A stretch of 64,000 nucleotides of DNA from Nitrososphaeria archaeon (GCA_029775925.1 JARVKB010000004.1:3925-67924), one strand, 5' to 3'. Positions 1-64,000 are shown, counted from the first letter of the stretch. Numbers and translations are program-made. Notes: generated by a model not told the origin, from the sequence alone.

Positions 1-2
1 AT

Positions 3-386
3 CTCGATTATAAGTATCAATATCGCGATGAAGATTTTCTTAAACTTTTGGAAGAAATCAAAAGAATAGGTTGCCAAGAAAGTTTTGTCATGTTCAACAA
101 TTTAACTATGCGTGAAGATGCTACAAGATTTAAAGTACTGGTAAAAGAAGGTTTTTTACCAACTCTTGAAGGAAAAAATTTAGAAGATAGGTTAAAAATA
201 ATTTTAAAAGGAATAAGATTTCCTATTAAGGCAAAAGAAATATCTAATAAAAGAGGTTATCTTTTATTAAGAATTAATAATAAGACTTTCACTCTCGCTG
301 AAGCTATAAAAATGATAAATTTAGAAGAAATCAAATCATTTGACGAGTTATTAAATACGATAAAGGTCGGTCTACTTGAAAAATAA
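3..386 (+). CDS. DUF72 family protein, 3' part (truncated by window start)
   Basis: Frame is open from position 3: LDYKYQYRDEDF...FVMFNNLTMREDATRF matches the DUF72 C-terminal pattern YxYxxxEL...FNN..M.EDA.RF. Confidence 0.65.
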   Translation, partial: LDYKYQYRDEDFLKLLEEIKRIGCQESFVMFNNLTMREDATRFKVLVKEGFLPTLEGKNLEDRLKIILKGIRFPIKAKEISNKRGYLLLRINNKTFTLAEAIKMINLEEIKSFDELLNTIKVGLLEK

Positions 387-750
387 AAGGATTGATAAAG
401 TAAAGGCTTTGATAAATGATGCTATTAGAATAAATGATAAAGCTATTATGATGTTATCAAAAGGTAATGATATAATAAATTTGGCTGATAAGGTATGGGA
501 AGCGTATAGTAAGTTAGAGTGTGCCATAATCCTTCTTAAACTTAATCTTGATAATGATTCTACTCAGGATAAAGAATTTCAAGGATCCTTGAAAGAAAAC
601 TGTTTTGATGTTGGAGGATTATTAGTTAGAGCATATGATGCTCTAACTAATACTCTAGATAAGATTGACTCTGATCTTATTACTACTCTTATGAACACAA
701 GATTGGCTAGGGACTCATTAAGATTAGTATTATCTCGCCTTAAAAAGTAA
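376..750 (+). CDS. hypothetical helical protein
   Basis: 124-aa ORF overlapping the upstream stop; no motif recognised. Confidence 0.6.
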   Translation: MKNKRIDKVKALINDAIRINDKAIMMLSKGNDIINLADKVWEAYSKLECAIILLKLNLDNDSTQDKEFQGSLKENCFDVGGLLVRAYDALTNTLDKIDSDLITTLMNTRLARDSLRLVLSRLKK

Positions 751-753
751 TTT

Positions 754-1020
754 TTAAATTCTCTCTTCACTCTTTAATTTATTAAACCTCAATTTATTGC
801 CCTCTACTAATACTCTATAGCCTTTTCTTAAACCGTTTATGTGGAGATACCTCTTAAGATAAACCTTCAAAATATCCTTTTTCAACTTAACCTTTGATTT
901 TGTATCATTCAAGACTATTAAACCTCCTTCCATGGATGGTTTAATTCTAAGTCTTTTTTCCAGGAAGGCCATCAAATCTTCATTCTTATCCTTTAAATCT
1001 CCTAGCTCTATCTTTAGCAT
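754..1020 (-). CDS. eL22-like ribosomal protein
   Basis: Basic 88 aa; LKVYLKRYLHINGLRKGYRVLV resembles eL22 LKYLTKKYLKK..LRDWLRVV. Confidence 0.6.
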   Translation of the reverse strand: MLKIELGDLKDKNEDLMAFLEKRLRIKPSMEGGLIVLNDTKSKVKLKKDILKVYLKRYLHINGLRKGYRVLVEGNKLRFNKLKSEERI

Positions 1021-1108
1021 ATCATGGCATTAAAAAGAAGACCATTAAATTTTTTCTAAATTAGAATTAATTTAATAGTAAGTTTGACTAAACCTTGTTG
1101 GCGATCAA

Positions 1109-2128
1109 ATGCCTGTAATGGTAGTAGTTGGTGGTTTTTTTGGTGATGAAGGAAAGGGTAAGATAATTTCCTACCTGGCAATGAAAGATAATCCTTCTGC
1201 AACAGTCAGAGGAGGAGTAGGTCCAAATGCAGGTCACACAGTAGTTCATGAAGGAAAATCATACAAACTTAGGATGCTTCCAAGTGCTATATTGAACAAA
1301 CAAACAAAGTTGATGATAGGCGCTGGAGTTTTAATTAATCCTGATGTATTGTTAGATGAAATAAAGAGATTTGATGTTGGATCAAGAGTTTTAATTGATT
1401 CACAATGTGCTATAATAGAAAGTGTTCACATAGAACGTGATAAAGGCGGCTATTTAAAGGAAAGAATTGGTACTACGGGTTCTGGTACTGGTCCAGCAAA
1501 TTCTGACAGAGTTTTGAGAATTGCAAAGATGGCTAGAGAAATCTACTCCTTGAAGGATTACTTGGGTGATGTGGCTTTTGAAGTAAATAAATTAATAGAT
1601 GAAGGTGCATCAATAATACTTGAAGGGACTCAGGGTACTTTTCTATCCCTTTACCATGGGACTTATCCTTATGTTACATCTAAGGACGTGACTGCGTCTG
1701 CCATATGTTCAGATGTTGGGATAGGCCCTAAGAAAGTAGAAGACGTTTTAGTTGTCTTTAAATCTTATGTTACAAGAGTCGGGGAAGGGTTCTTGCCAGG
1801 TGAACTAAGTGAAGAAGAGACAATTAAGAAGGGGTGGAGAGAGGTAGCTACTGTTACTGGAAGGGTGAGACGGGCAGCTCCTTTTAACTTAGAACTAGCT
1901 AAGAGGGCTGTTATGCTAAACAGTGCAACTCAAATCGCTTTAACAAAATTGGATGTCGTCTTCCCTGATGCTAAGGGTAAAACTAGCTTTGAAGCCTTGC
2001 CAAGAGAAGCTAAAAAATTCATTGAAGATATTGAAAATTCATTAAAAGTACCTTTATCGATAATCAGTACTGGCCCAGAAGTCTTTGATACAATTGATAG
2101 AAGAAATCAATTGAAAATCATGGCTTAA
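1109..2128 (+). CDS. purA: adenylosuccinate synthetase (short archaeal type)
   Basis: GDEGKGK, GPNAGHT, EGTQG, TVTGRVRR motifs. Confidence 0.97.
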   Translation: MPVMVVVGGFFGDEGKGKIISYLAMKDNPSATVRGGVGPNAGHTVVHEGKSYKLRMLPSAILNKQTKLMIGAGVLINPDVLLDEIKRFDVGSRVLIDSQCAIIESVHIERDKGGYLKERIGTTGSGTGPANSDRVLRIAKMAREIYSLKDYLGDVAFEVNKLIDEGASIILEGTQGTFLSLYHGTYPYVTSKDVTASAICSDVGIGPKKVEDVLVVFKSYVTRVGEGFLPGELSEEETIKKGWREVATVTGRVRRAAPFNLELAKRAVMLNSATQIALTKLDVVFPDAKGKTSFEALPREAKKFIEDIENSLKVPLSIISTGPEVFDTIDRRNQLKIMA

Positions 2129-2372
2129 TAGGAGAAGCAACGTGAATTAAAGCTTTTGAGCCTAATACGCTCTCAATTTTTGATATAAAATGCCTGGCAA
2201 CCTCTTCATCTGTTGCTGAAAACATTATAATTGCATCAAACGATCCTATAAGCATGTAGGCAGATAGAATCTCGATTCCAGGCTCTAAGTCTGAAAATAT
2301 TAGCCTTTTTATCAGATCCGATAAAGCATCAGACTTGCCTATTCCTGCTTTTAATATTGCAACAATTAGCAT
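2118..2372 (-). CDS. GYD / Lrp-AsnC ligand-binding-like small protein
   Basis: AYMLIGSFDAIIMFSATDEE resembles the GYD motif; 84 aa. Confidence 0.55.
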   Translation of the reverse strand: MLIVAILKAGIGKSDALSDLIKRLIFSDLEPGIEILSAYMLIGSFDAIIMFSATDEEVARHFISKIESVLGSKALIHVASPIKP

Positions 2373-2709
2373 ATGATTTTCAACCAGCTTTTAAATAGAA
2401 GTTTATCAATATAAAATCATTTACATCATTATTTGTTAAGGAAAGATCTGACTATCAATTCTATTCGAATTCTTTCTAGCTACTTTGGCTTATTCCGAAC
2501 CTTTCAATTATAGAAAAACTCCATAAAGAGCTATGTTGATATTGAAGAAGCATTAACTTATTGAGTGTCGTTTATTGTTAGAATAAGCCTATTTAATTAG
2601 TAAAGCATCATGTATTTGGATGTAATGATGATCGGGATGGGATTCAGAAGAAATATAAATGGAACAATTAGTAAGACATATTAATTAAAAAATTTTAGGG
2701 GTAATCAAT

Positions 2710-3102
2710 TTGAAGATAAACTCCAAATTAATCATAAGCTTAAGTATTCTCTTCTTAATAACTGGTGTAGCGTGGATAATTTTTGCAATTCTTAATGAGG
2801 GAACTATACTTCTTCTAGAACCTGGAATAGCAAATCTCATTACTGGAATTCTATTATTAACAAAATTTGGAGGAAGATACGCTAGAGCTTTAGTCTTAGC
2901 GTCTGGAGTATATAGCCTCATAATATGTTCTTATCAGCTCTATGCTTCTATTAATATATTGAGGATAGGCTTAACGATATTCACAATTGCTTCTTTGTTA
3001 GGCTATACTTTAGGCTCATTAGCTTTCCTTTCCGTTATAATAGTAGCATATATGAATTCCCAGGCTTTTATATCGTCTACCAATCAAAAAGATAAGAGTT
3101 AA
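2710..3102 (+). CDS. hypothetical membrane protein (about 4 TM)
   Basis: Four hydrophobic segments. Confidence 0.7.
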   Translation: MKINSKLIISLSILFLITGVAWIIFAILNEGTILLLEPGIANLITGILLLTKFGGRYARALVLASGVYSLIICSYQLYASINILRIGLTIFTIASLLGYTLGSLAFLSVIIVAYMNSQAFISSTNQKDKS

Positions 3103-3114
3103 GATCGATAGTTC

Positions 3115-3441
3115 TTACTTCTTTAATTCAACCTTTATTTCTCTTATTAAGTTGATCCCTAAAGAAGCTATCTTTCCTCCGGCCATCATGATAAAGAACA
3201 TAAGTAAAAACCAAAAGAGCATGGCTAAAAGCTTACCTATTTCTTCACCGGAGAATACCAGCATTTCTCCTCCATCAGGTGTAGTGATATAAATGTTATG
3301 GAAGTTGAACAACCTTGGTGGAGGAGTAACACCAGTAAAGACGCTAAACATAAAGTAAACAGAAGTAAGGATCATTACAACTCCGAGCGTAAGAAGAATA
3401 TATCCAACAACTTTCTCATATTTTGACTCCATTCCTCTCAT
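3115..3441 (-). CDS. hypothetical membrane protein (2 TM)
   Basis: Two hydrophobic helices; GGKIASLG. Confidence 0.7.
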   Translation of the reverse strand: MRGMESKYEKVVGYILLTLGVVMILTSVYFMFSVFTGVTPPPRLFNFHNIYITTPDGGEMLVFSGEEIGKLLAMLFWFLLMFFIMMAGGKIASLGINLIREIKVELKK

Positions 3442-3550
3442 TAATCAAATTTTAGTAAAGTATAAAAAGATGGTTTTAATATAAAACTTGCCAAATAGTA
3501 AATTCTTTTTAATAGCCTAATTTAGTTTTATAAGCAATCTTGGAAGATCG

Positions 3551-4621
3551 GTGCTAAGTATGGACATAGAAGAAAAAATGAACATAATCAACAGACCACC
3601 TACTGAGGAAATAGTCACTATCAATGATCTTAGGTTGCTTTTAGAAAATAAAGAGCATCCAACACATTATATAGGTTTTGAGATTTCAGGGCTTATGCAT
3701 ATAGGTACTTTATTAATATCAGGCTTTAAAATAAACGATTTCATAAAGGCAGGAATTGATTGTAGAGTATTCTTAGCAGATTGGCATAGCTATATCAACA
3801 ATAAGTTTGGTGGGGATTGGGATAAAATAAGAATAGCATCTAAATATTATGAAGAAGCCTTCAAATTTTTTTGTCCTGGAGTTAAGGTAGTTCATGGATC
3901 GGAGCTATATAGTGGAAATGATGAGTACTGGAAGAATCTAGTAAAATTTTCAAAGCATATAACGTTAGCAAGAAATATTAGATGCTTAACAATTATGGGA
4001 AGAAGTAAGAAGGAAAAGTTAGATTTTGCCCAATATTTATACCCTCCTATGCAAGCTATAGATATTAAGGCTATGGATATCGATATAGCTCACGCTGGGA
4101 TGGATCAGCGTAAAGTTCATATGCTGGCACGAGAAGTATTCCCGAAGTTAAGATGGAAAGTACCTGTAGCTATTCATCATAGCTTGCTTCCAGGGTTGTC
4201 TGAACCTTCTCGTTTAGGATTGGACGAAAATTCTAAGCTTGATACAATTTTCTCCAGTAAGATGAGTAAATCTAAACCCTCTACTTGTATATTCATTCAT
4301 GACGATGCCGATGAAATTGAGAAGAAAATACAAAAGGCATGGTGCCCGGAAGGCATCGTAGAGTATAACCCGATATTAGAGATGGCAAAGCAAATAATCT
4401 TTCATGAGTTTAATACTTTAGAAATCGATAGGCCTGCAAAATTCGGTGGAAAGATAATTTTTGAAGATTTTTACGAGTTAGAAAAGGCTTATAAAGAAAA
4501 AAGACTTCATCCAGCAGATTTGAAAGCAGGAGTAGCAAAAGCTATTGATAAGATAGTAGCACCAATAAGGTCTCATTTTAAGGGTAAGCCTGAACTACTA
4601 GAAGTCTTTAAATCTGATTAA
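3551..4621 (+). CDS. tyrS: tyrosyl-tRNA synthetase
   Basis: YIGFEISG.MHIG (HIGH), YPPMQAID, GMDQ, KMSKS. Confidence 0.96.
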   Translation: MLSMDIEEKMNIINRPPTEEIVTINDLRLLLENKEHPTHYIGFEISGLMHIGTLLISGFKINDFIKAGIDCRVFLADWHSYINNKFGGDWDKIRIASKYYEEAFKFFCPGVKVVHGSELYSGNDEYWKNLVKFSKHITLARNIRCLTIMGRSKKEKLDFAQYLYPPMQAIDIKAMDIDIAHAGMDQRKVHMLAREVFPKLRWKVPVAIHHSLLPGLSEPSRLGLDENSKLDTIFSSKMSKSKPSTCIFIHDDADEIEKKIQKAWCPEGIVEYNPILEMAKQIIFHEFNTLEIDRPAKFGGKIIFEDFYELEKAYKEKRLHPADLKAGVAKAIDKIVAPIRSHFKGKPELLEVFKSD

Positions 4622-4629
4622 ATAGTAAA

Positions 4630-5187
4630 TTATCGATAATATTCTGGTTCTATCCTTCTAAGGAAGTAAAAAGTGTAAAAGGATATTATTGTTATTGAGA
4701 GAAATATTTTCGTAGCAAAGACAAGATTAAAACGCACTTCAGGGTTAGGAAAAGGATTGATAAGTATGTCAGGGTTTAGCTCGCCCAATATTTCGCTGGC
4801 ACTCATAAGACTTCCCCAAAGAGTAAAGTTGAACAGAACCTCGTACAAAGCCATGGATCCTGCAAAGAAAGCGATTAACATGAATAAGTGTCTAGCGAAT
4901 TTGGGAAATTTTGATATCATTTCCTTATTTAATTCAAGGAGTGAAAACCAAAAGACAATTAAAGATGCCATAAACCAGGTTATAGGTTTGGCGTAAATTG
5001 GAAAAATTGTAGGAGGAGGAAATTCTGTATTAACGAAAGTCTCTCCGACGACCTTTACCCCATACATTAACGTAGTAATTGCGCCATAAACTGTAACTGT
5101 AATTAAGATGATAAAAGAAATGAGACAGATTATTTTGTACATGATTCTGATTTTATTTTCTTCTTTAGATGAATTCATCAATCTCAA
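4630..5187 (-). CDS. hypothetical membrane protein
   Basis: Four TM segments; YEVLFNFTLWG and NLVFATK. Confidence 0.75.
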   Translation of the reverse strand: MRLMNSSKEENKIRIMYKIICLISFIILITVTVYGAITTLMYGVKVVGETFVNTEFPPPTIFPIYAKPITWFMASLIVFWFSLLELNKEMISKFPKFARHLFMLIAFFAGSMALYEVLFNFTLWGSLMSASEILGELNPDILINPFPNPEVRFNLVFATKIFLSITIISFYTFYFLRRIEPEYYR

Positions 5188-5241
5188 ATTTATTCCTTGA
5201 TGACTTTTATGTACTTAAAAACTTTGCTTCTCCTATATCAC

Positions 5242-5271
5242 TTTATTATAGGAATTAATTCCTATAATAAA
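5242..5271. repeat. perfect 30-bp palindrome TTTATTATAGGAATTAATTCCTATAATAAA
   Basis: Self-complementary with no spacer, read directly. Confidence 0.9.
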
Positions 5272-5729
5272 ATTATTAAAATCAAAAATATTCGTAAGAA
5301 ACAAATTTTTTATAGCTATTGGCAAGATTAATAAAGCCTGAAAAATTAGTTATTTATATTAAGATGTTGATAACAAATAAGCTTATTTAGTGTAATGTCG
5401 GTCCATCATTTTAGATAAATTCAATGCATACAACTTTGCTCTCTAATAGATTAATCATCACCGAATTTATCCATCATTGCTAAATCGATCTAGGTACGAA
5501 AGAAGGACTAACAACATAAGCAATTTATTATCCTTTTACTAAATTGGATCTAACTATAAAGGGAAGCAAGTGAATGTGTTGTAAATTTTTGTTATAAATT
5601 GCCCATATTAATCTAAATTTCTAGAAGTGAAAGTTCGTGAACGAATCGAATAAAAAATTAGCATTAGTAAATAGCTAAAGGAAATGAAGAATAAGGTGTG
5701 AATCTTTTTGGTGTTTAGGATGTATTAAT

Positions 5730-5751
5730 CAAGTGCAAAAATATTTTTGCA
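5730..5751. promoter_or_regulatory. putative operator containing palindrome TGCAAAAATATTTTTGCA (copy 1)
   Basis: 22 bp identical to 52694-52715; lies upstream of a TTTAAAAA box (5774) of the corrinoid gene. Confidence 0.7.
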
Positions 5752-5809
5752 TCAAGGAAGAATAGAAGAAAAATTTAAAAAAAACAACGTTATTTATAAT
5801 CGAAAACAA

Positions 5810-6469
5810 ATGTCCCAGGAAGAAATTTTAGCCGAACTTGCTAAAGCAGTGATAGACGGTGACGTGGACAAGGCAAAGTATTTGGCACATAAAGTATTGG
5901 AGTTAAAAATAGATCCTTATAAAGCTATCATGGATGGATGCGCTGCAGGAATGAGGATAGTGGGGGAAAAATATCAAAATGGCGAAATGTTCATTCCTGA
6001 GTTACTATATTCAGCTGAAGCGATGTATGCTGCAACAGACGTCTTAAGCCCTCACATAAAAGCAGAAAAAATTCCATATAGCGGTAAGGTAGTAATAGGT
6101 GTTGTTGAGGGCGATATACATGATATTGGCAAGAACATCTTGGTAACACTTTTAAAGGCAAGTGGGTTTGAAGTTGTAGACTTAGGCAGAGATGTGCCGA
6201 CAAAAGATTTTGTGCAAAAAGCAAAGGATGAAAAAGCAGAAATCATAGCCATGTCAACTTTGATGACCACAACAGCTCCAGGAATGAAAAAGGTCATAGA
6301 TGTATTGTATGAGGAGGGTATAAGAGATAAGGTAAAGACTATTATTGGAGGAGCAGCCGTTTCAAAAGAATTTGCTAAGGCTATAGGTGCAGATGCTTAT
6401 GGAGAAGAGGTAGTCGACGGCGTAGAGATGGTCAAAAATCTTATGAGTTCTATTAAGAGAGGGGGATGA
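5810..6469 (+). CDS. methyltransferase corrinoid protein (MtbC/MttC-like)
   Basis: DIHDIG B12-binding motif, STLMTTT, IIGGA; ATG at 5810 preferred over the TTG inside the palindrome. Confidence 0.93.
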   Translation: MSQEEILAELAKAVIDGDVDKAKYLAHKVLELKIDPYKAIMDGCAAGMRIVGEKYQNGEMFIPELLYSAEAMYAATDVLSPHIKAEKIPYSGKVVIGVVEGDIHDIGKNILVTLLKASGFEVVDLGRDVPTKDFVQKAKDEKAEIIAMSTLMTTTAPGMKKVIDVLYEEGIRDKVKTIIGGAAVSKEFAKAIGADAYGEEVVDGVEMVKNLMSSIKRGG

Positions 6470-7533
6470 AAAGTTTGGTAAAACCAATTGAAAGAGTTGT
6501 AGCTGCCTTAACATATAAGGATCCGGATAGGGTTCCTGCTGCACCATTAGTTTGTGGAGCATCAAGAAGAGTTTATGGAGTTACATACGATGTTTGGTCT
6601 AGGGACCCTGTTATTGCTGCCAAATCTCTTATTGCTGCACAAGAGTTGATAGGTTTTGATGGTTTCTTGACATTAGTGGACTTGAGCGTAGAGCCCGCTG
6701 CCTTCGGTCAAAAAGTCTTATATCCTGTCGAAAGTACTGCTTTATCCGCAGCTTTCAAAGGTGATATGTTAATAAAGAGCGTAGACGATTACGATAAACT
6801 CGAATATGTAGACCCTAAAAAAGCTGACAGGATGAGAGATGTGATAAAAATCTGTGAGATACTTGTTCAAGCGAAAGGAAAAGAAGTTCCAACTTTGGGA
6901 TTTGTATACGGTCCTGCCGGAACCCTATCTATGATGAGAACTTTAGAGAAGCTTAGTTTAGACCTAGTGAAAAATAAGTCAGCAGTTCTTAAAGGGCTGA
7001 AAATCGTAAATGATGTGCTATTTGATTACGCAAAAGCTCAGTGTGAAACAGGAGTTCCAGGGGTCGTTCTAGACGTTCTTTACGCATCAAAAATGATATG
7101 GAGTAGAAAGACATACGATGAGTTTGAAGGTCAGTTATGTTCAAAAATCGCTGATGAAATAAGAAAGCATAATGCTCTTGTAGTACTTCATAACTGTGGC
7201 CATGGGCCCTTCTTTGACACGATGATAAGCTGGTATAAGCCTGCCGCAATATCGTTCCACTATGTTCCTGATGATTGCAAAGACTATGCTGACACAAAGG
7301 AGAAGTATGGGAAAAAGACTGTACTGATAGGTCAAGCTGACAATCCTAAAGTAATCTACCCAGGTACTCCTGAAGAAGTTATGAACCATTGTGCGGAACA
7401 AATTAAAGTATATGGTCCCGGTAGTGGTTTCATACTTGCCACAGGTTGTGAATTTCCACCTAACGCTTCATTACTGAACGCTAGAGCAATGATAGAGGCT
7501 GCTGAGAAGTATGGTAAGTATCCAATGGCTTAA
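6466..7533 (+). CDS. MtaA/CmuA-like methylcobamide methyltransferase (UROD superfamily)
   Basis: PDRVP, DLSVE, Zn ligands LHNCG and TGCE; ATGA coupling to the corrinoid gene. Confidence 0.88.
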   Translation: MKSLVKPIERVVAALTYKDPDRVPAAPLVCGASRRVYGVTYDVWSRDPVIAAKSLIAAQELIGFDGFLTLVDLSVEPAAFGQKVLYPVESTALSAAFKGDMLIKSVDDYDKLEYVDPKKADRMRDVIKICEILVQAKGKEVPTLGFVYGPAGTLSMMRTLEKLSLDLVKNKSAVLKGLKIVNDVLFDYAKAQCETGVPGVVLDVLYASKMIWSRKTYDEFEGQLCSKIADEIRKHNALVVLHNCGHGPFFDTMISWYKPAAISFHYVPDDCKDYADTKEKYGKKTVLIGQADNPKVIYPGTPEEVMNHCAEQIKVYGPGSGFILATGCEFPPNASLLNARAMIEAAEKYGKYPMA

Positions 7534-8051
7534 CCATTGGGTACTTCATTTTTCTTTTTTTGAATTATCAATCGAATCAAAGATGGATTTATTCCTTCTA
7601 ACCATTCATTAGGTGCTTTTTCAACACTCGAGAGTGGGGCAAGCTTCACTATTCTTTGTTTTGCTCCAAGTTTGATGAGCTCTACAACAAGAAATAAGAA
7701 AATCTTTCCATTCATTATGCCTATGTCCATGGCATACGTTCTGAAACCTTCTTTTATACGATACCTTCTTGCCGTTATTCTGGCTAGAAATCTTGCTTCA
7801 AGCTTAGAGTAAAGTGAAGGACTTACAGTAGGAGGGAGTTTACTTGGAACTTCTCTTAGTTCATCTATTCTTTTTTCAAGTTCTAATAACATCTTCCGAA
7901 TCTCTTCAGGGTTTTGCCTATTTTCTAATCTAAATCCTTCTATAGTGATATTCTCGTACTGTGATTCTTCTATCAAGGGATAAATTTCTATAGCTGAAGG
8001 GTAGTCCTGACAAAAAATGATATGTATTTCTTCATCCTTTGTTTCTGACAT
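7530..8051 (-). CDS. hypothetical protein
   Basis: 173-aa ORF, last gene of the minus-strand run. Confidence 0.7.
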   Translation of the reverse strand: MSETKDEEIHIIFCQDYPSAIEIYPLIEESQYENITIEGFRLENRQNPEEIRKMLLELEKRIDELREVPSKLPPTVSPSLYSKLEARFLARITARRYRIKEGFRTYAMDIGIMNGKIFLFLVVELIKLGAKQRIVKLAPLSSVEKAPNEWLEGINPSLIRLIIQKKKNEVPNG

Positions 8052-8082
8052 GAAACATCATCTTAAAATATGAATTAAATTA

Positions 8083-8574
8083 TTACTCATTCTTTTTTCG
8101 TTCCTCTTCCTTTGGTTGTATTGGAATGTCGAACTTATCAAAATACTCATGCTCTTTCTCAATTTCTATATTAAAACCATAATTCAACAATACTTCATTC
8201 GAAGCCTCAAGAGTCGCCATCTTGACTTGAGATTTGTCTATTCCCTGTACTATGCTATTTATAACAAGGTACGCTTGAGTTATAGGCTCTGTTATGCTAC
8301 TTTCAACATAAACTCCTTTTTCTAAGCCTATCGTATCTGCTTTTAGGTACCCGTGTTTGGTCTTCATATAGGATTTTATATGACCGATGAATTTTGCACC
8401 TTTCTCAATACAATAGGAAGCTATTCTTAACATTAACTTATTACCCATCTCTTTGATAGCATCTATATTGATAGGCTCTGATCGAGTAAGCCTAAAAGCA
8501 ACAGCGTAGCCACTTACGCCAAAGGGCTCATAGCATGCTTTAGTTGAACTGCTTTCAACCTTTTCTGAACTCAT
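8083..8574 (-). CDS. CobW-associated ferredoxin-like fold protein
   Basis: IGHIKS motif typical of proteins next to CobW-type GTPases. Confidence 0.6.
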   Translation of the reverse strand: MSSEKVESSSTKACYEPFGVSGYAVAFRLTRSEPINIDAIKEMGNKLMLRIASYCIEKGAKFIGHIKSYMKTKHGYLKADTIGLEKGVYVESSITEPITQAYLVINSIVQGIDKSQVKMATLEASNEVLLNYGFNIEIEKEHEYFDKFDIPIQPKEEERKKNE

Positions 8575-8588
8575 GAATTAATCACCTT

Positions 8589-9224
8589 TTATCTTATCTG
8601 ATAAGCTGGATATTCTACAGGCTCTGTAATAAGCTTCGCCAATTCTACCATACCGTCTCCTCTAATAGAGGATATTCTCATGATTTTTGCTTTCTGGTTT
8701 ATCTTTTTAACTTCCTGCTCACAATCAACTAACTGCTCCTCATTTACAACATCGATCTTACTTATGGCTATAATATCTGCATCAGAGATTTGCCTGATCA
8801 CTATGTTTCCTAATATGTCATTGAAGAGCAGCTCTTCCGGTCTTGTCGCATCGAATAAAACAACAGCCGGTCCCAAATTTATGTCACAATCTCTTTTTGC
8901 CATAAGGGCGGCCAACTTAACTTGATTTGGTATAGCTACTCCTGTCGGCTCTACTAAAATAAAGTCAGGTTTAAAGGTTTGAGATAGTAAAATGAGTGTA
9001 TTAGTAAAGCTTGTGGCTATCTCACAACAAATGCAACCTCCACCTAAGTCTTTAACTCTTAACCCATACTCTTCTACAACCTTGCCATCTACAGGAATCT
9101 CTCCAATTTCGTTTACAACCAGAGCAACTCTCTTTTTAAAATCACCACTTAAAGTTCTAGCCAAGGATATTATGGCTGATGTTTTTCCAGAACCAAGAAA
9201 GCCTGCTATCTGAATTATTCTCAT
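8589..9224 (-). CDS. CobW/HypB/UreG-family metallochaperone GTPase
   Basis: GFLGSGKT, VNEIG, GGCICC, EPTG, SKID. Confidence 0.92.
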   Translation of the reverse strand: MRIIQIAGFLGSGKTSAIISLARTLSGDFKKRVALVVNEIGEIPVDGKVVEEYGLRVKDLGGGCICCEIATSFTNTLILLSQTFKPDFILVEPTGVAIPNQVKLAALMAKRDCDINLGPAVVLFDATRPEELLFNDILGNIVIRQISDADIIAISKIDVVNEEQLVDCEQEVKKINQKAKIMRISSIRGDGMVELAKLITEPVEYPAYQIR

Positions 9225-9249
9225 AACTAGGATAAAGAGTATTTCCCTC

Positions 9250-11199
9250 TTATATTTTTCTTATAACTGGTCGTCCAATGGCTGATACTTTTATTTCTGA
9301 CCAAACGAAACCTACTTTTGGGAATATTCCATCTCTCCTATCTATCTTAATCTTTAAGTCCTCTGCACCAGATCTTTTAGCTAACTTTGTAGCTTCTTCT
9401 GTCCCCATCTTTATTGCAAAGTTTATGGCTTCTTCTATGGTTCCAAAAATATATCTTCCTGGGAATACCACATACCTATCAGGTTTTACCTCTTTTGCTA
9501 TGTACATCTCAAAAGAACCTATCACACTCCCAACAAGGGAACCTACAGCTGCTCCAACTTCATGATGTTCAGGTATGATTGCTAAAGTTCCAAGCCTTCT
9601 AGCCACTTCTGGTAAAAATAGGTAGACTGGTGCACCTATGCCTATCAATGGTATATCCAGCTTTGCTAGAACTCGAAAATCTCCATCATTATTTCCATCA
9701 GAAATCTTTCTTATTATTTCAGAGCATGCTATACATTTTTGATTTAAATCCCATTTATTTAGCTTTAACATCATCTTTTCAAATATTCTCGATACCAACT
9801 TTTCTACAATCAATTGCCATATCTTTTTTTGAAGCTCGTCAAGCGTCATTCCATTCTTTCTGGCGAAAAGGTCGGCACCCAGGATAGCAGCATCAACGTC
9901 TCCTGCAGTATAAATCCCCTTTGCATGCATGATATCTGTTGGAGTTAAGCCTATCCCAATTATGTACCCTCTCTCCATCAGGAACGAAATCAACAAATCA
10001 GCGATGGGGAAATCTGTCATATTATTGCTTATCTCAAGAAGGGTTGTTGGCTCCAGCTCTTGAACCGTCTTTAGAAACTTTTCAGACAATCCGCCTATGT
10101 TTTCGGCTTTCCGAGGTGCCTGACTGACGGTAATAAAATCTGTAGTCTTGTATTGTTCCATCTTCTTTAGTAAATTAGGAAATATTGATGCAGCAAATGC
10201 AAGAGGTATAACTCTTTGTGGACCTAAATCGATACCTTTTTCAGGATCTATATGTATCCATCCATCTCCTCCTATTCCCCAAGCATCAGCATCTACTGCC
10301 TTTACTCTTGTCTTCCAGCCTGCAATACGAACTCCGTCCTCAACCACGTGAGGGGCATTCCCTTTGGAAGTTGTTATTATCGATGTTGTACTTCCCATGT
10401 CTATTACTACGGCATCTTCTTTGCCAGCTAGGAATAGCCCACCAAGTACACTTGCTGCAGGTCCTGACTGAATTCCTTCTATCGGTCTTTCTAAAGCAAC
10501 TTCTTCATTCATAAGAGAACCGTCACCTTTTACTATCATTAAGGGTACATTCAAGCCCTTCTGATCTAATGCATCTCTTATTTCTCTTATGAGATTTTGG
10601 ACTATAGGAATTAGCCTTGCGTTAAGGACCGCTGTAACAGTCCTCTCATAAATTCCGAGCTCTGTTGCAAGTTCATATCCACAAGTGACTGGTTTTCCAG
10701 TCTTTTTCTTTATCCATTCTTTGACAGTCAATTCATGCATCGGATTTCTTACGCTAAAGTATCCTGATACTGCAAAGGAGTCAACATTTTTATTCATATT
10801 TTCAATGGTTAAGATGACTTCATCTATATCTAACTGTGCTTGTTCAACACCGTCAGGTCCATGGCCTCCTTTAACAGTCATGATTGTTGCTGCAGGTATG
10901 TCCCAAGTTTTCTCAGGTTCAAATCCAATTAAAATCAAGCCGACCTTTGCACCTTTTCCTTCAATGACAGCATTTGTGGCAAGAGTTGAAGCAAGAGAAA
11001 CCAAAACAATTTCATTCGCAGGAATACCGCTGATCGATAAAACCTTATTTATCGATTCAATGATTCCAACAGATAAATCATAATGCGTTGTCCTTGATTT
11101 TGTCTTTGCAACTATTTTCTTATCGTCCATTCTCATAATTACTGCATCTGTATGAGATCCGCCCGTGCTTACACCTATCCCAAACAATAATCTCACCAT
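9250..11199 (-). CDS. hydantoinase/oxoprolinase (HyuA-like, ASKHA) family protein
   Basis: GGSHTD, STLATNA, ERTVTAVLNA, SGPAAS, DMGSTT, TPTD. Confidence 0.9.
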   Translation of the reverse strand: MVRLLFGIGVSTGGSHTDAVIMRMDDKKIVAKTKSRTTHYDLSVGIIESINKVLSISGIPANEIVLVSLASTLATNAVIEGKGAKVGLILIGFEPEKTWDIPAATIMTVKGGHGPDGVEQAQLDIDEVILTIENMNKNVDSFAVSGYFSVRNPMHELTVKEWIKKKTGKPVTCGYELATELGIYERTVTAVLNARLIPIVQNLIREIRDALDQKGLNVPLMIVKGDGSLMNEEVALERPIEGIQSGPAASVLGGLFLAGKEDAVVIDMGSTTSIITTSKGNAPHVVEDGVRIAGWKTRVKAVDADAWGIGGDGWIHIDPEKGIDLGPQRVIPLAFAASIFPNLLKKMEQYKTTDFITVSQAPRKAENIGGLSEKFLKTVQELEPTTLLEISNNMTDFPIADLLISFLMERGYIIGIGLTPTDIMHAKGIYTAGDVDAAILGADLFARKNGMTLDELQKKIWQLIVEKLVSRIFEKMMLKLNKWDLNQKCIACSEIIRKISDGNNDGDFRVLAKLDIPLIGIGAPVYLFLPEVARRLGTLAIIPEHHEVGAAVGSLVGSVIGSFEMYIAKEVKPDRYVVFPGRYIFGTIEEAINFAIKMGTEEATKLAKRSGAEDLKIKIDRRDGIFPKVGFVWSEIKVSAIGRPVIRKI

Positions 11200-11684
11200 A
11201 TTTACAATAATCTATTCTAAACCTTGTTTTTGCTCTTTATCTAATTTTAATTTTCGTCTAAACTTTTGGTTAATGTTAAATCCTGTATCTATAAGTTTTG
11301 TTACCTGATTAGTGGCTTCGACCAACTGTCTTTTTAAGATTGTTCGATTGTTTATAACAGTTGGAAAGCAATAGGAGATGCGTAATAAGTTATAAGAAGG
11401 CATCCAATGTTGCATTTCCTTCATTTCACCGCCATTATTCGGTGATTTACGTTTGGATAACAATTATGAGTTTGCCAATTTTGCCATCTTCTCATATTCA
11501 CTAAGAGTATCATCTCCATCTGCTTTAACTAAAAATAGTCTTTTAACCTTTTTTTATAAAGATTTACTAGTGAAAAGATAAATTAGACTTTTACTCGAAG
11601 TTAAATTAAGCATAAAAATTAAGTGCAAATTTTTTGAAGCAAATATCAAAAGGGTTAATTTATTGCTATTAAAAGAACGAGCCG

Positions 11685-12392
11685 ATGATATTTACAAATC
11701 GTGAAGAACTCATAGAATTTTTAAAAGGATCGCCATTGGGTAGAATTATCTCCATAGAGCCTGATGATTGCCAATGGATGCTGGAGAGATCAACCTTAAA
11801 TGTAATTTTGAGCAAGGACAATTTTATCAAAACATTGTTTATTGGTAATATATTAGATTCTTATTTAAAAGAAGGTTCAGTTATTTATATCGACTTTGAT
11901 ACCATCTTCTCAGCATTTTTAAATCTGATTATTAAAGATACTAAATATTTGGATAATCTGCTAATTTTAAAGCCTAGCGATGGAGATAGTGAGAATATTA
12001 TGGCTTATGCCTGCTCTCTTTTTTCACCTTATATAAAGCTCATAGTTCTTGACTCAATAACAACTCTTTATTACCTTCTTAACAGTAGGGCATCTTCAGA
12101 TGTCAATAGGAAGATAGGGGTTTATCTGAGCTTATTAGAGGGCTTGGCCAATAAACTCAATATACCTATTATAGTTACAAGCATGATAAGAGCAAAGAAA
12201 TTTAAGCAAACTGAATCTTGGCTCGCTTCTCCAACAGGTGGTAGAGTTTTGTTGAGATCGAATATAGTTTTAAAATTGGATAAAATCTTTGAGCATATAG
12301 AGATCAACGTGATAAAGCATAAAAACGATGCATTTATCGGTAAAACCTTCAAAATTCCTATAATATTAAGTTGGAGTGATAATATTGGTTAA
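11685..12392 (+). CDS. degenerate RecA/RadB-like protein
   Basis: VIYID, LIVLDSI (Walker B), PTGGR; no canonical Walker A. Confidence 0.65.
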   Translation: MIFTNREELIEFLKGSPLGRIISIEPDDCQWMLERSTLNVILSKDNFIKTLFIGNILDSYLKEGSVIYIDFDTIFSAFLNLIIKDTKYLDNLLILKPSDGDSENIMAYACSLFSPYIKLIVLDSITTLYYLLNSRASSDVNRKIGVYLSLLEGLANKLNIPIIVTSMIRAKKFKQTESWLASPTGGRVLLRSNIVLKLDKIFEHIEINVIKHKNDAFIGKTFKIPIILSWSDNIG

Positions 12393-13185
12393 TACTAAAA
12401 AGATTGAATATATACCCATTCGCGTTGACATTAAGAAGGAAAGGTTCAATTTATTCCAGACGATTTTAAGTGAAGTGGAAAAGAATGGTGAAAGAATAGA
12501 AGATGGGGACGTATTGGTAATATCAAGTAAGTTCGTAGCCATGTCAGAGGGTAGAATAGTGAAATTATCGGATGTAATTCCAAGCCCTGAAGCTGAAGAT
12601 TTAGCATCAAAGATACATGTGCCAAGCAAACTTGCTGAACTAATATTAAGAGAAGCCGACTTAGTCTTTGCTGGTTTGCCTGGTTTCGCTCTAACGATAA
12701 AGGATGGTGTTTTTACTCCTAACGCTGGAATAGATCGATCTAATGTGCAAGAAGGTTGGGCGATACTTTACCCAAGAGAACCCTTTAAAAAAGCTGAAAT
12801 GCTAAGAAGAAGAATACTGTTAGAGACTGGTAAAAAAGTTGGGATAATAATAACGGATAGTAGGTTGTTGCCGTTAAGATCTGGTACTACTGGAATCGCT
12901 ATAGGCGTGGCTGGCTTTGATCCAGTTAAAGATGAGAGAGGAAGGAAAGATCTTTTCAACAACATATTAAGAGTTACTTTGCGTGCCATAGCTGATGATA
13001 TAAGTGCAGGAGCTCAATTATTAATGGGCGAAGCTGATGAAGGAACGCCAATTGTCATAGTCAGAAATAGTGGCATAAAATTGCACGATAAGCCAATAGA
13101 TTATGAACAGATGGTTGTCAATCATCATGAGTGCATTTACGTGCGAGGTTTATCTCATAAAAATATCTCTTTAATAAAAAATTAA
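12376..13185 (+). CDS. cofE: coenzyme F420-0:L-glutamate ligase
   Basis: SKFVAMSEG, NAGIDRSN, IITDS, GRKDLF, MGEADEGTP. Confidence 0.88.
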   Translation: MIILVNTKKIEYIPIRVDIKKERFNLFQTILSEVEKNGERIEDGDVLVISSKFVAMSEGRIVKLSDVIPSPEAEDLASKIHVPSKLAELILREADLVFAGLPGFALTIKDGVFTPNAGIDRSNVQEGWAILYPREPFKKAEMLRRRILLETGKKVGIIITDSRLLPLRSGTTGIAIGVAGFDPVKDERGRKDLFNNILRVTLRAIADDISAGAQLLMGEADEGTPIVIVRNSGIKLHDKPIDYEQMVVNHHECIYVRGLSHKNISLIKN

Positions 13186-13258
13186 AAGATAATTGTGTTT
13201 AAGGTTAAAGGAATACAACCGAATTACTTTTATCCAAGCCTTTTTCATTTGTTATGAA

Positions 13259-13435
13259 TTGCCTTTCGAGATAGTCTGTGATAATTGTGGTGCCTCTTTA
13301 TATTATGGGGTAGATTTAAAGTATGCCAGTAACATTTTAAAGCTTTACAATGGCAAGTGCAAAAAATGTGGTGCTTTCTTATCTTTTCGAGATTTTAAAT
13401 TAGATATAGAGCCTATAGAAAACATAGGGAAATAA
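13259..13435 (+). CDS. small zinc-ribbon protein
   Basis: CDNC...CKKC; TTG start at 13259 inferred. Confidence 0.7.
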   Translation: MPFEIVCDNCGASLYYGVDLKYASNILKLYNGKCKKCGAFLSFRDFKLDIEPIENIGK

Positions 13436-13483
13436 TAAATAAAGTGGAAATTCGTTCAAAACTCATAATTAGTAAGTGGTTTT

Positions 13484-15589
13484 ATGGGCTACACTCTGTT
13501 AATAGCTGAAAAGCCAGATGCTATGAGAAAGATAGCAGAATCTCTGGCAGAAGATGGAACACTAAAGAGATTGTCAACCAATGAGAATGTGGATTATTAT
13601 GAGTTTATAAGGAATGGAAAGAAGCACATAATAGTTGCAGCGGTAGGGCATCTCTTCAACTTAAGCCCTACCGGAAGAGGTGAATGGATCTATCCTATAT
13701 TTGATGCTGAATGGAAACCCGTTTTCGAAGTTAGGAAACAATCCAGCTTTTCTAAAAGATACTTTGAAGTGATAAGAGAAGTAGCAAAAAATGCATCAGA
13801 TTTCATTATATGTTGCGATTATGATACAGAAGGAAGCGTCATAGGCTTTAACGTTCTGAAGTTTTTATGTAAAGCTAAGGATGCAAAAAGAATGAAGTTC
13901 AGCACGTTGACAAAAGAAGAACTTATCGATTCTTATGAGAACATGTCCGATCATTTGGACTATGGGCAGATAGAAGCAGGTCTGACTAGACATTGGTTAG
14001 ATTGGCTTTGGGGTTTGAATTTGACCCGTGCATTAACTTTAGCGATGAAAAATCAAGTAGAAAAAGGGTTCAAGATTCTCTCAACAGGTAGAGTTCAAGG
14101 TCCAACATTGGCTTTACTTCTTGAGAGGGAGTTGGAGATACGAAGATTCATTCCAAAGCCTTATTGGCAGTTAGAGCTACATTGCAAAGTTGATGGTAAT
14201 GAGATATTAGCCATGCATGAAAAAGATCGATTTTGGGATAAGGGTGAAGCTGATAAAATATTAAGAGATTGTGAAGGAAGAGACGCTGTAGTTAAAGACA
14301 TAGTAAAAAGACAACATAGGCAAATGCCACCTCATCCCTTCAACACAACAGATTTACAATCTGAGTCTTACTCCCAATTTAAGTTCTCTCCATCACAAAC
14401 TCTCAATATCGCTGAAAGCCTTTATCAAATGGGAGCTATATCATATCCAAGGACTTCAAGTCAAAAACTACCTATAGAAATAGGTTATTTGAAAATACTA
14501 AAAGCTTTATCACTTTTAGAGGATTACTCTGATCTCTGTGAAGATCTTTTAAAGAAGGATAAACTAATTCCTTATGAAGGACCTAAAGAAGACCCTGCCC
14601 ATCCCGCTATATATCCAACTTCCGAAGTTCCTGATTTGAGAAAGTTAACTACTCAACAAAGAAAAATTTATGATTTAATTGTAAGGAGGTTCATGGCTAC
14701 GTTCGCTGATCCTGCTGTAAGAGAGAGTATAAACCTAACTTTAGCCATTGATGAAAATATTTTCATAGCAATGGGGAGAAGAAACGTTTCACTAGGCTGG
14801 GTAAAATTTTACTCTCCTTACACAACTCTTGAAGAGCAGATCTTGCCAGAAGTTAGAATAGGCCAAAGATTAGAGAATTTAGTGATAAATATGCTTGAAA
14901 AATGGACAGAGCCTCCAGATAGATATAGCCAAGGATCTATCATAAAAGAGATGGAGAAAAGAAATCTTGGTACAAGAGCCACGAGGGCCGAAATACTTCA
15001 AACCCTTTATGAAAGAAATTATATAACTGGAAAGAGCATAAAGGTCACAAAATTAGGTGAAACAGTCACTAACGTACTAAAAGATTTTTGCCCTAGAATA
15101 ATAAGTGAAGAGTTGACAAAAAACTTTGAGGAAGAGATGGAACTCGTAATGCAAGGAAAGAAAAATAGGAATGAAGTTATAGAAGATGCCATAGTTTTCT
15201 TGATGGAAGTTCTTAGTGAAATAAAAAGAAATGAGAGAAAGATGGGAGAAGCATTACTAAAAGGTTTAATGGAATCTAGGGAAGAAGAGAGAAGGATTGG
15301 TGTTTGTCCAAAATGCAAAGGTGAATTAAGAATTATAAGATCTAAAAAGAGTGGAAAAGTATTCGTTGGATGCAAATCATATCCTGATTGTGGAAATTCT
15401 TATCCATTGCCACAAAATACAAAGATAATTCCTTTGGGTAAATTATGTGAAAAGTGCTCAACTCCAATTATTCAAGTAAATAGAAGGGGAAAGAAACCTT
15501 TTTCAATGTGTCTTGATCCTAATTGCCCAACAAAGACAAATTCATCGTATAAGAATGTATTTAAAAATCAAAGTAACGATAATGCTTAA
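13484..15589 (+). CDS. topA: type IA DNA topoisomerase
   Basis: AEKP, DYDTEG, GRVQGP, catalytic SYPRT, C-terminal C4 zinc ribbons. Confidence 0.96.
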   Translation: MGYTLLIAEKPDAMRKIAESLAEDGTLKRLSTNENVDYYEFIRNGKKHIIVAAVGHLFNLSPTGRGEWIYPIFDAEWKPVFEVRKQSSFSKRYFEVIREVAKNASDFIICCDYDTEGSVIGFNVLKFLCKAKDAKRMKFSTLTKEELIDSYENMSDHLDYGQIEAGLTRHWLDWLWGLNLTRALTLAMKNQVEKGFKILSTGRVQGPTLALLLERELEIRRFIPKPYWQLELHCKVDGNEILAMHEKDRFWDKGEADKILRDCEGRDAVVKDIVKRQHRQMPPHPFNTTDLQSESYSQFKFSPSQTLNIAESLYQMGAISYPRTSSQKLPIEIGYLKILKALSLLEDYSDLCEDLLKKDKLIPYEGPKEDPAHPAIYPTSEVPDLRKLTTQQRKIYDLIVRRFMATFADPAVRESINLTLAIDENIFIAMGRRNVSLGWVKFYSPYTTLEEQILPEVRIGQRLENLVINMLEKWTEPPDRYSQGSIIKEMEKRNLGTRATRAEILQTLYERNYITGKSIKVTKLGETVTNVLKDFCPRIISEELTKNFEEEMELVMQGKKNRNEVIEDAIVFLMEVLSEIKRNERKMGEALLKGLMESREEERRIGVCPKCKGELRIIRSKKSGKVFVGCKSYPDCGNSYPLPQNTKIIPLGKLCEKCSTPIIQVNRRGKKPFSMCLDPNCPTKTNSSYKNVFKNQSNDNA

Positions 15590-15630
15590 AACCAAGAATC
15601 TTATAAGTAGGGTGTAGTTTAGTATTCGAA

Positions 15631-16068
15631 GTGGAAATAATGGGAATAAAAAAGATGTTTTTAGGGCTTTCCAATATAATTTTAGAAAGAATACAACAAA
15701 TAATAGGCAAGAAAAGGCTTTTTAGATTTTATAGTATGTTTGGCATAAGAAGAATAATAGAAATGGCCTACTTATTTACTTTATTATTTTTATTCGCTGG
15801 CATAATAAATGCTCTATTAGAAATCGAGACTGTGAGCAAGTATTCCTCTGAATGGTCATTAGTTCGTTCCTTTGGAATCCAAAGTTTCATGGATACCTTT
15901 TTGAACTTTTTACTGATTTCTATTGGTACTTTAGGAGTATATCTCATGTATATTGGTGGAAGAAAGACTGGTACAAGAATACCGAGCCTTTATGTTTTAT
16001 CCGGTATAATTATAATTATATTAAATATGTTCATATTGTTATTCATAATAAGTTATAAAGGTGGATAA
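15631..16068 (+). CDS. OSTC/DC2 (OST3/6-like) membrane protein
   Basis: 3 TM with AGII...Q..(D/E)...GTLG...terminal K pattern like eukaryotic OSTC. Confidence 0.55.
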   Translation: MEIMGIKKMFLGLSNIILERIQQIIGKKRLFRFYSMFGIRRIIEMAYLFTLLFLFAGIINALLEIETVSKYSSEWSLVRSFGIQSFMDTFLNFLLISIGTLGVYLMYIGGRKTGTRIPSLYVLSGIIIIILNMFILLFIISYKGG

Positions 16069-16117
16069 ATTTTCAATTGATAATGTATAAAAATGACGAT
16101 TTTTTATAATTAATAAA

Positions 16118-16357
16118 ATGAAGATATTTACTAAAGAAGAATTAAAAGAATACAATGGTAAAAATGGAAAGCCTGCATACATAGCATATAAAGGTAAGGT
16201 CTACGATGTAACTGAAAGTTACCTTTGGGAAGGAGGGGAACATCAATCTCAACACCTTGCAGGGAAGGATCTGACCATTGAGATTGAATATGCCCCTCAT
16301 GGTGTGGAGGTCTTAGAAAGGTTTCCTATAGTTGGAGAGTTAAGGGATGGTAAATAG
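16118..16357 (+). CDS. cytochrome b5-like heme/steroid-binding protein
   Basis: FTKEELKEYNG, GKVYDVT, GEH, APHG. Confidence 0.9.
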   Translation: MKIFTKEELKEYNGKNGKPAYIAYKGKVYDVTESYLWEGGEHQSQHLAGKDLTIEIEYAPHGVEVLERFPIVGELRDGK

Positions 16358-16385
16358 CTATAAAAAGTTAATATATTGATTGCTC

Positions 16386-16682
16386 TTAAGTAGAGTTCTC
16401 TTTTATACCAGTTATCTTTTGCCATAATTTGTGATGAGCATAGGCTTTTTCTCTGAATTCTTGAGCAATATCTTGATACCCTTCTTCCATAAAGGCATTG
16501 CTTTCTTCCATCTCATAAGCTATTAGGAAGGATAGGGCATCGGCTATGGCGTTTTTCTCTTCTTCAGTCAGTCTTTGTAACTTTATCTCTGGCATCTTAA
16601 TCTTACTCATTTCTTCTCGAATCTTTCTCAACTTTTCCTTTTTAACTCTCATTGGCTCATACCTCCAATTAATGATAATCAC
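16386..16682 (-). CDS. hypothetical protein
   Basis: 98-aa charged helical ORF. Confidence 0.55.
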   Translation of the reverse strand: MIIINWRYEPMRVKKEKLRKIREEMSKIKMPEIKLQRLTEEEKNAIADALSFLIAYEMEESNAFMEEGYQDIAQEFREKAYAHHKLWQKITGIKENST

Positions 16683-16697
16683 AAATAAACCGTCTCT

Positions 16698-18074
16698 TTA
16701 ATCCATCGATCTAATATATTTGACAATAAAATCTCTTTTTTCAATAGCCTTTTTCACACTCTTCTCGACTTTAATCTTTAACTCTTCAAGATCATAGGGA
16801 GCATCTTCCCCCACCACCTTTTTAATCCTTGTGTAAGCAGACTCTCTGAACTTTAAGTTCAAATCTTTTTCTCCTTCTGAGGTCATCAAAGTTACCTTAG
16901 GTGTGCCTTTCTCGACAAATCCAATCTCCTCTATTTTTACTCTGGCTTTCCTAACTTCTGCCATTATATCCTCAACATAATCTTCAGGGACAAAAATCAT
17001 TAAAGCGTCTAAAGAAACTCCAAGGTAGTCTATGCCCTTGCTTTCCAGCAAATCTAAAACTTTAGGGTTGACTAAACTCTTAATTTCTTTTTCGTAAAAA
17101 TAGAGTGCTGTGTTCGATAGCTTTGACATCTCATTCGCATCCCCTCTTATACCACCATTTGTAACATCTGTCATTGCACAAATTTTTCCTATTAAACCTG
17201 AGTTCAATAGCGCTTTACATGCCTTTACAAATTGGACATTCAAAGTTTCTAAGACCACGTCATGCCTCCCTGAGTATATGGCTGATGTGCAAATCGTTCC
17301 GCCACCAGCACCCTCTGTCATAAGTATGATATTGCCTGGCTTTACTTTATGCCTTGCAGCAAGCATAGATGAGTCTTCGGCTATGCCAAAAGCGCCGACA
17401 CAACCAGTCATCCTATCGCCTATGACCATATCTCCACCAATCCTTAAGGTGCTTCCTGTCAAGATTGGAATCTCGGTTAGCATTGATACAGCACTGACCC
17501 CTGCCTCAAAATCAAATAGTTTACCAACATCACCATCATCAGCAAGGTGAAGATCTATGAGCATGCCGATAGGTCTTGCTCCTTTGACATAAATATCTCT
17601 TAAAGTGGCTCTAGATGCATGGAAGCCAGCTAGGAAAGGAAAATCGCTAAGCCTTGAGTGCATACCATCTACAGCAGCGACTAAAACTCTACCATTAACT
17701 TCGATAGCCCCTGCATCATCATGATAAATTGGATGCAATAATACTCTTCTATCAGAAGGTTTGCCTGCTATCTCCGCTAATTTTTTATGTATAAAAAAAT
17801 CTCCCTCTCCTCTCGAGCCAACGCCCATAAGTCCCATGCTAACCCCTGATTTAGGATAATTTAATACTGGTCTCAAAATGTTTGATTCAGGAATGATATT
17901 TGAATCTTTAACTTCCTCGATGATAGCATTAGCTAAGCATTCTGCAGATTTTTTACTTAAATTATCCTTATAGGTTAATATCTCATTTATTAACCTATTC
18001 TTCACTTCTTCTATACTCTTTCTCTTCGCTATCAGCTTTCTAGTTAAACCTTCAAGATCAGACAAAAGAATCAA
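16698..18074 (-). CDS. AIR synthase-related (HypE/SelD/PurM superfamily) protein
   Basis: GVGSRGEGD, DGMHSRLS, DVTNGG. Confidence 0.85.
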   Translation of the reverse strand: MILLSDLEGLTRKLIAKRKSIEEVKNRLINEILTYKDNLSKKSAECLANAIIEEVKDSNIIPESNILRPVLNYPKSGVSMGLMGVGSRGEGDFFIHKKLAEIAGKPSDRRVLLHPIYHDDAGAIEVNGRVLVAAVDGMHSRLSDFPFLAGFHASRATLRDIYVKGARPIGMLIDLHLADDGDVGKLFDFEAGVSAVSMLTEIPILTGSTLRIGGDMVIGDRMTGCVGAFGIAEDSSMLAARHKVKPGNIILMTEGAGGGTICTSAIYSGRHDVVLETLNVQFVKACKALLNSGLIGKICAMTDVTNGGIRGDANEMSKLSNTALYFYEKEIKSLVNPKVLDLLESKGIDYLGVSLDALMIFVPEDYVEDIMAEVRKARVKIEEIGFVEKGTPKVTLMTSEGEKDLNLKFRESAYTRIKKVVGEDAPYDLEELKIKVEKSVKKAIEKRDFIVKYIRSMD

Positions 18075-18353
18075 TATTGAATGAGTTTACCTTGATTTAT
18101 ATATTATTGTATTAAACTCTGAACTTTACATGACCTAATTCTTATTACTAATTGATTTACATAAAATTTAAAATCTAGAATCAGCTACCTTCCATACCTT
18201 TTTGATTAAAATGATTCGAGCTTTAGCTTGGAGAGTAGCTAAAGTAAGCTTTTTCTAACGATCCTTACCAATCATTAAAATTTTTATGCTGCCTCATCTT
18301 ATACTTACATAAAATTTAACTACTAGTCTTATTTGAGCCTTCGATGAATTTTT

Positions 18354-19388
18354 ATGGGGAAAAGTGTTGCGTTGATACGTGGGGATGGTACAGGACCAGA
18401 GCTAGTAAATGCTATGATAAAAGTTCTGGAAGCGAGTAAGGCTGATGTAGAGCTCATCCCATGTGATGCGGGACTGGAATGGTGGGAGAAGCATGGAGGT
18501 GATTCATTCATACCTCCTGAAACTTGGAAGATACTTGAAAAATCAGCCGCCTGTTTTAAAGGTCCCACAACAACTATACCGAAGCCAGGGACTCCAAAGA
18601 GCGTTGCAGTAAGTATCAGGCAAAGGTTCAATCTTTTCGCAAATGTTAGACCTATAAAGACATTTCCTAATATAGTTGGTCCTCTCGGTGCTGTAGACTT
18701 TATATGTGTTCGTGAAGCAACAGAAGGTCTCTATACAGGCATAGAATTCCGCTTTGATGATATCGCTATTGCAATAAGGAAGATCAGTAAGAAGGCCTCT
18801 GAGCGTGTAGCAAAATATGCCTTTAATTTAGCGAGAGAAAAAGGTTGGAAGAACCTAATAGTAATAACTAAAGCTAACATAATGAAAGAGACTTGTGGAC
18901 TATTCAGAGAAGTTGTAGGGGAAGTTGCAAAACAGTACCCTGAAATTACTGTAGAGGACTATTTTATAGACAATTTCGCTCAACAACTCATAAAGAACCC
19001 TCAAAGGTTCAATCAGAATGTAATCTTGAGCACAAACCTATTTATGGATATAATATCCGAGGAAGCTTCTGCTCTTATAGGAAGTATAGGGTGTGTATAC
19101 TCTGCCAACATAGGCGATAATTATGCCATGTTTGAGCCAGCTCATGGCAGTTCACCAAAGTATAAAGGGATGGATAAAGTAAACCCGACTGCTACTATCC
19201 TTGCTGGTGCATGGATGTTAGACTATATTGGTGAAAAGGAAGCTTCCAAAGCAATTTTTAAGGCTACTGAAGAAATAATATCTGAGGGTAAAACCTTAAC
19301 CTATGATTTAGGTGGTAATGCAAAACTATCTGAAATGGCTGGCGCTATAGCTCAAAGGACCAAAGAGATCATAAATAAGATTAGATAA
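18354..19388 (+). CDS. isocitrate/isopropylmalate dehydrogenase family protein
   Basis: GDGTGPE, FANVRP, KAN, NLFMDIIS, EPAHGS. Confidence 0.93.
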   Translation: MGKSVALIRGDGTGPELVNAMIKVLEASKADVELIPCDAGLEWWEKHGGDSFIPPETWKILEKSAACFKGPTTTIPKPGTPKSVAVSIRQRFNLFANVRPIKTFPNIVGPLGAVDFICVREATEGLYTGIEFRFDDIAIAIRKISKKASERVAKYAFNLAREKGWKNLIVITKANIMKETCGLFREVVGEVAKQYPEITVEDYFIDNFAQQLIKNPQRFNQNVILSTNLFMDIISEEASALIGSIGCVYSANIGDNYAMFEPAHGSSPKYKGMDKVNPTATILAGAWMLDYIGEKEASKAIFKATEEIISEGKTLTYDLGGNAKLSEMAGAIAQRTKEIINKIR

Positions 19389-19399
19389 GAAAATTCAGA

Positions 19400-19678
19400 T
19401 CAATAAACTATCTCAAAATTTGTAAAATTACCTTCATACTTTTCCCATTTGACATCAACATTTGTTACTTGGGCTCTCGGAGGTCCTACTTTGCACCACT
19501 CTAACATCTTTAAAACTTTGTCTTTATCTCCCTCAAAAATTGCCTCAACTCTTCCATCTTCAAGATTTCTGACATATCCTTTCAGATCGAGCTTTAGAGC
19601 CATCTTTCGTGTATTAGATCTAAAGAAGACTCCTTGCACAAAACCTGAAATATAAACATGAGCTCTGACTTTATCCAT
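19400..19678 (-). CDS. acyP: acylphosphatase
   Basis: GFVQGVFFR, GYVRNLEDGRVE. Confidence 0.95.
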   Translation of the reverse strand: MDKVRAHVYISGFVQGVFFRSNTRKMALKLDLKGYVRNLEDGRVEAIFEGDKDKVLKMLEWCKVGPPRAQVTNVDVKWEKYEGNFTNFEIVY

Positions 19679-19690
19679 TATCGATCTAAA

Positions 19691-20200
19691 TCATTCCCAT
19701 GGAAACTTTCCAAACTTTTTATAATATTCTATAAGGCCGCCAACCTCGAGCATTCTCTCTAAGAAATCAGGTTGTTTGTTTATTTTTATAACCTTACCAT
19801 TCGAAAGATTTTTGACCGTTCCTTCCTTCAAATCCAACTCTATTAAATCACCTTCATTAGTTTCTTTTGAAATACCTTTACAAACAATTGCTGGAAGACC
19901 TATATTTATAGCGTTTCTATAAAATATCCTTGCAAAGCTCTCTGCTATGACCGCAGAAATTCCACAGGCTTTAATAGCTACAGGAGCTTGCTCTCTACTT
20001 GATCCACAGCCAAAATTTCTTCCTGCAACGATGAAATCACCTTTTTTGACTTTCTTAGAAAATTCAGGATCGATTCCTTCCATGCAATGCTCGGCTAACT
20101 CTTTTGGATCTATGCTTCTCGCTTTATACTTATAAGGTATTATAACATCTGTATCAATATTGTCGGAAAATTTCCAAACTCTTCCTATCAAAGATATCAC
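19691..20200 (-). CDS. leuD: isopropylmalate/homoaconitate dehydratase small subunit
   Basis: [27 protein letters not shown]. Confidence 0.92.
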
Positions 20201-21516
20201 CTCAAATAATCTCTCGGATCTGCTATTTTTCCTTTGATGGCTGAAGCGATTACTGTTGCCGGAGATGCCAGATAAACTTTAGATTCAGTTGAACCCATTC
20301 TTCCTATGAAATTTCTGTTACTACTTGATATACAAACTTCACCAGCTCCGAGTACACCACAATGAGTACCAACACATGCTCCACAAGTTGGGGATGTTAT
20401 AAAGGCTCCAGCTTCCATCAAGATATTTGCTATCTCATTCCTTAAAGCGAATTTATAAACTGACTTTGATGCTGGTGTAACTATAAGTCTTACACCTTCT
20501 TTCACTTTTCTACCCTTGAGCATCCTTGCAGCTATCATAAGGTCTTCGGGTCTAGCGTTCGTACAGCTTCCAAGAAAAGCTTGATCTATAGGTATTCCCT
20601 CAACTTCTCTAACAGGTTTAACATTATCGACGCTATTGGGTAATGCTACATAAGGCTCCATTTGTTCCACATCTTCTTCCAAAACTTTATCGTATATTGC
20701 TTCTTTACCTGCATGTACCTCGAGCATCGGCTCCCTTCCCAAAGCCATCAAATATTCTTTTGTAACATTGTCCATTTCGACTATTCCTGCTTTAGCTCCT
20801 GCTTCAGTGGTCATGTTACAAAGAGTTGCTCTAGAGTCTATTGAAAACTCTTTTATTACACTACCTGTAAACTCTATAGTCTTATAATTCGCTCCTTCAC
20901 ATGAAATTTTTCCTATTGTAAATAGAATCAAATCCTTAGCATATACGCCCTTTGGTAAACTACCGTTGAATATAACTTTTATAGACTCAGGAACTTTTAA
21001 CCAAATCTTACCGCCAGCCCATATGGCAGCTATCTCTGTGCTTCCCATACCGGTAGCGAAAGCACCCAAACATCCTTGGGTATTTGTATGAGAATCTGCA
21101 CCTATTATCAGCATTCCTGGTACTACGAATTTCTCAATCATATATTGATGGCATATATTCCCTTCTTGTATGTGACATCCTTGAGCTTTTGCAAACTTTC
21201 TCATAATTGAATGGAAATTGGCTATCTGCTCAGAAGAAGAAGGATAGGTATGATCTATGTGCAAAATGACTTTGCTGCTATCCCATACATTTTTTATCCC
21301 TAATTCGTTAAGAACCTTTATGGCTAAGGGCGCAGTTCCATCATGAGCCATTGACAAGTCGACTTTTGCCACCATTATCTCATTTGCATTCGCTACTTTT
21401 CCTGGCTCATCAGACCTTTTTAGAGAGAGGATCTTTTCGCTGAAGGTCAGCCCTTCATCTGCCAAAACTTTATCCTGAAAATCTTTATTGGCTATATTCA
21501 TGCGCTGCATTATCAA
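20197..21516 (-). CDS. leuC: isopropylmalate/homoaconitate dehydratase large subunit
   Basis: DSHT, GSCTN, CGAC, SNRNF.GRMG. Confidence 0.92.
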
Positions 21517-21691
21517 AGACCCTATTTACAATTGTTGATAAACTCTTCGGTAATACAATTTATAGCATTTCATAAAAATAAAATTTATGTAATAAACATC
21601 CTTCATGAACAGGCAGAATTCTAATTTATGATCCGACCTATGGTAAATAATTATGGTCCATCATAATAAGTACTGATAATGTAACTATTTT

Positions 21692-22288
21692 TTATTTCTT
21701 AGAAGCTTCATCGAATCTATTTGCAACTATAGACCAATCTATTGCTTTAAAAAATGCTTCGATATAGTCTGCTCGCTTTAATCCATAATCAATCATAAAT
21801 GCATGCTCAAAAACATCCATGATCAATATTGGAATAGTTCCAGAAAGATGACCTACATCATGTTCGTTAATCCATGCATTAAGGAGTCGATCAGCCATTT
21901 TATCGTAATAAAGAACTACCCAACCTATCCCGCGCATCGTACCAGTGCTCTTGAAATCTTTCTCCCAATTTTCATATGTTCTAAAATCCTCTGTAATCTT
22001 TTTGAATAGTTTTGAATTCTTATCAAGTTCTTTACCATCTTTTATCATATTTCCAAAATAGTATTCATGAAGTCTCATCCCATTGAATTCCCATCCAAAC
22101 CTTCGCTTCAATTCTGCGTATTCTAGAGTGCTTGTCTTTCCTTCTTTTAAAAGTGCATCCAACAATTCAGCTATTTTATTTGTGTTGTTAACATAGCCTT
22201 GGTACAGTGTAAAATGGTTTTTTAATAGCTGATCGCTAAAACCTTTAGTCCCTAGCAAATGCTCAAAATTCTTAGCTTCGTACGGCAT
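21692..22288 (-). CDS. sod: Fe/Mn superoxide dismutase
   Basis: HFTLYQGY, LHEYYF, DVFEHAF. Confidence 0.92.
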   Translation of the reverse strand: MPYEAKNFEHLLGTKGFSDQLLKNHFTLYQGYVNNTNKIAELLDALLKEGKTSTLEYAELKRRFGWEFNGMRLHEYYFGNMIKDGKELDKNSKLFKKITEDFRTYENWEKDFKSTGTMRGIGWVVLYYDKMADRLLNAWINEHDVGHLSGTIPILIMDVFEHAFMIDYGLKRADYIEAFFKAIDWSIVANRFDEASKK

Positions 22289-22305
22289 ATTCTCACTAAT
22301 ATAAA

Positions 22306-22758
22306 TTAATCGGTTCTTGATAAAAGAATTTTCAACTCAGATATATGTTCTTGTTCATCCATGATGACATGCCTTACATCATGTTCTAATGTTAAATGTT
22401 CGTAAGGTAAACTATCCTTCAGTTCGTTTATTCTCTTTAGAATGCCTGTATAAACATCGACTGCGTGTTTCTCATCCTTAAGGTTCACTTCTAGAATCTC
22501 TTGTATGTTTTTTGCACTATGTGTTTCTGCCATGCTCATTGTTGGCTCTCCGTCAAGCATGCTTATCAATTTTCTGAAAATATCTTCATGTTTTTTCTCA
22601 TCTTCTGCAATCTCTTTTAGCCTTTCGATGATTGGTTCTGCGTTCAATCCACTCACAAGCTCTGCATGAGCCAAGTACTGTATCCTTGCAGCATGCTCAA
22701 GTTGTAAGGCTTGATTCAACAATTTAATTATTTCTTCTTTTACTTTTGTTCTTTCCAT
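22306..22758 (-). CDS. ferritin/bacterioferritin-like protein
   Basis: EH...DEKKH...DE...DEQEH di-iron pattern. Confidence 0.88.
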   Translation of the reverse strand: MERTKVKEEIIKLLNQALQLEHAARIQYLAHAELVSGLNAEPIIERLKEIAEDEKKHEDIFRKLISMLDGEPTMSMAETHSAKNIQEILEVNLKDEKHAVDVYTGILKRINELKDSLPYEHLTLEHDVRHVIMDEQEHISELKILLSRTD

Positions 22759-22909
22759 AGGTCTTTTTATAAAAAGCTTTTTTATATTCTTTACTAAAAA
22801 TTGTTAAAAATAAGCCATAAAGACAAATTTATACATTATTCATAAGAAAATATTATATTGCTTTTGTTTTAGATTAAAGTTTAAAATCATGTGATACAAA
22901 ATCATAACT

Positions 22910-23500
22910 ATGAGCTTTACAGAAGAAGAAATAAAGAGGGCAGCAGATCTAAGACTGTGGATAGAAACAAGAATCTCTGAGCTAGAGAGAGAAATTGAGA
23001 AATTAAGAGAGGCTTTGTCAATAATAGATAGCATATTGCGTACTACAAGCTTTAAAGTAGCATTGGAGCTCGCTCCCCAGCCCGTCTCTAAAGAGGAACC
23101 TGTTATGATAGTTGCTGAAAAGTTAAAACCATCTGAGGAAGAATTCAAAGAAGTCCGTCAACTGAAGAGAAGTAAAGATGGCTATATATTGGGTAATGCA
23201 TATATTTCAAACTCAAAGTTAGTAATAATCCCTGCGAGTGATGTTAGATTAGAAGTTTCTACACCTCCCTTTAAGTCATTCTTTATAAATAGAATACTTG
23301 AAGGGATGAAAAGTAAGGATCAAGAAAGTTTGTCACAAGGCAAGATAAAAAGCGAAGAAATGATAAATTATAGTGTTGAAGAAGAAAATAACGTGATAAA
23401 GAAAATCATAATAGAAAATTATAGAGATAAGAACAGGTTAAATGAGATTATAAACACCATCACATGGGCTTTTACAAGAATGTTGGAGAAGACAAAATAA
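22910..23500 (+). CDS. conserved hypothetical protein (N-terminal coiled coil)
   Basis: 196 aa; TPPFKSFF and WAFTRMLE; upstream of rps3ae. Confidence 0.8.
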   Translation: MSFTEEEIKRAADLRLWIETRISELEREIEKLREALSIIDSILRTTSFKVALELAPQPVSKEEPVMIVAEKLKPSEEEFKEVRQLKRSKDGYILGNAYISNSKLVIIPASDVRLEVSTPPFKSFFINRILEGMKSKDQESLSQGKIKSEEMINYSVEEENNVIKKIIIENYRDKNRLNEIINTITWAFTRMLEKTK

Positions 23501-23543
23501 ATTGAAGCAATTTATATTTAGTAAGTTTTAAGAGCCTGAATCG

Positions 23544-24185
23544 ATGGAGGTTAAAGTCATGGTCAAGACTAAGAAGGTTAAAGTCAAAGACAAATGGCGT
23601 GAAAAGAGATGGTTGATGGTTGAGGCTCCTGAGAGTTTTGGAGGTATGGTCCTTGCTTCTATTCCTACTACAGATCCCGATAAGGCTGTAGGAAGGGTTT
23701 TAGAGACAACGCTTTTTGACTTATTAAAACAAGATATTCAACAATATACAATAAAATTATACTTCCAAATAGTAAAAGTGGAAGGCGACCGAGCTTTCAC
23801 AATCTTAAAGGGCCAAGAATATTCAAGGGATTATTTAAGAAGTCTTGTCCGGCGCGGTTCATCTATGGTCAACATGATAAGGGATTACACAACAAAAGAC
23901 GGCTTTAAGGTTAGGGTGTATGTTGTAGCCTTCACACAATTCAGAATAAACTCTTCGAGGAAAAGGGGGATAAGAGAAGCTGCCGATAAAGTTGTAAGTG
24001 ATAAAGCAAAGAATATGACATATGATCAATTTTCACAAGAAGTCGTTTATGGAAAGATGGCCACAGACATACTGAGTGAAGCGAAAAAGATAACTCCGCT
24101 AAGGCACATCGGGATTAGAAAGATGAAATTAATATCTAGTGGAAAACCCGAAATAAAAGTGGAGCAAGTCACACAAACCGCCTAA
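23544..24185 (+). CDS. rps3ae: 30S ribosomal protein S3Ae (eS1)
   Basis: DKWREKRW, GRVLETTL, RSLVRRGSS. Confidence 0.96.
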   Translation: MEVKVMVKTKKVKVKDKWREKRWLMVEAPESFGGMVLASIPTTDPDKAVGRVLETTLFDLLKQDIQQYTIKLYFQIVKVEGDRAFTILKGQEYSRDYLRSLVRRGSSMVNMIRDYTTKDGFKVRVYVVAFTQFRINSSRKRGIREAADKVVSDKAKNMTYDQFSQEVVYGKMATDILSEAKKITPLRHIGIRKMKLISSGKPEIKVEQVTQTA

Positions 24186-24190
24186 TTATC

Positions 24191-25396
24191 TTAACCTCTC
24201 TTAGCAGTCGATACAATTTTTATCACATCTTTATCCTTTAATATGTAATCGGCACTGAGACGATTTCCTCTTTTTGCATCTATAGCATACAAGAAACCTT
24301 CGCCCAACTCTGTATGGATTTTATATGCTAAGTCTCTAGCAGTAGAACCTTCCCTCATGACATATGCATCTGGTAAAACACGCCCTGATTTATCTGAGAA
24401 TTTTTTTTCATCTTCAACAGGATAAACCACGATGCTTTTTAGCAAGTCAAAGTATGCAGAATTGATTATTTTTTGAACGCCTGTACTGCCCCATGGCTTA
24501 AGGATTTTTTCATTTACAAGATCGAAAGCCTTTTTTTGCTCTGATGTCAGTTTATCAGGGTTAACGATACGGAACGAACTATCTCCTGGTATATATTCTA
24601 TTAAGCCTTTCTCAGCTGCTCTTCTTAAAAGTAGCTCTGCCTCGGCTGCACAAGGTATGACCAAACGTTTTTTAGCTTTCAACCTCTCTATATTCTTTGC
24701 TGATGTGGGTAAGTCGGCCTTGTTGGCGGCTATGATTATGGGCTTTGATGTCAATCTTATATAACGGCATAGATTGAAAAGGTCTTCATCAGTCCATGAA
24801 GCCGGTTTTTCACGAATTAGTTTAAGAGCATCTATAGATCCAATTATCTGTTTTTCTGTTATCGATAATCCACTAAGCCTCTCTGCAATCATGGTGCTTA
24901 TCTTCCCAGTGCCAGCCTCAGCAGTACGAGATATCCTTTGCCAGTCCCTTTTGATGATTTGCAATAACCATAAATCAAACTCTTTCTCTACAAAATCAAC
25001 ATCCAATAAAGGGTCATGGGTACCTAAAGCAATAATTCTACCTTCTTCGTCAGTCCCTCCAGAAGCATCCACAACATGAATTAACGCATCAGCCCTTCTT
25101 AAATCATCTAAAAATTTATTTCCTAAGCCTCTACCCTTCCAAGCATCCGGAACTAATCCTGCAACATCCACTAATTCTACAGGTATAAAGCGATTACCAT
25201 TAATGCAAATTGAATTGATAGGATTATCTTTGACTCCTAATTCTTTATGCACACAATCAACTCTCAAATAAGTTATGCCTACGTTAGGATTGATCGTAGT
25301 AAAAGGATAGCTTGCTACTTGTGCATGTGATAAAGTTGCAGCATTAAAGAATGTAGTCTTACCAGTGTTAGGCTTACCTATTATACCTACTCTCAT
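24191..25396 (-). CDS. ychF: YchF/Obg-family GTPase
   Basis: GKPNTGKT, YPFTTI, DVAG, NKAD, TGS domain. Confidence 0.94.
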   Translation of the reverse strand: MRVGIIGKPNTGKTTFFNAATLSHAQVASYPFTTINPNVGITYLRVDCVHKELGVKDNPINSICINGNRFIPVELVDVAGLVPDAWKGRGLGNKFLDDLRRADALIHVVDASGGTDEEGRIIALGTHDPLLDVDFVEKEFDLWLLQIIKRDWQRISRTAEAGTGKISTMIAERLSGLSITEKQIIGSIDALKLIREKPASWTDEDLFNLCRYIRLTSKPIIIAANKADLPTSAKNIERLKAKKRLVIPCAAEAELLLRRAAEKGLIEYIPGDSSFRIVNPDKLTSEQKKAFDLVNEKILKPWGSTGVQKIINSAYFDLLKSIVVYPVEDEKKFSDKSGRVLPDAYVMREGSTARDLAYKIHTELGEGFLYAIDAKRGNRLSADYILKDKDVIKIVSTAKRG

Positions 25397-25451
25397 TAGT
25401 TTGATTTATGATTGGTCATATATTAATAAACTTGGTCTTTGAATTTAACTA

Positions 25452-26990
25452 TTAACAAGGCTCTATAGTTGATGGTGGCTTTGAGGATATAGCATAAGAT
25501 ACCCACGTTACGTTAGGTACTTCATTTGTAATTCTATTGCTAATCTTCTCTAAAATTTCATAGGGTAATTTGACCCAATTAGCAGTCATACCATCTACAG
25601 ATTCAACCACTCTTATCGTAACTATATGCCCAAATATTTTCTTATCACCTACTACTCCTACTGCCTTATCATCCCCTACTATGGCAAAGGCTTGCCAAAC
25701 CTTATCATAAAGACCTGCTCTCTTCAATTCATCTTCAACTATATAGTTTGCTTCTCTACATATCTTTATCTTCTCTTCAGTTACTTCGCCCATTATCCTA
25801 ACAGATAAGCCTGGTCCTGGAAAAGGATGTCTTCTTATGATATCTTCTGGCAATCCTAGTAAACGAGCTACTTTTCTAACTTCATCTTTGTACAGCATTC
25901 TTAATGGTTCTAATAGTTTAAATTCCATCCAGTCAGGAAGACCTGCAACATTATGATGAGTCTTTATTCTCGATGCAATACTGCCTGCTTTAGCACTTTC
26001 TATTACATCAGGGTATAGGGTTCCTTGGGCAAGCCATTGAAAACCTCCAAGATTTTTGCTTTCTTCAGTAAAAACTTTAATGAATTCTTCTCCTATTATT
26101 CTTCGTTTTTCTTCTGGATCGTTTACCCCCTTTAATCTACTTAAGAACCTTTTAGATGCATCGATGTAGATCAAATTCATCTTAAAGTTATCATTAAATA
26201 TCTTAATTATCTGCTGAGCTTCATCCTTTCTTAAAAGACCATGATCTATAAAGATACAAGTGAGATTTTCTCCTATAGCCCTATAAATTAAAGCAGCTGT
26301 AGTAAAAGAATCGATACCACCACTCAAAGCACAAAGAACTTTTTCATTTCCTACTTTGCATTTTATTTCAGATATTGCTTTTTCTATAAATGACTCTATT
26401 TTCCATGTTGACTTACAATTACATATGTTAAAGATAAAATTCTTAAGAATATCAATGCCTCTCTCTGTATGGAAAACTTCAGGATGAAACTGAAGACCGA
26501 AGATTTTCTTATCTTTACTTCTCATAGCTGCAATAGGACTGTTCTCTGATTCCGCTATAACATCAAAGCCTTTTGGGACACTATCAACGTAATCTCCATG
26601 ACTCATCCAGACTATAGTTTTATCATTAAATCCTTGAAAAAGATCAGATTTATCTTTAATGATAAGTTCTGTCTTCCCATACTCTCTCTTCTTACCTTTT
26701 TTCACAGATCCACCTAAAATATAGGCAATAATTTGCATGCCATAACATATACCAAGGATAGGTATTCCTAAATCGAAAATCTTCTTATCACATAAAGGAG
26801 CATCTTTATCATAAACACTAGCAGGGCTTCCAGATAAAACTATTCCTTTAGGATCCATTAAGGTTAACTCTTTTGCAGGAGTATCGAAAGGAAATATATC
26901 CGATCTAACTTCATTCTCTCTTATACGCCTAGCTATTAGATGCGTATATTGGCTTCCGAAATCAAGTACGGCTATTATATCTTCCATCAT
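25452..26990 (-). CDS. guaA: GMP synthase (fused GATase + ATP pyrophosphatase)
   Basis: DFGSQY, GICYG, HPEV, SGGIDS, HPFPGPG. Confidence 0.97.
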   Translation of the reverse strand: MMEDIIAVLDFGSQYTHLIARRIRENEVRSDIFPFDTPAKELTLMDPKGIVLSGSPASVYDKDAPLCDKKIFDLGIPILGICYGMQIIAYILGGSVKKGKKREYGKTELIIKDKSDLFQGFNDKTIVWMSHGDYVDSVPKGFDVIAESENSPIAAMRSKDKKIFGLQFHPEVFHTERGIDILKNFIFNICNCKSTWKIESFIEKAISEIKCKVGNEKVLCALSGGIDSFTTAALIYRAIGENLTCIFIDHGLLRKDEAQQIIKIFNDNFKMNLIYIDASKRFLSRLKGVNDPEEKRRIIGEEFIKVFTEESKNLGGFQWLAQGTLYPDVIESAKAGSIASRIKTHHNVAGLPDWMEFKLLEPLRMLYKDEVRKVARLLGLPEDIIRRHPFPGPGLSVRIMGEVTEEKIKICREANYIVEDELKRAGLYDKVWQAFAIVGDDKAVGVVGDKKIFGHIVTIRVVESVDGMTANWVKLPYEILEKISNRITNEVPNVTWVSYAISSKPPSTIEPC

Positions 26991-27120
26991 GTGCTATTAT
27001 ATTCTAAAACACTAAAATAAGAGCATTTTGAAGTATTTCTAATGCTAGCGTGGTTTTTTCCTGTTATAAGAAAACTATTAAATTCGTAAGGAATTCTTGG
27101 TACACTTGTCAAATTATCTA

Positions 27121-27271
27121 TTAACACATCTTGTTAAGAAGATCTAAGATTTCTTCGGTAATAATCAATCTTTAAGTTCAGGTTGTTTTTTATACCTTTA
27201 CGGGATTCGATCAAATTAAACTTCTTCGCTAAGTTGCCTTCCAAGACAACTCTTATTACTATTTTTATCAC
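27121..27271 (-). pseudogene. frameshifted ribbon-helix-helix-like regulator remnant
   Basis: GTG-start IRVVLEGNLAKKFNLIESRKGIKNN continues as EL.RLIITEE only after two 1-nt shifts. Confidence 0.45.
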
Positions 27272-27335
27272 TTAAAGTGTCTCTTTGTCCCGTTTTAACA
27301 CCTTAAGTCCTAAAAAGAGACAAAAAGTATATAAA
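27271..27335 (+). promoter_or_regulatory. interleaved inverted repeats plus BRE/TATA of the glutamate-synthase-like operon
   Basis: CTTAAAGTGT/ACACCTTAAG and TGTCTCTTT/AAAGAGACA; TATATAAA at 27328. Confidence 0.55.
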
Positions 27336-27359
27336 CTTTAGAGAAGAGAAGCCTAGTTT

Positions 27360-27497
27360 ATGATAAAAAGTAGTATAGAAGATATAGGGATTGATCAGAC
27401 CGAGAAAATCCTGAGAGTCTCGGATAGGGTAAAAACCCCCAGCATTAGGCTCTCTATACAGGAATCAAAGAACCTCTTGAGACTCTGGAAAAGATGA
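27360..27497 (+). CDS. putative 45-aa leader peptide (or structured leader RNA)
   Basis: ATG about 30 nt after the TATA box; open to TGA at 27497. Confidence 0.35.
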   Translation: MIKSSIEDIGIDQTEKILRVSDRVKTPSIRLSIQESKNLLRLWKR

Positions 27498-27527
27498 GAA
27501 AGAATTGCACTAAACTTTGGTGAGATA

Positions 27528-29135
27528 ATGACAGAACGAGTTTTAAGGAATTCTTCTTATCTAAATGGAAAGTCTACAGTTGGAACTACAACGAGGGTTA
27601 AGGATGTTAGCCCTACGAGTGGTATGTGTCCAATCTGCATAAGAAACTGTCCAATTTTATGTGAGATAAGCCTTTCAGCTTTTAGAGGACGAGAAGCCCT
27701 TTATCCTGATCCTACTCAATATGGAACTAGCACAGCTGGAGCCCTCAAAGATTTTAGACTAGATTGGTCAGACTTTAACATACAATCAGATTTATTGAAT
27801 GTCGAAGGAATAGCTCCTGATCCTGATGTAGCTCTATTCCCTAACGTTAAACTTGAAACCAAAGTTGGAGGAATTTCCCTCAAGTTACCAATAGTGATAG
27901 GTGCTTACGGATCAACCGATGTAGCAAGACTGAACTGGGATGGACTAGCGATTGGAGCTGCTCTGTCTGGAATCATAATAACTATTGGTGAAAATGTAGT
28001 TGGGATGGATCCAGAAGCCAAGATCGATTCAGGGAAGGTAACCTTCTCCAAGGAACTGAAAAGGAGAGTAGATGTTTTCAGAGAATTCTGGGATGGTAAA
28101 TATGGAGAGGTAGCCGTTCAAACAAATGTTGAAGATCAAAGGCTAGGAGTCGATACATACGCCATTTCGAAGCTTGAGGTCAATATAATAGAAAGGAAGT
28201 GGGGGCAAGGAGCCAAGGCTATAGGTGGCGAGACTAGAATCAATGAATTAAATAAGGCATTATTGCTAAAGAGAAGAGGGTATTTGGTAATCCCTGATCC
28301 AGAGGATAAATCAGTTCAAGAAGCCTTCAAAGATGGTGTCTTTCATAGTTTTGAGAGACATAGCAGGGTTGGAATACCCAATGAGAAGAGTTTTATCGAG
28401 GATATTGAATGGCTCAGGGAACAAGGAGCTAAGAAAGTTTTCCTAAAGACTGGAGCTTATAGGCCTTCAGTAGTGGCTTTTACCATGAAAGTTGCTTCAG
28501 AAGCAAGAATTGATGCTGTTACGTTTGATGGAGCAGGTGGAGGAACTGGCATGAGCCCAGTTCCTATGATGGATGAAATGAGTACTCCTACTGTATATCT
28601 ACAGGCACAAGTCATGAAGTGTGCAGAAATCTTAAGAAAGAAGGGAAGATACATACCTGATATAATAATGGCTGGTGGCTTCATAAGTGAAACACAAATA
28701 TTCAAATCCATAGCTATGAGTAATTTTGGTGAGGGTCCTTACGTAAAAGCGATACTAATGGCAAGAGCCCCTCTAACAGCAGTAATGAAGTCATCTTATT
28801 TTGTCGAACTATCCGAAAAAGGGCAGTTGCCAAAGACTTTTGCAGATAGATATGGTTCAAAACCTGAAAACTTCTTTATTTCCACAACGGAGCTTAAGAG
28901 GAAAATTGGCGATAGGTTCAGAAAAGTACCATGGTCCGCAGTAGGACTCTACGGTTTCCTTCATGATAGGATAGGAGTTGGTTTACAACAGTTAATGGCT
29001 GGTGCAAGAAAGTGGAACTTAAGTTTGTTGAATAGGGGAGATCTAGTTTCTCTCACAGAGAGGGCAAAAAGGGTTACTGGTATTCCTTTAGTCGAGGAAG
29101 CAGAAGCAGATATAATGGAAAGAATGCTCGAATAA
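27528..29135 (+). CDS. FMN-binding glutamate synthase-related protein
   Basis: N-terminal CPICIRNCPILC, KWGQGAK, DGAGGGTG, MAGG. Confidence 0.88.
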   Translation: MTERVLRNSSYLNGKSTVGTTTRVKDVSPTSGMCPICIRNCPILCEISLSAFRGREALYPDPTQYGTSTAGALKDFRLDWSDFNIQSDLLNVEGIAPDPDVALFPNVKLETKVGGISLKLPIVIGAYGSTDVARLNWDGLAIGAALSGIIITIGENVVGMDPEAKIDSGKVTFSKELKRRVDVFREFWDGKYGEVAVQTNVEDQRLGVDTYAISKLEVNIIERKWGQGAKAIGGETRINELNKALLLKRRGYLVIPDPEDKSVQEAFKDGVFHSFERHSRVGIPNEKSFIEDIEWLREQGAKKVFLKTGAYRPSVVAFTMKVASEARIDAVTFDGAGGGTGMSPVPMMDEMSTPTVYLQAQVMKCAEILRKKGRYIPDIIMAGGFISETQIFKSIAMSNFGEGPYVKAILMARAPLTAVMKSSYFVELSEKGQLPKTFADRYGSKPENFFISTTELKRKIGDRFRKVPWSAVGLYGFLHDRIGVGLQQLMAGARKWNLSLLNRGDLVSLTERAKRVTGIPLVEEAEADIMERMLE

Positions 29136-29174
29136 ATTTCTTCTTTTATTTTTTATTTTAATGGTGAAGAAAAA

Positions 29175-30089
29175 ATCTGCGGTATAATTGGCCTTTCAAT
29201 TTGTAATGATAAGGATACTCGACTTGGAAAGCTATTAATCAAAATGATGGATGCTCTTCAGCATCGTGGGAAGGATTCTGCAGGCATAGCTATATATAAC
29301 AAAAGTCCTTCCGCTAGTGATGAATACATACTGAGACTATTTACTCAAGATGTTATAGGGGCTGCCAGCCAAGTCTCAACTGCTATAGCAAAAGCAGGCG
29401 GAGACATCAGAAGCATCCAGTTAAATCACGTTAACGGCTTTGGGTTTGATAGATATTTAATCAAGACAAGAAAAGAAAATCTCGAAGAAATAGTCCACGA
29501 AATCAATTCAACCAAAGTTTCTCGAGTTCTCAGTGTAGGACGTTCTATGGAGATAATAAAGGATGTTTGTACTGTAGAAGAATTAGATAAAAGGTTTAAG
29601 ATTTCTAATTTAAATGGGACTCATGGAATCGGACATGTACGCTTCTCTACTGAAAGTAAAGTGGACCTCTTTCATGCTCATCCTTTCCAGTCTTTCAATT
29701 ATCCAGATATAGCTGTTGTCCATAACGGGCAGATCACAAACTATTATAAAACAAGAGATAAGCTTGAGAGAAGAGGACATAAATTTGAGACAGAGAACGA
29801 TTCAGAGCTAATCGTCCATTATGTAGCTGATAAACTTGAGAATGGTTCAGACCTTGAGGAAGCTTTGAGTGAATCTGTGAAAGACCTTGATGGACCTTTC
29901 TCTTACATAATTTCAACGTCAGATGCTATAGGTGTAGCAAAAGACAAGTTAGGATTAAGGCCAGCTCTTGTAATGGAAAGTGATGAAATCTTTGCTATTG
30001 CATCTGAAGAGGTTGCTCTAAGAACCCTTGAGCATATTGGAACTATCCGTAATTTAAAGCCAGGAGAGGTGTTGACATGGAGAAAGTAG
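29175..30089 (+). CDS. class II glutamine amidotransferase (GltB N-terminal domain) with ACT-like insert
   Basis: (M)CGIIG..QHRGKDSAG, GHVRFST, HPF, HNGQI, DSE; inferred ATC start after GGTGA. Confidence 0.85.
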   Translation: MCGIIGLSICNDKDTRLGKLLIKMMDALQHRGKDSAGIAIYNKSPSASDEYILRLFTQDVIGAASQVSTAIAKAGGDIRSIQLNHVNGFGFDRYLIKTRKENLEEIVHEINSTKVSRVLSVGRSMEIIKDVCTVEELDKRFKISNLNGTHGIGHVRFSTESKVDLFHAHPFQSFNYPDIAVVHNGQITNYYKTRDKLERRGHKFETENDSELIVHYVADKLENGSDLEEALSESVKDLDGPFSYIISTSDAIGVAKDKLGLRPALVMESDEIFAIASEEVALRTLEHIGTIRNLKPGEVLTWRK

Positions 30090-32212
30090 TGAATTCTACT
30101 ATGGAAGAGACGATAGAAGCAAGAGACCTTACTACTCGTCAATTAAATAAAGCGCTAAAAGAACTATTAAAAAAGACTAAAAGGATTATCATAAACGATC
30201 CTAAAGGCAAGCATCATATAGCAGCTGGACTTTGCCAAAAAGCTGAGATCGATATAAACGGTTCTGTTGGTTACTTTATAGGAACTATGATAGATGGACC
30301 AACGATAAGGGTTCATGGCAACGCTGGATGGTTTGCTGGAGATAATATAACATCAGGGGAAGTAATAATCGATGGGCATGCAGGTAATGGTGCTGGTCAA
30401 GGAATTTACGGTGGAGTTGTAGCAATAAAAGGAGACGCTGGCGATCGTGTAGGATCTTTAATGAAACGTGGAACTGTCATAATAGGTGGAAGCACTGGGA
30501 TAATGACAGGGTTATACATGATGGGTGGGAAGATAATAGTCCTGGGTAACCTTGGAGACTATGCTGGTGAGTCTATAATTGGTGGATGCATAATCTTCAC
30601 AGGTAATGCCACAAGTTTGGGTAAAAATGCAAAAATAGTCGAATTAGATCAAAATGAGGATAAAGCGATACGCATATTGCTTGAGAAATATGGTTTCGAA
30701 GCACCTTCATATTTTAGGAAGATAGTCCCAGAAAAACCCCGTCCTTTCCATAAAGAAGTTGAAAAAATAAAAGCGAAAGTAAGAAGAACTCATATGCACT
30801 ACCAAGTTTCTATAAACCAAACTCTTTGTAACAAATGCAAAGTCTGTATAAGTTTTTGTCCTAAAAAAGTGTTTGATCTTGTAGGAGAGAGAGTAGTCCC
30901 AGTCCGAAGCATAGAGTGTGTTGGATGTAGAGTATGCATAGAATACTGCCCAACTCATGCCATAGAGGTCGTGCCTATTCCATTAGATTCTAAATATATA
31001 TGGAATAATTATAGCATTGATGAAATACATCGTAAAGCAGAGTTAGGGTATCCTTTAGTTAGGGGGATGGGGGCCTGGAGGAAGTTTCCTCATTTTGATG
31101 ATTTAATTATACTTTGCGCTCAGACATCAAGACCACCTATAGATCATTACAGAGAGCCTTGCAACACCGAAACTGTAATTGGGACAAGGTTTGCTGAAAG
31201 GCCTTTAAAGCTTAAAGCACCAATACTCATAGGAGCAATGTCATTTGGTGCCATAAGTAAAGAAGCCAAGATAGCTATAGCAAAGGCTGCCTCGAACGTT
31301 GGGATAGCTGTTAATACAGGAGAAGGAGGAATGTTGCCTGAAGAAAGGGAGAATGCGTCGATCTTAATTTCTCAGTATGCTTCAGGAAGATTCGGCGTTT
31401 CAGCCCGTTATCTTCAGGTATCAGATGCTGTTGAGATAAAGATAGGTCAAGGTGCTAAACCAGGTCAAGGAGGACTATTATTAGGAGAGAAAGTAAGTGA
31501 GGAGATAGCTAGCGTTAGAGGGATACCTATAGGTACTGATGCCATAAGCCCAGCGCGCCATCTAGACATAGTAGGTCCTGAAGATTTGAAGATGAAGATA
31601 GAGCAGTTAAGAGAAGTTACAGATTGGAAAGTGCCTATAATGGTCAAGTACTCAGCAGGTAGAGTATCTGATGATGTAAAGATAGCAGCTAAAGCTGGAG
31701 CTGACATAGTTGTAGTGGATGGTAAACAAGCAGGTACAGGGGCTGCACCAGAGATTGTTCTTGAACAAGCAGGAATGCCAACACTTCTAGCTCTAGTAGA
31801 AGCGAACAAAGCCTTGAAGGATTTAGGTCTTAGAGATGAAGTCAACTTGGTAATATCAGGTGGAATAAAAAATGGTGCAGATATAGCAAAAGCTATAGCG
31901 TTAGGAGCTGATGCAGTGGCCATGTCCACATCAATTCTCATATCTATGGGATGCACTGTGTGTGGATTATGTAACACTGGTCTTTGTCCAAGGGGAATAG
32001 CTACTCAAGATCCTAATTTGAGAAAGAGATTGAAAGTAGATGTTGCTGCAATAAGAGTTGAGAATTATCTAAGAGCTACTATAGAAGAGCTTAGGATGCT
32101 GGCACAGCTAGCTGGGAAGACAGATGTTAGAAACTTTGAACCAGAGGACCTTAGGGCTATTACAGTTGATGTTGCTGCTATAACAGGTGTCAAGCTAGCT
32201 GGAAGAGGCTAA
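30077..32212 (+). CDS. gltB: glutamate synthase subunit: GXGXG + 2x[4Fe-4S] + FMN domain fusion
   Basis: GXGXG repeats, two CxxCxxCxxxCP, MSFGAIS, NTGEGG, KIGQGAKPG, CTVCGLCNTGLC. Confidence 0.9.
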   Translation: MEKVVNSTMEETIEARDLTTRQLNKALKELLKKTKRIIINDPKGKHHIAAGLCQKAEIDINGSVGYFIGTMIDGPTIRVHGNAGWFAGDNITSGEVIIDGHAGNGAGQGIYGGVVAIKGDAGDRVGSLMKRGTVIIGGSTGIMTGLYMMGGKIIVLGNLGDYAGESIIGGCIIFTGNATSLGKNAKIVELDQNEDKAIRILLEKYGFEAPSYFRKIVPEKPRPFHKEVEKIKAKVRRTHMHYQVSINQTLCNKCKVCISFCPKKVFDLVGERVVPVRSIECVGCRVCIEYCPTHAIEVVPIPLDSKYIWNNYSIDEIHRKAELGYPLVRGMGAWRKFPHFDDLIILCAQTSRPPIDHYREPCNTETVIGTRFAERPLKLKAPILIGAMSFGAISKEAKIAIAKAASNVGIAVNTGEGGMLPEERENASILISQYASGRFGVSARYLQVSDAVEIKIGQGAKPGQGGLLLGEKVSEEIASVRGIPIGTDAISPARHLDIVGPEDLKMKIEQLREVTDWKVPIMVKYSAGRVSDDVKIAAKAGADIVVVDGKQAGTGAAPEIVLEQAGMPTLLALVEANKALKDLGLRDEVNLVISGGIKNGADIAKAIALGADAVAMSTSILISMGCTVCGLCNTGLCPRGIATQDPNLRKRLKVDVAAIRVENYLRATIEELRMLAQLAGKTDVRNFEPEDLRAITVDVAAITGVKLAGRG

Positions 32213-32250
32213 TCTTAAAAGCTATCAATGTAAAGAATTCTATCGATATT

Positions 32251-32892
32251 ATGAAAGTTGACAAGGCAATACTGAGCCTGCTTGATAGAATACAAGAGAT
32301 TATAGCAGAAGCACATAAACTTGAAAACTTGGGTAAGAATCAAATAAATAACGTTTGTGCAGTAGATGTATCTTATAATAAAAAAGCGGTAGCTGTAGCA
32401 GTAATATGGAGTTGCTTAGAAAAGAAAGTAATAGAGGTAGCAAAATACATTGGCAAACCCTTTTTCCCTTACGTATCTGGCTATCTTTTCATGCGTGAAG
32501 CTCCTCTTATGATTTCAGCAATTAAAGCTCTTAAAGAGAATATAGATCTGATTTTGGTTGATGGGCATGGTATAGCTCATCCAAGAAGAGCAGGTCTAGC
32601 TGTTTTTGTAGGACTCACTTTAGAAATTCCTACTCTTGGCATTGCAAAGTCTCTTTTAGTTGGGAAGATAGGATCATTTGAAGGTATAATTGCTCCAATC
32701 TTGTTAAACAATTCCGTAGTTGGAATAGCTTTTAGAGTTCCTGAGACGGGTAAGATCTATTTCGCAAGTCCTGGGCATAAGTTAACTGTTGAAGATTCTA
32801 TTAATATAATTAAACATGAATACAAGAACCTAATAAAGGCTCTAAAGCTAGCTCATCACTCATCAAAATCTCTTTTAAAGGAAAGTAAATAA
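32251..32892 (+). CDS. nfi: endonuclease V
   Basis: DVSY, PYVSGYLFMRE, DGHGIAHPR, GIAK. Confidence 0.93.
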   Translation: MKVDKAILSLLDRIQEIIAEAHKLENLGKNQINNVCAVDVSYNKKAVAVAVIWSCLEKKVIEVAKYIGKPFFPYVSGYLFMREAPLMISAIKALKENIDLILVDGHGIAHPRRAGLAVFVGLTLEIPTLGIAKSLLVGKIGSFEGIIAPILLNNSVVGIAFRVPETGKIYFASPGHKLTVEDSINIIKHEYKNLIKALKLAHHSSKSLLKESK

Positions 32893-32902
32893 GCTTTAAG
32901 AT

Positions 32903-33625
32903 ATGATAATAAATAGCTTGAAGGATGAACCTAAGAATATAGATAGAGCATGGGAATTAAAGGTAGCGCATATACCTATACTTGTTGAGCTTTTACTATT
33001 AGGAGCAAAAGACACTCCTGTAAAGATTTCAACGATTGAAATCTCAAAAAGAATTGGTAAGTCTCAACAACTTGCCTCTAAGCATATATTAGAATTAGAG
33101 AGTGAAGGCTATATTGAAAGGTTTAAGAGTAATAGACAGTATAGCATAAAGCTAACTGAAAAAGGTTTAAACCAGCTCATGAAGCTTTATTTGACTTTAA
33201 AAGAAGTTTTTGAAGCTATTCCACAAACAATTGAAATTGAGGGTGAATTATTCTCAGGTATTGGTGAAGGTTCTTATTATGTATCCTTAGAAGGTTATAG
33301 AAGACAATTCATTAATAAACTTGGTTTTGATCCGTATCTTGGAACTTTAAACCTAAGACTTACATCACAAAAAGATAGAAAATTAAGGCGTGAGTTAGAG
33401 CATTATTTAGGGATAAGAATAGATAGCTTCAAAGATGAGCATAGAACCTATGGTGGAGCAAAGTGCTTTATGGCAGTTATTAGCGATCGAATTAAAGGTG
33501 CTGTAGGAATATTTGAGAGAACACATTATGATGATTCAGTCCTTGAAGTAATATCTCCAATAAACATAAGAAAGGAGTTAAACTTAAAAGATGGAGATAA
33601 AGTTAAGGTTAAGATCTTTTTATGA
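32903..33625 (+). CDS. ribK: CTP-dependent riboflavin kinase with N-terminal wHTH (RbkR type)
   Basis: SQQLAS HTH; SGIGEG, PYLGTLN, RTHY, EVIS. Confidence 0.93.
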   Translation: MIINSLKDEPKNIDRAWELKVAHIPILVELLLLGAKDTPVKISTIEISKRIGKSQQLASKHILELESEGYIERFKSNRQYSIKLTEKGLNQLMKLYLTLKEVFEAIPQTIEIEGELFSGIGEGSYYVSLEGYRRQFINKLGFDPYLGTLNLRLTSQKDRKLRRELEHYLGIRIDSFKDEHRTYGGAKCFMAVISDRIKGAVGIFERTHYDDSVLEVISPINIRKELNLKDGDKVKVKIFL

Positions 33626-33636
33626 GTTATTAAAGC

Positions 33637-34278
33637 TTAAAATTCATCAATAATTTTTTTATTTCCAATTATCTTAGAAGTCTTAATATCTGGCATTTTA
33701 GTCCCAAGCCTCACAAATTTTATAGACAAATCATGCTTTTTGGCTTCTTTTTCCAATTCTAATTCATCATACTTCTGATCATAGCCTAATGCGATTATAT
33801 CAGGCTTTACCTTAATAACACTCTCAAAAATATTAGCTTCGCTACCTAATATAGCAGCATCTACAAACTTTAACGATTTAACCAATTCTAACCTTTGTTC
33901 TTCACTGTTAAAAGGGTTACGCCCTTTATTCTTCAAAACTGTCTTATCCCTTGCTATTACTACCACTAAGACATCACCAAGACTCTTTGCAGAAGATAAA
34001 GTAAATACATGACCAGGGTGTATTACATCGAAAACTCCTCCAGTAAATACTACTTTAATATTCGATCTTCCTAAATTAGTAAGCTTAAACTCATTGTTTA
34101 ATTCTAAAATTAAGTCTTTTTCCTTCATTAAATCACATAACTTCCTCACATGATTTTCTTCTAGATTTAAATCCTTTGCTAACTCTTTAACAGTACTCTT
34201 CTTTCCAAGTAATGAGTTTAAATAAATTTTTATAATCAATTGCTTATATAATTCTTGCATTCTCTCGCCCAATTTCAA
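33637..34278 (-). CDS. ribL: FAD synthetase with N-terminal wHTH
   Basis: GVFDVIHPGH, ARD, LGYDQ; N-terminal TVKELAKDL...LTNLG. Confidence 0.85.
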   Translation of the reverse strand: MKLGERMQELYKQLIIKIYLNSLLGKKSTVKELAKDLNLEENHVRKLCDLMKEKDLILELNNEFKLTNLGRSNIKVVFTGGVFDVIHPGHVFTLSSAKSLGDVLVVVIARDKTVLKNKGRNPFNSEEQRLELVKSLKFVDAAILGSEANIFESVIKVKPDIIALGYDQKYDELELEKEAKKHDLSIKFVRLGTKMPDIKTSKIIGNKKIIDEF

Positions 34279-34336
34279 TTCTATACATAAATCTAAATTG
34301 ATTGATTAATATTGACAATATGCTAAGTTAAATTCA

Positions 34337-35386
34337 TTACCACTCTATCTCAAGTTCTTTAATAAATCTAAGAGAATCTAAAAGACCTTCTGCATATCCT
34401 ATGCTTAGAATAGCTAATTCATATTTACCCATGTTTAGAAACCTTTCTGCATCAGAAATGTAACACTCAACATTCTCAAAAAGATCGTTAAAATTCTTCT
34501 TTTCAGCTTCACTTCTCTCTCTAGCTTTTAATAAAGCCTTCCTAGCACTCATTACATATTTTTTTATCATATTGACAGCTAAGATTTTTGCTTTAGAAGA
34601 ATTATCAGTAATTTGCTCATCATCAATTTTCAATAAAGTTTTCAAGGCATCTATCTCTGTAAAATGGAGTTTTCCTGGTATTATTATAGCATGGGGAGGT
34701 TCACCATAATCCTTGTCGATTAAGCTTTTTATTTTTCCTCCTGATAAAATTTGGGATTCACTACCAATTCTTGAAGCTATTATCACAAAAGTTTCATCAT
34801 CAATGATACCTTGTTTAAAATCTTTTTCCATATTCAGTAAAGATTCTAAAGCTTCATTAGGTTTTAGAAAAAAGCCAGTAGAATGATCGTACTCTAAAAG
34901 TATTATAGTATGGAGAAAATGTGTTAAATTTTCATGGATAACTTCATAAACTGTAGCCCTTGGAGTCGATCCTGATTTCATTAAAGTTACTATCTTCCCA
35001 AATTTGTATACATGAAGACCTGTTTCACCAGGTAAAGCACAAAGAATTGATGAATTATGTATTACATGAGTTTTTATACCATATTTCTCAGCTCTTAACC
35101 TCAAATCCATATGAGTAGTTGCTACCATAGGGTCTCCTAATGCTATTAAAACTACATCCTTTTTTCTTGCTTGATTTATTATTTCAAGCCCGTCTTCAAT
35201 AAAATCTCTACCGACTGTTAATATTTCTTTGCCTATCAAGTTTTGAAGGGAATTTATTTCATATTGAGAAATAGGGCTCGTATATGCATCAAGATAGACC
35301 TTATCAGCCTTTTTTGCAATTTCTAAACTGATTAATGGTATTCCTTTTGCTCCATGTAACCCTAACCCTATGAAGAATAATGTCAT
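34337..35386 (-). CDS. dph5: diphthine synthase fused to DUF357
   Basis: IGLGL, YTS, GDPMVATTH, YKFG; C-terminal YISDA...GYAEGLLD. Confidence 0.93.
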   Translation of the reverse strand: MTLFFIGLGLHGAKGIPLISLEIAKKADKVYLDAYTSPISQYEINSLQNLIGKEILTVGRDFIEDGLEIINQARKKDVVLIALGDPMVATTHMDLRLRAEKYGIKTHVIHNSSILCALPGETGLHVYKFGKIVTLMKSGSTPRATVYEVIHENLTHFLHTIILLEYDHSTGFFLKPNEALESLLNMEKDFKQGIIDDETFVIIASRIGSESQILSGGKIKSLIDKDYGEPPHAIIIPGKLHFTEIDALKTLLKIDDEQITDNSSKAKILAVNMIKKYVMSARKALLKARERSEAEKKNFNDLFENVECYISDAERFLNMGKYELAILSIGYAEGLLDSLRFIKELEIEW

Positions 35387-35480
35387 TTTAATCCATTTTA
35401 TTCATAATCAAGATGCCTATAAATATCATGAAAGAGTGTTTCGTAGTAATTTTAAATAAGTGATTTTTCTTTTTGAAGAT

Positions 35481-35585
35481 GGGCCTGTGGCTCAGCCAGG
35501 TAGAGAGTCATCCTATAACGGCTGGCTCTTAACCAGACAGAGTAAATGGGTTAATAGGTCGTGGGTTCAAATCCCACCAGGCCCG
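35481..35585 (+). tRNA. tRNA-Lys(CTT) with two non-canonical introns (35506-35518, 35537-35554)
   Basis: Cloverleaf after removing 13 and 18 nt; anticodon CTT at 35528-35530; BHB-type junctions. Confidence 0.92.
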
Positions 35586-35692
35586 CTACTTTTGTTTTCA
35601 TAATTTTATAGTATAGTCTTCTTTAATCTCTTAAATGAATTAAGGTCTTTTAGAACGAAGATTGTCTTAATTTCTTCATATATTTCTTAAAT

Positions 35693-35730
35693 ATGTTAAC
35701 TTATTGATTTGATGTTAACTTATTGATTTG
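35693..35730. repeat. 19-bp tandem duplication ATGTTAACTTATTGATTTG x2
   Basis: Exact direct repeat. Confidence 0.9.
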
Positions 35731-36172
35731 AAACTGATTTTCATAAAATGCAAGCTCCATTCACTAAAGATAATGCAAACCTCATTTAGGATGAGAAATA
35801 GTATTTCTTAAGATCATATTAAAAAGAAGGAGTTTTCTGCTATAAATTTTAACAATATGGAGAGGGTATATAAAAACAATAGAGGATACTAATAGCATTT
35901 TACAATTTTCTCCTTAAGCATTTATTCTTAACTTTGTAGAAGAATAATTGGACCAAACAAAGATTTATTAAAAATAATTTTATAGGCTAGCTCCTAACTA
36001 AAAATACTGAACAAAGTTTTGATCTAAACTAATTTGTATTTAAACCTTAGACTTACTTGATAACTAATTAGTCAAAAATTTAATCCTTAAGAATATTGAA
36101 GAAGATTCAATTTTTATGATCTTTTAAAGAGATATGTTTTTATTTACTTAATAAAAGAATAAGGATGAGAAA

Positions 36173-36502
36173 ATGGCTTTAATAGAAGATGTATTTGGAA
36201 TAATTTCAGGTAGCATTTCTGGCATACCAACTATAGTTATAATGATTTTTCCCTTCATAGTAGGGCTAATAATTGGTTTCTTCATAAAAAAACTTCTTAA
36301 AATAATGATAATCATAGCAATTTTAGCATTAATAGCATCTTTCCTTGGTATCATTAGTCTTACCAACATAGCTAATGAGCTAGGATATCTTGTTTCACTT
36401 TACGGACCACAAGTTTACTATTACGTGTCTTTGGTTATAGGTATATTGCCACTTGGTATAGGATTCTTTATCGGCTTGATAATAGGATTTTTATTAAGTT
36501 AA
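36173..36502 (+). CDS. FUN14-like membrane protein
   Basis: GLIIGFFIKKLLKI...GII...LPLGIGFFIG pattern. Confidence 0.6.
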   Translation: MALIEDVFGIISGSISGIPTIVIMIFPFIVGLIIGFFIKKLLKIMIIIAILALIASFLGIISLTNIANELGYLVSLYGPQVYYYVSLVIGILPLGIGFFIGLIIGFLLS

Positions 36503-36555
36503 ATTCTCTTCTAATGATTAATATTCATAGCTTTTTATCAATATGAGATGAGAAC

Positions 36556-36858
36556 ATGGTCGAGGAGAGAGAAAAGATCATAATTAGTGTATTGATAGGG
36601 TTGTCACTAACTTTATTGATTATGAGTACTTTTTCTCATATATCACAAGAAATCATAATCTCATTTAATACTTTTTCAATTATTCCAGTATCAAAAGAAG
36701 GATTATCAGAAGGCATTTTTAATCAGAATATAGACATAACTCGACCTAGTTTATTACATCAGCTATCACCATCCGCTCTTATTAATTTGGCTTTAACTCT
36801 AATATTTGCACTATTTTTAAGCTCCATATTATTCTTTATCATTAAGATAAAATCATAA
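36556..36858 (+). CDS. hypothetical membrane protein
   Basis: N- and C-terminal TM helices. Confidence 0.6.
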   Translation: MVEEREKIIISVLIGLSLTLLIMSTFSHISQEIIISFNTFSIIPVSKEGLSEGIFNQNIDITRPSLLHQLSPSALINLALTLIFALFLSSILFFIIKIKS

Positions 36859-36902
36859 AAAGAATTAAATTGAAGTAATCATTTTATTGATATGAATGAT
36901 GA

Positions 36903-37826
36903 TTGTTAATAGAAGGAAATTACAGTAAATCTTCAAAGATTATCGTGCTATCATATATTACGCTTATTTTATTATTGATAAGTTTGATGATCCTTTCCTT
37001 TCCATTAGGTTTATACATAGTCTTTATTTCAGACCTTACAAAGAATTCGATTAACACTCTCGGAGAGTTCGCAGTTAACTTACTTAGAGGGTTGTTTACT
37101 ATTCTTTGGCTCTTTTATTTAGTTCTTTTTATCAAAGCTATTCAAGGGCCTCGTTTACCATTGAATAAAGTTCCGAGATTCGCTTTAAACCATGGACTTA
37201 AGTACATTTTTGATAACACTATATCTACATTAGCTGTAACTTTTTCAGCTCTTTTCTTTATTATCTTTTTCATCGGATTGCTACAAGAAAGTGCAGGTAT
37301 TCCGACAGGCTCTCTTCCCCAATTAGATCCAATTTTAATGTTCTTTGCAACTTCTATTGCCCCTATAGAGGAAGAAATAATTTTTAGAGTTGCTATTATT
37401 GGCACAATATCAATTATTCTTTTATTAGTAAAAGGAAGATATTTTAATCCCTTCAAGGTGTTATGGCATCCATCAAAGTACATCTTAGAGCTAGGAAAAA
37501 AAGCAGATATTAAGATCATTTACTTTTCTATCTTCATCAGTGGATTTTTATTCGGTTATGCACATATAGCATTTGGAGCAGGATGGGAGGTTGGTAAAGT
37601 AACCCAAGCCTCTTTAGCAGGCATTGTTCTAGGTTTGATCTATTTCTTTTACGGGTTTCACGGAGCGGTATTGCTCCATTGGTCTTTTAACTACTTTATG
37701 GATTCATTCTATTATTATGAAATTCTTACTTACTATGCTTTATTTATCTACATAATTATCTTTGGATTGGCTTCTATTATATTCTTTTTAATTTATTTTC
37801 TTAAGGGCAAAAAAGAATTAGTATAG
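36903..37826 (+). CDS. CPBP/Abi intramembrane protease
   Basis: EEEIIFR, FGYAH, HWSFN. Confidence 0.9.
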   Translation: MLIEGNYSKSSKIIVLSYITLILLLISLMILSFPLGLYIVFISDLTKNSINTLGEFAVNLLRGLFTILWLFYLVLFIKAIQGPRLPLNKVPRFALNHGLKYIFDNTISTLAVTFSALFFIIFFIGLLQESAGIPTGSLPQLDPILMFFATSIAPIEEEIIFRVAIIGTISIILLLVKGRYFNPFKVLWHPSKYILELGKKADIKIIYFSIFISGFLFGYAHIAFGAGWEVGKVTQASLAGIVLGLIYFFYGFHGAVLLHWSFNYFMDSFYYYEILTYYALFIYIIIFGLASIIFFLIYFLKGKKELV

Positions 37827-37903
37827 GATTTTATTATTTATTCTAAAATTTTTGATAGAATAGTTTAACACTAACCTTATGTATAGGTTTGCTGTGCCGT
37901 AAT

Positions 37904-38425
37904 ATGTGCATTTTGGGTAAAAGTGAGCTTATAAAACTGATAGAAAGATACAAGTGCATATACCCTTTCGATCTTGAGCTCGTGGATGGAGACGGTTATA
38001 TTTTAACAGTAAAGGAAGAGACCACTTTAAACTATCTAGAGCATAAGAATCTTATATCTTATGAGATTGTATTCACGCCACCCGGGTATGTTGCCCATTT
38101 AACTGCCAAGAGCAAATATGGACGAATGGGCTTATCTTTTTTAAACGCAGCAAAAGTTCATAGTGGCTTTGTTGGGAGATTAGCTCTTGAACTTGTCAAC
38201 CTTAGTAATGATAGGCAACCTATAACAATCAAAAGAGGAGATCCATTAATGCATATAGAGTTTATGACGAGAAAGGGTGATCCTAACCCTTATACTGGAC
38301 CTTATCTCTTTCAATATATGAATGATGAAGAGGTGAATATATACATAAACCTACTTTCCAGTGATTTTAAAGATCTTTATCCAAATCTAAAGATTTTAGC
38401 TGAGAAGAGATTAGGAAAAGCATGA
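37904..38425 (+). CDS. dCTP deaminase/dUTPase-like protein
   Basis: KSKYGRMGL, VHSGFVGRLALELVN; ATG at 37904. Confidence 0.85.
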   Translation: MCILGKSELIKLIERYKCIYPFDLELVDGDGYILTVKEETTLNYLEHKNLISYEIVFTPPGYVAHLTAKSKYGRMGLSFLNAAKVHSGFVGRLALELVNLSNDRQPITIKRGDPLMHIEFMTRKGDPNPYTGPYLFQYMNDEEVNIYINLLSSDFKDLYPNLKILAEKRLGKA

Positions 38426-39004
38426 TTGGGAAAAACGATATTAAATAATGATTCCATAATTTTGATAGAAATGACAAGCAAATTTAACGAAGACGGTAAA
38501 TCGGCCGGTAAGACCGAAGATCAGATAAGAGAAGCAAAAATTTTTGCTTCAAGGCTTCAAAGAGCAATAAGCACAGGTCACACAACACAGAGTAAAATGA
38601 GAGAAGTTAATAAATTCATTAGCCATCGCTTGATCACTAAGACGGCTTCCATTCTTCAAAACATAGACAATCTTGCAAAAGAAACTCGAAGTATAACAAT
38701 AAAGGAGGATTTTAACAGAATTTACATAAAACTTCTTAGTATTTTTAATGAGTTTAAGCTTATGGAAAGTAAGGGATATGAGACCATGGTAAGATCAGGA
38801 AAGGTAGATGTAGATAGATTGAATGATTTAATAGATGTGGACACAGAATTATCAAACATGGTTGTTTTACTTTACGAGTTTGTTGAAAGATTATCGTTAA
38901 AAAAATCTACCAAAGTTAATGAACGTAAAGAAATTTTACATATGTTGGATGATGTGATTCTAGCTTTGAAGAGGCGTAATGAAATCATAAAAACAAAGAT
39001 TTAG
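38426..39004 (+). CDS. hypothetical helical protein
   Basis: Long ORF; true start possibly ATG 38471. Confidence 0.7.
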   Translation: MGKTILNNDSIILIEMTSKFNEDGKSAGKTEDQIREAKIFASRLQRAISTGHTTQSKMREVNKFISHRLITKTASILQNIDNLAKETRSITIKEDFNRIYIKLLSIFNEFKLMESKGYETMVRSGKVDVDRLNDLIDVDTELSNMVVLLYEFVERLSLKKSTKVNERKEILHMLDDVILALKRRNEIIKTKI

Positions 39005-39189
39005 AATCAATTAACATGATGCAGAAACAATTGGATTCTTCACTAATATAATCGTCTAATAATAAACTTGTGAGCGAAAAGATATATTTCATTTTCTCTT
39101 TTATAATAATACCTTTTTCTAAAAGAATTTGGGAGTGGAGTTTTTAGTATCTTCCAAAAGTAATCCTTTAGATTTAAGTAGTTCGATGA

Positions 39190-39483
39190 CCCTTCGATAA
39201 CGCTTTCCAATCGCTTCTCCTGACAAGCGTTAACGTAATTTTTTCCAACATAAAGATAATATTAGGCAGTTGTTTCTAAGGATGCAGCCAGTTGCAACTT
39301 GCACACCATCCGCAAAACAGTTGTTGCACTCAATGATGGCCAGAACACCCTCCAACAGTCTCCGTTTCGCTAGCCTTTCCTACTCTAAGCCTTTTCATCG
39401 CGATCTCAGAAGCCCTCAAACCCAAAATCAAAAAGGGGCATATATGTCCATGAAGCTCCTTTGCCTTCTCAATCAAAGCAAAT
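39190..39483 (-). pseudogene. FmdE-family protein remnant
   Basis: KAKELHGHICPFL..GLRA and, in another frame, AIIECNNCFADGVQVATGC; frameshifted and truncated. Confidence 0.8.
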
Positions 39484-39619
39484 GCTAATTTATTTTGGCG
39501 CGTGTGAATTTGAACCTTTTATGGATTGTGGGCTCTTACGAAAATCCCTTCTTTCAATATGCATAGTTAGCTGAACTGAATAAAAAAATGTTAAATAACG
39601 ATCAAATAGATTTATTTTC

Positions 39620-40558
39620 ATGAAATCTAGGGCAAATGCAATTCTCGTGCAAAATTTAACAAAGAAGTACGGCGACGCGAGGTTCTCAGAAGTGTGGATC
39701 TGAAAATAGAGGAGGGTGAATTCTACGCATAATGGGACCAAACGGCTCTGGGAAAACTACGCTTACGTCTATAATTGCTTCGGTGAGAATACCAACGAGC
39801 GGAAGGGTTGAAATTTACGGTAAACCTCCCGAGAACGCAAAAGAACTTATTGCCTATATTCCTCAAGAAAACTTCTCTTCGACGTTGCTAACTGGAAGGG
39901 AGAATTTAATGTATTTCGCTGGTTTACTCGGCTACTCAAGAAACGAAGCAAAGAAGATGGTTTCAGAGATTCTGGAAAAAATTGAGCTTACTAAGGGTGC
40001 AGACAAGAGGGTCTATACATATTCTGGAGGAATGCGGAAAAGGCTTGAGATTGGGACAGCGCTTTTCCCATCAATTAAAATCTTCATTTTAGACGAGCCT
40101 ACTACAGGTGTTGATCCGTTGGGTCGAAGAGATTTTCTCGGCATACTTAATGATTTGAGAAAGGAGGGCATAACCGTGCTAATGACCACCCACATAGGGG
40201 CAGATGCTGAAGCGGCATCAAAAGTTGGTTTGATGGACAAAGGTCGAATAATCGCAGAAGGCGAATCTGAGGAGTTGAAAAATAAAGTTGGACTTCAGAA
40301 CGTGGTGAACGTGGAAACTTCGATAAAGAGCAAAAAAGTCTCTGACATCTTATCCGCTTCAACGAGGGCAAAATGCCACTTGAAACTGAGACAGGATACA
40401 GAATCTACTCAAATAAGGCAGAGGAATCTACTCCTAAAATAGTTAGAATGCTTGATGGAATAGGTTACAAGGTAACCAAAATAGAAACGGTTAGACCGTC
40501 ACTTGAAGATGTATTCTTCAAGTTAACTCAGAGAAGCCTAAAAAGTGGTGAGCCTTAA
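39620..40558 (+). pseudogene. ABC-2 exporter ATPase, frameshifted
   Basis: NLTKKYGD / EVLRSVDL.IEEGE / GPNGSGKT..YSGGM..DEP / PSLEDVF pieces separated by about three shifts. Confidence 0.85.
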
Positions 40559-41331
40559 TGGGTCAGATAACCGCCACGTTTGTTAGGATAATTAAAGAGT
40601 TCTTTAGGGACAAGGTTATGGTGTTCTGGTCGATCTTCTTCCCTATTATATGGCTTATTATGGCTAACATTGTATTCTTAGCGAATGCGCCGGAAAGCGA
40701 GGCAGTGTTCTTTAGAGGAGTGTTCACTATTTCAATGATTGTTTATGCGGTAATGATTGCTGCGATGGTGGATCTACCTGGCAACATTGCAGCTGATAGA
40801 AATAGAGGAATGCTCTCAAAACTTAAATCGATGCCAGTCAGCCAGTTTAAGGATTTTATAGGGCGTATTCTGGCGTTTCTCGTATTCTCTCTTATAGCCG
40901 TAGTTGCCGTCCTTTTAATCGGGGTACTTTTAGGGGCAAAGTTTTCAACCACAGAAATCGGCCTTTTCCAGTCTATCGGCTATCTTTTGCTGTCAATCCT
41001 TGCCTCAAGTGGAATAGGGCTCATTTCGGGAACATTGATAAAAGGTGAACAAGGAGTTGTCTACACAGGAATAGGAGTGGCCATAATAACAAGCTTCATG
41101 TCAGGAATATTCACAACTTATGCCCAGCTTATTCCTGTTTTACAGTTCTTTTCACGCATCTACCCGATATCCGCATCTAACTCTTCCCTTATCTACATTT
41201 TAATAGGAGAAAAAATGGCTGGCTACAATCCATTGGAGTTTAGCCAAATAACCCTCACAACATTATTATCGATCCTACTTTTCATCATAGGTTTGGTAAT
41301 ATACGCAAAATATTGCTGGAGAAAAGACTGA
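40558..41331 (+). CDS. ABC-2 exporter permease
   Basis: 6 TM; FWSIFFP, DRNRGMLSKLKSMP. Confidence 0.88.
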   Translation: MGQITATFVRIIKEFFRDKVMVFWSIFFPIIWLIMANIVFLANAPESEAVFFRGVFTISMIVYAVMIAAMVDLPGNIAADRNRGMLSKLKSMPVSQFKDFIGRILAFLVFSLIAVVAVLLIGVLLGAKFSTTEIGLFQSIGYLLLSILASSGIGLISGTLIKGEQGVVYTGIGVAIITSFMSGIFTTYAQLIPVLQFFSRIYPISASNSSLIYILIGEKMAGYNPLEFSQITLTTLLSILLFIIGLVIYAKYCWRKD

Positions 41332-41342
41332 TAATGCATGAG

Positions 41343-42168
41343 ATGAAGGTTCATTTATATTGGGATAAGTTGGGTCTGAAAGTGGCAGTTTGTTGCTATT
41401 TTTTCTGATTGCCTTTGCTTGGCTCTGGCTCTTCTGGTTTTTGCAAATATGGGGTTTAAACCTTTATGTAGCGCCTTTCGGTCCATTCGTAGCGGCTTTT
41501 TTCCTTACATTTAGGAATAAGGGAAAATTAGGTGTTAAAGAATTATTCAAAAAGGGTTTTTGATCTTAGGATTGGAAAGATATGAGTATGTTCCGATTTT
41601 CTTGTTGATGTCCATTATTGCTGGTTTTTCTCTTTTTGTGGCATGGTTGAGCGAAAGGACGATTCCTGAATTGATGGCGTTATCTCAGTCTTGGCTTGTT
41701 CTGTGGAATTTTGTCTACATATTTTTCCTCAGAGGGCCACTTGAGGAAGAGTTCGGCTGGAGAGGCCATGCTCTTTCCCGGCTTCAACTATTGCATCCAT
41801 CCCTTGGCTCAAGTATAACGCTTGGAATAAATGGGCTTTTTGGCATTTGCCTTTAAACTTAATGGCTCAACCTTCAGCCCCTCAATACGAAGCCACCATT
41901 GGAATGTTTTTAAGCTCAATTGTTACTATGGCTTCGTGTTGATACTGTTCACTTGGATTTATAACAACAATGGCGGCAGCGTAGCAGCGTTTTTGCCACT
42001 TTATTGTTTCACATGATAGTGAACCTGTCAACATACGTCGTGTTCTCATTCTTTGAAACACAAACCGGACTGCTATATTACTTAATTTCAATAATGGCCT
42101 TTGCCATCATAATCTTGGTGACATTTGGACCTAAAAGACTGACTCGAGAGAAGAAGCAGTTTTCTTGA
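41343..42168 (+). pseudogene. CPBP/Abi protease remnant
   Basis: GPLEEEFGWRG, WAFWHLP and WIYNNNGGS in different frames. Confidence 0.8.
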
Positions 42169-42300
42169 AACTGAGCTAACGTAGAAGTATTTCTAGCTCT
42201 TGATTTTAAGGCTTAGAATCTGCACAAAATAGCAGATGCTCTTATGAAACTAAGTAAAAACGTCTTATTCAGACAAAATAAGGCAAAAAATCTTTGGAAG

Positions 42301-42403
42301 TGCGGGGGGTGGGATTTGAACCCACGAAGGCCTAAGCCAGAGGATCTTAAGTCCTCCCCCTTTGATCGTAGCCCTACCTTTGACCTGGCTTGGGAACCCC
42401 CGC
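42301..42403 (-). tRNA. tRNA-Leu(TAA) with 18-nt D-loop intron (42362-42379)
   Basis: Acceptor GCGGGGG/CCCCCGC, GAGGA-CTTAAGA-TCCTC, variable arm, TTCAAAT loop; central helix GGTC/GATC. Confidence 0.93.
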
Positions 42404-42499
42404 CCATTATAATTTACCATTAAGAGTTAAAAAGTCTCACTATAAAAATTTCTATAAAGATTAAAAAATAAAAGATTTAATAAAATTCTTGAGATAAAG

Positions 42500-42865
42500 A
42501 TGGCGACTTATTTTGAGTTTAAGATGGCAATAGTGATTAGATCGGATTTAAATATGAGTCCTGGTAAGATAGCAGCTCAAGCCTGTCATGCATGCTTAGA
42601 AGCTTATGAGATAGCACGAAGAAGAAAAGATGAGTATTGGAAGAAATGGAGAAAAGAAGGTGCAAAGAAAGTTATTCTTAAAGTCAAATCTTTAGAAGAA
42701 CTTATCGAATTAGAGAGAAAGGCTAAGGGGCTGAGATTGCCTTGCGCATTAATAGTGGATAAAGGTTTAACAGAAATTCCACCTGATACGCCTACAGCTT
42801 TAGGAATAGGACCATCGCTTTCACAATTGATAGATAAAGTTACTGGTCATCTCCCTCTATTATGA
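42500..42865 (+). CDS. pth2: peptidyl-tRNA hydrolase Pth2
   Basis: GKIAAQACHA, DKGLTE, GIGP, TGHLPLL. Confidence 0.96.
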   Translation: MATYFEFKMAIVIRSDLNMSPGKIAAQACHACLEAYEIARRRKDEYWKKWRKEGAKKVILKVKSLEELIELERKAKGLRLPCALIVDKGLTEIPPDTPTALGIGPSLSQLIDKVTGHLPLL

Positions 42866-42932
42866 GTAAATTTGAATTATAGTTATGAAGTCAAATATTT
42901 GGAAATTCAGATTACATAATAGATAATAAAGT

Positions 42933-43370
42933 CTACCTTTTGAGATAGCTAGCTACAACTGGATGGTTAGGGTCTACTAAAATTACTTCATACCAAACAT
43001 ATTTACCATCTCTATACAAAAAGTATGAATTAAGAACCTTAAGGTTTGGATATCTTTCAGATGCTCTTCTTTCTGCTACTTCGCGAGCGTTAACATTAGC
43101 CTTTATCTTAACGGTTCCAAGGTGCTTTGGTCTTCTACCAGACCTTGGTCTTTGCTTTCTCATACCTCCTCTTCCTACTCTGACACGAACTACAATGAAA
43201 CCTTGCTTTGCTTTATATCCCAATCTTCTCGCTTTATCTATTCTCGATGGTCTCTCAACCCTAACTATGGCTGGTTCTTTTCTCCAAACTATAGCTCTCT
43301 CTCTTATGCTCTCAGGCTTTTCCTTCCAAATTTTATGCCAAGCTTCATTAACATATTTGTACATATACAA
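42933..43370 (-). CDS. rpl15e: 50S ribosomal protein L15e
   Basis: ARRLGYKAKQG, LNSY, EVILVDP. Confidence 0.96.
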   Translation of the reverse strand: MYMYKYVNEAWHKIWKEKPESIRERAIVWRKEPAIVRVERPSRIDKARRLGYKAKQGFIVVRVRVGRGGMRKQRPRSGRRPKHLGTVKIKANVNAREVAERRASERYPNLKVLNSYFLYRDGKYVWYEVILVDPNHPVVASYLKR

Positions 43371-43408
43371 TCAGCTCTATCTTTTACTATTGATAAACCT
43401 TTTCTTGA

Positions 43409-44005
43409 TTAAATTAAAATGCTATTTAATAAATCCTCTATTACTGGCCAACCGAAGTATCCAGCGTAAGCATAAAACAAGTTCAAAATTATCTTTCCAG
43501 TTATTGCAGCCAAAAGAGCTTTAACCTTAGGGTATCCTATAAGCCCTAATGGTATCCAAATAAGATCGTCAGGAGTTAATGGAGTCAAAGCAAATAGTAT
43601 TATAAGCCATAAGCCATATTTTTCTAATTTAAGACGCCACTTTGCTAAACTCTCTTTTCTCTTTTCAGACAAGACATACCTACCTCCTACCCCAACATAA
43701 TAATGGAGGTACTGTCCCAATCCTGCACCTAACCCAGCAAGTATCCCAACCAGTAATGGATTAAGAGAAGCAACACCAACTAACAAAGGTATTATTATGT
43801 AAGATGGAAATACTGATAGGAATAATGTGCTTGTTGCGAGAAAACCAGATAAAAATGCACCAGCATAGCCCATACCTTTTATGATTTCGATAACTTCATC
43901 CAAGCTCATGATTGAAGCCTCCATGCTATAATATAGAACAATAGTCATAATGAATAATGATGTGATGATCACTCCAGTTAATAGAATCTTTTTCATTTTA
44001 ATCAA
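43409..44005 (-). CDS. VTT/DedA (SNARE-associated) membrane protein
   Basis: GAGLG, YYVG, FALTPLTPDD..PLG. Confidence 0.85.
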   Translation of the reverse strand: MIKMKKILLTGVIITSLFIMTIVLYYSMEASIMSLDEVIEIIKGMGYAGAFLSGFLATSTLFLSVFPSYIIIPLLVGVASLNPLLVGILAGLGAGLGQYLHYYVGVGGRYVLSEKRKESLAKWRLKLEKYGLWLIILFALTPLTPDDLIWIPLGLIGYPKVKALLAAITGKIILNLFYAYAGYFGWPVIEDLLNSILI

Positions 44006-44014
44006 AACAGTAAT

Positions 44015-44947
44015 TTATTTAGATAAAGTCTCTATTATCTTATCGACTAATAAAGTTGCTGCTAACTCTTGTGCTTCTTTAGTTTGTGCTCCTATATGAG
44101 GTGTTGCTATAATGTTATGGAGCTTAATTAATTCATTAGAGACTGGTGGTTCTATTTCAAATACATCTAGCGCTGCTCCTTTTATTAAACCTTCCTTAAG
44201 AGCGTTTAAAAGAGCTTTCTCATCAATAACTGAACCTCTAGAAGTGTTAATTAAATATGCATTTTTCTTCATCTTACTTAACTTCTCTTCATTTATCATA
44301 TGATAAGTTTCATCAGTTAGGGTAACATGTAAAGATACAAAGTCTGAAGATGAGAGTAGCTCATCTAAAGATACTAACTTTGCTCCAAATTCATTAAGAA
44401 TTTTTTCATCTAAATTAACGATATCATTAACAAGAATTTTCATTCCAAAAGCTTTTGCTAACCTTGCAACTTGAGTGCCTATTCTACCCATGCCTATTAT
44501 CCCTAAAGTCTTCCCTCTCAATTCAAAACCTATTAATTCATCTTTAAGCCAATTACCTTGCTTCATACCAGAGTCTCCTTTTGAGATTCCTCGAGCAAGA
44601 TCTATCATAAGCCCTATAGTTAGCTCAGCAACAGCATTTGTAGAAGATTCAGGAGTGTTAAAGACTTTTATTCCTTTAGATTCGGCTGCTTTTAAATCTA
44701 TGTTGTCAAGCCCTATACCAGCTCTTCCTATCACTTTAAGCTTCTCTCCTTTTTCTATCACGTCTTTAGTTATCTTTGTTCTCCCTCTAACAATAACCAC
44801 ATCATAATCATGGATTTTATTCAACAGTTCTTGACTTGTTATTTTTGGTAAGTATGTTACATCAAATCTTGACTCTAGCCTTTTTATCCCATTCTCAGCA
44901 AAGCTATCACATATAAGTACTTTGTATTTAGCTCGCTCCAATTCCAA
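44015..44947 (-). CDS. serA: D-3-phosphoglycerate / D-2-hydroxyacid dehydrogenase
   Basis: GIGLDNID, GMGRIG, NTSRG, LDVFEIEP, TPHIGA; no ACT domain. Confidence 0.85.
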   Translation of the reverse strand: MELERAKYKVLICDSFAENGIKRLESRFDVTYLPKITSQELLNKIHDYDVVIVRGRTKITKDVIEKGEKLKVIGRAGIGLDNIDLKAAESKGIKVFNTPESSTNAVAELTIGLMIDLARGISKGDSGMKQGNWLKDELIGFELRGKTLGIIGMGRIGTQVARLAKAFGMKILVNDIVNLDEKILNEFGAKLVSLDELLSSSDFVSLHVTLTDETYHMINEEKLSKMKKNAYLINTSRGSVIDEKALLNALKEGLIKGAALDVFEIEPPVSNELIKLHNIIATPHIGAQTKEAQELAATLLVDKIIETLSK

Positions 44948-45301
44948 GCATTTTAGATTTATTTTGTACTTATAAGTATAAAGTTGACTATAAATGCTCT
45001 TATTTTAGTTTTTTAGTAGAAACAACAACGGACAGCACAAATTTTAATATAATAAATGAGATGGTTGACTGTGTTTACTTCTCAACAAAAACTCGCTAAG
45101 CGTTCTTTATGAATATTGTCCTTGGCTTAAGGGTAAGATCGTTCTAAGCTCATAGGAGATAAGATTTTTTAGGAATATGTCAAGAAATTCCTGAAAGACT
45201 CTTAAATAGAGCCCAAGATCATCGCTGATGAGAATTATTTGGAAGTAATAAGAAAGTAATTCTATCCTGCCATTTTTCTAATGAGTCGACAATGTATTCG
45301 A

Positions 45302-45937
45302 CTATTTACTTTTTGATGAAAGCCTCTTAGAAAGCTTCTCCATGGACCTTATTATCTTAGATCTTCTTACCTCTTCAGTAACTGCAGATCTAGTATCTTC
45401 TATCAGTATTCTTGCTACATCCAACTTCCTTCTTATGCCTTGAGCTAAGTGATCATAAACTGCAAAAGGTAGTAAAAGAATATATAAGCGCTCCATTATG
45501 CTGAAGAGTGAAAAAGCTTCTTCGCTTTTTCCTCTTCTTATCTCATCATATGTGCGTCTTTTTAACTCTCCTATCGTATCCAATAAACCGAGAAGATAAG
45601 ATACATTTGTTACTTCAAGCTCTTTATGTGATGGTATTGATTTCTTCATTGCTATTGAGTAAAGAACAGATGCTTCAACGTACTCTACTTCAGGTGCTAT
45701 AAGATATTTTTGTAAATCATCGGTAACAACTTTTCTCAATTCTGCTAGAATACTTTTAGCAGAATTGAGTTTAGAAATTGCTTCATTAAAGTTCGTTAAG
45801 TGAATGTTAGTTATCGCTTTAGCAGATAGAGATATAACATCTCTAGATTCACGTAGTATCCTCTCACGTTTTTTCTCGATTTCATCTAATTCTTTCGATA
45901 TTTCTAAAAGAGATTCTTCAACTTGTTCTATACCCAT
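45302..45937 (-). CDS. translin family protein
   Basis: EYVEA, YLLGLLDTIGELKR, RRKLD. Confidence 0.9.
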   Translation of the reverse strand: MGIEQVEESLLEISKELDEIEKKRERILRESRDVISLSAKAITNIHLTNFNEAISKLNSAKSILAELRKVVTDDLQKYLIAPEVEYVEASVLYSIAMKKSIPSHKELEVTNVSYLLGLLDTIGELKRRTYDEIRRGKSEEAFSLFSIMERLYILLLPFAVYDHLAQGIRRKLDVARILIEDTRSAVTEEVRRSKIIRSMEKLSKRLSSKSK

Positions 45938-45990
45938 AGAAGAATCTTATACCAAGTGAATAAAATAGATTTTGTTGTTAAAGAAGTATA

Positions 45991-47574
45991 TTAATGAGCT
46001 ATAGTCTGGCTTTGCTCTCTTAGAAATTGTTGTAGATAATAAGGTCCTCCTGCTCCTTTTCCACTAGATCCGCTAAGTTTCCATCCTACAAAAGGCTGTG
46101 CTCCTACCATTGCTCCTGTTGTAGCCCCTATTTTTCTATTAGCATATATTACTCCTGCTTGAATTTCATCAAAGAATTTCTTTATCTCTTTCTCATCTTC
46201 ACTAAATATACCAGCTGTTAAGCCATAGTCTACATTATTAGATAGATTTATTGCTTCATCAAGAGAATCGACTTCAGCAATGCAAAGTATTGGCACAAAA
46301 AGCTCATCTTTAAAGAATTTATGATCTTTTGGAAGTTCATCAACTATAGTAGGCTCAACAAAATAACCATATTTGTGCTTTTCATCAGTTAAAATCCTTC
46401 CACCAGTTAAAACTTTACCATCTTTCTTTGCTATCTCTATATAATCCTGATAATTCTTATAGGCCCTTTGATTAATCAACGGGCTTATGAAGCTATCTTT
46501 TAATGTTGGATCATCTATTACTAGCTCTTTTGTCCTCTTTACAAGCTTTTCTAAAAAATCTTTCTTTACCCTTTTATCTACATAAACACGAGAACAAGCA
46601 CTACATTTTTGACCACTATAACCAAAAGCTGCTCTTACTACTCCTTCTACAGCTTTATTTAGATCTGCTTTAGATGTAACTATAACTGGGTTCTTACCAC
46701 CCATCTCAGCTATAAAGGGTCTTGGACGTTTTTCATTAAAAATTCTATATGATTTTACACCTACGTCCTTAGACCCTGTAAAGACTATTCCTTGTACATC
46801 ATCATTATTCACTAATTCAGCTCCTACAATATCCCCTGAACCAGTCACATAATTGAATACTCCTTTTGGTAATCCTGCTTCATTAAGAATCTCGTAAATC
46901 TTAAATCCAGTCAGAGGAGTATCACTAGAAGGCTTAAAAACAACGGTATTGCCTGTAATTAATGCTCCTGAACTCATGCCTATTGCTATAGCGAAAGGAA
47001 AGTTGAAGGGAGAGATTACTCCCCAGACCCCATAAGGCTTCATAACGCTCTTTGTTTCCTCATTAGGGAATGCTTTTCCCATTTTTTTCTCATATCCTTT
47101 ATTTGCTTCCATCTCCTCACAATAGTATCTCATTAAATCTATTCCTTCATCTACATCTGCTATTGCTTCAAATCTATTCTTTCCATTTTCTAAAGTTATT
47201 ATTGCAGCTAATTCATATTTCTTTTGAGAAGATATATCTGCAGCCTTTCTAAATATCTTCGTTCTCTCATAATATGGTATTGAACTCCAAAGTTTGAAGG
47301 CTTTCTTCGCTGCCTCTACAGCCTTCTTTACATCATCCTTTGTTCCTTTTTGAAAGTATCCTATAACTATTCTTGTATCAGATGGACTCGTCTTGATAAA
47401 TTCTCCTTCTTTAGAGTAAACTTCTTTTCCATTTATTATATTTGGGTATTTTTTCCCAAGTTCCTTCTTAACTTTTTCTAAGGCTTCTTCATAATTTTTA
47501 TGAAATTCTTCAGCCTTACCAGAATTTAAGGCTTTAAACCATGTTAGCTCATTCTCAAAGACCATTCTAATCAC
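45991..47574 (-). CDS. 1-pyrroline-5-carboxylate dehydrogenase-like ALDH
   Basis: FENE, PFNFP, EMGGKN, GQKCSACS, GAQPF.GWK.SG. Confidence 0.88.
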   Translation of the reverse strand: MIRMVFENELTWFKALNSGKAEEFHKNYEEALEKVKKELGKKYPNIINGKEVYSKEGEFIKTSPSDTRIVIGYFQKGTKDDVKKAVEAAKKAFKLWSSIPYYERTKIFRKAADISSQKKYELAAIITLENGKNRFEAIADVDEGIDLMRYYCEEMEANKGYEKKMGKAFPNEETKSVMKPYGVWGVISPFNFPFAIAIGMSSGALITGNTVVFKPSSDTPLTGFKIYEILNEAGLPKGVFNYVTGSGDIVGAELVNNDDVQGIVFTGSKDVGVKSYRIFNEKRPRPFIAEMGGKNPVIVTSKADLNKAVEGVVRAAFGYSGQKCSACSRVYVDKRVKKDFLEKLVKRTKELVIDDPTLKDSFISPLINQRAYKNYQDYIEIAKKDGKVLTGGRILTDEKHKYGYFVEPTIVDELPKDHKFFKDELFVPILCIAEVDSLDEAINLSNNVDYGLTAGIFSEDEKEIKKFFDEIQAGVIYANRKIGATTGAMVGAQPFVGWKLSGSSGKGAGGPYYLQQFLREQSQTIAH

Positions 47575-48390
47575 TCACGCCTTACTTAATTCCTTTGCCC
47601 TTTCTGTTGCTTTTATTACAGCATCTATAATTGTTGCTCTAACTCTTCCTCTCTCCATTTCTAACAATCCCTCTATCGTAGTTCCTCCTGGTGTTACAAC
47701 CATGTCCTTAAGCTTTGCGGGATGTTCATTAATTTCCAAAACCATCTTTCCTGCTCCTAAAATAGTTTGAGCGCTAAGGGTTATAGCAATATCTCTGGGC
47801 AAACCTAGTCTAACACCTGCATCGCTTAGCGCCTCAATTATTAAATATATGTAAGCTGGTCCGCTTCCAACCAAGCCAGTTACTGCATCAAAGTATTTTT
47901 CATCAAGAATTATCGTTCTTCCCAAAATGCTAAGTACTTCTTTTACAGCTTCTAACTTCTCTTTTGGCGTATTGTCTGATGGACAAATGGCGATCATACC
48001 TTCTCTTACAAAGCATGCAATGTTGGGCATAACTCTTATAATAGGAATTCCTTCTGGCAGATTTTTTCTTATAAAATCTAATTTAATCCCTGCAGCAATG
48101 CTAACAAGTATTTTTTCAGGGGTTATATTATCTCTTATACTCTCAAGGACATCTTTCACATTATGAGGTTTAACAGATATTATTATCAAATCGCTACGCT
48201 CTACCAATTTTTTTGTATCATCAAAGCTTTCAATATGGTAATTATCAGTAATGTATTTACGGCGCTTTTCTATTATCTCTGATGCGTAAACGTCTTGTGG
48301 AGAAAATATCTTTGATTTAAGGAAACCTGAAATCAAGGCTTCTCCCATATTTCCTGCTCCAATAATGCCTATTTTCTTAATTTTGTTCAA
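47575..48390 (-). CDS. proC: pyrroline-5-carboxylate reductase
   Basis: GAGNMG, RVMPN, GSGPAY, TPGGTT. Confidence 0.96.
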   Translation of the reverse strand: MNKIKKIGIIGAGNMGEALISGFLKSKIFSPQDVYASEIIEKRRKYITDNYHIESFDDTKKLVERSDLIIISVKPHNVKDVLESIRDNITPEKILVSIAAGIKLDFIRKNLPEGIPIIRVMPNIACFVREGMIAICPSDNTPKEKLEAVKEVLSILGRTIILDEKYFDAVTGLVGSGPAYIYLIIEALSDAGVRLGLPRDIAITLSAQTILGAGKMVLEINEHPAKLKDMVVTPGGTTIEGLLEMERGRVRATIIDAVIKATERAKELSKA

Positions 48391-48822
48391 AGTCTGTCGC
48401 CTACATCAATAGGCAACTTAAAAGTTTTTCTAAGTATTAAAACTTTAATTAATGATTGTCAAATTTTGATTTCCCTTAACATAAATGAAAAAGAAGATTG
48501 TCCGCCAAATTTAACTAAAGAAGTTAAAACCCAATGTAAGTGAGAACGGAAATCTGGAAGTTAAACTTCAAAAGACGACTCAATCAAAATAGAATAAAAA
48601 TTTCTTTTTAGTTCATTTTTTCTATGTGCTTTTTGCTCTCAAGATTTAGAAGGAATTTATGATTTTCTGCTTTTTCGTCAAGTTTCGAAGCAGACATTGC
48701 TACCAGATGAACTATTGGCCAAAATTTTATTTAAATTTAATTTAAGCCTTGTTAAATATGGATTTCTTGGCACATAACACTTTGAATCTTCATCCTAAAA
48801 AGGAATCATTCGATAATTTAGT

Positions 48823-50202
48823 TTAATTTATATTAGTCTTTGAGAAAGTTTTTTCCCTGTAAAGAGATTTTCCATCTATGCTTGTAATATTGAAAAGGCA
48901 GAACGGTATGAGTTTCTTGTCAGGCGTAACAACATGTATGCAGCATTCTTGAACTCTTTCTAATTCAACGTTCCATACGTCTTGGAAGGCCATCGTTGAA
49001 ACTGTTAAGTAATTTTCTGACATCCTTTTTATTAAATCCATCCAAGTCCCTGGCTCACACCCACATAATAAGTTATCTCCTAAACCCAACTGTTCCATAA
49101 TAGATTCTTCTGGGAACTTCCAAAGATCTTTAATAGCATCACGAGTCTTCTTTGATATATCTTCTACTTCACACGATGGGCAGGAAAGATTGCTAGTAAG
49201 TGGTAAAAGCTTACCATTCTCTAAAACGACAGAGTAGCTTCTAGCATCACAATGCACGTTAGGGCAAGAAGTAGGAGTAAAGTTCTCAACTTTTAGCTCT
49301 CCCCTTGTTTGGGCCTCTATAGCTTTTAGGATATCAGGTATGGTCACTCTATCGTTATTATTTGGTAGAGAAGGGTATCTGCCAAAATAACTTAGAGGTT
49401 GAAAATGAACACCGTTTACCGTTGGAACCCATTTTTTAGCAAAATTTATTATATCACCTATTTGATCATAATTGACTCCTTTTTCAATCACAGGTACGAG
49501 TACTACACCTATCTCTAACTTTGAACAGTTTTCAAGAGCTTTAAGTTTAACATCAAGAAGGTCTAAACCACACCTTTTTTCATATACGTCCTTAGTTAAG
49601 CCATCAAAAGAGAAATAAAGTGCATCCACACCTTTCTCTTTCAATTCTTTAAAATAATCAAAATCTTTACTCAATCTTATGGCATTTGTGTTCAACTCTA
49701 TATAATCTATGCCCATTTCCTTTCCCATAGCAACTATTTCTGGGAGATCATCTCTCACTGTGGGTTCGCCACCGCTTATTTGAACACATATGGGTTTAGG
49801 ACAGTTTTTTAATAATGTCTCATACATTCCTTCAATAGTTTGGATGTCTGGATGATAATTGTATGATTTAGCACTTGCAAAGCAATAGGGGCAATTTAAA
49901 TTACATCTATTTGTAATTTCTAAGACTGCAACACAAGTTCTTTGTTTATGAGCAGGGCACAGTCCACAATCGTTTGGGCATCCATTCTTAGAGTCAGTGA
50001 TTGTCTGATCTGGTTTCTTCTTTTTGACGTTAAACTTAAAGCGGTCTATATAAGAGGTTACCCCTCTCCAAATGATCGTTTTAAAAGATCCGTGATCTGG
50101 GCAAGATTTTTCAAGAAAAACATCATCCTTCTCAACAACTTTTCTAGCAGGAATCTTTCTTAAACATTTTGGACAGAGACTTTCAGTCTCACCTATTAGC
50201 AT
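48823..50202 (-). CDS. TrsS-like radical SAM protein (Tes/MJ0619-related architecture)
   Basis: CPKC..CPDHG, CPNDCGLC, CNLNCPYC, QPLSYFGRY, AFQD.WN..ER..ECCIH, IPFC. Confidence 0.85.
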   Translation of the reverse strand: MLIGETESLCPKCLRKIPARKVVEKDDVFLEKSCPDHGSFKTIIWRGVTSYIDRFKFNVKKKKPDQTITDSKNGCPNDCGLCPAHKQRTCVAVLEITNRCNLNCPYCFASAKSYNYHPDIQTIEGMYETLLKNCPKPICVQISGGEPTVRDDLPEIVAMGKEMGIDYIELNTNAIRLSKDFDYFKELKEKGVDALYFSFDGLTKDVYEKRCGLDLLDVKLKALENCSKLEIGVVLVPVIEKGVNYDQIGDIINFAKKWVPTVNGVHFQPLSYFGRYPSLPNNNDRVTIPDILKAIEAQTRGELKVENFTPTSCPNVHCDARSYSVVLENGKLLPLTSNLSCPSCEVEDISKKTRDAIKDLWKFPEESIMEQLGLGDNLLCGCEPGTWMDLIKRMSENYLTVSTMAFQDVWNVELERVQECCIHVVTPDKKLIPFCLFNITSIDGKSLYREKTFSKTNIN

Positions 50203-50247
50203 ATTAACAATAAATGCATGAAATCTTAAATACTTTTTTAGATCTAT

Positions 50248-50625
50248 TTATCTAAATGGATTTTCTCCAACATCATTATAATATTCTAATAGTACTTTAT
50301 TAGCCCTTCTAGATACTCTCCTTTTTTCAAATTTTGAATAAACGATACGAAGTGTTCTAAGATCCCATTCTGTATCGCATTTCGGACATCTAGCAAGCTC
50401 ACAACCTCTGACACTACCTGGGCAGCCTTGGCAACTTATGGCTCTGGCCCATAAAAGGCTAAATTCAGCGTTGCATTCTGGGCATCTTACTAATTTGGCA
50501 GTCTTCCAAACCATGCCGGTAGGGTCGATCTGGTTTAAGCAAGTAGGAGTCTCGTAGAAGGATCTATGAACGTTAAAATCTTTCCTTCTTTCTTCATACA
50601 ATTTCCTTAATTGTGAAGTTTTCAT
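50248..50625 (-). CDS. Cys-rich metal-binding protein
   Basis: CPEC...CQGC...C...CPKC. Confidence 0.8.
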   Translation of the reverse strand: MKTSQLRKLYEERRKDFNVHRSFYETPTCLNQIDPTGMVWKTAKLVRCPECNAEFSLLWARAISCQGCPGSVRGCELARCPKCDTEWDLRTLRIVYSKFEKRRVSRRANKVLLEYYNDVGENPFR

Positions 50626-50686
50626 AATCGATCAATATTGATAATAAAGATATTTAAAGCTATCTAAAAAAATAAAAGGTGGTGCC

Positions 50687-51172
50687 TTATGCCCTCTTCT
50701 TTTCGAAGAGCATTTCAGCCACAGCAACTGGCTTTGCCGCTATGTCTTCTTCAATATAACTTTCTTGACATTTAGGGCAGGTAAGAGTTGGGGCCATTCT
50801 AACGATGCCCATGTATTCTAGATCGAACTGTCCTCGGACTGTTTGGACATCGTCCTTGGCACACCACCAGTCCTTTACTTCTTCTGGGACTGTATAGACT
50901 AAGTTCTTCATACGCATCTTATGGCTATAGACCTTCTTGATTACATATGCTGTGACTGGGTGGGTTCCGGGAGCTGCTGGAGCATACATTACATATAGGG
51001 TTATATTATCCATGATCTTTTTTGCTAAATTTTCTCCAGTGACTTTATTGATGAGCTTTGCCTTCTTCTCTTCAGCTTCATAAACTAATTTTTTGCACAT
51101 ATCAGCAGAGATGCCCTTTTGGGCTAGGGCATTCTCAATCTCTTTTGGAACCAAAACATCTATCATTACCAT
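50687..51172 (-). CDS. DVU_1557-like redox protein with N-terminal YSH(K/R)M domain
   Basis: VYSHKM; WWCAKD...YMG...CPKC...IEED.A...AE. Confidence 0.7.
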   Translation of the reverse strand: MVMIDVLVPKEIENALAQKGISADMCKKLVYEAEEKKAKLINKVTGENLAKKIMDNITLYVMYAPAAPGTHPVTAYVIKKVYSHKMRMKNLVYTVPEEVKDWWCAKDDVQTVRGQFDLEYMGIVRMAPTLTCPKCQESYIEEDIAAKPVAVAEMLFEKKRA

Positions 51173-51175
51173 TTT

Positions 51176-52339
51176 TCACCACGTCCCATACGTTCCATAA
51201 TCCTTACACGCTTTTACCGCTGCTAATGTACAGCCAGGATTTGTAATCAAAGGAGTCTCACAAGTAGTTCCCAATATACATCCTCTAGGCGAATCCCTTG
51301 CTTTGAGGAGTTGACTCTTGCTTTGTTCGTATATGAAAGAGAAGTTCGGTTCTATCATCCTCTTCCCATCTACCGTTGTGAGTAGAGTCATCCTATTGCC
51401 AAATTCCTTCTTTAATAGATCCCCTGGGAATACATCATCACCATAGTATCCTATGTGTATAACTGTGAAAGGCGTGGTAATAACATCTCTCCACATCGGG
51501 TAATCTCTTGAATGATCTCCACAAAGATGATACCATAATTGAGGGCCACCACCACCTGCAAGCGCCCTTCTTACAAAGTCTCTTTGATGATCGAAGGAGA
51601 ATTCCTTTACGTACTTCGGTGGTAAGACTGTGGAGTTGGCTAAAACACTACCTATTACCATCATGTCAAACCCATATCTATCAGCTGTAAGAGATGCCCC
51701 ATTCGCACTAGTGTAAGCAAGGGCATCAAGAATCTTATGGCAAGCCTTAGGTTCTTTTCTAGTCCATATGATGAACTTCTCAGGACCTACTAACTCAGCA
51801 GCCATTGAGAATAAGCAGAATACATTATGCATAGGTAACATCATGTCAGGTATGTTGGCTTTTTCATAATCAAAAGCTCTCCAATGAAGCTCGGTTGTCT
51901 TGCATTTATCTGGCGTCAAATCTTCTTTCTCAAACTTCTGTATTTTATCAGCATCTTCAGGATTCTTTATCGGTCTATCTCCTACAACGATCCATGGAAG
52001 TGTATTGGTTGTTTGTAGCTTAACCCCGTACTTCTCCAAGAATACGTTAGAATAGAAGAAGTGGGCGACTGGTAAAAGATCAAACAGCTCATTAAAATAT
52101 GCTACACAATGAACAGCAATCTCGGGATACTCATAGAAATCTCTGTTAGTGAAACCTAGCAAAGTGGTTGCGTGTGCCATGACTATAGGATCGAAATCTA
52201 TTCTATCTTTGAATACATCAACGAAAGGAGATGCAAAACGTGTAACAGACCCTGTGTGCCATTTTTTATGTGATTCAGTATCATGTGAGATGAAGTGAGA
52301 TGGTAGTTTATCAATTGGAACAGTAGGTTGGTAGCTCAT
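51176..52339 (-). CDS. divergent MtaA/UROD-family methyltransferase
   Basis: Zn ligands YHLCG and TTCETP, ELVGPE; start MSYQ at 52339, about 30 nt from TTATATAA. Confidence 0.82.
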   Translation of the reverse strand: MSYQPTVPIDKLPSHFISHDTESHKKWHTGSVTRFASPFVDVFKDRIDFDPIVMAHATTLLGFTNRDFYEYPEIAVHCVAYFNELFDLLPVAHFFYSNVFLEKYGVKLQTTNTLPWIVVGDRPIKNPEDADKIQKFEKEDLTPDKCKTTELHWRAFDYEKANIPDMMLPMHNVFCLFSMAAELVGPEKFIIWTRKEPKACHKILDALAYTSANGASLTADRYGFDMMVIGSVLANSTVLPPKYVKEFSFDHQRDFVRRALAGGGGPQLWYHLCGDHSRDYPMWRDVITTPFTVIHIGYYGDDVFPGDLLKKEFGNRMTLLTTVDGKRMIEPNFSFIYEQSKSQLLKARDSPRGCILGTTCETPLITNPGCTLAAVKACKDYGTYGTW

Positions 52340-52402
52340 ATTCTTTCGGAAAAGAAATATCGACTCCCTTATATAAGAATTTTGAATTAACATCGTTATA
52401 TT

Positions 52403-52675
52403 CTAAATCGCTTCTTTTAACTTCTTCTTTGCATAAAAGTAGGTCCTTCTACTTATCAACCCATTCCGAAAGTCATCTTCAAGAAGACTTATGGCCAGAG
52501 TAGTCCCTCTTAATTCAAGATATTTTTGGATTTTGCTCTTTCTTCCAATCTTAGCGTCTAACTTTTGTATAATATTTAATACAGGCTCTCTCTCGATAAC
52601 AGCAAGATTGTAAACTCTTTCAAGAATAGCAGTGAAAGCCTTCTCCCCAAGTTTCTCCAATAGTCTTCGAAACAT
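52403..52675 (-). CDS. small basic protein, candidate DNA-binding regulator
   Basis: C-terminal GLISRRTYFYAKKKL resembles an HTH recognition helix; ATG 52675. Confidence 0.5.
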   Translation of the reverse strand: MFRRLLEKLGEKAFTAILERVYNLAVIEREPVLNIIQKLDAKIGRKSKIQKYLELRGTTLAISLLEDDFRNGLISRRTYFYAKKKLKEAI

Positions 52676-52694
52676 ATATTCTAATTTTCTTTCC

Positions 52695-52718
52695 AAGTGC
52701 AAAAATATTTTTGCACTT
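52695..52718. promoter_or_regulatory. perfect 24-bp palindrome AAGTGCAAAAATATTTTTGCACTT (operator copy 2)
   Basis: Read directly; shares 22 bp with 5730-5751. Confidence 0.75.
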
Positions 52719-52874
52719 TGATAATTAAAATTTTTCTTTTTATGGTCTGAATGATATTAAAACAAGACTTAACTTCTACCAAGGATTTTCGATTATCTTG
52801 ATTTATCTTTGTGCTATTCTCTTTTATTTTTCAATATGGTTAAACTGTATATTCTGTTTTTAGTTTTTCAGAGT

Positions 52875-53444
52875 TTAAACAATTAACACCATTCCATATA
52901 CGTCAAAATCTTCGGTTGTAGAAGTATGCACTTTGGTCTTATATCCAGCTTTTCTTACAGTCTCATCCACATCTATCCCTAAAGATTCCATAGCTGGTCT
53001 GGCAATATTAGGATTCTTACACTTCCCTGGTTGAAGAACGCACTCATCACATAAAAGGCAAGGTCCACAAACTGTAGCAAAAGCTGATTGATACCCAGAT
53101 AGGAAGATCTGTCTCTCTAACTCTGCAGCTGTTTTTTGTAATATTACCATGTTTTTTATTGAGTGAGTTCCACTTTGAAAGACGCCTTCTGGTACTTTTG
53201 ATGAAAAGCGCATAGTGAATAGAAGCGCCCAGTTGTATTCTTTAATGAATTTTCTTGTCTGGTCTGGTGTGGGACTAAAGGGTGGGCAAGTTAAATAATG
53301 ATTATAGAAAGGACAACCATACTGGCATTTAAGCCTTGTTCTATCATTTATGACTATATTATCTGTGCTTATGATCTTTGCATCGAATGCTCCAAGCTTT
53401 CTTGCCAATTCACAAAACTTTGTCAAATCTTCTAGAATTTCCAT
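52875..53444 (-). CDS. DUF2284 predicted metal-binding protein
   Basis: KCQYGC...TCPP, GPCLLCDEC, ARPAMESLGIDV. Confidence 0.9.
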   Translation of the reverse strand: MEILEDLTKFCELARKLGAFDAKIISTDNIVINDRTRLKCQYGCPFYNHYLTCPPFSPTPDQTRKFIKEYNWALLFTMRFSSKVPEGVFQSGTHSIKNMVILQKTAAELERQIFLSGYQSAFATVCGPCLLCDECVLQPGKCKNPNIARPAMESLGIDVDETVRKAGYKTKVHTSTTEDFDVYGMVLIV

Positions 53445-53840
53445 AGTTAATTTCTTTTCTGAGATTTTGATTTAAAGTTTATGTCAAATATCCATTATAA
53501 GCATTAATAATTCTTTTAATTAGAGTTTTACAAACTATACAGAGCCAGTATCAAGAAAAGCCATAATTATTGAGCCTCTCCGATCTGTTCGTTTTGGCTA
53601 GTAAAGACCATGTTAACCCTTCTATTAGCTTTTATAAATGGAGATAAAGCTGATGGAAGCTATAAAAGTAATCATCTATTAACTGCTCTGCTTCTTCTAG
53701 ATTATTAAGATGTCATTATAAGCAAAATCCTTTCTATTGAGGATTATACAGTTTATTTGTAATATTCTCTAACAATCTGCTTTAGATTTTATTCATATCT
53801 TTAAGGATTATATAGCTAAAGCATAGATACTAATGTTAAA

Positions 53841-55130
53841 TTGAAGTTTGTAGCTGAAATAAGGGATCCTGTACATGGATATATACATATAACAGATGTA
53901 GAAAAAGAAATAATAGATACAAATGTCTTTCAAAGACTGAGAAGAATCAAGCAACTTGCAGGAGCGAATCTAACTTATCCTGGCGCCCAGCACACTCGTT
54001 TTGAACACTCTTTAGGAGCGATGTATCTTGCTGGTTTAGCTGGTTCTTCTCTTTCATCTAAAATTCATATTTCAGACGATAATATACAAGAATTAAGATT
54101 ATCTGCTCTGCTACACGATATTGGCCACGGTCCTTTTTCTCATCTTTTTGAAGAGGCTTTGACAGAAAAGAGGAATATAACACATGAAGATATTTCAAAA
54201 AGGATCATAAAAGAGACGGAGATCAAAGATATATTAAATAAGAATGGCTTTGACCCCGATGACGTATCTGAATTATCTTTAGGATTATCTTCAAGGAAGC
54301 CCAAATTCATGAACGATATAATTGCAGGAGGTCTGAGCGTTGATATAATGGATTATCTTCTTCGAGACTCTTACTTTACTGGCGTAGAATATGGTAGAGT
54401 GGATGTTCATAGGCTTATCAACTCGTTTGAGATCATAGATGAAAAACTGGCGATGGATCAGGCTGCTCTTTACGCTTTTGAAGCCTTTACAATAGCTCGT
54501 TATGAAATGTTTAAAGCAGTATACTTCCATAAAACAGTAAGAGCAGCCCAAGCAATGCTGGCCCGTTCAATAATCCTTGCCGATAACGAATTGAACTTGA
54601 CAGATGTTAGTGATTTGGAAAATTATCTTCAACTTACAGATGAGACAACACTTCTAAAACTTATCGATTTAGAGCCTAAGAGTAAAGAGTTGATCAGAGC
54701 CAAGCAACTTGCCATAGGCTATAGGGATAGGAAGCTTATAAAGTGTGTTTTTGAGAAGATAGTTCAAAGGGAAGATAGGTTCATTGAGAAAATTCTCAAT
54801 CAGAAGAGCATAAGAGACAAGATTGCTACAGAGATTGCTAAGGAAGCGGATATTGATCCTGATCTTGTATTCTTCGATGTTCCAACAACTCCTTCTGTTC
54901 CTTACACATCGTCACGCCAATCTTTATCATCTATAACTTTAGTCTACAAGACTATAGAAGGCAGGCGCTATGAAATCATCCCTGTAAAGAAACTCGCATT
55001 AGTCGGAGCCATTACGGGATACATGGACATAATAAGAATATACACACAATCAGAGCATAGATCAAAAGTTGAAAAAGCTGTAGAAGCTTTCTTTGGCAGG
55101 GAAGGGTATGCCACTAAGGTATCTATGTAA
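53841..55130 (+). CDS. HD-domain phosphohydrolase (dNTPase-like)
   Basis: DPVHG, QRLRRIKQL, HTRFEHS, LHDIGHGPFSH, DYLLRD. Confidence 0.92.
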   Translation: MKFVAEIRDPVHGYIHITDVEKEIIDTNVFQRLRRIKQLAGANLTYPGAQHTRFEHSLGAMYLAGLAGSSLSSKIHISDDNIQELRLSALLHDIGHGPFSHLFEEALTEKRNITHEDISKRIIKETEIKDILNKNGFDPDDVSELSLGLSSRKPKFMNDIIAGGLSVDIMDYLLRDSYFTGVEYGRVDVHRLINSFEIIDEKLAMDQAALYAFEAFTIARYEMFKAVYFHKTVRAAQAMLARSIILADNELNLTDVSDLENYLQLTDETTLLKLIDLEPKSKELIRAKQLAIGYRDRKLIKCVFEKIVQREDRFIEKILNQKSIRDKIATEIAKEADIDPDLVFFDVPTTPSVPYTSSRQSLSSITLVYKTIEGRRYEIIPVKKLALVGAITGYMDIIRIYTQSEHRSKVEKAVEAFFGREGYATKVSM

Positions 55131-55290
55131 AAATTCGATAATAAGGGAAGCGATATTTGAAGGAGTATAAGTGATAGTAGCATCAAAATATGAAGAAGTT
55201 CATTTTTAATGAACTAAATCCTATAGATTAAGTATATCCCAAAATAAAGATGAAAAACATGATGCGAAGATAATAGCAAGGTGAATTAAA

Positions 55291-55555
55291 ATGAAAAGCT
55301 CAGAGCGAAAGTGCTTAATAGAAAAGCCTGTAATCCAAAAAACAAACTAGATCGAATATTAGAAACACTAGCATTTGCAGCTAGGACAAAGCATTGTTGA
55401 TATCGGAGCTGGAGGCGGTTATTTCTCTATTCGATTTGCTGATGTAGTAAGAATAGAAGGACAGGCATGCGTAGTAGATACAAATAGAATTCTTGGAAAC
55501 TATCAGAAATAGTGCTAAGGAGAAAAGGATTGAATAATGTTAAAACAATCCCTGC
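55291..55555 (+). pseudogene. class I SAM methyltransferase remnant
   Basis: DRILETLA / GQSIVDIGAGGGYFS / AKEKGLNNV in shifting frames, truncated. Confidence 0.75.
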
Positions 55556-55605
55556 CTATAGGTGGTAAATTAATTTTTGTCCAATTATTTTTGCTGTTTA
55601 ATCAA

Positions 55606-56265
55606 CTAAATTTCCATTCCGCCACAAAATTTCGTTATGTATTCTACTGCTATATTTTTAGCATTTATCAAACTATCTTTGCTTATTCCAGGAACGCCAC
55701 ATACCATTAGCAAAACATTCCTTGTTTTCTCATTCAATTTAGACTCGTCGGCATCTCTGTATGGGTAAATTGCCACCAACTTTACATCATCTGAGACTAC
55801 TATTTCTCCCCCTTGTAATTCTTTTGGTTTATCCATACCTATGCCAAAGAATTTCTCTCCCTTCCTTGCAAATCTCATGACTAAGTTACCTTGAACTTTA
55901 TCTTCATCGAAGGCAGCTAACGCTATTTCAGTCTTTATAGATGCAAGATTATAAGCATCTACTATATTGTTTATGCTAGGTATAGATTTGCCTCCGAGAA
56001 TCCTTCTTATCAAAGCTTCAGCAGCAGGTCTAACCTTGGTAGGATCTATGCCAACTCTCCAGAAGAAATCTCTATAAGCTCTAAAAGTTGGTAAATCTCT
56101 TAATCTCTCAATATCATACTTTTCTTTTACTTCTTTTATGATCTTATCCTTGAAAACTTCCAAATCAGTATTGCTTTTTTCAACTTTTACTCCTTTTATA
56201 CTGGTGATAAGGGCTTGTAAACCAGTAAAACGCTCTGCCAAATCTGGCAAGATTTTTAATTCCAT
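55606..56265 (-). CDS. B3/4 domain (PheRS-beta editing-like) protein
   Basis: GIDPTKVRPAAEALIRR, INNIVDAYN, YPYRD. Confidence 0.9.
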   Translation of the reverse strand: MELKILPDLAERFTGLQALITSIKGVKVEKSNTDLEVFKDKIIKEVKEKYDIERLRDLPTFRAYRDFFWRVGIDPTKVRPAAEALIRRILGGKSIPSINNIVDAYNLASIKTEIALAAFDEDKVQGNLVMRFARKGEKFFGIGMDKPKELQGGEIVVSDDVKLVAIYPYRDADESKLNEKTRNVLLMVCGVPGISKDSLINAKNIAVEYITKFCGGMEI

Positions 56266-56300
56266 AAAACTTTGGTGTTAACGATAAAATAAAAACTTAT

Positions 56301-56699
56301 TCAATATATTATCACAGAACCGTTGCTTCCATTCACCATAAGAAAATCTCCTTTTCTGATAAGAGATAATCCTTCAACCATATCTACAAGGGGTATTTTA
56401 GCAATAGCGCAGCCAGAGACGGTGATACTGTCAGATCTTAGGTTGATAATTGCAGAAGGTGCTTTATCATTTTTCTTCAACCTATAAAGAACATAGGCTC
56501 CAACACTACTGCCAATACTATAAGGGAATATTAAGACCTTTTTATCTATACTAGATCCAAAGAGTTCATGATGCCTATCGATAATCTTGCCTTGCTCGGG
56601 GTTTACACCTTCTAGAAAAGATATAGGAGATTTTGAAATTAATGCTTTGCCAGATCCTAAACCATCAACAAGGCCTCTCCCTCTAAACACACCTTTCAT
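56301..56699 (-). CDS. aconitase X swivel subunit (phosphomevalonate dehydratase small subunit, DUF126)
   Basis: ISFL.GV.P..G.I, GSSVGAYV, AP.AII. Confidence 0.9.
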   Translation of the reverse strand: MKGVFRGRGLVDGLGSGKALISKSPISFLEGVNPEQGKIIDRHHELFGSSIDKKVLIFPYSIGSSVGAYVLYRLKKNDKAPSAIINLRSDSITVSGCAIAKIPLVDMVEGLSLIRKGDFLMVNGSNGSVIIY

Positions 56700-56700
56700 A

Positions 56701-57864
56701 TCATTTAAAACTCTCCTTTAGAATTTCATTGCTATCTTTAAGATTTATTTTAACTTTATGGAATCTTTTAATGTAATGGGCGGCTTTGCATGAATTTGTA
56801 GCAATTCTTTCAACTTCAAGACTTGAGATTATGGGCGTAAAAACAGCGCAAGTATTACAAATGAATTTTGCTCCCGCTTTTTCGATTTTGTTAATATAAC
56901 CTTTTCTCTTTGCTTCTTCGTAAGTCTTTCTCGAACAGAATATTAAGCATTTTTTATTTAATTTTTTATCTCCAATAAATTCAGAGATTTCATTTATCTC
57001 ATCGACATTAAGATGTGGACAACCTAAAATTATTACATCTCCCTTTTCAACATCATTAAGCTCGTCGTAAACATCTTTTAGTTCATAATTAGTAAAATCT
57101 ATTCTTTCAATTTTATTCATATCATCATTCATCGTGAACATTCCAGAAGCTCCTGATGTTCCTATAGCTGCACAGATAGCTTTAGCTTCGGATGAATTTA
57201 GATTTTTTATGTTTTGAAAAGCTATAGTTCCTCTTGTAATCTTTCCAGCAAAATATCCCAAAAGACCAAATTTCACCGAACCTGAAAACTTATCAATTTT
57301 AATTCGAATTGAGAGATTTGGTTTTCTTAATTCATCGATATGCAATTCTGAATAAGGAGTTTTACCAGTAATTGCGCTTGCTAGAGCGCTTAAAGCGCTC
57401 TCACGACTATTCATCTAACCTAGAATAGAGTTTGCATAAATAGATGCTGAACTCTCGGCCCAGCTTACATGACTGCCTTTTGGTGGTAGATAGAAACCTT
57501 CGTAAGGTGTACATGTAAAAGATTCGACCACTCCTAATCTTTTATAGGCTTCAATTATCTTTGTCTGTTCTGAAATATAATCATTATCGAGATTAAAATC
57601 ATATGGATTTTGGGCATCTAATCCAGCAGGATTTACAGTAGTAGGAACAGAAACCCTGGCTTTAAGACTAACATTCTCCAGGAAATCTTTTCCATAATCC
57701 CCAATAGTTGAATATGAAACTCCTGACACATGGGCTGATGAAATTTTAATTAAATGGCTCGCACCAGTTAAACGCCCTATGGATGACAATATTCTGTAAG
57801 CAATCTCAAGAGCTTCTCCGTACTCTCCTTCAAGCGCTCGCTCTTCATAATTATTAAGGTACAA
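56701..57864 (-). CDS. aconitase X catalytic subunit (phosphomevalonate dehydratase large subunit, DUF521), interrupted by in-frame TAG at 57415-57417
   Basis: HVSGVSY, TCTPY, WAESSA, NSILG*MNSRES, TGKTP, GCPH, TC; both ORFs in one frame. Confidence 0.88.
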
Positions 57865-57966
57865 TACCCGCCGCCAAAATTGGATAATTTTTGTTTCTAA
57901 TAAGCATAAATTCTTTTATTACTTTTAAATACATATTTTGTTAAGCTCGATCAAACAAAATAATAG

Positions 57967-59328
57967 GTGAATGGTTTGAATGAAAAAACTAACCCATCAG
58001 ATTTAAGGTATTTCTTGCAAATGTTGGAACTGGATAACCAATTGATGAAAATAAAGAGGGAAGTATCTTATTTATATGAAGCAGCAGCCATCATGAAGAA
58101 GTTAGATAAAGGCCCGGTTTTATTCTTTGAAAAGATAAAAGATTCGAACTATCCTTTAGTTAGTGGTTTATGTAGCACAAAGGAAAGGATTTGTTCAGCA
58201 ATTAATATAAATTCAAATGAGTTCAACGAAAAGATTTCATCAGCAATAAAAAATCCAATAAATCCAAGAATTATTGAGAAGGCCCCATTTAAAGAATGTT
58301 CAGAAAAACCAAAATTAAGCGATTTACCAATAATTAAGCACTATGAGAAAGATGCTGGAAGATATATAACGGCAGGCATAGTCTTTGCAAAAAATATAGA
58401 GACAAAGACCCAGAATGCATCAATACATCGCTTACTTCTTCTTGACGATGAACACTTAGTCATAAGAGTGGTAGAGGGGAGACATCTATGGAAATGCTTA
58501 CAATTATCGAAGCAAGAAAAAAAACCTCTAGAAGTAGCAATAGCAATAGGAGTCCATCCAGCAATATCATTAGCAGCCGCGTGTCAAGCGCCTTATGGTG
58601 TTGACGAGATGGGGATTGCAAATTATCTTTTAAATAATAATTTGACGATGTCAAAGTGCAATAAAGTAAACTTATTCGTCCCATCTTGTTCTGAGATAGT
58701 TTTAGAGGGTGAATTTATGATGGAGAGGGAAGAGTTAGAATTTATGACAGATATGCTCGGCACGTATGATCATCCTAGAAAACAACCTGTTATTAGAATA
58801 AAAAATATTTCTCATAGAAAAAGTCCAATTTATCAAGGATTATTACCGGCTGGCCGTGAACATCGTTTGCTCATGTCTCTTCCAGTAGAAGTTAAGCTTT
58901 TTCAAGGAGTGAAGAACACAGTGCCATCGACCAAGGTCGTTCATCTTACTGATGGTGGTTGTAATTGGTTACATGCAGTAATTCAAATAAAAAAATCTTA
59001 TGAAGGAGAACCAAAAAATGCTATATTGTCGGCCTTTGCCAATCATCCATCATTAAAATTAGCCATAGTTGTTGATGATGATATAAATCCATTTGACATA
59101 AAAAGTGTGGAGTTTGCTATTGCCACACGATTTCAAGGTGATAAAAGTTTAATTATAATACCTAATACAAAAGGTTCAAGTTTAGACCCATCGAGCGATC
59201 AAGATAACCTTCTTACCACAAAGGTTGGAATAGATGCAACGATAAGTCTTTTCAAGAAAAAAGAAAGGTTTGAGATAGCAAAGATACCTGGTGAAGATTT
59301 GATGAACATTCAAGAATACATAACTTAA
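57967..59328 (+). CDS. UbiD-family decarboxylase (likely anhydromevalonate phosphate decarboxylase)
   Basis: DAGRYIT, NASIHR, EIVLEG, GGCNWLH, GSSLDPS; divergent from acnX genes. Confidence 0.9.
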   Translation: MNGLNEKTNPSDLRYFLQMLELDNQLMKIKREVSYLYEAAAIMKKLDKGPVLFFEKIKDSNYPLVSGLCSTKERICSAININSNEFNEKISSAIKNPINPRIIEKAPFKECSEKPKLSDLPIIKHYEKDAGRYITAGIVFAKNIETKTQNASIHRLLLLDDEHLVIRVVEGRHLWKCLQLSKQEKKPLEVAIAIGVHPAISLAAACQAPYGVDEMGIANYLLNNNLTMSKCNKVNLFVPSCSEIVLEGEFMMEREELEFMTDMLGTYDHPRKQPVIRIKNISHRKSPIYQGLLPAGREHRLLMSLPVEVKLFQGVKNTVPSTKVVHLTDGGCNWLHAVIQIKKSYEGEPKNAILSAFANHPSLKLAIVVDDDINPFDIKSVEFAIATRFQGDKSLIIIPNTKGSSLDPSSDQDNLLTTKVGIDATISLFKKKERFEIAKIPGEDLMNIQEYIT

Positions 59329-59539
59329 GCTTTATAAAGGCCTTTTACTTCTTCTAATAAACTTCTTATAATTTAGGCATCTAGGCCTTAAAGTATGTAA
59401 GGATGCTATGACAATTAACATCAACCATCATAAATAAACTCTTAAATAATATTTTTAAGAAAACGTCTAAACTTATTAGGGCGATTATATTAGAATCATT
59501 TTTAGCTTTTATTATTAAAAATTTTTGAAAATGAGCTTT

Positions 59540-59797
59540 TCATTCTTTATTACTTAGAGAGTTAATCGTATTTATTATTAAGTTTATTAGCCTCAAATAA
59601 GAGTTCATCCCGGCCCTTAATCGGGATATATCTTCTCCTTTTATACTTATGATTAGTTTATCTTTATCATAAGAAGATTTAATCAGTAAGTTTGATTTTG
59701 GAGCCTTGTCTATGTCAGGTTTTAGAGCATAATAAGCAATTTTAGCCAAATCATTACCTAAGTTAACTTCTATCTTGGCATCTATTTCATTAATCAT
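59540..59797 (-). CDS. pcc1: KEOPS subunit Pcc1
   Basis: ALKPD, DISRLRAGMNSYLRL; superoperon position. Confidence 0.88.
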   Translation of the reverse strand: MINEIDAKIEVNLGNDLAKIAYYALKPDIDKAPKSNLLIKSSYDKDKLIISIKGEDISRLRAGMNSYLRLINLIINTINSLSNKE

Positions 59798-59808
59798 ATT
59801 CTTTTCTC

Positions 59809-60039
59809 TTAAGATGGAGAGATTGTTGGAGGAACGATGTCATAAGCTCTTCCTGCAATAGCTAAGCCACACGATTTACACGCCCATATGCCCTTACCTT
59901 TTCTCCTTAAATTCCATGAACCGCATTTAGGACAATTCCTCTTCATCTTTAAAATCCTAAATATTCCGCTATACTTCTTTCTTAAAGTTGAACCATACTT
60001 GGCACCAAGTCCTTTTAATCCTTTATCAGCCTTTGGCAT
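59809..60039 (-). CDS. rpl37ae: 50S ribosomal protein L37Ae (eL43)
   Basis: GAKYGSTLRK, CPKC, GIWAC..C, AGRAY. Confidence 0.93.
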   Translation of the reverse strand: MPKADKGLKGLGAKYGSTLRKKYSGIFRILKMKRNCPKCGSWNLRRKGKGIWACKSCGLAIAGRAYDIVPPTISPS

Positions 60040-60862
60040 TTTTCATGACCTCCTTTTTTATAATTTCTCTTATTTCTTTTGCTTTTGTTCTGGCGATTTC
60101 AGTTGCTAATTTAACTTGATCGAAGCTAAGTGTTCCAGGTTGACCTTTTTGACCAGCACATAAATTTCCATCTTCATCTACTACAAAGGTTACTCTTGCA
60201 TCCATGACAGCTTCCTCTTCAGATGTTGGATCTACGATGAGCGTTTCACCTATTCTTGCCATAGTAATCGATATCGGAATGCCGTTTATTGGTAATGGGG
60301 TAATCTCTTCGGATTGTCTTATCTGTCCGTTTTCATCAACATAAAATTTTGGCATTTTACTTGTAATGATAGAAGCAATCGTCGCGTATGAAGAAGCATC
60401 GAACAAGTTTCCATCGATATTCAAAACATTAACATCAATGAACACAACACATACTTTTCTGCCAGGAATCAATACGAGCTTAGATAGATCAATCATATAA
60501 GATTCCCTAACTCCTCTATCAACCACTCTAGCTAACTCTATGGCATCCTCATCAGGAGGACCAGGCTCTGCATATGCTGAAGCTAAAGGCAAGACTTCTG
60601 TGTTTACTACTAAAAGCCCTTTATCAGGTGTGTCAGGGAATGGTTCTCCCAGTTCTATCTTCACGCCAGCTATAACTTGAGTGTTCCCGACCTGAACTCT
60701 AGCTGAGCCATTAGCTTTCTCTATTATGCCAGTTTCTATAGTTATAGGACGAAAGTCCATTAAACCTCTATTATCCAATCTTTTTTCTTTAGACAAAAGC
60801 TCTATCATCTGAGTTTTTCTTAACTGCTCAACAACTATCGACTTTTTCACTGCTGACATCAT
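60026..60862 (-). CDS. rrp42: exosome subunit Rrp42
   Basis: [28 protein letters not shown]. Confidence 0.96.
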
Positions 60863-61584
60863 TCTTCACCAACTTCAGCTTTACCGAAATACTTGTCTAT
60901 TAAAGCCTTTCTTTGAGCTTCGTAGATAACACGACAGGCTTTTACAGCCATTTCAAAAGCCCTCTCAAACTCTTCAGATGTTAATTTACCATCCAACTGA
61001 AGCAGGGTTACTTGGTTTAGATTCGGCATTATGGCAAGAGGCATATCGGCTTCTCCTTCTTTATCTTCTACATCGTTTAAATCTAGAACTACTTGGCCAG
61101 ATACCTTACCAGCAGCACAAGCTGCAACCATATCGCGCATGGATATTCCGGCATCAGCTAAAGCAACAGCAGAGGCTGTAATCCCGGCACATCTCGAGCC
61201 TCCGTCTGCCTGTAGCACTTCTAAATAAACATCTATGGCAGTTCTTGGATATTCTTCAAGAATTAGGGCTGGTTCAAGAGCTTCTCTTATCACTTTTGAT
61301 ATTTCTATTTCACGTCTTGATGGTTGTGGAGGTTTACGAACATCTACAGAGAAAGGAGCCATGTGGTATCTACACCTTAGGATTGACCTATCAGGAAGGG
61401 CTTGATGCTTTGGATGAACTTCTTTTGGACCGTAAACTGCAACAACTATCTTATTTTTACCCATTTCTATATATGAAGAACCGTCAGCATTCTTTAGTAC
61501 TCCAACTTCTATCCTTAAAGGCCTTAACTCATCTACTTTTCTCCCATCTATCCTTAAACCTTTTTCATTAATCAGTTCCTTCAA
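60859..61584 (-). CDS. rrp41: exosome subunit Rrp41
   Basis: [23 protein letters not shown]. Confidence 0.96.
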
Positions 61585-62276
61585 CTTTCTATCACCTTAT
61601 ATTTAGACAGGAAGTTTTGAATATTTTTAGTTAAGCCTGCCGTATGGGCTTCTGATTCGACCATTCTAATAGCTTGAGTCGCCAGTAAAACACCATCGGG
61701 CGGGCCCATTATTAAAATTACACCATTTTGACCTATTATAAGTTTACAGTTAGTGGCAGACTCTATAGTCTTGATCATGGATCCTTTTTTACCTATCAGC
61801 CTAGGAACTTTAGCAGGGCTTATTTTCACTACTTCTCCCTTCGGAATGCGCCCTAAACCTGGTCCAGACACACTTAAAATAGGGTTCCTAGTTCTATCAT
61901 AAGCACTAACCTTCGCATATATCAAGTCACCTATAGCAAATTTTTTCAAAAGAGATTCACGATCAGGTGAAAAATCTTTGCCGAACACATTTTGTGCAGA
62001 TAGATATGCAAAAAAACACGAGTTTATGTCCACTTCCCATGAAAAAGCTGAATAATCGACTATCTTACCTATCACTAAATCGTCAACCCTAGGAATATAA
62101 GGCCCGGATAAAGGTATGACACGAATTCCCTCATGACTGATTTCAGCAAGACCTACTTTCGTTGCATAAAACTTATCTTTTATTCTAATTACATTACTTA
62201 TAGGCTTATAGCTTCCTTCAGCTATCAATTCGCCAGGAGTTACGTATTTCCTTTCGATCTCGGGCATTTCTTTCAC
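61581..62276 (-). CDS. rrp4: exosome RNA-binding subunit Rrp4
   Basis: S1 domain and [17 protein letters not shown]. Confidence 0.95.
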
Positions 62277-62962
62277 TTTATTACATTTACTTGTGATGTT
62301 CCTTTTGTGATAGAGCCTAATCTATCTATCAAAGAAGATTGAACTCCTGCAGGAATTTCTACAATCGCACTTAAAGAACCATCTGCTAACCATTCTTCTT
62401 TTTGGATATCTCCGTAACTTCTCAACACTCCTAAGGCTTTGGAAGCGAACTGAGCATGAATTTTTACGCTTAACTTTATTTTCTCATATCTCAAGGGAAG
62501 AATCGTCCTTAACTGTTCTACAACGATTTTTGCTTGCTCTTCAGCACTTTTAAAAGGATCTATGGATACATGCACCTGAGAGATGGCTTGCTCAATTCTG
62601 ATTTGAGGGTGTGGCAAACCTGTCTTAGGGTCAACAAAGTTTTTACTAATGATAGATATTATTTGCTTCTTTTTATCTTCTATTAAGGATCGTCTTTGTT
62701 CAGTCGTGAGTTGAAGTTCACCTTTCTTCAGAATTATTTCAGCTATCTCTGTAGTAGAGGTTGTGTTGAAAATTTTTTTCAATTTCTCAACTGGAACACG
62801 CAACCCCTTCGATGCATCAGAAAAAACCTCATCAATGGCGATAATCTTTGAAGAATCTACTTGTCGGCCTAGTTTATAATTTAAAGCTTTGTCAGGATCA
62901 ACTAATATTTCGAAACGCTCTCCATCTACTACTAACCTAACTACTGTATATTTACCACTCAA
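62273..62962 (-). CDS. ribosome maturation factor SBDS
   Basis: RFEILVDP, GELQLT, PHP..RIE. Confidence 0.95.
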   Translation of the reverse strand: MSGKYTVVRLVVDGERFEILVDPDKALNYKLGRQVDSSKIIAIDEVFSDASKGLRVPVEKLKKIFNTTSTTEIAEIILKKGELQLTTEQRRSLIEDKKKQIISIISKNFVDPKTGLPHPQIRIEQAISQVHVSIDPFKSAEEQAKIVVEQLRTILPLRYEKIKLSVKIHAQFASKALGVLRSYGDIQKEEWLADGSLSAIVEIPAGVQSSLIDRLGSITKGTSQVNVIK

Positions 62963-62980
62963 ATTGGAAAAGCACCGATT

Positions 62981-63742
62981 TTATATCTTGCTAGATGTGG
63001 CAGAGATTCTTTCCCTTGCCTTGTCTGCAAATTTGGCTATTTCTTCTTCTGAAAGACGTCTCATCTTCTTAGTTTTTGTATCTATTAAAGCCATCTTTAT
63101 ATGCTTCGTACCTACTTTATCCTCACTTACTAGATATATGCATTCTATAGCTAATATACAAGCTTCATCCAAACTCATGTTAGGATCGTATCTTTTCTCC
63201 AAGTATTCTGTAACCTGATCGCTACCAGCCCCTATAGCAACACCATCGTATCCCAAATAAGTTCCACTAGGATCTGTAGAGAAAAGCATAGGTCCGTTTC
63301 TATCGACACCAGCTATGATCAATGAAACACCGAAAGGTCTCACGCCTGCATATTGGGTGTATTGCTGATTTAAATCACCTATTCGTTTAGCAATCGCTTC
63401 GACTTCAACAGGTTCATCATATATTAATCTGTTTGTTTGAGCAAAAACTCTTGAAACATCTACTTGAACGCGAGCATCTGGAACGTAACCAGCAGCAGCG
63501 ATACCTACATGGTCATCGACTTGGAATATCTTTTGACTCATGGTTGGATTCTGTAGCTTTCTTGCTCTTTCTTCAACAGCTAGTATTACACCATCTTTTA
63601 CCTTTAATCCTAGAGCTAATGTTCCCCTTCTGACAGTCTCTATAGCGTATTCTACCTGATAAAGCCTACCATCTGGTGAAAATATCGTAATTGCTCTATC
63701 ATACCCAGCGCTCGGAGCAAACATGACTATCCACTTCTGCAA
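62981..63742 (-). CDS. psmA: proteasome alpha subunit
   Basis: YDRAITIFSPDGRLYQVEYA, RPFGVS. Confidence 0.97.
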   Translation of the reverse strand: MQKWIVMFAPSAGYDRAITIFSPDGRLYQVEYAIETVRRGTLALGLKVKDGVILAVEERARKLQNPTMSQKIFQVDDHVGIAAAGYVPDARVQVDVSRVFAQTNRLIYDEPVEVEAIAKRIGDLNQQYTQYAGVRPFGVSLIIAGVDRNGPMLFSTDPSGTYLGYDGVAIGAGSDQVTEYLEKRYDPNMSLDEACILAIECIYLVSEDKVGTKHIKMALIDTKTKKMRRLSEEEIAKFADKARERISATSSKI

Positions 63743-63867
63743 TAAGTATTAATGATTAGGGTTTTAAAACTCTTTCTAACATATTATTTTTGATTTGAAT
63801 TTTAATCATATTGAGTTATATCTAAAACTTTATAAATAATGTGATAGTACTCGCAAATGACCAAAAA

Positions 63868-64000
63868 ATGGAAAGAAAGACTATAACAAAAGAGAAAATT
63901 ATCGGTATGCAAGTTATTAATAGTGAAGCTAATTTAATCGGTTTAGTTAAAGATGTCTCTTTTGCTGTTGGAGAGACAAAGATGTATATGGTTGTCGAGC
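63868..64000 (+). CDS. PRC-barrel domain protein (5' part, runs off window)
   Basis: MERKTITKEKIIGMQVINSEANLIGLVKDV. Confidence 0.7.
   Translation, partial: MERKTITKEKIIGMQVINSEANLIGLVKDVSFAVGETKMYMVVE

Follow-up and report, generated by a model that had tools for sequence, protein, structure and literature searches.

Archaeal regulators with a dual function, for example those of the TrmB family and of the SurR type, repress from a site downstream of the TATA box and activate from one upstream of BRE/TATA. Another group, the Msr proteins, is marked by the FilR1_middle domain (formerly DUF1724). In Methanosarcina acetivorans the Msr family regulates methanol and methyl-sulfide methyltransferase genes (PMC3419521, in the part drawn on here). 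Type 1 mlp clusters contain several URO-D homologues alongside a corrinoid protein and an activase of the Ram/RACE type, and the part of the Kountz and Balskus preprint that we use proposes them for methyl-sulfur or methyl-selenide metabolism (PMC10418091). The TrsS radical SAM (seleno)protein family (NCBIfam NF045646) was named in Haft and Tolstoy 2025, as given in the portion of PMC13188914 used here, and a link between TrsS and a corrinoid protein may already be in print.

We discuss here a window of 64,000 nucleotides, the whole stretch of DNA analysed, from a Nitrososphaeria archaeon whose genome (G000) comprises 1,401,784 bases in 34 contigs. The host is an uncultured hot-spring archaeon without McrA, and its relatives are labelled Nitrososphaerales.

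Two methyltransferase operons in the window share a palindrome, which is probably the operator of one dimeric transcription factor that would jointly control three dispersed corrinoid-methyltransferase loci. A clade-restricted set of three operator sites is a credible reading, with transcription starts, binding and sign of regulation deduced from sequence.

Three copies of a palindrome

The first-pass annotation had reported that a 22-mer, CAAGTGCAAAAATATTTTTGCA, is shared by the two operons, and it is indeed present in exact form at 5730-5751 and 52694-52715. With up to 3 mismatches allowed the sole extra match in the window is copy 2 read on the opposite strand, and 100 dinucleotide-preserving shuffles of the window gave 0 matches. 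The palindromes said to lie within it are also there. Both copies hold the perfect 18-bp palindrome TGCAAAAATATTTTTGCA, at 5734-5751 (site 1, where the left half-site reaches AAG at 5731) and at 52698-52715 (site 2, where the perfect palindrome is 24 bp, 52695-52718). Both sites have the dyad symmetry of a dimer operator, and the half-sites, of consensus AARTGCAAAAAT, are arranged head to head.

A genome-wide search for the 18-mer gives 2 sites with 0-1 mismatch, 3 when 2 mismatches are allowed and 4 when 3 are; no exact copy other than sites 1 and 2 is present in the 1.40 Mb, and a reversed-pattern control gave 0 over the whole genome. The pattern TGCAAAA-N(0-8)-TTTTGCA occurs 3 times. Site 3 (contig C21, 24700-24715) has the same half-sites as sites 1 and 2 with a centre 2 bp shorter, and lies where a gene for a PH0730-like winged-helix regulator and a RamA/URO-D operon converge, between their 3' ends. 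Weaker matches fall within ORFs or near unrelated genes. The motif is not scattered, as all 3 sites adjoin URO-D/MtaA-like genes, each being at most about 0.7 kb away from one of the genome's 7 URO-D genes. Such neighbourhoods make up about 1.5% of the genome, and by our arithmetic three independent chance matches would have a probability of about 3e-6. The URO-D proteins at the three sites are not close paralogues, and the sites are therefore not explained by a gene that was duplicated together with its flank.

A degenerate copy, AAGTGCAAATTTTTTG, had been proposed at 11621-11636 (plus strand), upstream of the hydantoinase/CobW operon, but this has to be withdrawn. It consists of a single half-site, AAGTGCAAA, a 9-mer with 29 occurrences genome-wide, where 17.6 would be expected, and thus at chance level, and a second half-site was not found at that locus. 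It falls outside the system, and the actual third site is site 3.

Site 1 is in the spacer from which a membrane-protein gene and the corrinoid operon diverge. It had been placed upstream of the TATA box, and it does end 22 nt before the TATA-like TTTAAAAA (5774-5781, plus strand) and 58 nt before the ATG at 5810. This putative TATA box is preceded by an A-rich stretch and centred about 32 nt before the ATG; the upstream profile of 343 genes genome-wide is A-rich at -36 to -32 and T-rich at -30 to -24. The operon encodes a corrinoid (B12-binding) protein of 219 aa (5810-6469, plus strand; Pfam B12-binding and B12-binding_2; 220.6 bits against NCBIfam pyl_corrinoid, cut-off 215.3) and, with a 4-nt overlap, MtaA1, an MtaA-like URO-D family methyltransferase of 355 aa (6466-7533, plus strand; Pfam URO-D E 1.3e-50). 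An in-frame extension of the corrinoid ORF to a TTG within the palindrome was rejected, as it is not conserved and meets stops there in the related genome G003.

Copy 2 had been described as directly before a small ORF, which fits well, the likely TTG start at 52696 being 1 nt past the palindrome. The sequence TTTAATTA (52722-52729, minus strand), 6 nt upstream of site 2 and centred 29.5 nt before the TTG, appears to be the TATA box of this operon. Its first gene encodes an all-helical basic protein of 97 aa and pI 9.9 (52403-52696, minus strand). The 21 nt from this TTG to a later ATG show only synonymous variation among relatives, and metagenome locus L159 has no ATG; database homologues of the protein are of 97 aa and form 7 clusters, all from this clade. 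The next gene encodes UROD2, a divergent URO-D-like protein (51176-52393, minus strand; Pfam URO-D 56.7 bits), the true start of which may be about 16 codons further in. UROD2 belongs to a rare family (16 clusters), and its motifs YHLCGDH and C378 are invariant across 17 homologues. There follow, all on the minus strand, a dicluster/DVU_1557-family redox protein (50687-51172; Pfam DUF7479 45.2 bits, and 30 bits against NCBIfam DVU_1557_fam, under the cut-off of 60), a small Zn-ribbon-like protein of 125 aa with weak zinc-ribbon matches only (50248-50625), and a radical SAM protein with an N-terminal HMPTM-type zinc ribbon (48823-50202; Pfam Radical_SAM and Zn_ribbon_HMPTM). This last belongs to the TrsS family, with 552.9 bits for rSAM_Se_TrsS against a curated equivalog cut-off of 490. 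It is a relative of tetraether synthase Tes, its second-best match at 399.1 bits, below the Tes cut-off of 450.

MtaA1 and UROD2 both score above the Pfam URO-D cut-off and have the H-x-C...C (His-Cys-Cys) zinc-ligand pattern, which together define the MtaA/CmuA class. All the URO-D proteins here are far under the MtaA/MtbA equivalog cut-offs. The zinc ligands are absent from the URO-D protein at site 3. That one zinc enzyme demethylates a substrate and the other methylates a thiol is a guess.

Conservation and linkage of the loci

When up to 1 mismatch is allowed, the 18-mer is present in 4 of the 9 further genomes of this family, which are exactly those with UROD2, and absent from the 51 genomes examined in the order's other families. 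As expected of an operator, the palindrome is kept at orthologous places. Site 2 precedes the small ORF in G001, G002, G003 and G005 and in metagenome loci L157, L158 and L159, and in all 8 sequences, that of G000 included, the TATA box is followed by 6 nt, the palindrome and the start codon. The sequence AAGTTTAATA is kept in all 7 relatives, and the DNA further upstream in G000 is unrelated to theirs, so that the site is conserved at orthologous promoters with diverged flanks. L157 has the variant TGCAAAAACGTTTTTGCA, a symmetric double change that preserves the DNA dyad. At site 1 such conservation is partial. Of 5 related genomes searched, 1 has an MtaA1 orthologue (84% identity), and the corrinoid/MtaA operon with its site is present only in G000 and in this relative, G003. 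The site there is CAAGTGCGAAAATAATTATGCAC, which keeps 15 of 18 bases (3 changed) at equal distances from TATA box and ATG, the counterpart TATA box being TTAAATAT, 23 nt past the site. With 3 sites only and about two genera, statistics across relatives are weak.

Outside the clade, at least 119 stretches of unrelated genomes, bacterial and archaeal, also contain the exact 18-mer. However 78 of 80 foreign loci with it carry none of the genes tested, and the association is thus specific to the clade and not that of a travelling element.

The two clusters had been suggested to belong to one pathway, and gene neighbourhoods elsewhere agree with a functional link. Other lineages have, in one cluster, a corrinoid protein, a URO-D-like gene, a DVU_1557-type redox protein and a TrsS radical SAM protein. 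Among metagenome loci with UROD2 the DVU_1557-type gene follows it in all 67 that have room, homologues of TrsS and of the Zn-ribbon-like protein are present in 66 and 48 of 80 respectively, and RamA in 6 of 80. A corrinoid gene adjoins the UROD2 homologue in 15 of the 80 (8 directly upstream on the same strand and 7 divergent), and the corrinoid protein of the window is sister, with support 91/92, to those encoded directly upstream of a UROD2 homologue.

Operator and rival explanations

If the palindrome is an operator, protein bound at site 2, which is flanked by the TATA box and the TTG of an operon with practically no leader (small protein, UROD2, then the DVU_1557-type redox, Zn-ribbon and TrsS radical SAM proteins), would block recruitment of RNA polymerase, and this is thus a position for repression or autorepression. 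The centre of site 1 is some 35 bp upstream of the corrinoid/MtaA1 TATA box, from where the same protein could activate; alternatively it might repress through a second weak TATA box beside the site. Given the repressor-like position of site 2, the two sites in the window probably differ in the sign or the mode of their action. At site 3 the bound protein might be a roadblock, or the site might double as a bidirectional terminator.

There are difficulties. Site 3 in G000 lacks 2 central bp, which a rigid dimer should not tolerate, and its hairpin with T runs at convergent 3' ends looks terminator-like. The centre of the palindrome, AAAAATATTTTT, is itself BRE/TATA-like, and site 1 is degenerate in the sole relative with the corrinoid/MtaA operon. 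The earlier suggestion that one regulator serves both loci stands in part: the sites are specific, conserved and at linked loci, but that at the corrinoid operon is found only here and, degenerate, in G003. RNA-library contigs end inside UROD2, short of the palindrome sites.

It is rather improbable that the palindrome is a structural element, that is a hairpin, bidirectional terminator or UTR RNA stability element, and its sharing incidental. This would suit site 3, which lies between convergent genes in G000, G001 and G003. In G000 it is a perfect 36-nt palindrome flanked by T5 on both strands, which folds at -17.0 and -17.5 kcal/mol (37 C; z-scores -6.2 and -7.2), and the loop of a hairpin could lose 2 central bp without harm. 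The outer arms differ, AAAAATAG... in G000 and CCCAAAG... in G001 and G003, with self-complementarity retained in both. However only site 3 has the 3' end, stable stem and T run of a terminator. Sites 1 and 2 are at promoters and not at 3' ends, site 1 being between divergent genes, where a terminator scan of 5100-5900 gave 0 sites. The site 1 hairpin is weak for a hot-spring organism (-6.8 kcal/mol at 37 C, with 5 of 200 shuffles folding equally well). The symmetric change in L157 falls in the would-be RNA loop, and there is no reason for a terminator to keep 18 identical bases at three loci and in more than one genus. In this genome long palindromes go with promoters: perfect ones with arms of 10 nt or more reach their highest density in divergent spacers (19 in 49.3 kb) and their lowest in convergent spacers (4 in 29.8 kb). 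The set is probably not a terminator.

Less probable again is a core promoter, a symmetric BRE-TATA-BRE that loads TBP/TFB either way and would drive strong or bidirectional transcription of these loci with no dedicated regulator. The centre AAAAATATTTTT does resemble the 343-gene upstream signature, and counted from the ATG at 52675 site 2 covers -40 to -23, exactly the window of that signature. But the small ORF probably starts at the TTG adjoining the palindrome, so a TATA box within the palindrome would initiate transcription inside the gene, and there is a separate conserved TATA box 6 nt upstream. In addition a promoter at site 3 would yield antisense RNA only, and the invariant GC-containing ends (TGCA) are no part of a TATA box.

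The view that the copies are mobile-element remnants or targets (MITE/REP-like, or a recombinase site), or that AT-rich DNA produced the repeat by chance, is very improbable: an IS607-like pair (serine recombinase and TnpB-like ORF) begins about 68 nt after site 3 in G002 and the wide foreign occurrence indicates that the 18-mer can arise by chance in AT-rich DNA, but there are only 3 copies in 1.40 Mb, with unrelated flanks and no terminal repeats or target duplications, occurrence at orthologous positions in several genomes, no additional site found among the 9 other genomes of the family, no match in the window shuffles, and almost no foreign locus with the genes tested.

Candidate regulators and comparison with known systems

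For the operator reading there are two candidates for the binding protein. Our first choice, with not quite an even chance, is the 97-aa basic protein whose gene directly follows site 2; it is a candidate autoregulator. It has no Pfam or NCBIfam match, and its model (pLDDT 76.5) has no PDB fold match at E <= 0.001, so that domain and fold searches found no recognisable DNA-binding domain or fold. A homodimer model scored 0.55 against 0.00 for the best control, a mark reached, when the method was calibrated, by 20 of 30 proteins with a solved one-chain pair and 1 of 23 with a solved single chain. At least 94% of contacts agree between runs, with partner pLDDT of at least 73, and in the model the interface comprises residues 3-50 and does not engage the basic C-terminal helices.

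The PH0730-like/DUF4443 protein beside site 3 is possible as the binder, if less likely. Its domains are PH0730-like_N and DUF4443, and its residues 27-200 match PDB 2p8t (E 2.6e-9). Orthologues are present in G004 and G006 (81% and 89% complete), in which no palindrome was found. A literature search on DUF4443 found no paper, and to our knowledge no operator has been described for this family and PH0730 has no assigned function. It is unlikely that the binder is something else.

With regard to known systems, the site 3 neighbour is like PH0730 of Pyrococcus horikoshii (PDB 2p8t) in having both domains. The palindromes are like TrmB/SurR-type operators in having a dyad of about 18-24 bp, with one copy between TATA box and start and one upstream of TATA, and in their few copies at functionally related operons, but the candidate binders are outside the TrmB, Lrp and SurR families and one site is at convergent 3' ends.

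The arrangement recalls Msr in that dedicated activators or repressors would serve corrinoid methyltransferase operons scattered over the genome, a feature of Msr in the part of PMC3419521 used here. However the motif is different, the host lacks McrA, and G000 has 0 matches to FilR1_middle (PF08350), for which the M. acetivorans control was matched, and thus no Msr-type regulator by this domain.

The TrsS-family protein resembles NF045646 members in scoring above the cut-off, but its gene is readable without selenocysteine.

The gene content is like that of Type 1 mlp clusters in its differing His-Cys-Cys URO-D homologues, corrinoid protein and RamA-type activase, with no obvious methyl acceptor enzyme and with neighbours that have selenium- or sulfur-flavoured family names. 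It differs from them in that the parts are split over three loci, and the likeness is one of components. It differs also from Type 1 mlp as described in the sections of PMC10418091 used here in that a TrsS radical SAM protein and a DVU_1557-type protein are present.

The repeated sequence and its distribution

A search of the window found the 22-mer CAAGTGCAAAAATATTTTTGCA in exact copies at 5730-5751 and 52694-52715, as the first-pass annotation had claimed, and none of 100 dinucleotide-preserving shuffles (0/100) gave a match. At up to 3 mismatches the sole extra match in the window is copy 2 in reverse-complement orientation. The core of the 22-mer is a perfect 18-bp palindrome, TGCAAAAATATTTTTGCA, and in copy 2 the perfect palindrome extends to 24 bp (52695-52718). 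We call the 18-bp cores site 1 (5734-5751), before an operon for a corrinoid protein and an MtaA-like methyltransferase, and site 2 (52698-52715), before a small ORF. The degenerate copy earlier proposed at 11621 does not hold up, being a single half-site at chance level.

The source genome has 1,401,784 bases in 34 contigs and is 96% complete; the window is C23:3925-67924. The number of genomic sites matching the 18-mer rises from 2 at 0-1 mismatch to 3, 4 and 42 when up to 2, 3 and 4 mismatches, respectively, are allowed. A search with variable spacing, TGCAAAA-N(0-8)-TTTTGCA, finds exactly 3 places. The third of these, site 3 (TGCAAAAATTTTTGCA, contig C21, 24700-24715), has the same half-sites minus the 2 central bp and sits within a 36-nt perfect palindrome. 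Weaker matches at C4:53739, C32:2390, C33:34808, C33:37728 and C23:141361 are inside ORFs or beside unrelated genes, and were set aside.

A search of 185,579 species genomes for the exact 18-mer gave at least 119 stretches, from all kinds of bacteria and unrelated genomes, and 78 of the 80 such loci that were fetched are without any query protein. The association of palindrome and genes is thus specific to this clade, and outside it the exact 18-mer is no more than what chance would produce in AT-rich DNA. With up to 1 mismatch allowed, 4 of the family's 9 other genomes carry the 18-mer, and all 51 genomes from elsewhere in the order lack it. The divergent URO-D-like protein of the site-2 operon, UROD2, is found in 5 of 121 genomes of the order, the source genome included, and the 4 relatives with the 18-mer are exactly those with UROD2.

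The palindrome had been put forward as a regulatory element, and it is conserved in relatives: G001, G002, G003 and G005 each have a copy ahead of the small ORF, matching the arrangement in the window, and G001, G002 and G003 have a second copy in the site-3 position, following a PH0730-like gene at its 3' end. Site 3 of a relative has 18-bp spacing, against 16 bp in the source genome. The corrinoid/MtaA operon has an orthologue in one of five related genomes, G003, where site 1 is CAAGTGCGAAAATAATTATGCAC with 15 of 18 core bases kept, the TATA-like box is 23 nt away (22 nt in the window) and the spacing to the ATG is the same. Site 2 is also present in three metagenome loci, L158 (TGCAAGAATATTTTTGCA), L159 (TGCAAAAACATTTTTGCA) and L157 (TGCAAAAACGTTTTTGCA). 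L157 carries two changes that bring the two central bases back to perfect DNA symmetry; in an RNA hairpin these bases would be in the loop. In G002 an IS607-like pair (MerR-HTH serine recombinase and TnpB-like ORF, L009 1010-2441) begins about 68 nt after the site-3 palindrome, in place of the URO-D/RamA side found in G001 and G003.

Predicted promoter geometry and the nature of the repeat

At site 2 a predicted TATA box, TTTAATTA, lies upstream of the palindrome, before the small ORF, and the alignment of relatives gives a conserved block consisting of AAGTTTAATA, 6 nt, the palindrome, C, and TTG GAA AGA AAG TTA GAG TAT ATG. Upstream of this block the DNA of the source genome is unrelated to that of its relatives. 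Over the 21 nt between TTG and ATG only synonymous differences occur, the ATG is TTC in L159, and database homologues of the small protein are 97 aa long, all of which argues that the start codon is the TTG at 52696, 1 nt past the palindrome. The TATA centre is 29.5 nt upstream of this TTG. A crude set of 343 genes with ATG starts and spacers of at least 80 nt gave an upstream profile for the source genome that is A-rich at -36 to -32 and T-rich at -30 to -24, a pattern characteristic of transcripts with no leader or a short one. Site 2 would then occupy the gap between TATA box and start, and a protein bound there would exclude RNA polymerase.

Site 1 is centred some 35 bp ahead of the middle of a TATA-like TTTAAAAA (5774-5781), which puts it upstream of the core promoter. 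In the source genome, and not in G003, site 1 is preceded by a weak TATA-like GTATTAAT (5722-5729). An N-terminal extension of the corrinoid gene, in frame from a TTG inside site 1, was considered and rejected, as it is not conserved in G003. The same divergent spacer, unusually long at 5188-5809, has a 30-bp perfect palindrome, TTTATTATAGGAATTAATTCCTATAATAAA, at 5242-5271, some 55 nt ahead of the start (5187, minus strand) of a gene for a multi-pass membrane protein; this palindrome may be another operator. Its segment 5560-5720 aligns partly with the 3' end of a G003 gene that is intact there and upstream of the corrinoid gene, and in the source genome resembles what is left of a decayed gene.

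The source genome has 84 perfect palindromes whose arms are at least 10 nt long: 36 fall inside genes, 23 between tandem genes, 19 between divergent genes and 4 between convergent genes, with 2 more at contig edges. Per kb of spacer there are 0.39 between divergent genes and 0.13 between convergent ones, and palindromes in this genome go with promoters. Long ones are common, with arms of up to 21 nt (for example C4:14401, C20:23695 and C17:128767), and each differs in sequence, as expected for many local operators.

The repeat is real, specific and conserved, and it is best read, with some reserve, as the operator of a clade-restricted regulon that joins three corrinoid-methyltransferase loci. 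A mobile repeat is improbable: there are just 3 copies, shared flanks and terminal repeats are absent, and the IS607-like element beside site 3 in G002 is a single case. A transcription terminator fits poorly, as only site 3 is located at 3' ends, a terminator scan of 5100-5900 gave no site, and the hairpin at site 1 has little stability (-6.8 kcal/mol at 37 C, with 5 of 200 shuffles folding equally well).

Genes at the three sites and the UROD2 module

The corrinoid protein after site 1 (219 aa, 5810-6469, its ATG 58 nt after the site) is followed by the MtaA-like URO-D methyltransferase, MtaA1 (6466-7533), which overlaps it by 4 nt. The site-2 operon is of five genes on the minus strand, for the small protein (52696-52403, of no known family), UROD2, a dicluster protein with a DUF7479/DVU_1557-type domain, a Zn-ribbon protein and a radical SAM protein. 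The last scores 552.9 bits for NCBIfam TrsS (cut-off 490); the runner-up, tetraether synthase Tes, reaches 399.1 bits where 450 is required. Site 3 is in a 51-nt spacer between two convergent genes, one for a PH0730-like protein (217 aa; C21:24040-24693; PH0730-like_N winged helix and DUF4443; PDB 2p8t at E 2.6e-9) and the other for a third URO-D-like protein, preceded by a RamA/RACo-type corrinoid activase gene. The site-3 island also has mtaB, mtaC, mtaA and another corrinoid gene, and a class-V aminotransferase/SepSecS-like gene (C21:27616-28848; L013 10617-11849) adjoins its RamA-type activase.

No McrA domain was found in the 96%-complete source genome, which has MtaB (634.9 bits), several corrinoid proteins, a RamA-type activase and 7 URO-D genes. 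Each of the three sites adjoins one of the 7, and the three proteins are not close paralogues (BLASTP, best E-values 2.2 and 1e-05), so that duplication of a gene with its flank does not explain the shared sequence. The H-x-C...C zinc pattern is present in MtaA1 and UROD2 and absent from the URO-D protein at site 3; Kountz and Balskus (PMC10418091) give His-Cys-Cys as the mark of S- or Se-methyltransferases in the URO-D superfamily.

The UROD2 family is rare, with 16 clusters among 5.8 billion proteins. We compared the neighbourhoods of 80 metagenome loci (L157-L236) with UROD2 relatives at 42-95% identity. A DVU_1557-type gene follows UROD2 in 74 of the 80, and in all 67 of those with at least 600 nt of room. 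Of the 80 loci, 66 have a TrsS homologue, 65 have both dicluster and radical SAM genes, and 48 have the Zn-ribbon gene, with gene order in the module varying. The four-gene module (URO-D-like, DVU_1557-type dicluster, Zn ribbon, TrsS) is widespread. A corrinoid gene adjoins UROD2 at 15 loci. At 8 of these it is on the same strand and less than 200 nt upstream, the place held by the small ORF in this clade, and at the other 7 it is on the opposite strand, 6 of them also having a RamA homologue. Other neighbours among the 80 are mtaA-like genes (5), the small ORF (3) and a PH0730-like gene (1). At L167, with a UROD2 homologue of 61% identity, a different palindrome, TTGGATAAGTTATCCAA (3915-3931), lies upstream of the gene's TATA-like box; there is an MtrH-like gene upstream and the small ORF is absent.

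A maximum-likelihood tree built from 18 corrinoid proteins places the window protein and its G003 orthologue as sister to the 7 co-operonic proteins (support 91/92); the proteins from the site-3 island fall with the divergent, RamA-linked ones, where the tree is unresolved. Judged by these neighbourhoods, the palindrome-bearing parts of the source genome are one cluster in other lineages. This clustering and the corrinoid tree give independent support to the suggestion in the first-pass annotation that the loci work together.

The TrsS family was reportedly named by Haft and Tolstoy in 2025, and the link of its module to corrinoid proteins may or may not already be described by them. Literature searches found nothing for DVU_1557 and, among the matches listed for TrsS, unrelated acronyms only. 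The SepSecS-like gene and the selenium-flavoured family names (TrsS, DVU_1557 and the DUF2284 protein at 52875-53444) hint at sulfur or selenium chemistry; the DUF2284 protein itself scores 94 bits against MbdU, far below the cut-off of 600.

Window DNA is present in hot-spring metagenome runs, and database sources label proteins of the relatives "Nitrososphaerales archaeon". Hot-spring TACK archaea with MtaB and corrinoid proteins and no Mcr are described as Brockarchaeota in PMC8065059. In two metatranscriptome libraries there are contigs, 99% identical, over UROD2 and the gene that follows it (X4, 50776-52298, word depth 124.5; X5, 50970-52063), although neither starts nor levels can be read from such contigs and such libraries can include DNA. 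In the one 8-kb stretch compared, none of them reaches the small ORF or the palindrome. Elsewhere in the window, 35481-35585 (105 nt) matches Rfam tRNA at 41.2 bits and ARAGORN finds no tRNA; it is probably an intron-containing archaeal tRNA.

Candidate binders and the wider reading

Two proteins are candidates for binding the proposed three-site operator. The small protein is basic (pI 9.94, 22 K+R and 13 D+E), is confined to this clade and occurs there wherever the palindrome occurs. It has no Pfam or NCBIfam match even at E up to 10, matches only unnamed clusters at 0.90 in the protein atlas, and in a fold search of PDB gave 54 matches with none at E up to 0.001 and no known DNA-binding domain or fold. 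Its model is all-helical, of moderate confidence (pLDDT 76.5, pTM 0.46). The homodimer model scores 0.55 against 0.00 for the best control, a mark reached in calibration by 20 of 30 proteins solved as one-chain pairs and by 1 of 23 single chains, with contact agreement between runs of at least 94% and partner pLDDT of at least 73. The modelling supports pairing as a homodimer, with a predicted interface of residues 3-50 that leaves the basic C-terminal helices free. The second candidate, the PH0730-like protein, has a recognised winged helix, and site 3 is at the 3' end of its gene. It has orthologues in G004 (81% complete) and G006 (89% complete), in which the palindrome was not found.

A larger reading, which we put forward as a doubtful one, is that the 97-aa proteins are a new family of small dimeric DNA-binding proteins of no known fold that autoregulates its own operon and couples the corrinoid/MtaA and RamA/URO-D loci through the palindrome, forming with TrsS a split and previously uncharacterised pathway. 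Corrinoid methyl transfer would then feed, or be fed by, the Tes-like radical SAM enzyme TrsS, the substrates plausibly being methylated sulfur, selenium or metalloid compounds and the hosts thermophilic archaea with methyltransferases and without methyl-coenzyme M reductase.

To our knowledge nothing is known of the control of methanogen-type methyltransferase genes in Mcr-less archaea, and an operator with three sites and two concrete candidate binders is directly testable. The regulon is small and confined to one small clade, and its general importance is therefore limited. The widespread UROD2 module and its corrinoid link are a by-product of more interest than the operator: the shared site and the neighbourhoods of the 80 loci tie the corrinoid protein and RamA activase to an uncharacterised module of UROD2, DVU_1557-type redox, Zn-ribbon and TrsS proteins, which thereby becomes a defined biochemical target.

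With regard to known systems, the source genome differs from those with the Msr-type regulators treated in PMC3419521 in that it has no regulator of that type (FilR1_middle). The proposed operator set would itself be a known type of system, here in a clade-restricted form.
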